Below, piece by piece: positions 1 to 64,000 of a stretch of DNA of 64,000 bases (within the stretch, counting starts at the first letter, position 1; each line of letters begins with the position of its first letter). The stretch lies in contig NC_043005.1 in assembly GCF_006345805.1 (NCBI RefSeq), forward strand, positions 16,430,001 to 16,494,000, in the 5' to 3' direction. The position numbers and the translations under genes are program-made. The notes under the pieces were generated by a model that worked only from the letters and a program-made list of their open reading frames with translations, did not search any database and was not told the DNA's origin. This stretch comes from Octopus sinensis (lineage: Eukaryota).

Positions 1-137
1 TTCTAATGCCAAATATGCCGAAAAAATGACAAAAATTGTCAATAACCATTATAATTTATGTGTCTTGTTTCGAGACGCATAAATTATAATGGTTATTGAC
101 AATTTTTGTCTTTTTTTCGGCATATTTGGCATTAGAA
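1..137. repeat. Foldback: 60-bp inverted repeat, 17-nt spacer
   Basis: 1-60 vs 78-137 are reverse-complementary with one mismatch; may extend beyond the window. Confidence 0.9.
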
Positions 138-177
138 TTTTTTCTTTTGCCCTTATTTTGTAAATTATATATATATA

Positions 178-225
<48 letters not shown>

Positions 226-613
226 ATATATATATATATATATACACACAATTCATATATGGTTTACTGGAAACAGAAATTGTGCTTTTTATTTCTCCCA
301 CCAAAACAATTTATTTTTTCTTATAATTCTATGGATAATATGTTTTTTTTCTTTCATTGGTTTCTAAGTCATTCAGTGACAACCATGCTGGAGCACCATC
401 TTCAAATATTTTAGTCAATTATATTGACTCCAGTACTTTCTTACTTACTTTATTGATTACATGATGGGTGAAAAGCTGAACCAACCTGATGTAAAAGGAC
501 CTGAACTCAGATGGGACTGAAAACCATAAGATTTCTGTTCAATGCACCGGTCTTGTTTTCTTTGGTCATCACATATTTGATAACCCCACACACACACACA
601 CATACACTCATAT

Positions 614-845
614 GGCAGCAAGCTGGCAGAAACATTAGTACACTGGGCGAAATGCTTAGCGGTATTTCGTCTGCCGTTACGTTGTGAGTTCAAATTCCGC
701 CGAGGTCGACTTTGCCTTTCATCCTTTCGGGGTCGATAAATTAAGTACCAGTTATGCACTGGGGTCGATGTAATCGACTAAATACCTATATCTGTCCTTG
801 TTTGTCCTCTCTGTGTTTGGCCCCTTGTGGGTAATAAAGAAATAG
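614..845 (+). mobile_element. SINE family A
   Basis: ggcagcaagctggcagaaac...gagttcaaattcc...ccccttgtgggtaataaagaaata. Other copies at ~24200-24390(-), 32663-32878, 32881-33090, 50157-50388(-) and 55690-57000(-, several). Confidence 0.8.
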
Positions 846-1748
846 GTATTTGTTTGTGTTTCTGTGCAAAGCCACCAAATACTCTATACACACCAGTTTT
901 AGAAGTTTACGGTGTGTGTCAGTTATAATAGTGTTTTTGATAACATGGGAAAAATAGTGAAAAGATAATGATGACAATTATGTGTCTATATAAGGTAGCA
1001 AACAGGTAAAGTCGTTAAACCATCGGATACAATCCTCATCATTGCTTCAAAGTCTATTTTTTCATGCTTCCATTAGTGAGATGAAACTTTATTGGGTCAG
1101 AGCAAACAGGACACCCTTCCAGATGCCAACCTAAACTTGTTTTCAAGCAAGGTTGTAATCCCCTGTTCTACTGAACAACAAACCTGGACATGGTTAAATA
1201 GAGAACTGGGGAAAAATGACACCAGTTGTAGGAATGGTAAGTCTTTAGTTCACAAAGATCAAAGTGTGTCACAAATATCAGACAGGCTTTCATGGTATAT
1301 TGCAAGCAAAGCATATGACATTGTCAGTATGAACAGTGAGGCCTTTGTTTTCAATCAGTAAACACCTGTGAAGACAGGTGAGTACAAACTCACTCACAGA
1401 AATTCACAAATTCCCACACATTATACATATGTACATATTTATCATTATCATCGTCGTTTAATGTTTGCTTTCTATGCTGGCATGGGTTGGACAGTTTGAC
1501 TGAGAACTGGCAGGCCAGGACGCTGCACCAGGCTCCAATCTGATATGACAAGTGCTTGACAGTTGGATGACCTTCCTAATGCCAACCACTCCAAGAGTGT
1601 AGTGGATGCTTTTTACATGCCACTGACACAGGAACCAGTCAGGCAGCACTGGCATCAGCCATGCTCGAATGGTGCTTTTTATGTGCCACCAGCATGGGTG
1701 CCAGTCAGGTGGCACTGGCATCAGCCACACTTGACTCTGTGTGTGTGT

Positions 1749-1788
<40 letters not shown>

Positions 1789-2643
1789 TGTGTGTGGTGT
1801 GTGTGTTGTGTGTGTGGTGTGTGTGTGTGTGTTGTGTGTGTGTGATGGGCTTCTTTAGTTTCCATCTACCAGTTTCACACACACAAGGTATTGGTTAACC
1901 CACAGCTAAAATGGAGGACAGATTACTGGCCAACAGTAACCACAGAGTGGGATTGAACCTCAGACCAATTGGTTCCATAGCAATCATCTTAACCACACAA
2001 CCATACCTGCACCAATTCCATCTGTCTGTACACTGAGTCCAAATAATATCAGGGTCAACTTCCAACCTTGATCCTTCCAAAGTTAGCAATAAAAAAGCTA
2101 GTTCAATACTTGGGTCAATTCTTCTCCTTCTCCCTCTACCTCTCTATCTTTATCTCTTTCTTTCTCTATCTCTCTCTCACACACACACAGGCTTTCTATT
2201 TCTCTAGTTCTCTTTCTCTGTGGATTTTACTTGTAACTCAAAGGTTTAACTTCGTCACATTGTATCACACTGATGTGACCTGAAAACTGCATTACAGATA
2301 CATATGTCTGTGGAGTACTCAGCCAGTTGAACCATTTGACTGCTCATGGTCCAGACCAATGGAGAATCAATCACTAAATGGGTGTCTGTCTGTATGTCCG
2401 AATTCATACCGATACCACCCTATAAAACTGTTGTTTATGTCATGTCCCATTATCCCATATAACTTAACAGTTCGACAAATAGATATCAATAAAATAAGCA
2501 CCAGACTCGAAATAGGTAATGGGGTTGATATGATCGACAAAATCCCTTGAAGGCAAGTGCCCCAGCAAGGCCACAGTCCACAGACAGAAACCAGTAAAAG
2601 GATGAAAGACAGTAAAAGAATAGAAATGCAAGGTTCTACTCAC

Positions 2644-2805
2644 CTCATTTTCGCTATGCTCCACTCCTGCCATAGCCTTGGCCACTTCATCCTCCAGGGC
2701 AGACATACTGCTGTCTGATATACCTTCGTGAATATCTCCTACTTGAGCTTCTAACTGTTGTATTTTGTCTTCGAGTGAATACACACTGCAGGCTGCCATG
2801 TAGAT
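2644..2805 (-). CDS. MYRIP-like: Coding exon similar to the MyRIP/melanophilin C-terminal coiled-coil region
   Basis: Acceptor ctttatcacag|ATC, donor GAG|GTGAGT, 162 nt, phase 0-0. IYMAACSVYSLEDKIQQLEAQVGDIHEGISDSSMSALEDEVAKAMAGVEHSENE aligns without gaps to vertebrate MyRIP as I recall it (approx. VYLAAGTVYGLE...IHSG...LEDQVATAAAQVHHAE; from memory, not looked up). Confidence 0.85.
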
Positions 2806-3122
2806 CTGTGATAAAGCAACATCAACTGATGAATTACACTTGCCAGGTTTATGAAAAACTTTAGGAATGTATTCATTTTCCCTGCTTGATCTTTAAACAG
2901 GTTTTTCGTAAAAAAAAATTAAAAAAACAGATTTCAGGCTTAGAGTAAAAAATTCCAGAATTTTATAATTTGGGATTTTTTTTTTTTAGCTGTTTTAAAA
3001 AGTTAGTATAATTATTAAAAAAAAATTTTGTTTTTGTTTTTAAGCAACAAATTTTACCAAAAGTCCTTTTCATGAACTGGAAATATTTTTTTAACTTTAA
3101 TATAAGCCCTAATACATATGGT

Positions 3123-3157
<35 letters not shown>

Positions 3158-3329
3158 TGGTGGTGGTGGAGGGTTTTCATAAAATACTAGATATCACTAA
3201 AATGAAAAATGAATCTATCTATATTACTTCTTTCCTAGATGTAATTAAACTTTCAGAGTCTGGCTAAGCAAAGACTATTGTTTCTATATGATTGGTTAAA
3301 AAAAAACTAATAATAATAATAATAATAAT

Positions 3330-3367
<38 letters not shown>

Positions 3368-4172
3368 AATAGAAAAGGAAAGAAAATAGATTATGAATGA
3401 ATCATATAATCTCAGTTTTTAATTTCTTTTGTTATTTCAATGAATAACCAGCTTGGATGTTGAGATGCGGATAGAAATTTCACTGACAAGAAGATTGGAT
3501 GAAGTCCTTTCTGTGTGTGTGGTAGCAACTTTGCACAAGATTGGCAGCAAGTTCAGTCAAGTAGGCATCAATATTCCAAAGAATAACAAATAACTTTCAA
3601 GTCAAATCCACATTAATCCTCCTTAATTTCCATTCAGGAAGTTTAAACACTGAGAGATTGATTTTCACAGTTAAATATCTAAGTGGGCCTACCCTTGTTT
3701 TGTTTTATGTTTTAATTATTTTTAATCCCTTTTATGAAACAAGACTCAATGAAATAATGTGTTTGTTGACCGCCTGTTCATAATGTCTTCATCATATTGA
3801 GGCAGAAAGTAGAGATTTGTTGGGGTTTTTTTTAAACAAAACTTTGCTTTTATCCTTTACTGTCAAGCTAAAGTTTAAGGAAGACCTCAATAGAATTTGC
3901 TAGGAATGTAGCATGACGAAATCCAAATATCCAGTTTTCAGAGGCATAACAACACTGTAAGAAACTCTAAAAGACATCCATCAAAATATATTACAGAACA
4001 CTGTAGAAAGCTGCAGTTATTTGGCTAAAATAAGAAAAATAAAACTTAGATAAAACAAAATTTATCAACAGCCTATGTTTTTCCCTGCTTAAATTGAATA
4101 ACATCAGCAAAATAGTTCTTTGCTTGCTAATGTGACATTTGACTATGTTGTGAAATGCTTTCCATATATACA

Positions 4173-4213
<41 letters not shown>

Positions 4214-4234
4214 GTCTGTCTGTCTCTCTGTCTG

Positions 4235-4265
<31 letters not shown>

Positions 4266-4940
4266 ATACAAGAATATCAAAATACTGATAATACTTTATG
4301 TTAGAGATAGGGATTCACTCAATTTAAACAACTCCAGAAATTCACTGGTGCCTAATTTATCACTGGACTCTAACTTACCAGCATGATGGGATGAAAGGCA
4401 ACCTTCACCTCAGTTGTTATTTGAACTCAAACCCAAAACAGCTAAATATTGCAAAGTGTCTTATTCTCTACTTTGCTGCTAATTCTCTCATCTACTGAAC
4501 TCGCTTTGATGATGATCATCATCATCATCATCATGATTATTATTATTATTATTATTTTTTTTTTTTCAACATATGCACAGTGCTATAAATATTTTGGTGG
4601 GAAGAGTATAAAAGCAAAGATCTTGTTTAAAAAGATTACAGCTGCTTTGTTAGCTTATTAGAGTGTTTTTAAATAACTTATATTATTTGATGTTGTTGCC
4701 AATACTGGTGATGCTACTGATGCTGTTTTTGTTGTTGTTGCTGACAGTAATCTTGATGCTAATGATGATGATGATGATGATGATGATGTATATGTAGTTC
4801 TATTTCAAGACAATTGTTTGTTTTGTTTGTTTAAATTCCATGAACACGACCATTCTCAATTCTCCAAGTGCAACAAGATGCATGAAACACGTGCATCAAA
4901 GCAGATGGATATAGCGTTCTTCCAGTGTTAATGTCTCAAC

Positions 4941-4981
<41 letters not shown>

Positions 4982-5331
4982 AGAGAGAGAAGGGGGGAAC
5001 GGAGAGAGAAGAGGGGAAGGGTGAGTTACCAAATGTACTTTGCCAGACTATTCCTTCTGGTTGAGAGAGTAAGCCTGGCTAGAACAATGAAAAAAAAAAA
5101 GCAACAACAAACAAAAAAAATGGAGAGAAAGCAAGGGAAAGACAAACAAGTCATGTGACTTGGAAAAATAAGGAGAGAAAGAAGGGGTAGGCGAGGATAG
5201 GGTTTAAGTTTTAGTTTTATGTTTCAAATAGCTCTCCACCCCTAGCAATTAAATAACAAACACACACCACCAAGAAAAAAAAAGTAAATAATAACAATAA
5301 TAATAATAACGATAATAATAATATAATAATA

Positions 5332-5382
<51 letters not shown>

Positions 5383-5407
5383 TGATAATAATAATAAAAA
5401 TAATAAA

Positions 5408-5443
<36 letters not shown>

Positions 5444-5902
5444 AGCATAGATGAAAATGAAGTTAAAAGAAAACAAAATAGTGAAAGTAGGGTCAATTTT
5501 CTTCCTCAACCGGAAAAAGTCAGCAATTTTTTTTTCCCTTTTTTGCTTTGTTTTTTTTTGGTTTTTTGTTTTTGATCAGTAGCTGTAAGTTATTTTGACT
5601 GTTGCGTTTCACAGTGTTTAGAATGAGGTGTGGTTTGTTCACACAGTAGCAACTAGGTTAATTCTTGCTCAATCATCAAATAATCTGGGCCAACTGGCTC
5701 GTTTTTTTTTCGGGGTGGCAAAAAAATGGAAAAAAAAAAAAAAAAAAAAAAAAAACAATTACTTCAACCTAGACTGGGATGGAATCAGGGAGCAGCTAAA
5801 CTTTGAGTTAAATATCCTTGCAACATTATACACCCTTTTCAATATCAAAATTATTTATACATACATACATATATACATATGTATATATAAATATATATAT
5901 AT

Positions 5903-6310
5903 CTCTTTTACTCTTTTACTTGTTTCAGTCATTTGACTGCGGCCATGCTGGAGCACCGCCTTTAGTCGAGCAACTCGACCCCGGGACTTATTCTTTTTGT
6001 AAGCCCAGTACTTATTCTATCGATCTCTTTTTGCCGAACCGCTAAGTGACGGGGACATAAACACACCAGCATCGGTTGTCAAGCAATGCTAGGGAGACAA
6101 ACACAGACACACAAACACACACACATACATATATATATATACATATATACGACAGGCTTCTTTCAGTTTCCGTCTACCAAATTCACTCACAAGGCATTGG
6201 TCGGCCCGGGGCTATAGCAGAAGACACTTGCCCAAGATGCCACGCAGTGGGACTGAACCCAGAACCATGTGGTTTATTAGCAAGCTACTTACCACACAGC
6301 CACTCCTGCG

Positions 6311-6315
<5 letters not shown>
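5903..6315 (-). mobile_element. SINE family B (tRNA-like head, internal TA/CA microsatellite, (AAAGAGT)n tail)
   Basis: Head GGCGCAGGAGTGGCTGTGTGGTAAG...GGTTCAGTCCC with A/B-box-like motifs. Other copies at ~6446-6883, 16578-17045, 18767-19150, 31601-32250, 35988-36240, 42544-42953, 46286-46840, 49077-49482, 51925-52285 and 52281-52533. Confidence 0.85.
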
Positions 6316-6401
<86 letters not shown>

Positions 6402-6656
6402 ATATATATGATATATATATATATATATGCATTTATATATATATACTCTTTTACCTGTTTCAGTCATTTGACTGTGGCCATGCTGGAGCACCGCCTTTAG
6501 TTGAGCAAATCGACGCCAGGATTTATTCTTTGTAAGCTTAGTACTTATTCTATCGGTCTCTTTTGTCAAACTGCTATTTTATGGAGACGCAAACACACCA
6601 GCATGGGTTGTCACATGATGCAGTGGGGACAAACACAGACACACAAACTTATACAC

Positions 6657-6705
<49 letters not shown>

Positions 6706-6938
6706 TATACATATATACGATAAGCTTCTTTCAGCTTCCGTCTACCAAATCTACTCACAAGGCTTTGGTTGGCCCGAGGCTATAGTAGAAGACACTTGCC
6801 CAAGGTGCCACACAGTGGGACTGAACCTAGAACCATGTAGTTCATAAGCAAGATACTTACCTCACAGCCACTCCTACGCCTATATATATATATATATATA
6901 TATACATACATATATACACACACACACACATATATATA

Positions 6939-7330
6939 TGGGGTGTGATGGGTAAATTGTCACCATTTTATATTTTTAATTTCACGCATGTGCATTGTTT
7001 TTGATTTTGTCAACTAGACAGTATAGTAGGGTCGGTTGGGCACTGTCTGTGAGAAAAACAGCACTATGATGCAATTCATTCTGCCAGAAATTTGGAAACA
7101 ACGTACTGTACTGCTTGGCATTCACGTCGGAAGCTCCAATATGAACAGCTGATGAACACACAGAACAACCATTAGCTTGCCATGTCCCCAAAACAAGTAC
7201 TAAGTGTGATAAAAATCAAACATCCAGTCAACATCATAGTGTTTGGAGTGATCACTAGTGATGATGACATTATACCTCCATTCATCTTCCCACACATCTG
7301 TGAATTCATCTTCCCACACATCTGTGAATT
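6939..7330 (+). mobile_element. Tc1/mariner remnant (left end plus transposase fragment)
   Basis: TA|TGGGGTGTGATGGGTAAATTG end; KHPVNIIVFGVITSDDDIIPPFIFPH resembles the Tc1/mariner catalytic region; internal 24-nt duplication at ~7279-7327. Confidence 0.55.
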
Positions 7331-7879
7331 CAAAGGGCAGCACAAGCAATTGGTAGTTTGGAGACACACGCTTGGCACTAATGAAATATAAATAACAACA
7401 CAAAATTGGCTCTTTATAAATCATTTGTCCTACAATCCCTGTTCTATTCTTCTGAAACATGAATGTGTTACGAAAGACATTTCAAATTGCTAGAACAATT
7501 CCACCAAAAATACCTTCACCACATTTCAAACATTGTACTCTAGACACAGATGTCTTTGCATCTGCAGGCATCGCATTATTCTGCCAAAATTGATACTTTT
7601 TCATCCACACTGTTTTGAACTAACCATGCATTATCTTTTAGCGATGAGATTTTGATGAGGTAGCTGTTAATTTTTAAAACGATATTGTAGGGTTGGTGCA
7701 AAAGACCAGATCTGACCAGTTTGGACATAAAACAGGCAGAATACTTTTGGCCGGATATGGCCAGTTTAAATGCTAAAGGGTTAAATCAATGATTCTGAAA
7801 AACCAAATGAGATGGTCAGGCCATATTGTTCAAATTGCAGATGAACACACACCCAAACAGTTGTTTTATGGCGAGTTTA

Positions 7880-8103
7880 CAGAGAGGAAGCACAATTGGT
7901 GTTAACCTAAAAAGAGGTTTAAGGACGGCATAAGGACTATCATGAAGTCACTTGGAATGGATCCAAAGGCCCTTGCTTCTGACTGAGCTGGATGATGAAC
8001 AAAGGTGTGGAGTGGAGTGAAAGTGTTTGAGGAGGCCAGGACAACACATGCAAGACTCAACAGAGATTTAAAGAAGAATATTGTGATCAAGAATAAGACT
8101 ATA

Positions 8104-8110
<7 letters not shown>
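7880..8110 (+). mobile_element. Decayed RTE-like LINE 3' end with (AAT)n tail
   Basis: KDGIRTIMKSLGMDPKALASD*AG**TKVWSGVKVFEEARTTHARLNRDLKK followed by (AAT)n. Confidence 0.5.
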
Positions 8111-8141
<31 letters not shown>

Positions 8142-8334
8142 TACACACATATGCATACTACCCATGTATTTTAATTTAACTTTAAAAAAATAAAAAAATG
8201 AACGAACTATTGAGTTTAGTTTAATGGCCTTCCAATGTATACTATGAGTTTCTTTGCCCTAGGAGTCGGGAAGACACTCGGCAAGAAATGGAAGCAAATT
8301 TGAAAGAAGAAGAAAAAAAAATTAATAATAATTT

Positions 8335-8382
<48 letters not shown>

Positions 8383-8849
8383 TGATAGAAAAATCTGCAA
8401 GCTATGACTAAAAATAAAAAAAGGTACTGAAACCTATTTGAAAATGATGCTAGGCTTACCATCTACAGGAAGTGCAAAAAAATTGTGTTAACTGGAACGA
8501 CTCATGTACTGAGAAGAGCATTATCACTGTGAAAACAACATCCATTCACGAATTTATTTATTTATTAATTTTTTTAAATACATATTTTACCTGTGAATTT
8601 GCATGTGTAATCTTGGAATGCATACAATGAGCTTCTCTGCCCCAGGTGTACGGAAAACAATCGGCAAGAAATAGAAGATTTGAAGAAAGAAGGGGAAAAA
8701 AAACAATAATAATAATTGGTATTTGGGTGTTCAGTATCTTCCATGATACTTAACATCTACAGGGTGATTCAACAGGTTGTTGTCTGTTCTCACAGAATTA
8801 ACCAGAGCTAGTAAGATCGAGGGCTTTGAGAATAATAATAATAATAATA

Positions 8850-8880
<31 letters not shown>

Positions 8881-8889
8881 TTAATAATA

Positions 8890-9435
8890 AATGCCCTGAT
8901 GCAGTACCAAGTAGTAGCTCTCATAGCTTCTAATCTTAACTGATTGGAAGTGTTATCATGTACATTGTTTTGTCTTTCTATAAAAGATGGGCTACAGCAA
9001 ATATTCTGCTCAATACAATAGATTTGCTTGTCAGTTGTTTGACCTTAACCAGTTGAGCATGTCCTTTAGTGGCTGACGATATGTGCATCTCTGATCACAT
9101 GCAGAAGTAGTGGGGGAGCATCAAAGCCATGTGTTGAGAGGGATTCTTTGGGGTTTGAATAATTCACCTTTGGAAACATGGGTGTTTCGTTCAACATCCT
9201 TAAACAACCCTTATTCAGTGACCTTTTGAGCGGGATGGGTTACTCAACCAGAAGAAAGTTCTAACTGGGCCCCACCTGCAAGGTCATGTGCTGTTTATCT
9301 TGATATGAGATCACCATGTCGCGCACATATGGTTGTGATGCATGTGCCTAGTGTACCCTTATCATGATGGGTATACTGGGCTTTGTATATTTCACCCCAG
9401 TATCATTTTGATGGCAGGCACTGCTCTCTCACTCA
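8890..9435 (+). mobile_element. (AAT)n-embedded retroelement 3' piece
   Basis: Flanked by (AAT)n; reverse copies at ~53972-54300, 53505-53620 and 54361-54450. Confidence 0.65.
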
Positions 9436-9451
9436 ATAATAATAATAATAA

Positions 9452-9482
<31 letters not shown>

Positions 9483-9485
9483 AAT

Positions 9486-9523
<38 letters not shown>

Positions 9524-9585
9524 CAGCCCATGCCATTATAGAAAAGGGAACATAAAATGAATGAATTAATAATAAAGATTCTTAC

Positions 9586-10140
9586 TTTGTCCTCTGTATC
9601 TTCAACTTCATGCTTTGTTTTCACAATGTCTCTGCTTCTAACCCCTGGTGTATTAGAGGATTTGTTAGGGTTCACTTTCTTTGGAGGGTTGACATAAAAG
9701 TCTTTCTTGAAGCGTTCAGCATCAACAGGTCTTAAACCAAAGTTATAACTAGTCACTTCTGAAGGTTTTGCTGAGCTAGAATCCTTTTGAGTACTGAACA
9801 AATCCCTAGAGCCCTCAACCGGAGATTCAGGAACCAATGTAGAGGGTTCTTTGTTTTCATGCTTCTGTTCAGTAACCACATCAGGTTCAGCTTCAACTTC
9901 GATATTCAGCTGATCTGTGGGCTCAAGTTTGTCTTTTGATTCTGTCACACTTGACAACTCATTTATTGGATAGCACACGGTTGGGTCATCCAGATCATCT
10001 GAATTCAAATGATCATTATAATCTGTCGTTGGAATTATATTGTTTTCAGTGTCCTTTTGTTGTTGAACAGCTAGCTCAGCCTTCTCCAAAATTTCAAGAG
10101 CAGTTGACGTTACCTTCCTCATCTTCTCTGCAGCCATTTT
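9586..10140 (-). CDS. Large coding exon, acidic/Ser-Thr-Pro-rich
   Basis: Acceptor cttttttcag|AAAATGG; 555-nt open frame KMAAEKMRKV...HEVEDTEDK, phase 0-0; donor AAA|GTAAGA. Confidence 0.85.
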
Positions 10141-10298
10141 CTGAAAAAAGAATCAAGTGGATAAAAGAAATTTTAAAAACAAGGATATTCACAGAGAATT
10201 GGTAAGTTGATGGTGGTCTCTTGGCATAAATGTGGGTGAGAAATAAATATGAAACAATTAGATTATGTGAATGTGTGATGAGGATAAAATGAGATTAA

Positions 10299-10518
10299 CC
10301 CTTTCGTTACCAACACGGCTGAAACCGGTCTGGCTCCTTAGTATAAATGTCTTGTTTTCATAAGATTTGAATCCAAATCTTCCACCAAATCTTAGTCACA
10401 ATTTATGTTCCTAACACTAGCTCAATGATAATGATGTTATTTTACTAAATTCTTTGTTATATTTAAAATAATTGGAAGAAACACAGAGCATCTCGAAATA
10501 AATACAGTAACGAAAGGG
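10299..10518. mobile_element. piggyBac-type MITE
   Basis: TTAA TSDs at 10295-98 and 10519-22; 12-bp TIR CCCTTTCGTTAC/GTAACGAAAGGG. Confidence 0.9.
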
Positions 10519-11059
10519 TTAATGTTTCAAATGGCAATATTGCTGGAGGAAATTGCAGCATCATTGTAATATCATTGTATATTACTTCAATGCCATTGCA
10601 TATCATCTTTATTATATATCATTTCAATATGATATTGCATACCATATTAATACATAAACTTCAGTTGTGAATGTATATTAGGCACGTGCCATCAATAATT
10701 ACTCAGGATAAGCAGTTGGTAACCTTTATGTAATAAAACACACAATAATAAGCAAAAACACAGGCGCGCGAGTGAGTTGTAGGCAGATTTACATCTGCCT
10801 TTATAGCACATAAAGAAAACCTTGTTGTAGGAATGTACATGGCATGTGTACTACAGTGTTATTGGGCCAACAGATTTTGGGATCTAATGATATGCCATAA
10901 GCTAAACATTTTATGGACGGGAAACCTCAGATAATCCCATAAACCAGCCTTCCCCACTTATAATATATACTGCCCTATATCTTATCATGTGCTTCTTTCA
11001 GATTTATGTTTCTTACAGACAATCCATATATATATATATATATATATATATCATCATCA

Positions 11060-11605
11060 TCATTGTTTAACGTCTGTTTTCTGTGCTAGCATGAGTTGGA
11101 TGGTTCAACCGGGGTCTGGGAAGCCAGGAGGCTGCACCAGGCTCCAGTCTGATCTGGCAGTGTTTCTACAGCTAGATGCTCTTCCTAATGCCAACCACTC
11201 TGTGAGTGTAGTGGGTGCTTTTACGTGCTACCTGCACAGGTGCCAGGAGGGTCTGGCATTGGCCACGATCGGTTGGTGCTTTTAACGTGCCACCGGCACA
11301 GAAGCCAGCCAAGGAGGCGCTGGCAACGGCCACATTCGGATGGTGCTTTTTATGTGCCACCAGCACAGAAGCCAGTCGAGGTGGCGCAGGCATCGGCCAT
11401 GTTTGGATGGTGCTTTTTATGTGCCATCGGCACAGAAGCCAGTCGAGGCGGTGCTGGCAACGGCCACGTTCGGATGGTGCTTTTTATGTGCCACCGACAC
11501 AGGTATCACAACTACTATTTCCATTGATATTTGTTTCGATGTTCATGTACATGCACTTGACTCAACAGGTCTCCTCAAGCACAGCGAGATGTTCCGGGGT
11601 TCAAG

Positions 11606-11625
<20 letters not shown>
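11060..11625 (-). mobile_element. Family C short retroelement with (ATG)n tail and internal ~60-nt tandem array
   Basis: catcatcattgtttaacgtc...gctggatgcccttcctaacgccaacc-type body. Copies at ~1444-1735, 21685-21950, 27307-27610, 36660-37050(+), 53645-53935, 58446-58810 and 59630-59820(+). Confidence 0.8.
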
Positions 11626-11636
<11 letters not shown>

Positions 11637-12453
11637 CATCATCATCATCATTTAACATCTGTTTTCCACGCTGGCATGGGTTAGTCAGTTTGACAGGGGC
11701 TGACCAGCTGAAGACCTACTCAGGCACTAACTGTCTGTCCTGGCATCGTTTTTAGGGCTGGATGCCTTTCCTAGTGACAGCATTGAGTGCTTTCACGCAG
11801 CACCATCACAACTGCATTTATGTAGCACCGGTATGGGTCCTTTTTATGTGGCACTGGTACCCACAAGCCCACAAGGTTAGAAATTCTCAACTGGAAAAGG
11901 GACATGGGAACAGTTTGTATCTAAGGACAACTATGCTTTTACTGAGCATGATGTGTCTTGTATATATCTATGCATGTGTGTCTTTGTGTGTGTGTTTGTC
12001 CCCCCATCACCACTTGATATAACTTTGTGTTTTAGCCTAAGAGACCAACAGAATAAGTACTAGGCTTAAGAAATCACTCCTAGGGTCAATTTGTTCAACT
12101 AAAATCCTTCAAGGTGGTGCTCCAGCATGGCCACAGTCAAATAACTGAAACAAGAATAAAAGATTAAAGAATAATGTTGTCCCAGATGCCCTTACGTCTG
12201 AAAATAAAATGGGTTGCACATGGTTAGAACAGCTCGAGATGATGTCTCCTGGGGCTAAATTACAGCAACATTCGTCCTAAACCAGAACTGCCATGTTATG
12301 TTGGCAAAAATCTTTACTCCAAAGTACTGTTGCTGAATATCTCTCATTGTGAGATCTAAAAATAGTAATTTTCTAATTTATAAATCAGTAACTAGTTGTC
12401 ACTTTGAAGACAATATATTTTGAACAGGAATTTGGCAGCGCCACCTCCAGTTG

Positions 12454-12514
12454 AACAATTATTCTGTGCTGACGAAGAGAAATAACCCAGAAATCGTGAG
12501 ACACAGATATTGTT
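12454..12514 (+). ncRNA. Type I hammerhead ribozyme motif, monomer 1 (cleavage-site U mutated to G)
   Basis: aacaat-tat-tctgtg CTGACGA agagaaataaccca GAAA tcgtga GA cacaga-t-attgtt: stem I 6+6 bp with an internal loop, intact core, near-palindromic stem III. Confidence 0.7.
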
Positions 12515-12806
12515 TTGAGCTGAGCTGGGGCTGCTAGATTCCCTTGTTCGAAAATATAAGGACACAGATCATGTCATATAGCCAGTTGGAGATGATGTCT
12601 CCTGGGGCTAAATTACAGCAACATTCATCCTAAACCAGGACTGCCATGTTATGTTGGCAAAAATCTTTACTCCAAAGTACTGTTGCTGAATATCTCTCAT
12701 TGTGAGATTTAAAAATAGTAATTTTCTAATTTATAGATCAGTGACAAGTTGTCGCTTTGAAGACAATATATTTTGAACAGGAATTTGGCAGCGCCACCTC
12801 CAGTTG

Positions 12807-12866
12807 AACAATTATTCTGTGATGATGAGGGAAATAACCCAGAAATCGCGATACACAGATATTGTT
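12807..12866 (+). ncRNA. Type I hammerhead ribozyme motif, monomer 2 (C3 mutated to A)
   Basis: tctgtg ATGATGA ggg-aaataa-ccc a GAAA tcgcga TA cacaga: stem II GGG/CCC, palindromic stem III ATCGCGAT, AUA cleavage triplet. Confidence 0.7.
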
Positions 12867-13555
12867 TTGAACTGAGTTGGGGTGCTAGATTCCCTTGTTC
12901 GAAAATATAAGGACACAGATCGTGTCATATAGCCAGTTGGAGACGATGTCTCCTGGGGCTAAATTGCAGCAACATTCGTCCTAAACTAGGACTGCCAGGT
13001 TATGTTGGCAAACAATCTTTACTCCATGGTTAGAACACTTTTAATTAAAAGTTTGCCTGATCGGAACTGAACTGGAGCTAAACAACAATAGGGTATCTGA
13101 GTGGAAACAGAATAAACTGTGGTGGTAAACCAGAAAAAGTGAATGATGAGGACAGGGATAACTGGGTGATTTGATTATTGGTATTTGAAACAGCCATGCT
13201 TGATGAACATGGATCAAAACTCGGAGCAGATGATGAATCGATGTTGATTTTATATATCATGTGACCAAACAGACTATCAGATGTTGTTACACATTGCTGG
13301 TCACAATGCGCTTTGCATTATTTTAGCCTTTAAATGAAGCCACCCTGCTGGCTAGACCAGCAGGAAAACATTGATGAACGGGGAGGCTGGGGCAGTATGA
13401 AATGAAATGTTTTGCTCAAGAACACAATGCACAATCCAGTCAGGGGATTGAACCCACAAACTAGTGATCATGAATGCAACAGCCTAACCACTAGGCTGTG
13501 CACCTTCACACACACACACATGCACACACACACACCACACACACATAAATATATC

Positions 13556-13596
<41 letters not shown>

Positions 13597-14859
13597 TATA
13601 TATATATAATGTTATTATTTTGGTGAACTAAGTCTCTTGCTACTCTGAGTTTTACCTGGGGGTGCACAGGATCTTCAGGCAATTATAACTGAAAATTGAA
13701 GGGATTTGAACATCTACTTATCGTTTTCTTGTCATAGGGTGTGGTGATGGAGAGAAAATTTGATAAAGGGGGAAAAAGAAGGAAGATAAAGAGGGAAAAA
13801 GAGAAGTAAAGAAGAAGAAAGAAAAAGAAGAAAAAAGGAACAGAAGGGAAAAGTTTATGAGGAGTACGTTGGGAAAATTCGAAAAGGTGTCTTCAATATA
13901 CAGAATATGTAGTTAAGTGTAAGTACTATAATTAAGACGGTAAACTGAAAATGAACTTTTAATCAATTGATAATTCTACCATCAATGAGAAAAACATAAA
14001 AGCTAATGAAAATTTCTATCAAGTGGAGAAAGGGAGATAACTTTGAAAATTTTTGATTGACCAGGAGCTAAACAACAGCAACAAACACGCAAAATCCTCA
14101 AAACTGTACATATAGCTGAGTGTCACAGGTCCCTACACATTATTAACGCACACCAGCACACATTAAAGAACATCAATGCAAATACAAGCATGATCCTCTT
14201 TAAATTACATTTTCCAGTCAACTAATGAGGGAGCTTCTACATTTGGGCAACAAGGGTGACAACTCGAAATATGGTTCAGTCTTATTAGACTAGACCTCTT
14301 TAGTAAAATATAGTCTACTCACAGTTACCAAGACCTTGGAGCAACTGATATAATTAAAACTCATTTTTGACTCACTACAATAAACATGGTAACCTTCAAT
14401 TAATTATACATACTTTATGCAGAAAAAGCTATTGGAAAATTTCCCAATGTCATTGTTTTAATTTTCCTCGTTAAGAAATTATTTTCATATAATATACTTT
14501 ATAAAATTAGTCACACAGAAACCTTGGCAATTGTTGCCTATACCTTGCTGAAAAGGTTTATTATCATTCAGAGTCGCTAACAATTAGCCCTTGTTATTTT
14601 TTATCATTTTTTTCTTTTGTTTTGTTTGTTTCCTTCTCTCACTCTCCATGAAAGCAATTTCAAAAAATTAAAATTTTATCGTACATAGCAATCAGACCTA
14701 CCCCTCCTCCATAATTTTATTATCTAAATTCATACCACTAGCCTATTTGAGTTATTTTCTCTTGGCTCCTTTTTTTATTTTAATTATTCAGATTATTTAT
14801 TGACTAAGAGTGCTCTGAACTCTTTTTTCAATATGTTAAGTCATTCATATCCATTCGAA

Positions 14860-15490
14860 GGCAAGAATAACCATCACGCAGAATTCTGTTCTTGATTCGA
14901 CGGTCATTTGGAATGCTCACAGCAGCCATATTCCTACCGCTCTATGTCACGCTGGTGAGACCCATATTGGAGTACAGGATTCAAGACTCTTCTCCTTATC
15001 TCCTCAAAGACATACAGCATCTCAAAAGAGTCCAGAAGCTGGCTACCCACATGGTTCTTGGTCTCAAGAATTTGTCTTATGAAGAAAGGCTGAAGACGCT
15101 CGACCTTTATTCTCTAGAAAAACGACAACGCCGTGGAGGTCTCATTCTTGCTCACATCATAAGCGGAAAGTGTAACCTCTCGAAAGAGCTGTTCTTCACT
15201 CCTGCTCCAGAGCGTCAGCTGCGGAGTCATTCCAAAAAGCTCTATCTGCAACGATTTCATCTCAATCGAAGGAGAGGGGCTTTCTCCGTCCGGGTTGCAG
15301 ATCCGTGGAATAAGCTGCCAGACGAGATGAAGATGCCGACGACCGCTCGGTTCAAAGTCTCCCTTGACCTCAAGTGGCCTGAACTCTTTACATGAACACC
15401 ACCCTGTACATAACTCCATGTCCCCCTACATGGCCTTGCTTTTTGCTTTTTGAGCCAAAAAATTAACTAACTAACTAACTAACTAACTAA
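14860..15490 (+). mobile_element. 5'-truncated CR1/L2-clade LINE 3' end with (TAAC)n tail
   Basis: ORF 14892-15395 LYVTLVRPILEY...LSYEERLKTLDLYSLEKR...F..RV...WNKLP is the typical CR1-type post-RT C-terminus; (TAAC)n at 15464-15490. Confidence 0.9.
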
Positions 15491-15668
15491 GGCCATGCTG
15501 TGACCTTTGTCATTTTAATTATGCAAATTCCTTTTGACTAAAATTAATAAACTCTTTCTGTGTATGCAAATTGTCCCTATCTGTTTGAAGATGAGAAAGA
15601 CCATGCTATGCTGATGAGATCAGATTAAGGCTCACAAATGTATCAATAGCTGTCCCTGGACTATTTAA

Positions 15669-15887
15669 CCCTTTAGTATTTAAACCGGCCATATCCGGCC
15701 AAAATATTTAATCTGTTTCATGTTCAAACTGACCAGATTTAGGCCCTCACACCTACTCTACAATGTTATTCTACATTAAGTAATTACACCATCAAGATCT
15801 TGAAGATATGAGATATTGCATGATTAATTCAAATCAATGGGAATCAATAAGCATTATGTTTGATAGAATAATCTGAACACTAAAGGG
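15669..15887. mobile_element. piggyBac-type MITE
   Basis: TTAA|CCCTTTAGT...ACTAAAGGG|TTAA; relatives at 25969-26188, ~7570-7780 and ~32385-32503. Confidence 0.9.
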
Positions 15888-16119
15888 TTAAACATGCTAA
15901 CAAGTGAAACAAATCAGATTTTCTTTATTTTCTACTATACCCATTGGAATGCTACTTATTTCTCATTTTAGTCACCTTAAAAATACAAGAGGCAAATATC
16001 CTCTCTGTGCCCCTGGAGATGAGGCTAGTCTATAGTGGGCAACCTGTTGCAGGAATCAAATTGAGCACTACTTGGCAGTGAATTTCTCATCAAATACATA
16101 CTGCTTACAACAAAGAATT

Positions 16120-16442
16120 GTGAAGGCGCATGGCTCAGTGGTTAGAGTGTCGAGCTTACGATCATGAGGTTGTGAGCTCAAATCCTGAACCAGGCTGCAT
16201 GTTGTGTTCTTGAGCAAGACACTTTATTTCACATTGCTCCAGTTCACTCAACTGTAGAAATGAGTTGCCAAGCTGTATCGGCCGTTGACTTTCCATTGAA
16301 TAACAATGGTGGCATGGAGAGGGGATGCCAGTATGCATGGGCAACTGCTGGTCGTCCACAAACAACCTTGCCTGGACTTGTATCTGGGAAGGTAACTTTC
16401 TAGGTGCAATCCCATAGTCTGTGTCATGACCGAAGGGGGTCT
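16120..16442 (+). mobile_element. SINE family D (tRNA-derived head)
   Basis: ggcgcatggctcagtggttagagtgtcgagcttacgatcatgaggttgtgagctcaaatcc. Copies at 23478-23812(+), 27848-28190(-), 30244-30410(-) and 58873-59222(-). Confidence 0.85.
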
Positions 16443-16775
16443 CAGATGCAACAAAGAATTACACCATTGTGTAATACAACTTTGTAGTGAAAGCTGAGAA
16501 GGAGGGCCTTTACATGGTTACTTAACCTTGAAGAAATAGCAGTCAAACTCCTTCAACTCACTGGCTTAAAAGCATTCTCTTTTACTCTTTTACTTGTTTC
16601 AGTCATTTGACTGTAGCCATGCTGGAGCACCGCCTTTAGTCAAGCAAATCGACCCCAGGACATTCTATCAGTCTCTTTTGCCGAACCATTAAGTTACGGG
16701 GGCGTAAACACACCAGCATCAGTTGTCAAGTGATGTTGGGGGGGACAAACACAGATACACAAATGGACACACACG

Positions 16776-16817
<42 letters not shown>

Positions 16818-16818
16818 C

Positions 16819-16863
<45 letters not shown>

Positions 16864-17496
16864 CATATATACATATATATGACAGGCTTCTTTTCAGTTT
16901 CCATCTACCAAAACCACTCACAAGGCTTTGGTCTGCCCGAGGCTATAGTAGAAGACACTTGCCCAAGGTACCATGCAGTGGGACTGAACCCGGAACCATG
17001 TGGCTGGTAAGCAAGCTACTTACCACACAGCCACTCCTACGCCATTATAATTTTTTTTTTAAATGTGCTTTTAAGGCTAGAAATATTTTCATTATAGGCC
17101 TGCTCAATTATGGTTGACCTGGTGCTAAACAACAACCTTCATATAGCTAATGGACTGACCCATCAAGGGCTGAATATCTTAGTTATAGAAATATTAAAAT
17201 ACGATGTGAACTGCTGGCATTTTAGCTTCTAACTCAACACTCTGACAATTGGAGAGCATGTTCTGGCTAGATGGTTAAAAGCACCGTTAGGCTGAAATTG
17301 AAGCCTTGGAGATTTGAAGTTCAATCACAGTTCGAGACAGTGGTGATGCTATAAAATAAAATTCGGGAACAAAAAAAGATATTAAAAGGGAATAAACAGA
17401 ATAAAAAAAAAAATCAGAAGAAGAAAAGAGGAAATGAAGACAAAGACCAGAGATATGTCTAACTGATGAAGGTAAATCACTACAAAACACTCTCAC

Positions 17497-17634
17497 CTGT
17501 TCATGATGTTCTGAAAGAACTCGGTGAGCGAACATGTCATCTACAGTTGTAGGTTCAATCCCTGCCTCATCTGCTGTTTCCGTGGGTACATCTTGCTTTT
17601 TCACAGATACATCTTTTGATTGGTCCGTAGTATC
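17497..17634 (-). CDS. Coding exon ending in VDDMFAHRVLSEHHEQ
   Basis: Acceptor gtatcacag|GAT; 138 nt, phase 0-0, DTTDQSKDVSVKKQDVPTETADEAGIEPTT...; donor CAG|GTGAGA; shares a 16-aa terminal motif with the 29.7-kb exon. Confidence 0.8.
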
Positions 17635-17699
17635 CTGTGATACATACTTAGTTTAGTGGATCAAGATACAACTAAGTAGTCCCAAAGTTAGCACACATT

Positions 17700-18097
17700 A
17701 GTGGTAGTAGTAGTAGTAGTAATAGTAGTAGCAGCAGCAGCAGTAATAATGGTAGTGGTTGTTGTTAGTAATAGCAATAATAGTAGCAACAGCAGTGATA
17801 GTAGTAGTTTGGGGCAATAGTGTGTAAACGATTATTGCGGTAGCAAAAAAAATTAAAAAGAACAATATATATATATACACACATACATATACATACATAT
17901 ATATATACATACATATATACATATATATACATACATATACATACATATATATATATACATACATACATATACATACATATATATATACATACATACATAT
18001 ACATACATATATATATAGATACATATATTTACATATATATATATACACATACATATATATACATATATATAATACACATACATATGTATATATATAT

Positions 18098-18140
<43 letters not shown>

Positions 18141-18143
18141 GAC

Positions 18144-18174
<31 letters not shown>

Positions 18175-18175
18175 T

Positions 18176-18209
<34 letters not shown>

Positions 18210-18215
18210 ATATAT
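17700..18215. repeat. Compound microsatellite (AGT)n/(AGC)n then (TA)n/(TACA)n
   Basis: Direct reading. Confidence 0.95.
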
Positions 18216-18766
18216 TGAGTGAAATATCTGTGCTACCAAAAAGCAAAAAAGCACAATAATTAACCCTGATCCAAAAAATAAATCATCACCACGTGTGAAG
18301 TCAGAAAACAAAATTGTGCACAATATTATTATGTTAGTGTCCATATGAAAATGAAAATCTAATTCTGAATTTTTTAAAAAAATGAACAGATTAGAAAAAT
18401 CACCACAAGAAGGAATGAAAGGAAATCAGCAAGAAATACCAAAAGGATAAGAAAGAAAACACACCAAAAGTTGTAATTAAAAGTCCAAAGGTCTAAAATA
18501 TATTAAGACTATTAATTTTTTTTTCTCTAGAAATGATTGTCACTAAAAATTAGGTGAATAATGAGGAAAATTATAATCTTCACAAACATGTAGAGGGAAA
18601 AATATTAGAGTTTCATTATTATTATTATTATTTTGAAATGGCACAGTCTCACATGTGAGACTGTACCACTTCACTTCACGTGGTGAAGTGAAAAATTCTG
18701 ACCTATTGAGATTAATGCAAGTGATCAATAGGCAAAATCTCTTTCTAGAGGTGTTTAAAATCTAGT

Positions 18767-19150
18767 GGCTGTGTAGTAAGTAGCTTGTTTACCAACCACA
18801 TGGTTCCGGGTTCAGTCCCACTGCATGGCACCTTGGGCAAGTGTCTTCTGCTATAGCCTTGGGCCGACCAAAGCCCTGTGAGTGGATTTGGTAGACAGAA
18901 ACTGAAAGAAGCCCGTCGTATATATGTATATATATATATGAGTGTGTGTGTGTCTGTGTTTGTCCCCCTAGCATTGCTTGACAACCGATGCTGGTGTGTT
19001 TATGTCCCCGTTACTTAGCGGTTCGGCAAAAGAGACCGATTGAATAAGTACTGGGCTTACAAAAGAATAAGTCCCGGGATCAAGTTGCTCGATTAAAGGC
19101 GGTGCTCCAGCTTGGCCGCAGTCAAATGACTGAAACAAGTAAAAGAGAGA
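18767..19150 (+). mobile_element. SINE family B copy
   Basis: gtggctgtgtagtaag...ggttcagtccc...gtcaaatgactgaaacaagtaaaagag. Confidence 0.85.
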
Positions 19151-19304
19151 GAGTAAACAAGGGAGGTCACTCCAATAAGATCAGTTGATTGAAATATTTT
19201 AAAGATATAGATCAGTGGTTCTCAACCATTTTTTTCCTATGGATCTCTTTGATTTCTATTTTACAAGGATGGCCCGTCACAGCCAGTCGATGTTTAAAAA
19301 ATCC

Positions 19305-19500
19305 CATGGCCATGTGTTACATATGGATGAGGACAGCTGTGTGAAGAAATATCACTCCCTAACTGTGGAAGGAACCTGTGGAAGTGGTAGACACTGGAAG
19401 ACATGGAATGAGGTGGTGAAGCATGACCTTCGAACATTGGGCCTCATAGAGGCAATGACAGGAGACCAAAACCTTTAGAGATATGCTGTGATTGAGAAGA
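19305..19500 (+). mobile_element. RTE-clade LINE 3' fragment
   Basis: GHVLHMDEDSCVKK...LTVEGTCGSGRHWKTWNEVVKHDLRTLGL resembles the RTE C-terminus; related pieces at 49690-49905 and 37140-37295. Confidence 0.75.
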
Positions 19501-21321
19501 CCTGGCAACTAAAGTGAGATCACAGCCATGCATGTCTGGCCCAGTTAAGAGTACCCTTGATACGTTGTGTGATATGATATGCTTGAGAAGACTTGTTGAG
19601 TCAAGTAAAACCAATATCGTAGCTGTGGCCAGTGGGGATAGTTGATTAAATCAACCCCAGTGCCTGACTGGTACTTTATTTTATCCTTTACAAAAGGATA
19701 AGAGACAAAGTTGACCTTGGTGGTTTTTAAGATTGGAAAGAACTGGAAGAAATGCCACTTAGCATTTTGTCCAAAGTGTTAAGGATTTGGTCAGCTCAAT
19801 AACAACAACAATAAATATTTTTTATATTTGCCACAGGGGCATCGGATGAGGGAATTATACAGTTTACACTCTTGGTGGATGGGGGATATAGAAAGATAGG
19901 GAGAAGAAAGGGATAGGAGGGGAAGATGAGATCAAGTGTATATACAGTGTGCAGAATGTGAGAACAGATAGATACTCCACTCCTAATATAGAAGAGCCTC
20001 CATCTAGAACCAATCAAGGAACCCCACAGATTTAGGGGTCACCCTGACCTCCAAGGCCACACACCTTCATCCAACAGTTGTTCCCCAATCTACAGGCATG
20101 CTTTTATTAATATCACAAGAACACTGGATGAAGGAACATTAGAAGAAGAGGTTATGAAAATTGTAGGAACTACACAATAGTCAAATGAATGAAGAGAAAA
20201 AAAACAATTAGTAAGTACAGTATACAAGTATATATGTTGAAGTCCTAAGGAAAGAGCCACCACCTAGAGCCAGTCAAGGAACCCCACAAATGACATCTAA
20301 GGGAATACCTTCTCCTGATATCATTTTCCTATCTTTAGGACCATGCCAAGAATAAGCCCATGGCCTTGATTTCATGATCCCCACTTTCATCTACCTTTCA
20401 GTAAGTTTACTTGGGGTGGGGTAGGAGGCAGTACTCTCCTCTTCATCCTTACCCTCTTCTCAGAGTAGAAACTGTAAGTCGATAAAGGCTTAATCAAAGA
20501 GAAAAGTGTCTGATTTCAGTCTAATTTATTTTAAGAGAGAACAGCCCTGCCAATCTGAATGCAAATAACTCTACATGGAGACAAAATCTTTAACAGCACC
20601 TCTCCAACCACTCAATATATTTGTGGTCATCACCATGGCCACAATTTAGAAAGAAAACAAGCCAATCCAATAGTATATATATCTAAGAGAGGGCTTCATG
20701 GTAGAGAAATACTAGGTCTGGATTCCATTATATACATCAGAATCATATATGAAAACTGAAAGGGCATAGTAAGTAGGGGCTAGGATCGTTTCAAGCCACT
20801 GATACAAGGATTGAGTTTTTTTTTTTAAATGCCATGCAGAAGCTATTATCTAAGGGTTCAAAAATACAAAACTTTTGGTGAAATTTTCACTTCCAAAAGA
20901 ATGAAGAACTCCTCGTTACATTCAATGCATGCAACTTCTAAAATGGATAAACACTACACTAATCCCAAGAAGCTTCAAACAAAGAAATAAAGAGATGCAA
21001 GCATGATGTGAAAAGTGTGAAGTAGTTTCCAACAACTAGAGTAAGGGTTCAATTCTGTAGAGTTCATGCAGCAGACTTCTTAAGGTTAGATTAAACAACT
21101 GTCATGGTTTTTTTTTAATCTAACCAAATTTACAAAATTTCGCTTTGTAAAAATATCATACAAGGAGCAGGTGTGGTTGTGTGATTAAGAAGCTGAGCTC
21201 CCAACCATGTCATCTCAGGTTCAGTCCCACTATACAGTACCTTGGCCAAGCATCTTCTACTATAATCACAGGCTAACCAAAGTCTTGTAAGTGGATTTAA
21301 TAGGCAGAAACTGAAAGGAGC

Positions 21322-21352
<31 letters not shown>

Positions 21353-23825
21353 TGTGCATGTGTGCATGGGCGTGTGTGCTCCTGTCATTACAGTATGTGA
21401 TAGTTGTAAATGAACATCTTACAAGCAGATTTTGGTCCTTTCCACTATTCAATGATGACATGTCTGGCCATGAAAAATATTATCTTGCATGGAAACAGTT
21501 GAGGGTTGCTGACAAAAAGGACATCAAACCAAGCAGACGATGATGATGATGATGACAACAATGATGATGATGACGATGATGATGATTCAAGACATAATTT
21601 GTCATGTCTCCATAATTACATTCTCTTGTTTAAGACTTCTTTCTACCTTCTAGGGAATTTGTAAATACTTAAAATTGTTTCATCATCATTGTTTAACGTC
21701 CGTTTTTCATGCTAGCATGGGTTAGACGGTTCAACTGGGGTCTGGGAAGCCAGAAGGCTGCGCCAGGCTCAGTCTGATCTGCCAATGTTTCTACGGCTGG
21801 ATGCCCTTCCTAAAGCCAACCACGCCATGAGTGTAGTGGGTGCTTTTTACATGCCACCGGCACGGGGGCCAGACGAGGCTGGCAACGGCCACAATCGGAT
21901 GGTGCTTTTTTACGTGCCACCAGCACGGATGCCAGTCGGGGCGAGTAAAATGGTAATAATAATAATAATAATAATATTGAAAGGATGTGAAACAAGTCAC
22001 TGTCTCAGTTTGAACCTCAACTGTTTTCTTTCACTTTAGAAAGATTCTAAAACCGGAATCTTTAAGATTGAGTCATCACATCAGCAAAAATTTGGCCAGT
22101 AAAAGTGTAAAGCAATACATCCTGGATTTTCAAGTGATGGAGTTACAACAAAGAGCTTAACAGGCAGTCAAGTTTGAATTACATGACTAAAAAAGCATGA
22201 TGACCACCTAGTTCTTGCTTTTAGCTGAGTCTCCACAACTGAAATAACAAGATGCTGTGTTGTAAAAAAAAGAACCATCTACAATAACACTATCACATCC
22301 ATCACTTTTGAAGGCATATTCTTGCTTCTCTCTCAACAGACATTCTTCTCCTATGACCAGAACTCTCCAATGTCACTTTTGGGCACTTTGCTCTCTTAAT
22401 CATTTTTTTTTTTTACATCTTTTAATAAACTGATCATGTTCCATGTAAACTTGTAACAGTAAATCAGATTATGATTTGCAAACGTCAAAACATTCAAGTC
22501 TTATTTTTGCAACATTATTTTCAGCTTGATATTCGAAACTGCCCTGTTGCCATAAAAGGGTAGGAATCAAATTTTAAAAAAAAAAGAACCCTTCCAAAAA
22601 TTGAAAATTTACAAAAGATTTTAAAAACTGAAATACATTTTGAAACTTCAAAATATATGGCATCTTTTATTAAAAAATTATACAAAATATAAGTTTTGAT
22701 TTCAAATCAAAATGCCCTTTGTGGGCTCCAGTCAATAATTCATTGCTACCTACTGTTGCTTATAGCAATGAGCTCTAAGCTAGGTTAAGAAGGGAGTAAG
22801 GTGAGATAGTTTAGTTTGGAATTGAGCCTATGTTGCAGAGTGTGCTCTACAGGACTTGTAGGTTGTAACAAATGGCATTCTGTTGACCAAAAACATTATC
22901 ATTCACACAACACACACACACACACAAGCGGATATACATACATAATCTATGTGGTCACCTGCTAGATATAACAGCAAAATATCCCTAAAATCCTACATTA
23001 CTGAATTTGAAGGACATGTAAAAACACACATTGGTTAAGACCTAGATATGTTATGCCAGACAAAAAAAAAAAGCTGGCCACTACTAGAGTGTTTTAGACA
23101 TAAGGTTTTATGGATCAAATCTGATCTAGAGCTAAACTATCATAGCAACAACAAAGAGTCATTTTTAGAACATACGTAGTCTTTTCTACTTTAGGCACAA
23201 GGCCTGATATTTTTGAGGAGGTGGCCAGTCAATTAGATCGACCTGGTACTTAATTTATCAACCCCAAAAGGATGAAAGGCAAAACTGACCTCGGCGGAAT
23301 TTGGGGATGGTCATATTTTGCTAATTAAACACACTATATACATGGGCCTCACTTTTGCTTTATTATTACTCCTAGTTTAGTATCCTTTGTCTTAAATTTT
23401 TTGTCACACATTTTGTGATCTCTTCAGCAACACACCATCCCACTTATCTCCTCCTGTTCAGCATTATATATATATAATGGCACATGGCTCAGTGGTTAGA
23501 GCGTCGAGCTTACGATCATGAGGTTGTGAGCTCGAATCCCGGTCCGGGCTGCGTGTTGTGTTCTTGAGCAAAGCACTTTATTTTTCACGTTGCTCCAGTT
23601 CACTCAGCTGTAGAAATGAGTTGCGACGTCACTGGTGCCAAGCTGTACCGACCTTTGTCTTTCCCTAGGATAACACTGGTGGCGTGGAGAGGGGAGGCTG
23701 GTACGCATGGGCGACTGCTGGTCTTCCATAAACAACCTTGCCCGGACTTGTGTCTAGGAGGGTAACTTTCTAGGTGCAATCCCATGGTCATTCATGACCG
23801 AAGGGGTCTTTACCCTTTATATATA

Positions 23826-23868
<43 letters not shown>

Positions 23869-25968
23869 ATATATATATAATATATATATATATGTATATA
23901 TACATAACATATGGGTACAAGTATGATGGTGAGATTTATAAGGTCACTTTGCAAACTTTTAATTTCAAGTTTGATGCAACTGCATGTCCCCCGCTATAGC
24001 CATGAGTTGTCCAATGACTTCTGAGTGGAAAATTTGTTAGGCAGAAATTTTATATATTTCCAGTGTGTGTGTGTATGCATGTGAGACAGAAAAATGGCAT
24101 TGAAGAAGAATGTGAATAAAGAAAGTAGAAGAAAATGCCTCACAGTATTACAATATTGTAATGCCCGACCATTTCTTATTTCTTTATTGCCCACAAGGGG
24201 CTAAACATAGAGGGGACAAACAAGGACAGACAAAGGGATTAAGTTGATCAACCCCAGTGCGTAACCGGTACTTAATTTAGCAACCCCGAAAGGATGAAAG
24301 GCAAAGTCGACCTTGGCGGAATTTGAACTCAGAACGCAACGGTAGCAAAATACCGCTAAGCAATTCACCCAGCATGCTAACGTTTCTGCCAACTCGCAGC
24401 TTTTTTACCTATCATTTATGCCAACTTTAGTCTATCACATATATTGATTTGTCTTAATTTAGACACAAGAATAGAAATCAGGTACAAAATATATTAGCTG
24501 TGTAAATGAAGAGAGAGAGAGAGAATGCTTTGATTAGGATCTGAATCTAAATCACAGATCTTGTTGTAAATCATTCGTCACCAGAGATCTTCTTTGGACA
24601 GCTTATTAGATTTACATAAGGAAAACGCTGGAAAACTCTCTTTCTCAAAGACATGATGAACGCAAGTGGAATTTTATAAGTTTGGGTTTTTTTTTTAATA
24701 AATCAAGACAAAAGAAAAATAAAATAAAATAACAAATTTAAATATTAGTGAAACAAGGTGGAAACAGATGAGGAGAATAGAGGGAAGAATAGGTGGTAAA
24801 AAGGGTAAGAGATTGAAGGGGAAAGTAAAAAGAGGAGAGAAAGGGAGATTGGAAATAAAGAACTGTGGAGATTAATGTGTAGAAAGAAGAAGAAAGTCAA
24901 TAGAGAGAAGAAGATGGTTGAAGGAATGAGTATAAAGTTTACAGAAGAAAGTTAATGAAATAGTCATAAAAGGAGAAAAAAGAAGGAAAGTTAAAAATGA
25001 AGGGAATGGAAGAATAATGGAAGCAGAAGAAGAATAGGTTAAAAAAAAAGAATGAATGAAAAAGAATGAAATGGGAAAATATTGAAAGAATGAAGAAGAA
25101 CACAAAGAGGAAAACATAACTGAACATGGTAAAATGATTTAGCAATCATCTGTCAGTAAAATTTAAGAAAGTTAAAAAAGCACAGCAAAATCAACACCCA
25201 CACCAAATATGTTTTTAAGAAAGACAGGGGAGGTTAGATACTCGGGGATTCACTCAGCATGTAAACTAAATGGTAAAAATCAGAGCAAATATTTCTGATG
25301 CCTTAAGTCAAGAAGTTCCAATTAATTCAAATTACACTGGTGATAAGGAGAAAATCATTAGCTTAACGAGTAATTTTCTTCAACAGAGACAGAAGAGATA
25401 GATGAATAATTTCACTGAACAAAATCTATGTTTCACTGAGGTCGTTTGATAAGACTGAAATGTGTCCAGAGTTATCATCGTACTGTCAACATCAGAATCA
25501 ATCTGATCTCACCTCACCACATTGTCCACATTTTTTTTTGATTATTCAAACATTTGTGAAAAATGCTTTTCTGTCTAGGCTTTTTCTCTTCAATGTGCAT
25601 ATATTTAGTGGTTTTCATTCTTTTTTCTGGTTATTGCCTTCACAACTGAATGCATGAAGACTGCCATCAGGTGCTAACAAACTCACATTGTTATTAAAAG
25701 ATGACTGGGAAACCTCTGCTTCTATAATTACCTTTTTGGTTGCTTCATTTGTTTTACTTTTGTAAAAAAGAAAGAATTTAATTCGTACTTTGTATCGATT
25801 CTCTCTTCCACTCAAGAGCAAAAACAGATATATAACTAAAAGGGGCCTATTTTTAACTGATCTTAATTTTTTTTTAAATTTATCTCTCCTAACCATTCTT
25901 GACCAAAATTACTCATTGAATTAATGATTTTTTTACCAATACTCCAAGGAATAATTGTAATAATTTAA

Positions 25969-26188
25969 CCCTTTAGCATTTAAACTAGTCATATCCAACC
26001 CAGTATGTTCTACCTGTTTTATATGCAACTGACTGGATCCAGCCTCTCACACCTACCCTACAATGTCATTTTAAGAATAAACCATCACATCATTGAAATC
26101 ACAAAACTGTGAGATAATGTATGTTTAATTTGAAATGATGTGAATAAATAAGTATTACATTTGACGAAGTAATTCCGATACTAAAGGG
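25969..26188. mobile_element. piggyBac-type MITE (same family)
   Basis: TTAA|CCCTTTAG...CTAAAGGG|TTGA. Confidence 0.85.
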
Positions 26189-26499
26189 TTGAATATCTTA
26201 ATTCACTACATAATGTATATTAGCACCAACCTCACTATGTGTAACTTAGTCTGGGAAGGTCTGAATGGGTTATGGACACAGACATTCCATCCAGACAAAG
26301 ACATCAAAAATATTACAAAAATAAACAGTGCAATAAAGCAGTAAAACAGCGCCACCTCCACTTCACCAAAGTTGTCTCCCTTCACCAAAGCAATAATTAA
26401 GATTGGAGAATGGCTGTTAGGCAATTAAAAATATAATTCAAAGTAATACAAAGTCATAAAAAAAAACATACAACAAAATCAATCATGTAAAACAAATAA

Positions 26500-26511
26500 G
26501 AAAGAAAGAAA

Positions 26512-26548
<37 letters not shown>

Positions 26549-26572
26549 AAAAAGAAAGAAAGAAAGAAGGAA

Positions 26573-26641
<69 letters not shown>

Positions 26642-26644
26642 GTA

Positions 26645-26676
<32 letters not shown>

Positions 26677-26845
26677 AGAGAGACAGAAAAAGGAAGGAAG
26701 AAAGGATGGAAGGAAGGAAGTTAGAAAGAAAGAAAGAAAGAGGGAGGAGGGGAAGGAAGAAAAGAGAGAAAGAAAAAGGAAGGAAGGAAAGAAGGAAGGA
26801 AGGAAGGAAGGAAGGAAGGAAGGAAGGAAGGAAGGAAGGAAATAG
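26500..26845. repeat. Polypurine microsatellite (GAAA)n/(GGAA)n
   Basis: Direct reading. Confidence 0.95.
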
Positions 26846-28887
26846 AGCTGGGCTTCTCAACCCCGTAGTATTATATAATTATTTGAAACCTGAGTACAAA
26901 GAACAACAGGACACCCAATAACATTAGAAATTTGAGACAAACCATGACAATAAGAACAACTACAACAATATTTCATAATTTAGGGTAAGTAACATCAACA
27001 GTAATAAAAAAAACAACACAACAATTGCAACAATAACAACAACTATTTTTGCAAAAATTCATAACAGCTGACATTTTAACAGTGATTTTACTCCTTGTTT
27101 TCCTAGAAAAACTCTTCCCCAAAACAAACATTCCAAACTTTCACGAATGTATTAATTAATAGCTATCACAATGAGTTTTGTTGTGTTAATTATGTGAATG
27201 TGGAATGTGGAGGTCAAAGGGTGGATAAAGGTGGACAGTGGAAGGGGCGTTTAGAGGAAACTGAAGTAAATCCTTTTATAAACAAACTCCCAATCTGCAA
27301 TGCTTTCATCATCATCGTTTAACGTCCGCTTTCCATGCTAGCATGCGTTGGACGATTTTGACTGAGGACCAGCAAACCAGATGGCTGCGCCGGACTCCAA
27401 TCTGATTTGGCAGAGTTTCTACAGCTGGATGCCCTTCCTAACACCAACCACTCTGAGAGTATAGTGGGTGCTTTTAAGTGCCACCAGCACGAGGGCCAGT
27501 CAAGCGGTACTGGCAACAGCCATGCTCAAATGGTGCTTATTATGTGCCACCTGCACAGGAGTCAGTCCAGTGGCACTGGCAACGACCTCGCTCAAATGTT
27601 TTTTCAAGTGTCACCAGCACAAGTGCCAGTAAGGCGACACAGGTAACGATCACACGCTTGAATGCAGATTCATTGTAGTTAAATATATTTCTTCTGGGTG
27701 GGATAAAGACCCATCCCAAATATGGTTTTTTTTCCCTGGTTAGATGACCATCATCAAAAAAGCAAAGTAAGTCTCCCTCTCTTTCTCTCTGGGAGCTGTG
27801 AAGTAAAACTGTGCTTGTTTCAGTAGTGAAAAAAAGGATAATGGGTAATGGGTAAAGACCCCTTCGGTCCGGAATGACATTGAGATTGCACCAAGAAAGA
27901 AAGTCCCCCTCCAAGGAACAAGTCCAGACAAGGTTGTTTATAGAAGACCAGCAGCCACCCATGCATGGCTGCCCCCACTCTCCATGCCACCGATGTTATC
28001 CAAGGGAAAGGCAAAGGCCGATACAGCTTGGCACCAGTGACGTCGCAACTCATTTCTACAGCTGAGTGAACTGGAGCAACGTGAAATAAAGTGTCTTGCT
28101 CAAGAACACAACACATAGTCTGGACTGGGAATTGAACTCACAACCCCAAAATTGTAAGCCCCATAGCTCTAATCACTGAGCCACGTGCCTTTGCAATTTT
28201 CAGCAATGTGTACACTGAAATTGGAACACACTTCAGTAGAGTGATATGGCCCTTGTACAAAGACCACAAACACAAATGTGAAGTGTTTTATTGGTTTTAT
28301 TTCTCTCCATCCAACAAAAGGGTCTCTATTCAGTATTCAGACCAGCTAGAAATAGCAGCCAAATAATAAATCACATTTTAAAAAAAGAAGAACATGTCAT
28401 CATATGATGTAGTCTAAGATATACAAAAGGATGAAATGGTAATGGCGGGAGGGGACATTTAATCATTGATTTATTAGATGAAGGCTGACCTAAGACCAAA
28501 AAAACACAGCAAATAAATTTGATGCAGAGTCATCAATAAACGACTGTGATGTGATGTCTTAATATAAAGCAAAATCCAATGACTTCAAAGTCACTGTCAA
28601 TGAAATCCCACACTTGTGGTGAGTCGGTGAATATTTGTTGTAATTATGCTTCTAAAAACCTTCACGTGCATGTGTGTATGACTGTCTGTGTGTATTTCCA
28701 ACAAAGGCTTGCAGTCTGAAACTTCAAAATCATTATCACCCCTCTCCTTGTAAAAGCTTAATAAACATGTACTTTGATAAAAAGTATTATGTAATTTTTC
28801 AATTTAATCTTACATTGTTTTTATATATAACTTGACAAAAATAAACCTTATCAACATCTAGTCAAATTTGCTCTGATAAATGTAATC

Positions 28888-28920
<33 letters not shown>

Positions 28921-29130
28921 GTATCAAATGAAATAAAATGAAAACCAGGACACAAAGGATGTTGCGCTACATATGTTTCGAGCTTTATAGAACAACTTAT
29001 TCTTACATCAATTCTGATATTAAAGGGTTGAATATCTTATTGATGTAAGAATAAGTTGTTCTATAAAGCTCGAAACATACGTACTGCAACATCCTTTGTG
29101 TCCTGGTTTTCATTTTATTTCATTTGATAC
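28921..29130. repeat. Foldback: 92-bp inverted repeat, 26-nt spacer
   Basis: 28921-29012 vs 29039-29130, 3 mismatches, flanked by TA repeats. Confidence 0.9.
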
Positions 29131-29205
29131 ATATATCCTCTCACCTATGCTACTAGCTGGCATATACAGGTGCTTACATTTATCAAGTATTCACCCTGAA
29201 TTTAT

Positions 29206-29242
<37 letters not shown>

Positions 29243-29249
<7 letters not shown>

Positions 29250-29375
29250 AATTATTAGAGTTACCACTAGGTGGATAGCTCTAGTGCTAAAAATAGCTCC
29301 AATAGTATAGCCACAGAAATGATGTTTCCAACTAGAGCTATCCACATAGTGGTAGCTCTCTAATAATTTATGTAT
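29243..29375. repeat. Foldback/MITE: ~43-bp inverted repeat
   Basis: atacataaattattagagttaccactaggtggatagctctagt vs actagagctatccacatagtggtagctctctaataatttatgtat. Confidence 0.85.
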
Positions 29376-29656
29376 AAATTTGTATTTTCTCCCTAGTTTT
29401 TTGTGCTAAGCCACTCGGTGTCAAATTAATGGTATTATTAAATTAATATCGATTTTTCACCCTCATTTATAAATTTATATATATATATATATATATTACA
29501 AACTCACAAACATACATATAAACACAGATAGACAATTAAAAACTTATCTACCCCAGCCTAAAACAAAGTTTGTACCTTTAAAACTTAGTGAGAAAGACAA
29601 AGAACAAGAAAATGAAATACTATAAGAAGAATCAGATGGAAGTAAGCAAGTCTTAC

Positions 29657-29833
29657 CTGTATGTGATATTCTGCCAGAACTTTCTGGGCAAACACATCAT
29701 TAACCTGAAATTCCTCGTTGTTGTTCAACGTGTCTTCATCATTTGATTGAGGGTTGGCATGTTGAGGCATGTTATTTTCCAGTTTGTTTAGGGTCCGATC
29801 CATAAAATCCAAATGGTGCTGGATTAGAGTCAT
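29657..29833 (-). CDS. Coding exon ending in VNDVFAQKVLAEYHIQ
   Basis: Pyrimidine tract ...ctctctctttgaag|ATG; 177 nt, phase 0-0; donor CAG|GTAAGA. An alternative in-frame acceptor ctaatccag| lies 15 nt downstream. Confidence 0.8.
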
Positions 29834-30077
29834 CTTCAAAGAGAGAGATTAAAAAGAAAATGAAGGGAAAAATATCAATAACAGACTGTATGGAGGCTGT
29901 TGTTAGAAGCTTTTTAATTACTTTTTCAAAGCAGCCCTTAGGCTGATGTTTTATAGAGGATTTGTCCAAAACTTGACTTGAAGGGTGAATGAGCTCTATT
30001 TTGTACTCTATGTTCCTAACAGAATACACCTTAACTATATACATACACATATATAATATATATATATATATATATAG

Positions 30078-30108
<31 letters not shown>

Positions 30109-30167
30109 ACTTTATTTAAGCAGCTGAAAATTCAACAAAACCTGTTACTCTGAGTTTCCCGTTGCCG

Positions 30168-30214
<47 letters not shown>

Positions 30215-31859
30215 CTATATATACATACATATACATATATTTATATATGTATATGTTTCTCTTGGATAACATTGGTGGCACGGAGAGGGGAGGCCGGTAT
30301 GCATGGCCAACTGCTGGTCTTCCATAAACAACCATGCCCGGACTTGTGCCTGGGAGGGTAACTTTCTAGGTGCAATCCTATGGTCAGTCATGACCAAAGG
30401 GGTTCTCAATATATACACACACACACACACACCACACACATAGATATGTAGTAACAGACAGATATAGACATAGATACAAATAAACACACATACATATACA
30501 TCATTGTCACCATTCTTCAAGAAAGTCAAACAGAATTTTGTCAAAGCAGAATTTTATACAGTTAGAAGCCCTTTGGTCACCAATCCTCTCCTGTTTCCAA
30601 ATAAGGTAATATTTTCTTTTGGCCAGATCTGTTTCCACGGAAGACTAGAAAGACATGACACTGTTTATGTGATGATGACACTGACTACTTTTATGCAATA
30701 TCAAGAAAGGACACACGGACACACATATATACATCATCATCACTATATAACATCCATATTTCATGCCACCATGGGTTGATGGTTTGGCAAGGATCCAATG
30801 AGTCAAGGGCTGTATTGTTCTCCAGTTTTTTTTTTAGCATGGTTTCCATGGCTGGATGCCCTTCCTAATGCCAACCACTTTACAAGGTGTGCTGGGTGCT
30901 TTTTAAGTGGTACTAGCAGTTGAGATCACTAAACACCCAAGAGAGGATGATGTTACCTCTGCATGTTAGATGGGGGCTAAGGTATGAGGGAAGAGGTTGG
31001 AGTAGAGCAGGTTCTGGTTGCAGAGGAGCTGCACGGCGACTCGCATTTAGGAGAGAGAATAAGAATGAACACATAATTCACACAATACATGATTCTTTCA
31101 ATTTCTATCTAAAAAGTTCACTCACAAGGCTTTTGTTGGCCCGGTTCTATAGTCTTTTCTTTTATTCATTCATTCATTATATTGGCCATAAAGGCCTGGC
31201 ATAGAAGGGAAGCTACGGGCTGGACATAGACATAATGTTATGAAATGACAAATGAAAATGATGATAAATGAGGGCAACAATAAATGCCCACCGATTGCTG
31301 CTTACCCGAGAACATTGATCTTTTATATTTCATTCACGAGGCAACAAGCCTCTTACATTTTTCACAATTCAATAACAAAAATGAGGCACTAAGCCTCTTA
31401 CCTTATTTTCAATTATAAACTTTCATAATTGTCGCTGGATCTACTTCAGGAATTTCTCAGTCTTTGGAGTATATACCAAATGATGGAGACAGAGAATGGA
31501 ATACAATGCATGATTAATTCAAAACATTCATTGTGAGCTATAAAGTTCTCATATATTCCATTTTCCATCTCTATCATATGTTATATATAAATATATATAT
31601 ATTCTTTTATTTGTTTCAGTCATTTGACTGCATCCATTATGGAGCACCACCTTAGTCAAACAAAATGACCCCAGGACTTATTCTTTGTAAGCCTAGTACT
31701 TATTCTATCGGTTTTCTTTTGCTGAACTGCTAAGTTATGGGGACGTAAACACAACAACATTGGTTGTCAAGTGGTAGTGGGGGGGAAAACACAGACACAC
31801 ACGCAAACCACACACTACCATATACATATACATATAATACATCATATATATATAATATA

Positions 31860-31897
<38 letters not shown>

Positions 31898-33536
31898 GAA
31901 TTTACAAAAAAAAAAGATGAAGACAGGTGTGTAAACAACAAACAGATGTATTAGTTTAACGCTTGGGAAGGTGAGAAAGTCTTTTACATTCAATTTCAAG
32001 CCTATACTCTTTGACAGAAAGGAACACAGAAATAAAAAGGGACAGAAAATAGAAAAAGGTTTAGTGGCTAGAGATCTATCATATATATATATATATGACA
32101 GGCTTTTAGTTTCTGTCTACCAATCCACACAGAAGGCTTTGGTCAGCCCGAGGCTATAGTAGAAGACACTTGCCCAAGGTGCCACGCAGTGGGACTGAAC
32201 CCGGAACCATGTGGTTGGTAAGCAAGCTACTTACCACACAGCCTCTCCTGCGAGGACTACGGCCATGATAGATCAATGCTTTCAGAAGTTTTAGTTATTT
32301 CTATAGTCTTGTGCTTATTTTATTGATCCCTGAGATTATTTATTCACACTGAATGAATCACGCATTGTTTCATAGCATTGAGATTTCAGTGAAGCGATTG
32401 TTCGTTTTTAGAATGACATTGTAGGGTAGTTGGGAAAGGCCAGATATGGCCTGTTTGAACATAAAACAAGGGAGGATATTTGGCAAATTTAAATGCTGAA
32501 AGGTTAAAGGTACACATGTCTGTGGAATATTCAGACACTGTGAGCAAATAGTTTGGTTGACCAAACGAGTGAACACTGGTTACAGGAAATTTTTATCAGC
32601 ATCCATCAATATTGATTATTGTTAGATTAGCAGAATTGACAGAATCATTAGAACCTTAGATAAAATGAGCTGGCAGAAACGTTAGCGCACCGGGCGAAAC
32701 ATTTAGCAGTATTTCATTTGTCTTTACACTCTGAGTTCAAATTCCACCAAGGTTGACTTTGCCTTTCATCCCTTCGGGGTCAATAAATTAAGTACCAGTT
32801 GTGTACTGGGGTTGATCTACTCAACTGGCCCCCTCCCCAAAAATTTCAGGCCTTGTGCCTAGAGAAGAAAAGAATAAAGGCAGTGAGCTGGCAGAAACGT
32901 TAGCATGCCGGGCAAAATGCTTAGCAGTATTTCATCTGCCGTTACGTTCTGAGTTCAAATTCCACCGAGGTTGACTTTGCCTTTCATCCTTTCAGGGTCG
33001 ATAAATTAAGTACCAGTTGCATACTGGAGTTGATCTAATCAACTGGCCCCTCCCCAAAAATTTCAGACTTTGTGCCTAGAGAAGAAAAGAGTATTTGTTC
33101 CAACTCTGTATATTCTGAGTTCAAATCCTGTCTAAGTCACCTATGCTTTTCAACCCTACAGGGTTGATAAAATAAAATATTAGTTTAGTACTAGGATTGA
33201 TATAATCACTCATCACCTCCCTTCAAAATTCCTAGCCTTGTGCCTAAATTAGATACTTTTTGTTTGTTTTTTCTTGGGGGAAATTATTTGATTAGTACAA
33301 TCCACTCTCAGAAGACTAGGTCATGTGAGTCACTTCTGTTGCATTGTCACATTTCAGGCAATAACCTTTCTTCATTCCTATTGGGATCTCATGTAACTCA
33401 AGCCAAGTCCTAGTGATCACAACACAGCACTAGGGTCAAATGACACACTACAACAGAGATATTGTAGGCAAAGGGTATCAACAGAAGATAACCCATCATC
33501 ATCATCATCATCATCATCTCTCTCTCTCTCTCTCCC

Positions 33537-33570
<34 letters not shown>

Positions 33571-34039
33571 CTCCCTCTCTCTCTCCCTCTCTGAAAACTA
33601 ACCTTTATGCCTTGTCAAAGGAAACTTGAAATGAAGAAATTCTGAAGATCATAATCCTTGTAACATTCACTCACATTAATTTAGCCCCAAATGTTGCTGT
33701 TTCTCAGAAAGTTAAGGAAGTTCTTAGAGGTATGACATTACAAAGTATGTGCTGATATTCTAACCGAAGTTCTTCAAACATGCTGAGTCGGCAGAAAGGG
33801 AATTGTGGTCGGTTTACTTATTAGTATTGAAAAAATTTCACTACCAAAACATATGGCACTCATATTGTGTAACAGTCTGTGAACCATTTACTTAAACACG
33901 CACACACACACACACACACACACGCACACACACACACACACACCACACACACACACAAAAGCAAGTTATACATTGAAACAAGAAATAAACACAAAAACAC
34001 ATAAATACTGTACACACTCACAGAAAACTTTGCAAAGAC

Positions 34040-34520
34040 ACACACACAAACACACACAGAGGAAGACATGCATATACACACACAAACACACACAGAGGAA
34101 GATATGCATATACACACACAAACACACACAGAGGAAGACATGCATATACACACACAAACACACACTGAGGAAGACATGCATATACACACACAAACACACA
34201 CACAGAGGAAGACATGCATATACACACACACAAACACACACAGAGGAAGACATGCATATACACACACAAACACACACAGAGGAAGACATGCATATACACA
34301 CACAAACACACACACAGACGAAGACATGCATATACACACACACAAACACACACAGAGGAAGACATGCATATACACACACAAACACACACAGAGGAAGACA
34401 TGCATATACACACACAAACACACACAGAGGAAGACATGCATATACACACACAAACACACACAGAGGAAGACATGCATATACACACACAAACACATACAGA
34501 GGAAGACATTCATATACACA
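34040..34520. repeat. Minisatellite, 13 copies of a 36-38-nt unit (ACACACACAAACACACACAGAGGAAGACATGCATAT)
   Basis: GAGGAAGACATGCATA core counted 13 times between 34059 and 34499. Confidence 0.95.
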
Positions 34521-37500
34521 CACAAACTCACAAAGATACACATACACATGTACACACCCACCAAGAGCCATATACACGCAGTATATACAATTTCATAATC
34601 ATTCTAGAAATGTAGGAGCTGAAAAATACAACAGCTGTTTGTCATTGTGTTAGTGGAGCCGACAGTCTTGGAGAATGGTCTCGGATCAGCGACTTCACTT
34701 TCTACACAACTGCCGGCGCTTCAGAAACGGCAGACTTTTCAGATGACTACATTCACACATGGAATATAACACACACACACACACACCCATGTACAAATAT
34801 CTTTCTTTAACACATACATATTCATATATGGTAACTACACATAAAAGTGTATATGCATGCATATTGTATCTTGGGAAGGTCAAATAGTTTTATATATACA
34901 TATATATTATATATATATATATAAAAATAATAGATGTAGTAAAGTGAAGAAGAGAAAAAGTACTCGAAACTCGTCACAGAGGTCAAATATTTGTATTAAC
35001 AGATTGTTATTTAAATCTACATTACTCAAAGTTTCATGGACAGTGAAACACATCTGATCCTTCAGATGCTGTTGATCTAAGTAGCAAGGCAACCATATGT
35101 TCGAAAGAAGATTGATAACCATTGTAAGTATGTTCCTGTCTACACATCACTTCGAACGATGTACACTAGGACAGAAAAAATACAGCTCTTGTTCCAGTCA
35201 TCCACATGTGAATTGATTCTGGTAGTAACTGTTAAAATGAATCAAGCTATTTGTTGAAGGTATTCTGTTTTCCCAAGGAAGTGATTTATAGAGTGACCCT
35301 ATTTTTATGAGATGGCAGCCATAAGAATTACACATGACTCACAATGAATAAGTTCAAAGCCATACAATGTCAGTTCTAGGGGCAGAGAAAATTTCACATC
35401 TTGACCTGTTTTATCTTGAGATTTTGGATCCAAAGAAGTGACCTACCCAGCACCATCTGGAGCACACTCAACAAAGCCTCCTTCTTATTCACATGGAGCA
35501 CCAATTTGCTGTCCTTGTCTCTCTCTCTCTCTGACAAACTACACATATAGAAAGACACTGTAGTATTTTAACAAGAAGGTTCCATTTTCATACTACTGCC
35601 AGCAACGAAACTCCCTAGCAGTTAATTTTAAGGCATAAGATCAGGGGTTCTCAACCATTTTTTATCTTTGGACCCAACTCTGATTGCTATTTTATTCTAG
35701 TTGACCCCTGTAGCCATTCAATGTTTAAAAACAAATTTTATGACATGTGAAAAGCACCATTCTAACATGATCATTGCCAGCGTCGCATTACCGGCACATA
35801 TGCTGGTGGCACGTGAAAAACAACATTCAAGCGTGGTTGTTGACAGTGCCGCCAGACTGACTCCTGTGCAGGTAGCACGTAAAAACACCTTTTGAGTGCG
35901 AGCATGGTCATTGCCAGAACCGCCTGACTGGCCCTCATACTGGTGGTACAAAAAAAGCACCCACTACACTCTTAAAGTGGTTGGCGTTAACACACCAGCA
36001 TCGGTTGTCAAGCAATGTTGGGGTGACAAACACAGACTCACAAACACATACACACATATATATACATATACATATATACAACAGGCTTCTTTCGGTTTCC
36101 ATCTACCAAATCCACTCACAAGGCTTTGGTCGGCCTGAGGCTGTAGTAGAAGACACTTGCCCAAGGTGCCACGCAGTGGGACTGAACCCAGAACCGTGTG
36201 GTTGGTAAGCAAGCTACTTACCACACAGCCACTCCTGCTTTAATCAACTGCATAACCTGGTCCTGAATTAACAAGTAATTAACTGAGCATTCTACAATCA
36301 CATGTTAACATTATTTTCGAGCAGATTCAGCATTATACAGTGTGTGACAAGGGTATACCTTTTGAATTACAGGTACAGTCTATCCAATAGGATTCTCTAC
36401 AGTTTCCATCTATCTGGTTTCTCCCATAAGGTATGGACTGGCTCAAAGCATAAGAAAATAACATTTGCTCAAAACCCCATGCAGTGTGATGAGACTCTGA
36501 ACTTTGCGAGTGTAAAACAAACACATTGACCTTTGGCCATACTGTGCCTACACGTGTGTGCATGTATGTGCATTGCATGTGTATGTGTGTGTGAGTGTGT
36601 GCATGCATGCATGCCTGCATACCATTATACTGATTTACTGGTTTTGTGACACAAACCCTACCTGTTGAGGCAAGTGAAAATCAAAATCAAAATCAAAATC
36701 GATCAACATCAATGGAAATTGTAGCTGTGATACCAGTGCCGGTGGCACGTAAGAGAACCATCCGAATGTGGCCATTGCCAGTGCCAGCCCGACTGGCCTC
36801 CGTGCTGGTGGCACGTAAAAAGCACCATCCGGTCGTGGCCATTTGCCAGCCTCATCTGGCACCTGTGCAGGTGGCACGTAAAAAGCACCCACTACACTCA
36901 CGGACTGGTTGGCGTTAGGAAGGGCATCCAGCTGTAGAAACACTGCTAGATTAGACTGGGCCTGGCGCAGCCTTCTGGTTTCCCAGACCCCAGTTAAAAC
37001 GTCCAACCCATGCTAGCATGGAAAACGGACGTTAAACGATGATGATGAGGATGATGAATCACTGAATAATGGGTATACTTCAAGGGCAGTTAACTAAATC
37101 AAAACCAGATTGTATGATGCCTGTGTATGAAGTGCAATGCTGCATGGTAGAGAAACATGAACACTTAATGTGAATGATGTGCAAAGACTGGAAAGGAATG
37201 AAGCAAGTGTGCTCCAGTAGATGTTTAATGTTAGCGAGTATGAATGATGGAGGAGTGAAAAAAGAAAATTAGCTGAGAGAAATAGTGGGTAAGAAACGAA
37301 ATCATAAAGATGGGTGGATGTGTGTGGGTGTGTATTCATGTATGTATAATGTAAAGCCAGGAAATGGTTATATTCATTAATAATTTAACCAAAATATACA
37401 TTCTCCCACGTCACATATATGTACAGACATAGACATTCACACACACACACATACTTTTGTATGTGTATATAAATATTATATTACATATAACATACACATG

Positions 37501-38244
37501 AAGGTATATATATATATATATATGATGTATATATATATATATATGTATGTGTGGATGTATGTGAAAAAATATATATGTATTATATATATATATATATAAT
37601 ATATATGTATGTATATATATAGATATATATAAATAAGTACTTAAACATAAATAAGCTGATACATCTAAATATGTCAGCTTGGTTGTGCGTAAATATGTAT
37701 ATATGAATGTATATACATATCAGTGTGTGTATGTGTGTCAGTACATACCATTCCTCTATATGAGCAGATAATATTGCATTTTTAAAAATTCAGCAGAATG
37801 AACAAAAATTCTTTGACTCTCTAGCAGAAGTCAGAAAATATTTGGGGTATATCCCTAGGCATCGATAACTTCGAGATAGGGGGGTAACACCTACTTTATT
37901 TCTATCGTAAGGGTAGGCTAAGATTATATATCAAATGGAACGACACTTCCTCTTGGAATTGGTAAGCTGAGAAATAGCTGATGGAAGCTTAAATGATGCC
38001 AAGATAATTGAGTTCTAAGACTGTAACTGGAATATTTCAGTGAAAGTAGGGTTTTAAATTATGTCCAGCATTTATTAACCGCATTAGCAGCACCGATTAT
38101 GCATTCATATGTAAACATATTTGTATGTGTGTATGTATGTATGTATGTATGTACATATGTACTCTTTTATTGTTTCAATCATTCAATCATTTGACTGTGG
38201 CCACGTGAGTGGATTTGGTAGACGGAAACTCAAAGAAGCCTGTC

Positions 38245-38282
<38 letters not shown>

Positions 38283-38314
38283 GAAAGAATGGAGTTGAAC
38301 GACGATTTAACAAA

Positions 38315-38415
38315 ATTCCTTTATTCTCGACATATGTTTCAAAGACTGCATATTCCTAATTCCAAAGGAATAAGGGGTGCATTATGCCACCTTCTCATCA
38401 GGAAAGACAAGGAAC
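38315..38415 (-). ncRNA. Type I hammerhead ribozyme motif with intact core (Penelope-type), sense to host gene
   Basis: Minus strand gttcctt-gtc-tttc CTGATGA gaag...cttt GAAA catatg TC gaga-ata-aaggaat: stem I 4+7 bp with a 3x3 loop, palindrome ACATATGT, GUC triplet. Confidence 0.7.
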
Positions 38416-39253
38416 TTATGTCAGCATCATGACGAACAAAAATTTTTAGATGACTGCCCACACGGAGTCCATAGTAGGATAATTCATTCAACTACTTATA
38501 TATATATATATGTATATATATTATATATATGATGTATGAATACATATATATATGTATGTGTGGATGTATGTGAAAAAATATATATGTATTATATATATAT
38601 ATATAATATATATGTATGTATATATATAGATATATATAAATAAGTACTTAAACATAAATAAGCTGATACATCTAAATATGTCAGCTTGGTTGTGCGTAAA
38701 TATGTATATATGAATGTATATACATATCAGTGTGTGTATGTGTGTCAGTACATACCATTCCTCTATATGAGCAGATAATATTGCATTTTTAAAAATTCAG
38801 CAGAATGAACAAAAATTCTTGACTCTCTAGCAGAAGTCAGAAAATATTTGGGGTATATCCCTAGGCATCGATAACTTCGAGATAGGGGGGTAACACCTAC
38901 TTTATTTCTATCGTAAGGGTAGGCTAAGATTATATATCAAATGGAACGACACTTCCTCTTGGAATTGGTAAGCTGAGAAATAGCTGATGGAAGCTTAAAT
39001 GATGCCAAGATAATTGAGTTCTAAGACTGTAACTGGAATATTTCAGTGAAAGTAGGGTTTTAAATTATGTCCAGCATTTATTAACCGCATTAGCAGCACC
39101 GATTATGCATTCATATGTAAACATATTTGTATGTGTGTATGTATGTATGTATGTATGTACATATGTACTCTTTTATTGTTTCAATCATTCAATCATTTGA
39201 CTGTGGCCACGTGAGTGGATTTGGTAGACGGAAACTCAAAGAAGCCTGTCGTG

Positions 39254-39284
<31 letters not shown>

Positions 39285-39316
39285 GAAAGAATGGAGTTGA
39301 ACGACGATTTAACAAA

Positions 39317-39417
39317 ATTCCTTTATTCTCGACATATGTTTCAAAGACTGCATATTCCTAATTCCAAAGGAATAAGGGGTGCATTATGCCACCTTCTCAT
39401 CAGGAAAGACAAGGAAC
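39317..39417 (-). ncRNA. Second copy of the same hammerhead motif (tandem duplication, +1002 nt)
   Basis: Sequence reads identical to 38315-38415. Confidence 0.65.
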
Positions 39418-39498
39418 TTATGTCAGCATCATGACGAACAAAAATTTTTAGATGACTGCCCACACGGAGTCCATAGTAGGATAATTCATTCAACTACT

Positions 39499-39586
<88 letters not shown>

Positions 39587-40044
39587 AGGTTTGGAGATGA
39601 TATACAGGTATTATATATTAGAAGAAATGAGGTACTCAGAAAATCGGATGGTTTATATTTATAGATATTTATTTGTATATTACATTTTTTATATATATCA
39701 TATAACTTAGATCATGTATTAGCGCTTTCTCCCATTCTAGTGGGGTTTCAAATCAAACTAAGTTATATATATACATATATATATATGTATGTGTGTATGT
39801 ATGTGTGTGTATATGTTTGTGTGTCTGTGTTAGTCCCCCCAACATCGCTTGACAACCAATGGTCGTGTGTTTACGTCCTCCCCCGTAACTTAGTGGTTCA
39901 GCAAAAGAGACGGCTAGAATAAGTACTAGGCTTCCAAAGAATAAGCCCCAGGGTTGATTTGCTTGACTAAAGGCAGTGCTCCAGCATGGCCACAGTCAAA
40001 TGACTGAAACAAGTAAAAGAGTGAAAAGATTATTGATATTATAT

Positions 40045-40094
<50 letters not shown>

Positions 40095-40753
40095 TATACA
40101 CACATGTGTTCAGATTAGTGCACATGTATGCATATGTATCTATGTATGTATGTGTGTCTGTGTGTATACACACACACACAAAGTAATGTATTTCTAAACA
40201 AAGGCAACGCCTGTGTTCATAAATAACTTGACCAATGAGACATGGATTTCTCTTCAAATTTCATTTTCTCTTATGTCTGACACTCTATTCCAGACAAAAC
40301 AAAATACTGCAGTTTGCTTATACGAAGTATTTTCAATATAAACAATATTTTCAGCTAATCCTATACTCGGGAATAGAATGATTAATATGTTATTCCAACA
40401 GCCAACACTTGAACAGTGAGAAACGGGTGTGCTTCTATGTACTCTGTACTCTCTCTTTTTACTCTTTTACTTGCTTCAGTCGTTTGACTGTGGCCATGCT
40501 GGAGCACCGCCTTTAGTCGAGCAAATCAACCCCAGGACTTATTCTTTGTAAGCCTTGTACTTATTCTATCGGTCTCTTTTGCTGAACCACTAAGTTACGG
40601 GGACGTAAACACACCAGCATCGGTTGTCGAGCAATGTTGAGGGGACAAATACAGAAACTCTGCCAGATTAGATCGGAGCCTGGTGAAGCCATCTGGTTTG
40701 CCAGTCCTCAGTCAAATCGTCCAACCCATGCTAGCATGGAAAGTGGACGTTAA

Positions 40754-40786
<33 letters not shown>

Positions 40787-40792
40787 ATTATT

Positions 40793-40866
40793 CAGGTCAC
40801 TGCCTGGAATCGAAGTCAGAATCTTGGGGTTAGTAGCCTGCGCTCTTAACCACTACGCCATATGCC
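40793..40866 (-). other. tRNA-like Pol III head (SINE-derived, not a functional tRNA)
   Basis: ggcataTGGCGTAGTGGttaagagc...gaCTTCGATTCCagg: A/B-box-like motifs, but acceptor and anticodon stems are imperfect; ends in (AAT)n. Confidence 0.5.
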
Positions 40867-40873
40867 CGTGGGC

Positions 40874-40915
<42 letters not shown>

Positions 40916-40985
40916 TAATAATAATAATAATAATAATATTGAAAAATACCTTAGGAGTGAGAACCCAGGTTCGAAATTTCCCGAA

Positions 40986-41031
40986 GACACCTGATGAAGG
41001 CTGGAGGGTATATCAGCCAAAATGTTGTGTT
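40986..41031 (+). ncRNA. Decayed minimal type I hammerhead motif
   Basis: gacac CTGATGA a GGCTG-gagggtatat-CAGCC aAAA tg TT gtgtt. Two CpG-type transitions separate it from ...CAGCCGAAACGTTGTGTT. Confidence 0.65.
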
Positions 41032-43554
41032 AACAAACAAAATGAGGACAAATATCTATCAAATGTAAATAATGTAAATAATGCATTTTTCTGTCTAGCA
41101 GATCATTAAGCAGCTTCACCAGTACTAGTTGCACAAAAAAAAAAAACAGGCACCCAGGACACATGGTAATAAGGTTGGCATTAGGAAGGACATCCAGCAG
41201 TAGAAACCATACCAAAGCTGACACTGGAATTTAGCGCAGCCTTGCAGCTCACCAGATCACATCAAACTGTCCAAAACATGCTAGCTGTAAAACACATGAT
41301 AGATGATGATGGTAATGATGATGGTAATGATGATGAATGAATGACAGTGTGGCTCATTTTTAGACTAATAATTCCTGAAATCTTTTCAACATTACACTCA
41401 ACTTACTTTAAGAAAAATACATAGGTCACATTAGATAATATAGTCCTAAATATAATCTGTACTAGCTGGCGCCATGCCATCAAAAGTGACGGCTAATTGT
41501 AGTATTTTATATATAAATATGGATGGTAAATCAAATTAATACACTTGTCAATGTTATCTGGTTGTTGTCTTTTGAGATGTGACATCGATCATTGTTTGTT
41601 ACTGAAAGAATGCTAGTTCACACATGCAAACATTCACATACTTCCCTTGTACACGCACACACATATACTCACACAGAGTTGAAACGCTGCATGATTTTTC
41701 TTTTTAGTGTTGAATGTTCACCATCCCACTTCCACTGCACACACACAAACATTCTCATACACACACATATACTCACACAGAGTTGAAACGCTATCCCTCA
41801 ACCAGTTTGCCATCACCCCTTCCTTCCTTATTCATCTCTCACCCCTTCCTTTTTCCTTCAGATGTTGTGACAGTGAAAAACACAAGAGTATTATTATAGT
41901 AGATAATGAGATGGACATTCAAAGCTAAAATAACTTTGTACATAAGTTTGCATGATCAGCAGTGACTATAAGATGGAAAAAAATTAAAAAACAACTACAG
42001 CAACAACTATAAGAATATTGGTTTCTAACAAGACACAAGGCCTTGAAATCAAGATATAGGTGTCATCAATTAAACTGAATCCTTTAATTGACTGATATTT
42101 TATTCAATTGGCCCCAGAAAGATAAAATACAAAGTTGGCCTTCAGTGTGGTTTGAACTCAAAATGTAAAGGTCCATAACTAAATAGTGCAAAGCGTTGTA
42201 GCAAATCTGAATTGTAGCACTGTGGCAAGATTGGAGCAAATCTGCCAAAGTGATTTTTTTGAAAGAGAGAACTTCTAGAATTTCTTCAAACCCCCAATGG
42301 ACGAAGTAGGATTATTAGGTGAGATTAATCTAGAGATTACTAAATGAAACAGACATATGTATTTATGTTCAAGTACTTATGAACTCAGGCAGGATGGTGT
42401 GGTTCTGAGAAAATTGTCTTATGATTATATTGCTTCAAGTTCAATCCCACACCACGGTACCTGGGATAAGTGACTGTCTTCAACTACGGTAGCATCATCA
42501 AGCTGACAAAGACTTCCAGAGCAGAATTTGGTAAATGGAAATTTCTTTTACTCTTTTACTTGTTTCAGTCATTTGACTGCGGCCATGCTGGAGCACCGCC
42601 TTTAGTCGAGCAAATCAACCCCAGGACTTATTCTTTGTAAGCCTAGTACTTATTCTATTGGTCTCTTTTGCTGAACCGCTAAGTTACAGGGACGTAAACA
42701 CATGAGCATCAGTTGTCAAGTAATGTTGGGGGCACAAACACAGACGCACAAACATATACAAACACATACACATATATATACATGTATATGACGGGCTTCT
42801 TTCAGTTTCTGTCTACCAAATCCACTCACAAGGCTTTTGGTCGGCCCGAGGCTATAGTAGAAGACACTTGCCCAAGGTGCCATGCAGTGGGATTGAACCC
42901 GGAACCATGTGGTTTGTAAGGAAGCTGCTTACCACACAGCCACTCCTACGCCTGTCTATCACATATTGGCTACTTTATTGAGAAAGATTAATACCAAATG
43001 TTGGAAGAGTGATAAATCAACATCTAGAATGCACATTTACTCTAGTCATTGAAATACACTTTTACAGACCAAGCTGGAGCAACTGCCATATACTTGTAAT
43101 AATTATAAGTTAGTATGGACATGGCTATGTGGTTGAAAAGCTTGCTTCCAGTCATGTGGTTTTAAGTTCACTCCCACTGGGTGACACCTTGGACAAGTGT
43201 CTTCTATTATAGCCCTAATAAATAAAATAAATAAATGCGCCCTTTTAAAGCCTAGCCAAGCTCATGGGCCTGGTTTCCCAGTTTCAATGGCGTATGTGTT
43301 CCCCAGTTGGACGGGACACCAGTCCATCACAGCGTTACTCATTTTTGCCAGCTGAGTGGACTGGAGCAACGTGAAATTAAGTGTTTTGTTTAAGAACACA
43401 ACGCGTCACCCGGTCCAGGAATCGAAACCACAATCTTATGATCATGGTGCTGACACCCTAACCACTAAGCCAGGTGCCTCCACTTTATTATAGCCCTAGG
43501 TTAACAAAAACCTTATTAATGAATTCAGTAGATGGCATCTGAAAAAAAGGAGTG

Positions 43555-43600
<46 letters not shown>

Positions 43601-44879
43601 ACATGTGTGTGTGTGTGCACATGTGTGTGTGCCCTCTCTTAGCATCATTTGGTGGTTGTAAACAAGTGGCATCATCATACAAGAGATGTTGCTCAACGTG
43701 TCTGGCCATGGGAAATATTAGCTTGTTGGTGAACAGATGAAGGTTTGTGACTGGAAAGGTACCCAGCCGCAAAATGTCTGTCTCAACAAATTCCATCTGA
43801 CCTATGGACATTAAATGACAATGATGATGTTGATGATGATGATGTGTCGATAAAACAAAGCTTAGAGTCAATATGAACACCTAAAATTGGTGCACCAGCA
43901 TGGCCACAGTCCAGTAACTGTAAACCAGTGAAGGAATAAAACACAAAATAAAAAATATTTTACTGAAGTTTTCAGCAAGATATCAAATTGCAAATTTTAT
44001 TGTGCAAAACTTGCATTTTTTTAATATTTTGTTGTTTTTTTTCTTCTTTATTTTCATGTTCCTTGACATAAAGAAATGTAATCTGGGTGGTTGATATACT
44101 TAGATGACATGTATATACAACAGGATATGACGATATGAAGCAACATGGAGTGTGGTAGGGTTTTAGCTTGTTGGTGAAAGAAAATGTTTGCAGGAATGTT
44201 AAGTTTCAAGCTGAAAACTGATTCTTTTAGTTTACTAATCTGATCTAATACCTTTAAGACTGTGTCGGGTGTTGTTGGTGTTGTTCTTGTTGTTGGTAAC
44301 GGTGTTACTGTTGTTCATGTCATTGCTTAACCCCAGGTCAAACCTAATTAAACAGACTTATGATCAGAAACATTCCAACCATATCACCATCATCATCATC
44401 ATCGTTTTAATGCTCATTTTTCCATGCTTGCATGGGACAAATGGAATTCATTGAGGCAGATTCTTCTATGGCCAGATGCCCTTCCTTTACCCCAACCGGC
44501 ACCCATTTCCAAGCAAGGTAACATTTCTCCATCTCCAGACATTGGCACAGAAGATTGAAAACAAAGGGGACCATTCATATGATAGTCGTACTTGCTCGCA
44601 ACTATCACACAAAGACAAGGCAAGGAGACAGTAATACAAATACACGCACATATACGACAGGCTTCTTTCAGTTTCCATCTACCAAAGCCACTCACAAAGT
44701 TTTGGTCAGCAATGGAGTTATAGTAGAAGACACCTGCCCAAGGTGCCATGCAGTGGAACTGAACCTGGACCCATGCTAGTTGGAAAGCAAACATCTCACC
44801 ACATAACCACACCTGTGTCTCATCCATCCATTCATTCATACATACATACATACATACAAACAAACAAACAAACAACTAG

Positions 44880-45200
44880 TTTGAAACCGCCAGCTTCTAT
44901 ATCCAGACTATGAATTCATATTCATACCAATGATAATTGGAGCACCAGGTTTTGTTAGTAAATGCTTAAAGGAGAATCTGGATAGACTGGGATTTTCAGA
45001 AAGAGAAATCGACTGGCCGATTTGTATATTACAAGTGCAATCTGTGAGTGGAACAGTAAAAATATGCAAGACTTTTCCCAAGTTCCACATGTGAATTTGT
45101 CTGTGTTAACTACATCCCAAAGATGGGGCCTTGTATCTTTGATGGATATTGGCTTCCTCTTCAGTGGAAGATTTATGATAATTAAAAAATAGAAGAGAGA
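44880..45200 (+). mobile_element. RLE-type non-LTR retrotransposon 3' end abutting (TACA)n
   Basis: Frame from 44891 reads QLLYPDYEFIFIPMIIGAPGFVSKCLKENLDRLGF...SVSGTVKICKTF*, then a UTR and (ACAT)n. Confidence 0.65.
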
Positions 45201-45202
45201 GA

Positions 45203-45379
45203 CATACATACATACATACATGCATGCATGCATGCAAGCATACATACATACATACATACATACATACATACATAAATACATACATACATACATACATATA
45301 TACATACATACATACATACATAAATACATACATACATACATACATACATACATACATACATACATACATCATATATACA

Positions 45380-45413
<34 letters not shown>

Positions 45414-45440
45414 CATACATACATATGTACATACATACAT
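45203..45440. repeat. (ACAT)n microsatellite
   Basis: Direct reading. Confidence 0.95.
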
Positions 45441-46512
45441 TGTTGTTGTTTCCTTTATTCTGTACAGAATTAAAAAAGTGGTAGAACAAAGAGAGAAACT
45501 GAAGGAATGTCCTACAGATCTGACTTGACACTTGCCACAGAATGGACTCTTCTAAAAGCATGAAAGGGTCAAGTGGGCAATAGACAATATTCTTACAGGT
45601 TTCTGTTGACCAGTTTTCTAAGCCATTCTACACCTGATAAATTCCATCCTATTATCTTCAAAAAAAGGGTAAGAGAACACATTAGATAATGTACTCCTAG
45701 ATACATTACATCTGAATGAAAGACAAACTAATTACAACTAGAACAAATTAACCATAAGTCTACTGGTCAGAGGTCAACTGGGCTAAACAGCGAAAATATG
45801 TTTGTGTGGCCTTCCATAGATGTAGCTACCCAGAAATCACTCAATCGCTAACAACCCCCACCACCTACACTGTTTTTAAAAGTACAATTTCTTTATGCTT
45901 TTAGTCAGAGGAGAAGGAAGAGGAAGCCATGTCCTTTCAATAAGGCTTCTGAGACTGGTAGAAGACAGGAAGGAAGTCCTGGAATATTCTGAAGATCTAT
46001 TCTGAAAGCCTACCATAGAGTGAATTCTACTAAAGATACTCAAGTGTCAAGGGGTTTGCAGCAATTTTATGAGCATATTGCTTGCTTCAGTAGGTTTTGT
46101 TGAGCCTTGTGATGTGTCACCAATTGATGCATTTAGTGGTGAATCAATGTTCTTTCTTCTTTCTTCCTCCTTGTCTTCTTTCTTGTTTCTTTCTTCACTC
46201 ATGTTTGTGTTTCCTTTGGTTTTAGATTTGATTTGTATTTTAACATGGTTTCGTATTATATATGTATCATACACATGTGCGTTATATACTCTTTACTCTT
46301 TACTCTTTTACTTGTTTCAGTCATTTGACTGTGGCCATGCTGGAGCACCGCCTTTAATTGAGCAACTCAACCCCGGGACTTATTCTTTTGTAAGCCCAGT
46401 ACTCATTCTATTGGTCTCTTTTGCCGAACCGCTAAGTAACGGGGACTTAAACACACCAGCATCAGTTGTCAAGCGATGCTAGGGGGACAAACACAGACAC
46501 ACAACACACACA

Positions 46513-46553
<41 letters not shown>

Positions 46554-47333
46554 GACTGGACTGGTGCAGCTTTCGGGCTCCCCAGACCCCAGTTGAACCG
46601 TCCAACCCATGCTAGCACGGAAAGCGGACGTTAAATGATGATGATGATGATGATGATGATATATATATTATATACATACATACAACGAGCTTCTTTTCAG
46701 TTTCTGTCTACCAAATCCACTCACAAGGCTTTGGTCGGCCCGAGGCTACAGTAGAAGACACTTGACCAAGGTGCCACGCAGTGGGACTGAACCCGGAACC
46801 ATGTGGTTGGTAAACAAGCTACTTACCACACAGCTACTCCTTATATATGTAATTATTAAATTCAAATCTTAATTTTCTAAATAAAACAAAATTATAAAGA
46901 TTAGATCCACAACCCAAAGACAAGAACAGACACAATTTAAAAGATGCTGGCCAGGCTTAGGCTACAGAAGGAGACAGACACTTGCCGCCAGATGTCACAC
47001 TGTGGCATAAAAATCAGAGTCATGTAGTTCTTAAGCTAACTTTTAAAGAACACAGCCATATGTGTATCTACAGTGGAAGTTCTTACTGGTTTATTTTTTT
47101 CTACTAGACATAACAACAACAACAAAAAAGCAGACAGTACAGTACAGTATTCATTAATAATTACTGAGTGTAATAGAGAATACATTGGCATTTACTGTAA
47201 TAGTGTACACATAAAGTATAGTACATGTAAACATTTAGTACAGCACTGTAGAAATAAATGAAAAATGGGATGTGACAAAAGTGCATGTCAGCTTGGAATT
47301 TATATGTATCATAATAAAAATAAACTGTATAAT

Positions 47334-47380
<47 letters not shown>

Positions 47381-47686
47381 TAAAGATATATATTACAATA
47401 TACACACACACGCACACATACACACACACACACACAGAAGACATATATTACAATATTACTAACTTTATATATATATATATATGTGTGTGTGCGTGCGTGT
47501 GTGTGTGTGTATGCATGTGTTATAACACACTTTTTTCAATACCACACACATACACAACATACACACATATATAGTGTAAGAGAAAGAAAGACACACGGAC
47601 ATGTGTATGTGCGCACAAACACGCATTCATACTTACGCCCACAATTGCTGCACCATTAATATATACTTAGATATTTTTTATTGCAT

Positions 47687-47721
<35 letters not shown>

Positions 47722-49689
47722 TTCATACACACACATTACAAAATTTATTTCAATGTACATATGTAACACTTACAACATATGCTAAAATATTCTTAGTTTT
47801 ATCTACATACAACTAAGTTAATACCACCACAACATCATATCTTGCTTTTTAATGTATTTCCATTAGTTTTAATTTTATTCTAACAGAAAAACAGATTTTG
47901 CTTTTTAAATTTTGTCTAACATCTTAACTAAAGTAATCCATAACCTTTTTGTTACCAACCCAGGACCACCCATAATTCTGATATAAATTACCTCTTTTAA
48001 AATGATATAAATTATAACGTTCCTTCAATTTCCACATTGACTTGTGTTTCAAAAACTAGCTTGATAATGATAAAGTTATTTCAATCAAGTTTTCGTTATT
48101 TTCCAAACTTGAGAAGACAGGCCCACCACAACAGAATTGAGACCCTAAAACCAAGATGCCATATAAAAAACATTGTTGTGGGTGCTGGCGCCACTTAAAA
48201 AGCATTGGCGATGGTGCCACATAAAAAGCACCAAGTACACTCTGTGGAGTGATTGGCTTTAGAAAGGGCATCCGGCCATAGAAACCAAACCTAAACAGAT
48301 TATGAAACCTGGCATGGCCCCTGGCCTTACCAGTTCCTGTCAAGCCTTCCAACCCATGCCAGCATGGAAAACAGACATCAAATGTTGATGATGATGATGA
48401 TGGTGATGAAATGCAGATTTATGTTGACAAAAGGGATTAAACAGTTGTTCTTATTTGTTTGTCTTCGAATAATGATTTAAGGCAGGTGCATAGGACCACA
48501 ATGTTTGACAGGGAGTGGTGAGTGGTCAGAAGAGATGATTAAATGTCCTCAGGTAGTGGAATAGTACTTAATTTTATCATTCATGTTGGCACTCTGTCAC
48601 CACCATCTTTACATTCTTTCCATCTACCCTTCTGTAATGCAGCTCTTCTTTAGCAAGTCACTCATACTTAACCTCTCAACACCTGGTATGAAGCCATCTC
48701 CCTCCTCCTCTCTAAAATACATTCTCACCTGGTTGAGGGGAGGTGGGGGGATTTCTTTTCTTGTTTTACAAGTTACTTGGTGACCTCCTTAGTGCCAATG
48801 TCACAGAAAAAAGTACCCAGTGTACATAGTAAAGTGACTGCCATTAAGAAGGGTACCCAGCTGTAGAAACCATACCAATGCTGACACTGTAGCTTGATGT
48901 AGTCTTGTGACTGATCACATCCAGATGAACTGGTTAGATCCAGTTCTGTGACTGGTCAGATCCAGACAAACTATCCAACCCATGCCATTGTGCAGCACCT
49001 TCAACAGGTGTTTTCTGTTATAGTCCAGGGTCCACAAATACCCCTTAAGGAAAACACAACTGAAAATCATATTCTCTTTTACTCTTTTTTTACTTGTTTC
49101 AGCCATTTGACTGTGGCCATACTGGAGCACTGCTTTTAGTCAAGCAAATCAACCCCAGGACTTATTCTTTGTAAGCCTAGTACTTATTCTATCGGTCTCT
49201 TTTGCTGAACCACTAAGTTACGGGGACATAAACATACCAGCATTGGTTATCAAATGATGTTAGGGACACAAACAAACAAACACATACATATATATATGTA
49301 TGTGTATATATATATATACACATATATACGACGGGCTTCTTTCTGTCTACCAAATCCACGCACAAGGCTTTGGTTAGCCCGAGGCTATAGTAGAAGACAC
49401 TTGCCCAAGGTGCCACGCAGTGGGACTGAACCCGAAACCATGTGGTTGGTAAGCAAGCTATTTACCACACAGCCACTCCTATATAGAATTTTTACATAAT
49501 AAACTACACGTTAATAGTTGTGTGTGTGCTTTAATATTAGCAGGGGTGGGTAGTATAACAGCATACCTCTTTCCCAAAGTGAACTTCCTTTTCTTTCTAA
49601 AATGTCAAACTAGAACCATATGTTGTAAGTCTTAAATCTAATAGTTGCTTTTTATTATTATTATTTTTGCTTTTCTTTATATATTTGTG

Positions 49690-49905
49690 TTTGGTCATGT
49701 GATACGTATGGATGAGGACAGCTGTATAAAGAAGTGACGAGCTCTAATTGTGGAGGGTACCTGTGGAAAGGATAGACCCAGGAAGATGTGGGACGAAGTG
49801 GTGAGAAAGGATTTTCGGATGCTGGGCCTCACTGACGAAATGACAAGGGACCAGGAAATGTGGTGATTTGCAGCACTTGATAATACACATCAAGCCAAGT
49901 AATAT
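49690..49905 (+). mobile_element. RTE-clade LINE 3' fragment
   Basis: Same family as 19305-19500 (ggtcatgtg...gaggacagctgt...ggtagacccaggaagatgtggga). Confidence 0.7.
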
Positions 49906-50156
49906 CGCTGTCTTCCACATATACAAGGATTGTCCTTTCAGGTGCTGGTGCCAATTAAAAAGCACCTGTGCTGGTGCTGCATTAACACACCTGTGTCAGT
50001 ACTGCATAAACACACCCATAATGGTGACACGTAAAAAGCACCCAATACACTCTACTAAGGGTTTGGCATTAGGAAGGGCATCCAGCCATAGAAATCATGC
50101 CACAACAGACAACTGGAGTCCAGACAGCTCCCGGTCAGCCAGCTCCACATCAAACC

Positions 50157-50388
50157 TATTTCTTTATTATCCACAAGGGGCTAAACATAGAAGGGACAAA
50201 CAAGGACAGACATAGGTATTAAGTCGATTACATCGACCCCAGTGCGTAACTGGTACTTAATTTATCGACCCCGAAAGGATGAAAGGTAAAGTCGACCTCG
50301 GCAGAATTTGAACTCACAACGTAACGGCAGACAAAATACCGCTAAGCATTTCGCCCGACGTGCTAACGTTTCTACCAGCTCTCCGCCT
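50157..50388 (-). mobile_element. SINE family A inserted into a family C element, 15-bp TSD
   Basis: GCTCCACATCAAACC at 50142-50156 and 50389-50403. Confidence 0.9.
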
Positions 50389-50671
50389 GCTCCACATCAA
50401 ACCATACAACCTGTGCCAGCATGGAGAGCAGACATTAAACGATGCTGATGGTGATGCTTGCTTGAGATTTACCAGAATACAGAAATAGTGTGAGAGATAT
50501 CGACTGAGCAAAAAGTGATGATACACTGACAGCATGTCGTCGTTTTTGGAGGACCATGAGGATATCATAAAATTTTCATGCTAATCAAAGATAGTCTTAT
50601 ATGTTACCTATCCTACTACTATAACTACACATATACATGTGTGAATGTGTGCGTATGTATGTATGTATGTA

Positions 50672-50745
<74 letters not shown>

Positions 50746-50816
50746 TATATATATAATATATATATATATAATATATAATATATATATATATTATATATAT
50801 ATAATATAATATATAT

Positions 50817-50850
<34 letters not shown>

Positions 50851-51105
50851 ATATATATATATATATAATATATATATATATATAATATATTTGGTGAAAT
50901 AGAAAGGTGAATAATCTTGTTGCAGATTAATCAAAAGTTTAACCGATACCTTGGTAGCAAAAATCACAGCAGAAGAAAGCACGGTTGGAGGTACAACCAT
51001 ATGGTGTTGCAACCGTGCGTTAGTGCGGATAATTGAATTTTAATATTATTAGTGAATTGAAGAAATGGAGTTGAACGAAGATTGAACAGAAATCTTTTTA
51101 TTGCA

Positions 51106-51185
51106 TTCTACACGTGTTTTGAAAGCCACAATTTACCAAATTCCGATTGAATAAGGAGACCATATTGTGTCTTTCTCTTTAGGAA
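51106..51185 (-). ncRNA. Decayed type I hammerhead motif (two core G-to-A changes)
   Basis: Minus strand ttc CTAAAGA gaaag-a-cacaat...attgtg-g-ctttc AAAA cacgtg TA gaa; palindromic ACACGTGT. The flank is similar to the 38.3-kb element (aaNtggagttgaacga). Confidence 0.55.
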
Positions 51186-51290
51186 GAAATAGGAATTCCG
51201 TTGGCAGAACAAAAACAGAACAGAGGCGCAGCAAAACAAATCGAACGAGGAGGCTCCTAAGAGCCCATATCTATATATATATATATATAT

Positions 51291-51358
<68 letters not shown>

Positions 51359-51443
51359 TATATATAATATATATATTATATATATAATTATATATATATA
51401 TATATTAATATATATATATATATATATTATATAATATATATAT

Positions 51444-51506
<63 letters not shown>

Positions 51507-51743
51507 ATAACAAAGGGTAAAATTAATTAATAAGAAGTAATCGATAATTTCACCAAGTAGAATTCGGCATGAAAAAGGACCATTTCACGGTAAAGCAAAT
51601 CTTTACTGAACCCTAATTATAAAGTATATATATTTATATTTATATATATATATATATATATATATCATATTATAATCAAGGATTTTATCAGGTAGCTAGC
51701 ATGTAAAACCTTTTAGGTAAAAATTAATACAGGGCATATAATT

Positions 51744-51870
51744 TTTTATAACAATTATAAGGGAAAACTATATGGTACTTCCACATGCTGGCACGTGGCA
51801 TGATCATGTAGATTTCACTTATTTTAATTGTTATACCATGTAGTTTACCCTTACTATAATTGTTATAAAA
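51744..51870. repeat. Small foldback/MITE, ~35-bp imperfect arms
   Basis: ttttataacaattata...tatggta / taccatg...tataattgttataaaa. Confidence 0.7.
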
Positions 51871-51875
51871 TATAT

Positions 51876-51926
<51 letters not shown>

Positions 51927-53065
51927 GGCGTAGAAGTGGCTGTGTGGTAAGTAGCTTGCTTACCAACCACATGGTTCCAGGTTCAGTCCCACTGCGTGGA
52001 ACCTTGGGCAAGTGTCTTGTACTATAGCCTCAGGCCAACCAAAGCCTTGTGAGTGGATTTGGTAGATAGAAACTGAAAGAAGCCTATTGTATATATGTAT
52101 ATGTATATGTATATATATGTGTGTGTGTATACATTTGTGTGTCTGTGTTTGTCCTCCCAACGTCGCTTGACAACCAATGCTGGTGTGTTTACGTCCCTGT
52201 AACTTAGCAGTTCAGCAAAAGAGACTGATAGAATAAGTACTAGGCTTACAAAGAATGAGTCCTGGAGTCGATTTGCTCAACTAAGTTACGGGGATGTAAA
52301 CACACCAGCATTGGTTGTCAAGCAATGTTGGGGGGACAAACACAGACATACAAACATATACACATAAGATGAGCTTCTTTCAGTTTCTGTCTACCAAATC
52401 CACTCACAAGGCTTTAGTTGGCCTGAGGCTATAGTAGAAGACACTTGCCCAACGTGCCCCGCAGTGGGATTGAACTTGGAACCATGTGGTTCGCTAGCAA
52501 GCTAACTTACCACACAGCCACTCCTACGCCTATTCAAGATAGAAATTTTAAAAGGGAACACCATTACAATAAAAAAAAGAACATAAAATCTAAACATCTA
52601 TAATAACAAATGCTACAAACATCGTGAGACAAAGAATAGGATTGTATACATTGAAGAGATAGGTTTTTAATATCATTATTATTATTATTATTATCATTAT
52701 ATTATGTAAATTGATGCCAGATGGTATTTAATAGGCAAAGGTGGTGATGGTGGTGACAATGGATGGGGGAGGAGATGATGCAGAATTGAAGCAGCATGTT
52801 GCTGCTTGGGTAAAAAGAAATCAAATTTGTTACACTTCTGCATGGAAAGAATTGTCTCCGTAGCAGACACCCCGAAAAAGAGAGGAAAACCAAGAAAGAA
52901 AAGAAAGTCTCTTGTCTGCTATTGTTTATGATAATGTCCTGGTTTTTCTCTAGGTAGAGGTGAGGTAGGGAGGTGTATATGTGTGGGTGTATGTGTGTGT
53001 GTGTGTGTCAGAAATTGAACTAAATTACAAACATGGAAAAAATTTCAAAATTAAGCAAGATGTGT

Positions 53066-53099
<34 letters not shown>

Positions 53100-53933
53100 T
53101 TATAGTATCCATGTGTATATGTGTGTATGTATACAGTAAAGAAATCATTGATATTTTTATTATTAATTTATTCTTGTTGCTGTTATTAGTGGGTGGTAAG
53201 TTGGCATAAAAAACAATGTCAGAGTTTATTATACAGAGAATTTGATTATTGTTGTTACTGTTGTTGTTGTTGTTGTTGTTGTAAAGACAGTGAGCTGGTA
53301 GAGCCATTAGTACACTAGGCAAAATGGCTTTTGTCCATCTTCATTACCTGAGTTCAAATTCCATCAAGGTGAACTTTGCCTTTCATCCTTCCAAGCTCCA
53401 TAAAATAAGTGCCAGTTGAACATCATGGTCAATGTAATTGACTTCCCCCTCCCCTCAAAAACTGCAAGCTCTATGCCAAAATTTGACACCATTATTATTG
53501 AGAGAGCAGAGCATGCCATCAGAGTGACACTAGGGTAAAATATACGAAGCCCAATATACCCATCATGACTACCTATCTGATAAGGGTACACCATGTACAT
53601 GCATATTATTATCAATATTATTTTTATTATTATTATTATTATTCATCATCATCATCATTTAGCATTCGCTTTCCATGCTAGCATGGATTGAACGGTTCAA
53701 CTGGGGTCTGTGAAGCCAGAAGGCTGCATCAGGCCCAGTCTGATCTGGCAGTGTTTCTACGGCTGGATGCCCTTCCTAACGCCAACCACTCCGTGAGTGT
53801 AGTGGGTGCTTTTTACGTGCCACCCGCACAGGTGCCAGACGGAGCTGGCAAACGGCCACGAACGGATGGTGCTTTTACATGCCACCGGCACGGGGTCCAG
53901 GTGAGGCTGGCAATGGCCACAAACGGATGGTGC

Positions 53934-53973
<40 letters not shown>

Positions 53974-54923
53974 GAGTGAGAGAGTAATGCATGCCATCAA
54001 AGTGACACTGGGGTAAAATAATACAAAGCCCAGTATACCCATCATGACTACCTGTCTGATAAGGGTACAACAACAAGCACATGCATCACAACCATATGTG
54101 CATGACAGTGATATCATACCAAGATAAACAGCACATGACCTTACAGGTGGGGCCCAATTAGAATTTTCTTCAGGTCAAGTAGCCCATCCCGCTCAAAAGG
54201 TCCCTGAATAAGGATTGTTTAAGGATGTTGAACGAAGCATTCATGTTTCCGAAGGTGAATTATCCAAACCCCAAAGAATTCCTCTCAAAATATGGCTATG
54301 ATTATTATTATTATTACTATTATTATTATTATATTATTATTATTATTATTATTATTATTAAGTGAGAGAGTAATGCATGCCATCAGAGTGACACTGGGGT
54401 AAAATATACAAAGCCCAATATACACATCATGACTCCCCGTCTGATAAGGGTACTAGGCACTATTGTTGTTGTTAAATGTGGTCAATTGGCAGAATCACTA
54501 AAGTATAAGACAAATCATTTTACAGTGCTTGTCCAGGCTCTTTACAATCCAAGTTCAAGTCCCACTGAGGCTAACCCCTAAGTTAATAAAATGAAGTACC
54601 ATGAAGTACTTGGTTCAATGTAATCAAATAATCCTTAGAAGTTGCTAAACTATTACCTTAATAAAAAACAATCATTAGCATTATTGGTTGAAAATTTTGC
54701 AGAAATTATGACAATGTGTCCGAGGATATAATTTCATCCCTCCATGTTCTTAGTTCAAATCCAGTCAAGACCATGTTTGACTTCCACCCTTCTAGCATCC
54801 GATGAATAACAACCAGTCAAACACAGAGTCTGAACCCAGAACATAAATTCTGATGAAATGCTGCTAAAAATTTTGTCGGGAATGGTGATGATGATGATGA
54901 TAATAATAATAATAATAATAATA

Positions 54924-54957
<34 letters not shown>

Positions 54958-55002
54958 GAACTATTACTACCCATGTAAGAACTATTACTACCCATGTAAA
55001 AT

Positions 55003-55179
55003 AGAACTATTACTACCCATGTATTTTAATTTAACTTAAAAAAAAAAAATTTTTAAATGAATGAACTAGTGAGTTTAGTTTAATGGCCTACCAATGTATA
55101 CTATGAGTTTCTTTGCCCTAGGAGTCGGGAAGACACTTGGCAAGAAATGGAAGCAAATTTGAAAGAAGAAAAAAAAAAG

Positions 55180-55180
<1 letters not shown>
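55003..55180 (+). mobile_element. (AAT)n-embedded short retroelement 3' piece
   Basis: Near-identical to 8155-8330 (tactacccatgtattttaat...ggaagcaaatttgaaagaagaa). Confidence 0.7.
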
Positions 55181-55219
<39 letters not shown>

Positions 55220-55256
55220 CAACAACAACTCATAATAATAACTAATAATAAAAATT

Positions 55257-55680
55257 ATATCTTGTGGGATTTTATGAGATAGAGAATAGGAAGCCAGACA
55301 TAGTTTTAATTGAGAAAGAAAGCAAACTATGCTGGATCATAGATATAGCATTCCCAGCTGACAACAGGGTATGCGATAAGGATGAAAGAAAAGTCGATAG
55401 ATATGACAGGTTAGCTTGGGAGATTAAGCAGTTGTGGTCAATGTAAAAGGTGGTAGTAGTACCAATAATTGTTGGAGCCCTGGGAACAGTGAGTTAAATC
55501 TTGAGAAGTACATGGAACAAATAGGGGCTGCAATAAGGGTGGAGCACTTGCAGAAAACAACACTGCTTGGAACCGCTGGAATATTCCAGAAGGTGCTCGA
55601 AAAATAAGAGGTGTTACCTTAGTTCACTGGTAGCGAAGAGCTGACACCATAGAAGCTGTGCAAAGAAAATAATAATAATA
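55257..55680 (+). mobile_element. RLE-type (R4/Dong-like) non-LTR retrotransposon 3' end in (TAA)n
   Basis: NRKPDIVLIEK...IIDIAFP...KVDRYDRLAWEIKQLW then, with stops, VVPIIVGALGTV...LQKTTLLGTA: PD-D-K restriction-like endonuclease tail; flanked by AAT repeats. Confidence 0.85.
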
Positions 55681-56008
55681 ATAACAATACATTTTATTAT
55701 AGGCAGAAGGCCTGAAATTTTGGGGGAGTCGATTACATTGACCTCAGTGCTTCACTGGTACTCAAATTATTGACTTTGAAAAGATGAAAGTCAACCTCAG
55801 CAGAATTTGAACTCAGAACATGAAAACAGACAATATGCTGCTAAGCATTTCACCTGGAATGCTAACGATTCTGCCAGCTCACCACCTTAATAATAATAGC
55901 AATGGTTTCAAATTTTGCCACAAGGGCAGCAATTTCGGAGTGGGGGGATGAGTTGATTACATCGATCCCAGTGTCAAACTGGTACTTATTTTATCAACCC
56001 ATAAAATA

Positions 56009-56520
56009 CCGTAAATCCTCAAGTATAATCCACATTTTTTCCCCAAAATTTAAAGGTCAAAATCCCTTGTGCATACTATATACGAGGTTAAAAATAAAAA
56101 ATATTTTCTAAGCAATGTCCAAGCCTCTATTTGATATCCAGCAATATTTATTCAGACGCAGTTTGTGATGTCAGGCGCGAAAATACCTTAAGCTAAGCCT
56201 GAAAGCAATGAAGTCATAAAAGAATCATCCATAACTTGCAGTAAGCAACATTTATTAAACGTTATTACTGTTACTTCTTTATTTTCTGCAAACAAAATGC
56301 ACAAAAAAGCTACACGTTTGCATTATGTTATATATACAATAATAATAAAGGACGTTACCGTATACATTTTTACAAACCAAGGACGTTATATAGACCTCCT
56401 TGACTCAAGTTAGAGAAGGGGTGCGTATTATATACAAGGTTTAGGTTTTTCAGAGTTACAGCCCCGTAAAAATCCCCTGTGAATTATACTCAAGGGCAGA
56501 CTATACTCAAGGATTTATGG
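56009..56520. mobile_element. Tc1/pogo-type MITE
   Basis: TA TSDs; TIR CCGTAAATCCTCAAGTATA / TATACTCAAGGATTTATGG. Confidence 0.8.
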
Positions 56521-59500
56521 TATTTCAAACATATAAATGTTTGAAATAATTGAAATCACGTAAACATTCCGGAGCGGGGCCGGAGTGACCGTTTCACCCT
56601 CATTGTAAAATTTTCATTTTATTCATTTTTCATGTGCTAATTGTTCTTGCATGTGTGTTTGTCCCCTTTATGTCGGCCTCTTGTGGGCAATAAAAAATCA
56701 GCTTATTTCATCAACCCATAAAAGGATGAAAGGTAAAGTCAACCTTGATGGTGTTTGACCTCAGAATGTGAAGACAGACGATATGCTGTTAGGCATTTCA
56801 CCTGGCATGCTAACGACTCTGCCAGCTTGCCACATTCATAATAATAATAATAATCTTTTCTACTCTAGACACAAGGCCTGAAATTTTTGGAGGAGGGGGC
56901 CAGTTGATTAAATCAACCCTCAGTACACAACTGGTACTTGATTTATCAACCCCAAAAGGATGAAAGACAAAGGAAAGCAGATATTGTTCTCTCAGTTAAA
57001 AGTTTTCCCTTGTTACTTTTTTACAAGAGTTTCCATAGTTGTTTTTCCTAATGAGGAGAAATATCTTTGTCAAGAAAAAAAGCACCCATGGCACACTGTA
57101 AAGTGGCTGACATTAGGATGGGCATCCATCTATAAGAACCTTGGCAAAGCAAACTCTGGAAACCAATGCAGCCCAGAGGCACTAGTTTGTGGTCCTGTCA
57201 AACTGTCTAACCTACGTCAGCATGGAATACGGGTATTAAATGATGATGATTGTTACACACTCATAGACTTATAGGGGGTTAGCATCAACTGCAATGTGCA
57301 GTCAAATAATTAAGGAACTAACTAAAATGTCATTGACGCTCGCAAAATAATGTTCTGTAAATAAACACGAGCCTCTAATTCCCTCAGATGTTTCAGATTC
57401 TGGTTCAAAGATATGGTCATATGTTTCTCCTTTAGCTTATTATTTTCTTTTGAAGATATTATGTAAAATATAAAGCTGAAAGTTTCTTAATCACTGAAAT
57501 GTGAATGAAAATTGCAAAGCGACAAAGTTGTGTTGCATTCCATATGGTGGTTATTGTCACAATGTCCATGGTGCTACCATGCTACATCTAGTAATCTGGT
57601 AGAAATAAGCGTTACTTAAAACTAAAACATAACAATTTTTAAGACACTTCAATCTGACTTAATTTTTGTTCTCAAGTGTATATTATTAGATTTGAAAACA
57701 AATTATTGCCAGAATATATGGAGATAGGAGTGGCTGTGTGGTAAGTAGCTTGTTTACCAACCACATAGTTCCGGGTTCAGTCCCACTGCATGGCCACAGT
57801 CAAATGACTGAAACAAGTAAAAGAGATATTGTAAGAAGAGAATTATTATGAAGACAATGAGTTTCAGTTAAAATTTTTTTAATGGGATTAGTCTCACTCT
57901 GCGGCATCTTGTGCAAGTGTCTTTTACTATAACCCTGGACTGGCCAATGCCATGTGAGCGAATTTGGTAAACGGAAACTGTATGGGAGCCTATCAAGTGT
58001 GTGTGTGTATTTGTGTGTTTGTGTTTGTGTGTGTGTGTGTATTTGTGTGTTTATGTGTGTGTGTGTGTGTGTGTGTGCATGTGTCTATGTTTGTTGCCCA
58101 TCATTTGACAACCAGTGTTGGTTTGTTTACATCCCCATAACTTAGCAGTCTGGCAAAATAGACTGATAAAATAAGCACCAGACATGATAAAAAACAAATA
58201 CTGGTGTTGATTTCTTTGAATACACTATTCAAGACGGTACCCCAGCAAGGCCACAGTTCAATGATTGAATCAAGATAAAAACTATGACCTCCCATTATAA
58301 AATCTTAAAGTTTATCAGACGTAAGTGTAAAAGCCAAAAAGAAAGAGTGAACATTATACAAATAACAAGCTGACCATTGATAGAAAGAAGCAGGGAGAGG
58401 AGAGGATGAACGAATCTGAATAATTGGTGAATTAAAAGACTAATTCATCATCATCATCATCGTTTAACGTCCGCTTTCCATGCTAGCATGGGTTGGACGA
58501 TTTTGACTGAGGGCTAGCGAGCCAGATGGCTGCACCAGGTTCCAATCTTGATCTGGCCGAGTTTCTACAGCTGGATGCCCTTCCTAAAGCCAACCACTCC
58601 GAGAGTATAGTGGGTGCTTTTTACATGCCACCAGCATGGGTGCCAGTCAGGTGGCACTGGCAACAACCTCGCTCGAATCTTATTACACGTGCCAGTGAAG
58701 CGACGTTGGTAACGATCACATTCGAATGGTGCCCTCTTACATGCCACAGGTACGGAAGCCAGTTGACTGCTCTGGCAACAATCATGATCAGATGGTGCTC
58801 TTAGCACCCTACTACTACTACTAATTAGTTAAGAGAAATGCAGAATGTGAGAAGAAAGGGTAGATTTCTAAGATGGAAAAAGGGGTGGGTGACCCCCTTT
58901 GGTCCTGAATGACTATGGGATTGCACTTCGAAAGCTACCCTCCGAGGCACAAGTCCAGGCAAGGTTGTTTATGGAAGGACAGCAGTCGCTCATGCATACC
59001 AGCTTCCTCTCACCACGCCACCAATGTTATCCAAGGGGAAAGCAAAGGCCATTACAGCTTGGCACCTGTGACGTTGCAACTCATTTCTACAGCTGAGTGA
59101 ACAGGAACAATGAGAAATAAAGTGTCTTGCTCAAGAACACAACATGCAGCCCAGTCAAGGAATCGAACTCACAACCTCATGATCGTAAGCTCGATGCTCT
59201 AACCACTGAGCCATGCACCTTCACTTCTAAAATGTAAAAGTAAGTAATAAATAGGTAGATACTGCTAAAATGTTGCTTTGTTGCATGCCATCAGTCGGTT
59301 ATTTTTGTCACCACCCCAGTGTCACCTTCTACCCAGTACACAATATGATACAACTAGTAGTGTGTGTGCAATGCTATCTCTGGACAACTTTCCACAACAC
59401 TTCATATACCAGGGACCAGGAAAATTAGTTTCACAGTCTAATCCATGATTATATTACTGAGCAGGGCTGATATTTATGAGAAACTTGCCGCCTTTAGTGA

Positions 59501-59862
59501 GTGTGCAATACTTAGCTACCACACTAAGGATATATATACAATTTTACAACACTGATACACAACAATGACATCAGAGGTCAACAGTCACTCTTTTAATTTG
59601 GGTTTAATCTGGTTTATCAAACCTTTGGCTCCCATGCAGGTGGCATGTAAAAAGCACCCATTACACTCTCAGAGTGGTTGGAGCAAAGAAGGGCATCCAG
59701 CTGTAGAAACTTTGCCAGATCAGACTGGTGCCTGGTACAGCATCCCGGCTGGCCAGTTCTTAGTCGAACTGTCCAACCCGTGGCAGCATGGAAAGTGGAC
59801 GTAAAACGATGATGATGATGCAGCTGTAAGAAGCTTCGAAATCGATTACATTTATATATATA

Positions 59863-60094
59863 CTAGTATTATAACCCGATTTCATTCGGGTCTACTCGGG
59901 CCACATTTTAAAGATGAGGTATTTTACCCTAGAGGCCACGCCTTTCAATTGAGCAAACTCAAAGTTGCCATGCAAACTCCCTAGCACTTTTAACATAGGG
60001 GTGCAAATTTTCAAGTCAATCTGACAATATTTTCGAACACTTTTGCCTGCGCAACTGCTTCTGAGACGTCCACCCTTTTCACAAATATATAGTA
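59863..60094 (-). mobile_element. Second short Helitron family, directly adjacent
   Basis: a|CTAGtattataACCCGAtttcatTCGGGT hairpin; the other end runs into the 60096 element. Confidence 0.65.
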
Positions 60095-60095
60095 A

Positions 60096-60487
60096 CTAGC
60101 AGTATCGCCTGGCGTTGCTCGGGTTTGTAAGGGAAATAACTATATAAGCATTTTTAGAGATGTAAAGTATAATAGCCATCTCAATATGGCTAACCACAAA
60201 GGGGGGGGGGTGTTACTGTAGCTTTTTACGTTCTGAGATTTAATAATAAACTTTTAAAGAGTTACTTCCCTTATATATGCCAAAAATGCATTAAAAATGG
60301 GGAAAATTGATGGTAATTTTTTTTTTAAATCGTAGACTCATCATAGACGTGCGCTAATACCCAGAAGGGCTCGATATGAATCACGACTATAAGATACCCG
60401 GTTTTGGTTAAACTGCACCGCAAAATGTGGGAGTAGTTAGGAATCTAAATCGTAGGAGACAGACACACAACTTCATTTTATATAGAA

Positions 60488-60490
<3 letters not shown>
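60096..60490 (-). mobile_element. Non-autonomous Helitron
   Basis: On the minus strand: 5' TC, subterminal GC hairpin (ccaggcgttgctcggg region), 3' CTAG, inserted between A and T. Homologous to 62978-63378. Confidence 0.8.
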
Positions 60491-60539
<49 letters not shown>

Positions 60540-61267
60540 GATGTATGTATATAATATATATATGATGCATATATATATATATATATATATAGTAATATGT
60601 GTGTGTGTGTGTGTTGTGTGTGTGTGTGGTGTGTGGTGTGTATGTGTGTGTGTGTATATATATATATATCAAGTTTGATAACTGCCATTCGACTAACCGG
60701 TGTTACTGAAGAGTTACTTCCCTTATACAAACCAAACTGTCTTATGGTTGATACAGAAAGGAGCCTTTAACCGTTCAGTTTTTAGTTCATCGAACTACTA
60801 AAACTGGTCGATTTTAGATGATATCATTTTATGTAAACATATATGCCTGACACGCCCACACATAACAGCATTCACATATATATAAACAGCACACATATTT
60901 ATGCATACAAACAAGATACATATATACACATAAAAATCTCATATCACATACACAAACATGTATACTTGCAATGATACTGACATGTACACACACAGCAAAC
61001 CAACGACAGAGTACTTCTACATAGTTGCTGGACCTTCCAGAAATAGCAACCAAATTTCCATCAAATAACACTTAAAAAATAGAAATACTCAAACGAATAA
61101 GAAACCCTAGAGACATTGTCTGAATAAAAGTCGTGATGGTCATGGCTGGAAGGTCTTTCATCAAAAACCTGATCAGTGAGAAATGACCAAGTGCTAATCA
61201 ACAACAACAACAACAACAACAACAACAGGAAAGATATCAACACAGTCATGTAGCCATGTCGACTTAC

Positions 61268-61494
61268 CTCATCTGCTGACTGAAGCATGTCTTCTGCTAC
61301 ATGTGAGACATTATCTTTGGTCCGAGTCATTTTCCGACTGAGGTTTTCAATGTGTTTCTCCTCTCTCACACAGGGTTCCTCAGATGCCTTCTGCCCAACA
61401 CTGCCATTGTGAGCATCCGGCTGAACCTTGGTGACATCGGATGCTTTTGGTGATGATGTCATCTTTGTAACTTCCTTTCTTTCACTTTCCTCCA
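61268..61494 (-). CDS. Coding exon, charged low-complexity region
   Basis: T-rich tract then ttcttaag| acceptor; open frame (V)EESERKEVTK...NVSHVAEDMLQSADE; donor GAG|GTAAGT; 227 nt, phase 1 to 0. Confidence 0.75.
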
Positions 61495-62078
61495 CTTAAG
61501 AATTGGTATAAGAATTAATAAAAAAAAATATAAAATGATTATTAAGTTAATTGCATAGAACTTTAATGAGAAACTAATGTCAGATCAATAAAATAAATTT
61601 TGAGTGAATGTGTGTGAATGACTTGCATACATACTGCAAAAGTAGGTGCATGTTTATGTATGTATGTATGTATGTATGTATGTATGTATGTATGTATGTA
61701 TGTATGTATGCATGCATCTATCTATCTATCTATATATATATATATATATATAGTGCTGTGTATAACATTAAACTGCATAAGGTAGCGAAGCTCCAGTGTA
61801 GGAGCCCTGGAGTTGTAGGGAGTATGGAGTCACCCCTTAATTATCATTACTTTTAAGTTTACTCTGACCAAGAAGAGCAGTACCTGTCAGGATCCCATCT
61901 AAGGGTTAAATAGATTTCCCAGGGGTAGAGGAAGCTCTCATTATGCTTGGCATGTATATATAATATATATATACATGCCAAGAATAATGGGGATCGATTT
62001 GCTCGACTAAAGGCAGTGCTCCAGCATGGCTGCAGTCAAACGACTGAAACAAGTGAAAGAGAGTGAAAGTGAAAGAGA

Positions 62079-62107
<29 letters not shown>

Positions 62108-62112
<5 letters not shown>

Positions 62113-62333
62113 TGTTGTGTCTAGGGAGAGTCATTCTGTTTTGGTGCCTTATAATTTAACACACTCACCGGAAAAAATTTCCACTTATTTCTTATTTTTA
62201 TTTTCCTAAAATTTTTGTTGCGTCTTGCAACCTTTTCAATAGAAAAATAAGGAATAAGTGGAAATTTTACCGGTGAGTGTGTTAAATTATAAGGCACAAA
62301 AAGAAAATGACTCTCCTCAGACACAACAGAATA
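62108..62333. repeat. Foldback: ~95-bp inverted repeat in (TA)n
   Basis: tattctgttgtgtct...ccacttatt vs aataagtgg...agacacaacagaata. Confidence 0.85.
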
Positions 62334-62409
62334 TGCTTCAACACACGAACTCACATAAAGAATCTTGCAAACCAAATCCAAAATAGAAATATATATATAT
62401 ATATATAAT

Positions 62410-62825
62410 ATATATATATATATATAATAATAATAATTGTGTACAGTGCTCAGGTGCACTACAACTCATCTAAAGTGTATATATAATCAGGTGTAGTTTC
62501 GACGCATTTCGGGAAGCATGAGGGCCTTAAAGGATGCAGTGTCATGGCAGTCAACAACTGATGCAGGCAGTTTATTCCACGCTTCAGCAACCCTGAGCGT
62601 GAAAAAATGTTTCCGAAAGTCATGGGAGCTGTGCTGTTTTCTGACTTTGTAGGCATGTCCACGTGTGTTAGACACATGGAGATCAAAAAGGTGTTCAGTG
62701 TTGTTGTTGGTGAGGTGGTTGATAACCTTGTGGGTGTTTACCAAGTCCGTCGCCAGACGCCGGAGCTTCAGTGAATCCATGCCCAGGGAAACAAGGCGCT
62801 CAGAATATGGTAGGTGTCTGATGGA
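62410..62825 (-). mobile_element. CR1/L2-clade LINE 3' fragment
   Basis: ORF 62487-62780 SLKLRRLATDL...TRGHAYKV...RKHFFTLRVAEAWNKLPASVV. Confidence 0.85.
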
Positions 62826-62977
62826 GGGTATGCGAGAGAGAGAGAGAAATATATATATATAAAGGGGTTTGTATGATTGTGTATAGAGGGATATATATTA
62901 TTCAAAGAAATTTCAACTCTGTCTGTTTTTTATGTTTTATTTATATTCTTTATAATATTAATGTAGAATATAGAATA

Positions 62978-63378
62978 CTAGCAGTATCGCCCGGCGTTGC
63001 TCGGGTTTGTAAGGGAAATAACTATATAAGCCTTTTTAGAGAGGTAAAGTATAATAGCCATCTCAATATGGCTAACCACAAAGGGGTGGGGTGTTACTGT
63101 AGCTTTTTACGTTCTGAGATTTAATAATACATTTTAGAGAGTTACTTCCCGTATATAATAGCCAAAAAATGCATTAAAAATGGGAAACAAATGATTGTAA
63201 ATTTTTTTTAAAGTCGTAGATTCATCATAGACACGCACTAATACCCAGAAGGGCTTGATATGAATCACGACTATAAGATACCCGGTTTTGGTTAAACTGC
63301 ACCGCAAAATGTGGGAGTAGTTAGGAATCTAAATCGTAGGAGACAGACAGCACACAACCTCTCTTTTATATATAAAGA
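62978..63378 (-). mobile_element. Non-autonomous Helitron (same family)
   Basis: a|CTAGcagtatcgCCCGgcgttgctCGGGtttg...tataaaGA|t. Confidence 0.85.
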
Positions 63379-63554
63379 TATAGTACAAATAATATAAATA
63401 GTGTAAAATGAAATAAAGTATTGATTGTCTTATTGAATAGATTGAAATGTTGAATATTTTACACTATATATATTATTTATACTATATATTCTATATTCTA
63501 CTTTAATATAATAAAAGAATATAAATAAAATATAAAAAACAGAGTTGGAATTTC

Positions 63555-63595
<41 letters not shown>

Positions 63596-63773
63596 TATAT
63601 ATAATTAATAAGGTAGTCAGAATGTTGGATGATTATATATATATTTTTATTTACATTTTATTTACATTTTTAGGACTTTCTTCCATTTTACATATATATA
63701 CATATATATATATACACACACACACGTATATATACATATATATATACACACACACATATATATATACATATAT

Positions 63774-63851
<78 letters not shown>

Positions 63852-63870
63852 TCAGAATTCATTAACTAAC

Positions 63871-64000
63871 CTTTGCTAACACTTTCCACTGGTTCAACAA
63901 TAAGCTGGGCACAGTGCCTTACTTCTCCAACAAGGTTTCGTCCAACAACACAGTATTCCGCATCATCATCGAGAGTTGCATTGTCTATTGACAAACTGTA
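63871..64000 (-). CDS. Coding exon (5' end beyond window): C-terminal half of an Ig I-set domain
   Basis: Minus-strand frame reads [43 protein letters not shown], matching the I-set E/F/G-strand pattern (L-x-I-x-N, D-x-A-x-Y, N-x-x-G-E, A-x-L-x-V). Donor AAAG|GTTAGT at 63871/63870, phase 1, which fits the next exon. Confidence 0.85.

What the first reader, a model, noticed from the sequence alone, without database searches (positions are those of the whole stretch)
2644..64000. Ig I-set domain joined to a MyRIP/melanophilin-type tail: unexpected architecture
Seen: six exons splice in compatible phases (1-1, then 0-0), from an Ig domain to a MyRIP-like coiled coil. The junction TEDK|IYMAA parallels the recalled LENK-VYLAA of MyRIP. 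Established: vertebrate MyRIP and melanophilin are Rab27 effectors that link organelles or pigment granules to myosin and actin, and have no Ig domain. Inference: this is an invertebrate Rab-effector-like protein with an added intracellular Ig module (no Cys at the canonical Y+2 position, as in some cytoskeletal Ig domains). It is of interest for granule transport in cephalopod pigment or secretory cells. The 31-kb gap means two separate genes are possible.
Basis: partly seen in the sequence, partly recalled or inferred. Interest (0 to 1): 0.7.

Follow-up and report, generated by a model that had tools for sequence, protein, structure and literature searches.

The report
Octopus MyRIP gene with Ig domains
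The window holds the middle third of one large octopus gene, a relative of the vertebrate granule-to-myosin linker MyRIP, that carries two titin-like Ig domains; this layout is shared by molluscs, annelids, brachiopods and chelicerates but is absent from the one amphioxus and four vertebrate MyRIP sequences seen here.

Summary
Six minus-strand exons with canonical splice sites (A 64000-63871, B 61494-61268, C 29833-29657, D 17634-17497, E 10140-9586, F 2805-2644) join in frame. Exon A is the C-terminal half of an I-set Ig domain. Exon F matches Pfam Rab_eff_C above its curated cut-off and aligns to mammalian MyRIP 669-744 (hhalign 97.7%).

The 31-kb gap is an intron, not a gene boundary:
- All five O. 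bimaculoides RefSeq isoforms splice B to C.
- A 1257-aa gene model, 415/417 identical to the window exons, joins A to B.
- A related cephalopod mRNA, assembled independently three times, carries Ig1, Ig2 and the MyRIP tail in one open reading frame.
- Orthologues in gastropods, bivalves, a chiton, Lingula, Owenia, a horseshoe crab and a sea spider show FYVE_2, two I-set domains and the MyRIP coiled coil, or part of that set where the model is truncated.

Amphioxus and vertebrate MyRIP lack the Ig pair. The O. bimaculoides split into two genes coincides with assembly gaps.

Databases call these proteins "titin homolog" or "uncharacterized", and I found no paper describing them. Function is inferred, not tested.

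The parts
63871..64000 (-). Exon A: C-terminal half of the second I-set Ig domain ([43 protein letters not shown]). It is cut by the window edge and ends in phase 1 at donor G|GTTAGT. Read-through would add Gly and then stop (TAG 63867-63865).
   Evidence: I-set profile positions 56-90/90; P0006 residues 695-737; 13 orthologues hit it; Ig2 pLDDT >90.
61495..63870 (-). Intron A-B (2.4 kb, phase 1), mostly TA/CA microsatellite plus an RT-like ORF remnant.
61268..61494 (-). Exon B: disordered linker, then the start of a conserved helix (ENLSRKMTRTKDNVSHVAEDMLQSADE). It contains the Met used as the start in the O. bimaculoides RefSeq models. It enters in phase 1 and leaves in phase 0.
   Evidence: motif conserved directly after Ig2 in orthologues; helix, pLDDT 66-78.
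29834..61267 (-). Intron B-C (31.4 kb, phase 0), the '31-kb gap'. It holds interspersed repeats and no further conserved exon.
   Evidence: The B|C splice is used in P0001-P0006.
29657..29833 (-). Exon C: continues the conserved helix (MTLIQHHLDFMDRTLNKLE), followed by a linker and the motif VNDVFAQKVLAEYHIQ.
17497..17634 (-). Exon D: phase 0-0 cassette exon ending in VDDMFAHRVLSEHHEQ, which duplicates the motif at the end of exon C. It is included in O. bimaculoides X1, X2, X4 and X5 and in the cephalopod mRNA. It is skipped in X3 and in the 1257-aa model.
9586..10140 (-). Exon E: conserved helix (AAEKMRKVTSTALEILEKAE), about 130 aa of disordered acidic sequence, a conserved NFGLRPVDAERFKKDFYVN motif, and the lead-in to the coiled coil (...VEDTEDK).
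2644..2805 (-). Exon F: MyRIP/melanophilin-type coiled coil (IYMAACSVYSLEDKIQQLEAQV...LEDEVAKAMAGVEHSENE), with donor GAG|GTGAGT. The gene continues downstream beyond position 1.
   Evidence: Rab_eff_C 37 bits, E 1.7e-9; hhalign to mammalian MyRIP 669-744.

Best explanation
The window covers residues about 695-1111 of a roughly 1260-aa octopus protein that is the protostome counterpart of vertebrate MyRIP (Slac2-c). The gene spans about 245 kb. The window holds six of its exons, separated by introns of 2-31 kb.

Shown: the protein family has an N-terminal FYVE_2/Slp-homology Rab-binding domain 53% identical to mammalian MyRIP. This domain lies upstream of the window. It is followed by a conserved acidic middle region, two tandem titin-like I-set Ig domains, a set of conserved long helices, and the MyRIP/melanophilin coiled coil and tail. 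Ig2 is bounded and split by phase-1 introns, whereas the other exons in the window are phase 0. This is the usual signature of a shuffled Ig module.

Inferred: the protein is cytosolic, since no member shows a signal peptide by eye and the N-terminal FYVE_2 domain is intracellular. By analogy with MyRIP and melanophilin, it docks on GTP-bound Rab27/Rab3/Rab8-type GTPases on secretory or pigment granules through FYVE_2. It then couples the granules to actomyosin through the coiled coil and tail. The Ig pair would be an extra cytoskeleton-binding or spacer module, of the kind seen in titin, palladin and myosin light-chain kinase.

Mollusc and cephalopod models also begin at a conserved alternative first exon that omits FYVE_2. 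This suggests a Rab-independent isoform.
For: - Exon structure and phases.
- Pfam: Rab_eff_C on exon F and I-set on exon A. P0006 (1257 aa) has two I-set domains (123 bits) plus Rab_eff_C.
- P0006 is 415/417 identical to the window model and colinear with exons A, B, C, E and F. Its gene range is 245 kb in GCA_951406725.2.
- O. bimaculoides isoforms X1-X5 join B-C-(D)-E-F.
- The gene model immediately upstream there has FYVE_2 plus two I-set hits. It contains only the first half of Ig2 (L001 3248-3418), followed by an assembly gap.
- mRNA evidence: P0030 (Ig1, Ig2, Rab_eff_C) is one uninterrupted 4155-nt ORF on three independently assembled contigs, with in-frame stops upstream. It is 49% identical and colinear across all five junctions.
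- Orthologues with FYVE_2 plus two I-set domains (plus Rab_eff_C where it is detectable): Lingula, Haliotis, Patella, Owenia, Solemya, oysters, scallop, chiton and Tachypleus. The Pycnogonum fragment has two I-set domains plus Rab_eff_C at 58 bits.
- Exon B/C sequence is conserved directly after Ig2 in these proteins.
- hhalign to mammalian MyRIP: FYVE_2 E 4e-41 at 53% identity; coiled coil E 2.5e-12.
- AlphaFold model: both Ig domains at pLDDT >90 and four long helices at pLDDT 66-85. The closest structures are titin tandem Ig domains.
Against: - No transcript from this species was examined; P0006 is a computed gene model.
- RefSeq for O. bimaculoides annotates two genes and starts the tail gene at a Met inside exon B. 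An internal promoter giving a tail-only product therefore cannot be excluded.
- P0006 itself lacks FYVE_2.
- The Rab_eff_C match covers only about 80 of 717 profile positions (544-624). The vertebrate myosin-binding and most of the actin-binding sequence is not recognisably conserved.
- Nothing here tests Rab, myosin or actin binding, or expression in any cell type.
Confidence: 0.82

Rival explanations
1. There are two adjacent genes. An upstream FYVE_2-Ig-Ig gene ends at or just after exon A. A separate 'MyRIP tail' gene starts in exon B, as annotated for O. bimaculoides.
For: RefSeq models P0001-P0005 all start at the Met in exon B, and a separate 805-aa FYVE_2 plus I-set model lies upstream. 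Read-through of the exon A donor stops after one codon, so a short isoform is mechanically possible.
Against: The O. bimaculoides locus has N-gaps exactly where exon A should lie, and exon A is absent from the assembly there. The 805-aa model therefore ends in half an Ig domain. Exon B is open and conserved upstream of that Met (VEESERKEVTK vs VEGSERKEVPK). P0006 joins A to B. A cephalopod mRNA and orthologues in several phyla carry both parts in one chain.
Confidence: 0.06
2. The gene is a small titin/obscurin-type muscle protein, as several database names suggest ('titin', 'titin homolog'), and the MyRIP resemblance is generic coiled-coil similarity.
For: NCBI names for the Lingula, Argopecten, Liolophura and C. 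virginica members. The best PDB and Foldseek matches of the Ig pair are titin. The next-best non-family hits are unc-89, MYLK, OBSL1 and palladin.
Against: There are only two Ig domains and no Fn3 or kinase domain. The family's FYVE_2 is 53% identical to mammalian MyRIP. The coiled coil aligns motif for motif (EExIYMxAGKVYSLED...LEDxVAxxxAQV) from mammals to molluscs. After family members, the profile's best hits are MyRIP and an Ig-less amphioxus homologue.
Confidence: 0.04
3. The full-length models are fusion artefacts of gene predictors that merged neighbouring genes in many genomes.
For: Most family members seen here are computed models from genome annotation.
Against: P0030 and P0031 are uninterrupted ORFs on 4.9-5.9 kb contigs assembled from sequencing runs. 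P0030 was recovered from three separate runs. The order and spacing of the conserved blocks is the same in every phylum.
Confidence: 0.03

Closest known systems
Vertebrate MyRIP / Slac2-c (Rab27 effector binding myosin VIIa/Va and actin)
   Same: N-terminal FYVE_2/SHD is 53% identical. There are no C2 domains. The coiled coil aligns to MyRIP 669-744 (E 2.5e-12). A helix resembling exon E's AAEKMRKVTSTALEIL precedes the coil. The order is the same: Rab-binding domain, long partly disordered middle, coiled coil, tail.
   Different: The octopus family has two I-set Ig domains between the middle region and the helices, and mammalian MyRIP has none. Only about 80 of 717 Rab_eff_C positions are recognisable. 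Proteins are 1250-1750 aa against about 860 aa.
Melanophilin / Slac2-a
   Same: It belongs to the same Pfam families (FYVE_2, Rab_eff_C). The conserved coiled coil is of the kind reported as essential for myosin Va recruitment by melanophilin (Hume et al. 2006, title as cited in PMC11231147, ref. 123).
   Different: Melanophilin is shorter, vertebrate-specific as far as is known, and has no Ig domains. Its myosin Va-binding motifs were not identified here.
Amphioxus FYVE_2 protein P0094 (Branchiostoma, 1151 aa)
   Same: It has FYVE_2, the post-Ig helix motif (NLSEKVSAKQEEVLESAQDILHSA), the TSTVL helix and the coiled coil in the same order.
   Different: It has no Ig domain by Pfam, so the Ig pair is not universal in invertebrates.
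Cytoskeletal tandem I-set Ig modules (titin Z1Z2 and I-band, palladin/myopalladin, MYLK/telokin, obscurin/unc-89)
   Same: These are the closest sequence and structure relatives of the Ig pair. They are intracellular, and in Ig2 the canonical F-strand Cys is replaced.
   Different: Those proteins lack FYVE_2 and Rab_eff_C and are sarcomere or actin-bundle components. No binding partner of the Ig pair here is known.

Membership tests
MyRIP/melanophilin (Slac2) Rab effectors | N-terminal Slp-homology / FYVE_2 Rab-binding domain | tested here: met
   Not inside the window. It is present in the O. bimaculoides model that holds the first half of the same Ig2 and in orthologues at 96-119 bits. It is 53% identical to mammalian MyRIP, E 4e-41. 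The 1257-aa octopus model uses an alternative first exon without it.
MyRIP/melanophilin (Slac2) Rab effectors | C-terminal Rab_eff_C region (PF04698) | tested here: met
   Exon F scores 37 bits against a cut-off of 23. P0006 scores 39 bits and Pycnogonum 58 bits. hhalign to MyRIP 669-744 gives 97.7%. Only profile positions about 544-624 of 717 are covered.
MyRIP/melanophilin (Slac2) Rab effectors | No C2 domains (distinguishes Slac2 from Slp and rabphilin) | tested here: met
   No C2 hit in any of 12 family members scanned.
MyRIP/melanophilin (Slac2) Rab effectors | GTP-dependent binding to Rab27 | not testable with these tools
   Needs a pull-down or two-hybrid assay. Only domain homology is shown.
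MyRIP/melanophilin (Slac2) Rab effectors | Binding of myosin Va/VIIa and of F-actin | not testable with these tools
   The vertebrate myosin-binding sequence is not recognisably conserved. The coiled coil and a C-terminal ARAAFWE motif are conserved within the invertebrate family.
Immunoglobulin I-set domain (PF07679) | Full-length match to the I-set profile and a beta-sandwich fold | tested here: met
   Exon A alone covers profile positions 56-90/90. The whole Ig2 in P0006 (639-729) covers 1-90/90, and two domains score 123 bits. The AlphaFold model has pLDDT >90 with 8-9 strands per domain. Foldseek to titin Z1Z2 gives E 6e-21.
Immunoglobulin I-set domain (PF07679) | Canonical B-strand / F-strand cysteine pair | tested here: not met
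   Ig1 has both (LNCRV...YMCIA). Ig2 has the B-strand Cys (FRCKV), but Val occupies the F-strand position, with Cys one residue earlier in octopus and Thr in orthologues. This pair is not obligatory for the family and is often absent in intracellular Ig domains.
Titin / obscurin-type giant muscle proteins (database names of several members) | Long arrays of Ig and Fn3 domains, often with a kinase domain | tested here: not met
   Exactly two Ig domains and no Fn3 or kinase domain.

The most novel reading that the evidence does not exclude
The tandem Ig pair is an ancient, possibly ancestral bilaterian part of MyRIP-type Rab effectors. It would serve as their actin- or myosin-docking module, with the chordate lineage having lost it and relying on unstructured binding motifs instead. 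The invertebrate genes now labelled 'titin homolog' or 'uncharacterized' would then be the missing MyRIP/melanophilin orthologues. The conserved FYVE_2-less isoform would be a Rab-independent cytoskeletal adaptor.
Probability: 0.25. Interest if true: 0.6.

Novelty: new variant of a known kind. Interest (0 to 1): 0.45.

Why it matters
MyRIP and melanophilin are the textbook adaptors that link Rab27-marked granules to myosin and actin. Their history outside vertebrates is called hard to resolve because conservation is so low (bioRxiv 10.1101/591974).

This locus and its relatives give a recognisable protostome counterpart, with firm anchors at both ends: FYVE_2 at 53% identity and a motif-for-motif coiled coil. 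They also show that this counterpart carries a titin-like Ig pair.

That has three uses:
- It corrects misleading database names ("titin homolog").
- It explains a split gene model in O. bimaculoides.
- It offers a testable idea about how invertebrate granule adaptors engage the cytoskeleton.

It is a domain-architecture finding, not a new mechanism. The proteins are already in public databases as unstudied predictions.

Tried and rejected
- Pfam on exons B, C, D and E alone, and on B to the start of E joined, gave nothing significant.
- Exact look-ups of O. bimaculoides isoforms X5 and X2 found no locus; X1 did.
- Exon A has no counterpart in the O. bimaculoides locus by tblastn or blastn, because the region is broken by N-gaps. 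That annotation therefore cannot decide the A-B junction.
- The P0006 locus was too long (245 kb) for its DNA to be returned.
- Literature searches for MyRIP with Ig, invertebrate or mollusc terms found no description of this architecture. PMC1635380 is not held. The insect synapse paper lists MYRIP in a table but gave no usable statement.
- The two word-indexed homologue surveys scored only the 8000 candidates sharing most words, so the taxon list is a sample, not a census. Whether the Ig pair was gained in protostomes or lost in chordates could not be settled, because no cnidarian, echinoderm or hemichordate member was retrieved.
- The RT-like ORFs (14892-15395 +, 62490-62897 -) and the SINE-like ORF gave no Pfam hit.
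- I considered chance coiled-coil similarity. I rejected it on the Pfam score, the hhalign result and the motif conservation.


Full report
**What is in the sequence**

The window is AT-rich (33-40% GC), repeat-laden animal DNA. On the minus strand, six open segments have canonical AG acceptors and GT donors:

| Exon | Coordinates | Phase |
|---|---|---|
| A | 64000-63871 | runs off the window edge; ends in phase 1 |
| B | 61494-61268 | phase 1 in, phase 0 out |
| C | 29833-29657 | 0-0 |
| D | 17634-17497 | 0-0 |
| E | 10140-9586 | 0-0 |
| F | 2805-2644 | 0-0 |

Spliced together they give 463 codons without a stop.

**Domain tests on the exons**

Exon F matches Pfam Rab_eff_C (MyRIP/melanophilin C-terminus) at 37 bits, E 1.7e-9, above the curated 23-bit cut-off. 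Exon A matches positions 56-90 of the 90-position I-set profile. Exons B-E match no Pfam family.

Exon A reads AEYCVVGRN.

**Is it one gene?**

A word-indexed search with the six-exon model found O. bimaculoides "rab effector MyRIP" isoforms at 94% identity. All five isoforms (555-655 aa) start at the Met inside exon B. They splice B-C-(D)-E-F, and X3 skips D. The 31-kb gap is therefore an intron.

At that locus the neighbouring upstream model (805 aa, same strand) has FYVE_2 plus two I-set hits. The O. bimaculoides DNA is broken by many N-gaps, and exon A is not present in it. The first half of Ig2 is there (L001 3248-3418) and is followed at once by a gap. The upstream model thus ends inside an Ig domain, so the two-gene annotation is best explained as an assembly artefact.

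An exhaustive HMMER search with exons E+F found a 1257-aa protein, P0006. It is 415/417 identical to the window model. It reads ...[11 protein letters not shown]|VEESERKEVTKMTSS... across the A|B junction and continues B-C-E-F. It comes from a 245-kb gene in assembly GCA_951406725.2. From memory that assembly is Octopus vulgaris; I did not check this with a tool.

Pfam finds two I-set domains (123 bits) and Rab_eff_C in P0006. The window encodes its residues 695-1111.

**Transcript-level evidence**

P0030 is 1384 aa with Ig1, Ig2 and Rab_eff_C. It is a single uninterrupted 4155-nt ORF on three contigs of 4.9-5.6 kb, assembled independently from three sequencing runs. There are in-frame stops upstream of its ATG.

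Given intron sizes of 2-31 kb in this gene, these contigs must be spliced mRNA. P0030 is 49% identical to the window model and colinear across all five exon junctions, including exon D. It therefore comes from a related cephalopod.

**Conservation**

| Taxon | Architecture found |
|---|---|
| Lingula anatina (named "titin"), Haliotis asinina, Owenia fusiformis | FYVE_2 + two I-set + Rab_eff_C |
| Solemya, Patella, Saccostrea, Ostrea, three Crassostrea species, Argopecten and Liolophura ("titin homolog"), Tachypleus tridentatus | FYVE_2 + two I-set |
| Pycnogonum litorale (partial protein) | two I-set + Rab_eff_C (58 bits) |

The alignment shows that the second half of exon B and the start of exon C (NLSRKMTRTKDNVSHVAEDMLQSADE|MTLIQHHLDFMDRTLNKLE) form one conserved block directly after Ig2 in these proteins. 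The B|C splice therefore falls inside a conserved segment.

tblastn of 17 family proteins against the window hits only exons A-F.

**Relation to MyRIP**

The family's FYVE_2 is 53% identical to mammalian MyRIP (hhalign E 4e-41). The coiled coil aligns to MyRIP 669-744 (97.7%, E 2.5e-12). The motif EExIYMxAGKVYSLEDRI...LEDxVAxxxAQV runs from mammals through amphioxus to chelicerates and molluscs.

After family members, the profile's best hits are vertebrate MyRIP and an amphioxus protein. The amphioxus protein has FYVE_2, the post-Ig helix motif and the coil, but no Ig domain. Mammalian MyRIP has FYVE_2 and Rab_eff_C only.

The Ig pair is therefore shared by lophotrochozoans and chelicerates and absent from the chordates sampled. 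Gain versus loss is unresolved.

**Structure**

An AlphaFold model of P0006 535-1132 was built with 12 family sequences. Its segments are as follows (pLDDT figures are 10-residue block means):

| P0006 residues | Exons | Prediction | pLDDT |
|---|---|---|---|
| about 535-729 | upstream exons and A | two Ig domains | >90 |
| 736-780 | start of B | disordered linker | <50 |
| 781-833 | B/C | long helix | 66-78 |
| 859-905 | end of C / start of E | long helix | 77-85 |
| 907-1008 | middle of E | disordered | <50 |
| 1041-1080 and 1088-1129 | end of E, F and the next exon | two helices | 74-84 |

The Ig pair is closest to titin tandem Ig domains by sequence (3b43, E 5e-57) and by fold (titin Z1Z2, E 6e-21). 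The nearest non-family sequences are unc-89/obscurin, MYLK, OBSL1 and palladin/myopalladin. All of these are intracellular cytoskeletal Ig proteins.

**Gene structure signal**

Ig2 is entered, split and left by phase-1 introns (L001 3248-3418; exon A donor). All other junctions in the window are phase 0. Phase 1-1 symmetry is the classical mark of a shuffled Ig module. That reading is an inference.

**Mechanism**

The architecture, its conservation, and the homology of both ends to MyRIP are shown.

The following is inferred from the established roles of MyRIP and melanophilin, from my own knowledge and as summarised in 10.1101/591974. FYVE_2 docks on GTP-bound Rab27-type GTPases on granules. 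The coiled coil and tail engage myosin and actin. The Ig pair adds a cytoskeletal contact or a rigid spacer.

No binding or expression data were available.

**Novelty**

The proteins exist in public databases as unstudied predictions, several of them misnamed. I found no paper describing Ig-bearing MyRIP relatives. One preprint states that MYRIP conservation outside vertebrates is too low to resolve its evolution.

I rate this a new variant of a known kind, of moderate interest.

Noticed in passing
window 17497-17634 vs 29657-29833 (minus strand): Exon D is a phase 0-0 cassette exon. It is skipped in P0006 and in O. bimaculoides X3, and included in X1, X2, X4, X5 and in the cephalopod mRNA. 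Its last 16 codons (VDDMFAHRVLSEHHEQ) repeat the end of exon C (VNDVFAQKVLAEYHIQ). This suggests an old partial exon duplication.
   Followed up: partly
window 63865-63871 (minus strand): Reading through the exon A donor adds one Gly and then a TAG stop. Intron retention or intronic polyadenylation would therefore give a short product ending right after Ig2. Whether such an isoform exists is unknown.
   Followed up: no
outside the window: P0006, P0014 (Mytilus), P0030 / L002 421-: There is a conserved alternative N-terminus, MIR[SG]RK..N..[ST]WF[IL]GFD, that replaces the FYVE_2 Rab-binding domain. It occurs in octopus, a second cephalopod (on an mRNA with upstream in-frame stops) and a mussel. 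This suggests an old Rab-independent isoform.
   Followed up: partly
L001 (O. bimaculoides CM046610.1) 3624-3987, 6586-6690, 7882-8107, 8671-9637: Assembly gaps lie between the first half of Ig2 (L001 3248-3418) and exon B (about 9968). The counterpart of exon A is missing from the assembly, which probably caused RefSeq to split one gene into two models.
   Followed up: yes
L001 3248-3418 and window 63871: All three introns that touch Ig2 are phase 1, while the five other exon boundaries in the window are phase 0. This is the pattern expected for an Ig module acquired by exon shuffling.
   Followed up: partly
window 36600-37050, with copies at about 1450-1730, 11050-11700, 21680-21940, 27300-27620, 35800-35990, 40650-40770, 46550-46650, 48210-48390, 53650-53940, 58450-58670, 59630-59820: A SINE-like interspersed repeat of about 300 bp occurs at about a dozen loci in both orientations, at 71-90% identity, sometimes with internal tandem sub-repeats. 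It accounts for many of the spurious ORFs with the 'LDALPNANHS..VVGAFYVPPA' translation.
   Followed up: partly
window 14892-15395 (+) and 62490-62897 (-): Two ORF remnants look by eye like the C-terminal tail of a LINE-type reverse transcriptase (...SLEKRQRRGGLI... / ...LKLRRLATDLV...). Neither has a Pfam hit, and the first has no second copy in the window.
   Followed up: partly
window 33860-34650 and 63560-63860: There are long imperfect CA/TA-rich micro- and minisatellite tracts inside introns. They give long low-complexity ORFs in several frames.
   Followed up: no
database records for P0010, P0087, P0088, P0089: Family members in Lingula, Argopecten, Liolophura and Crassostrea virginica are named 'titin' or 'titin homolog', although they have only two Ig domains plus a MyRIP-type FYVE_2 domain. 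The name is likely an automatic misannotation.
   Followed up: yes
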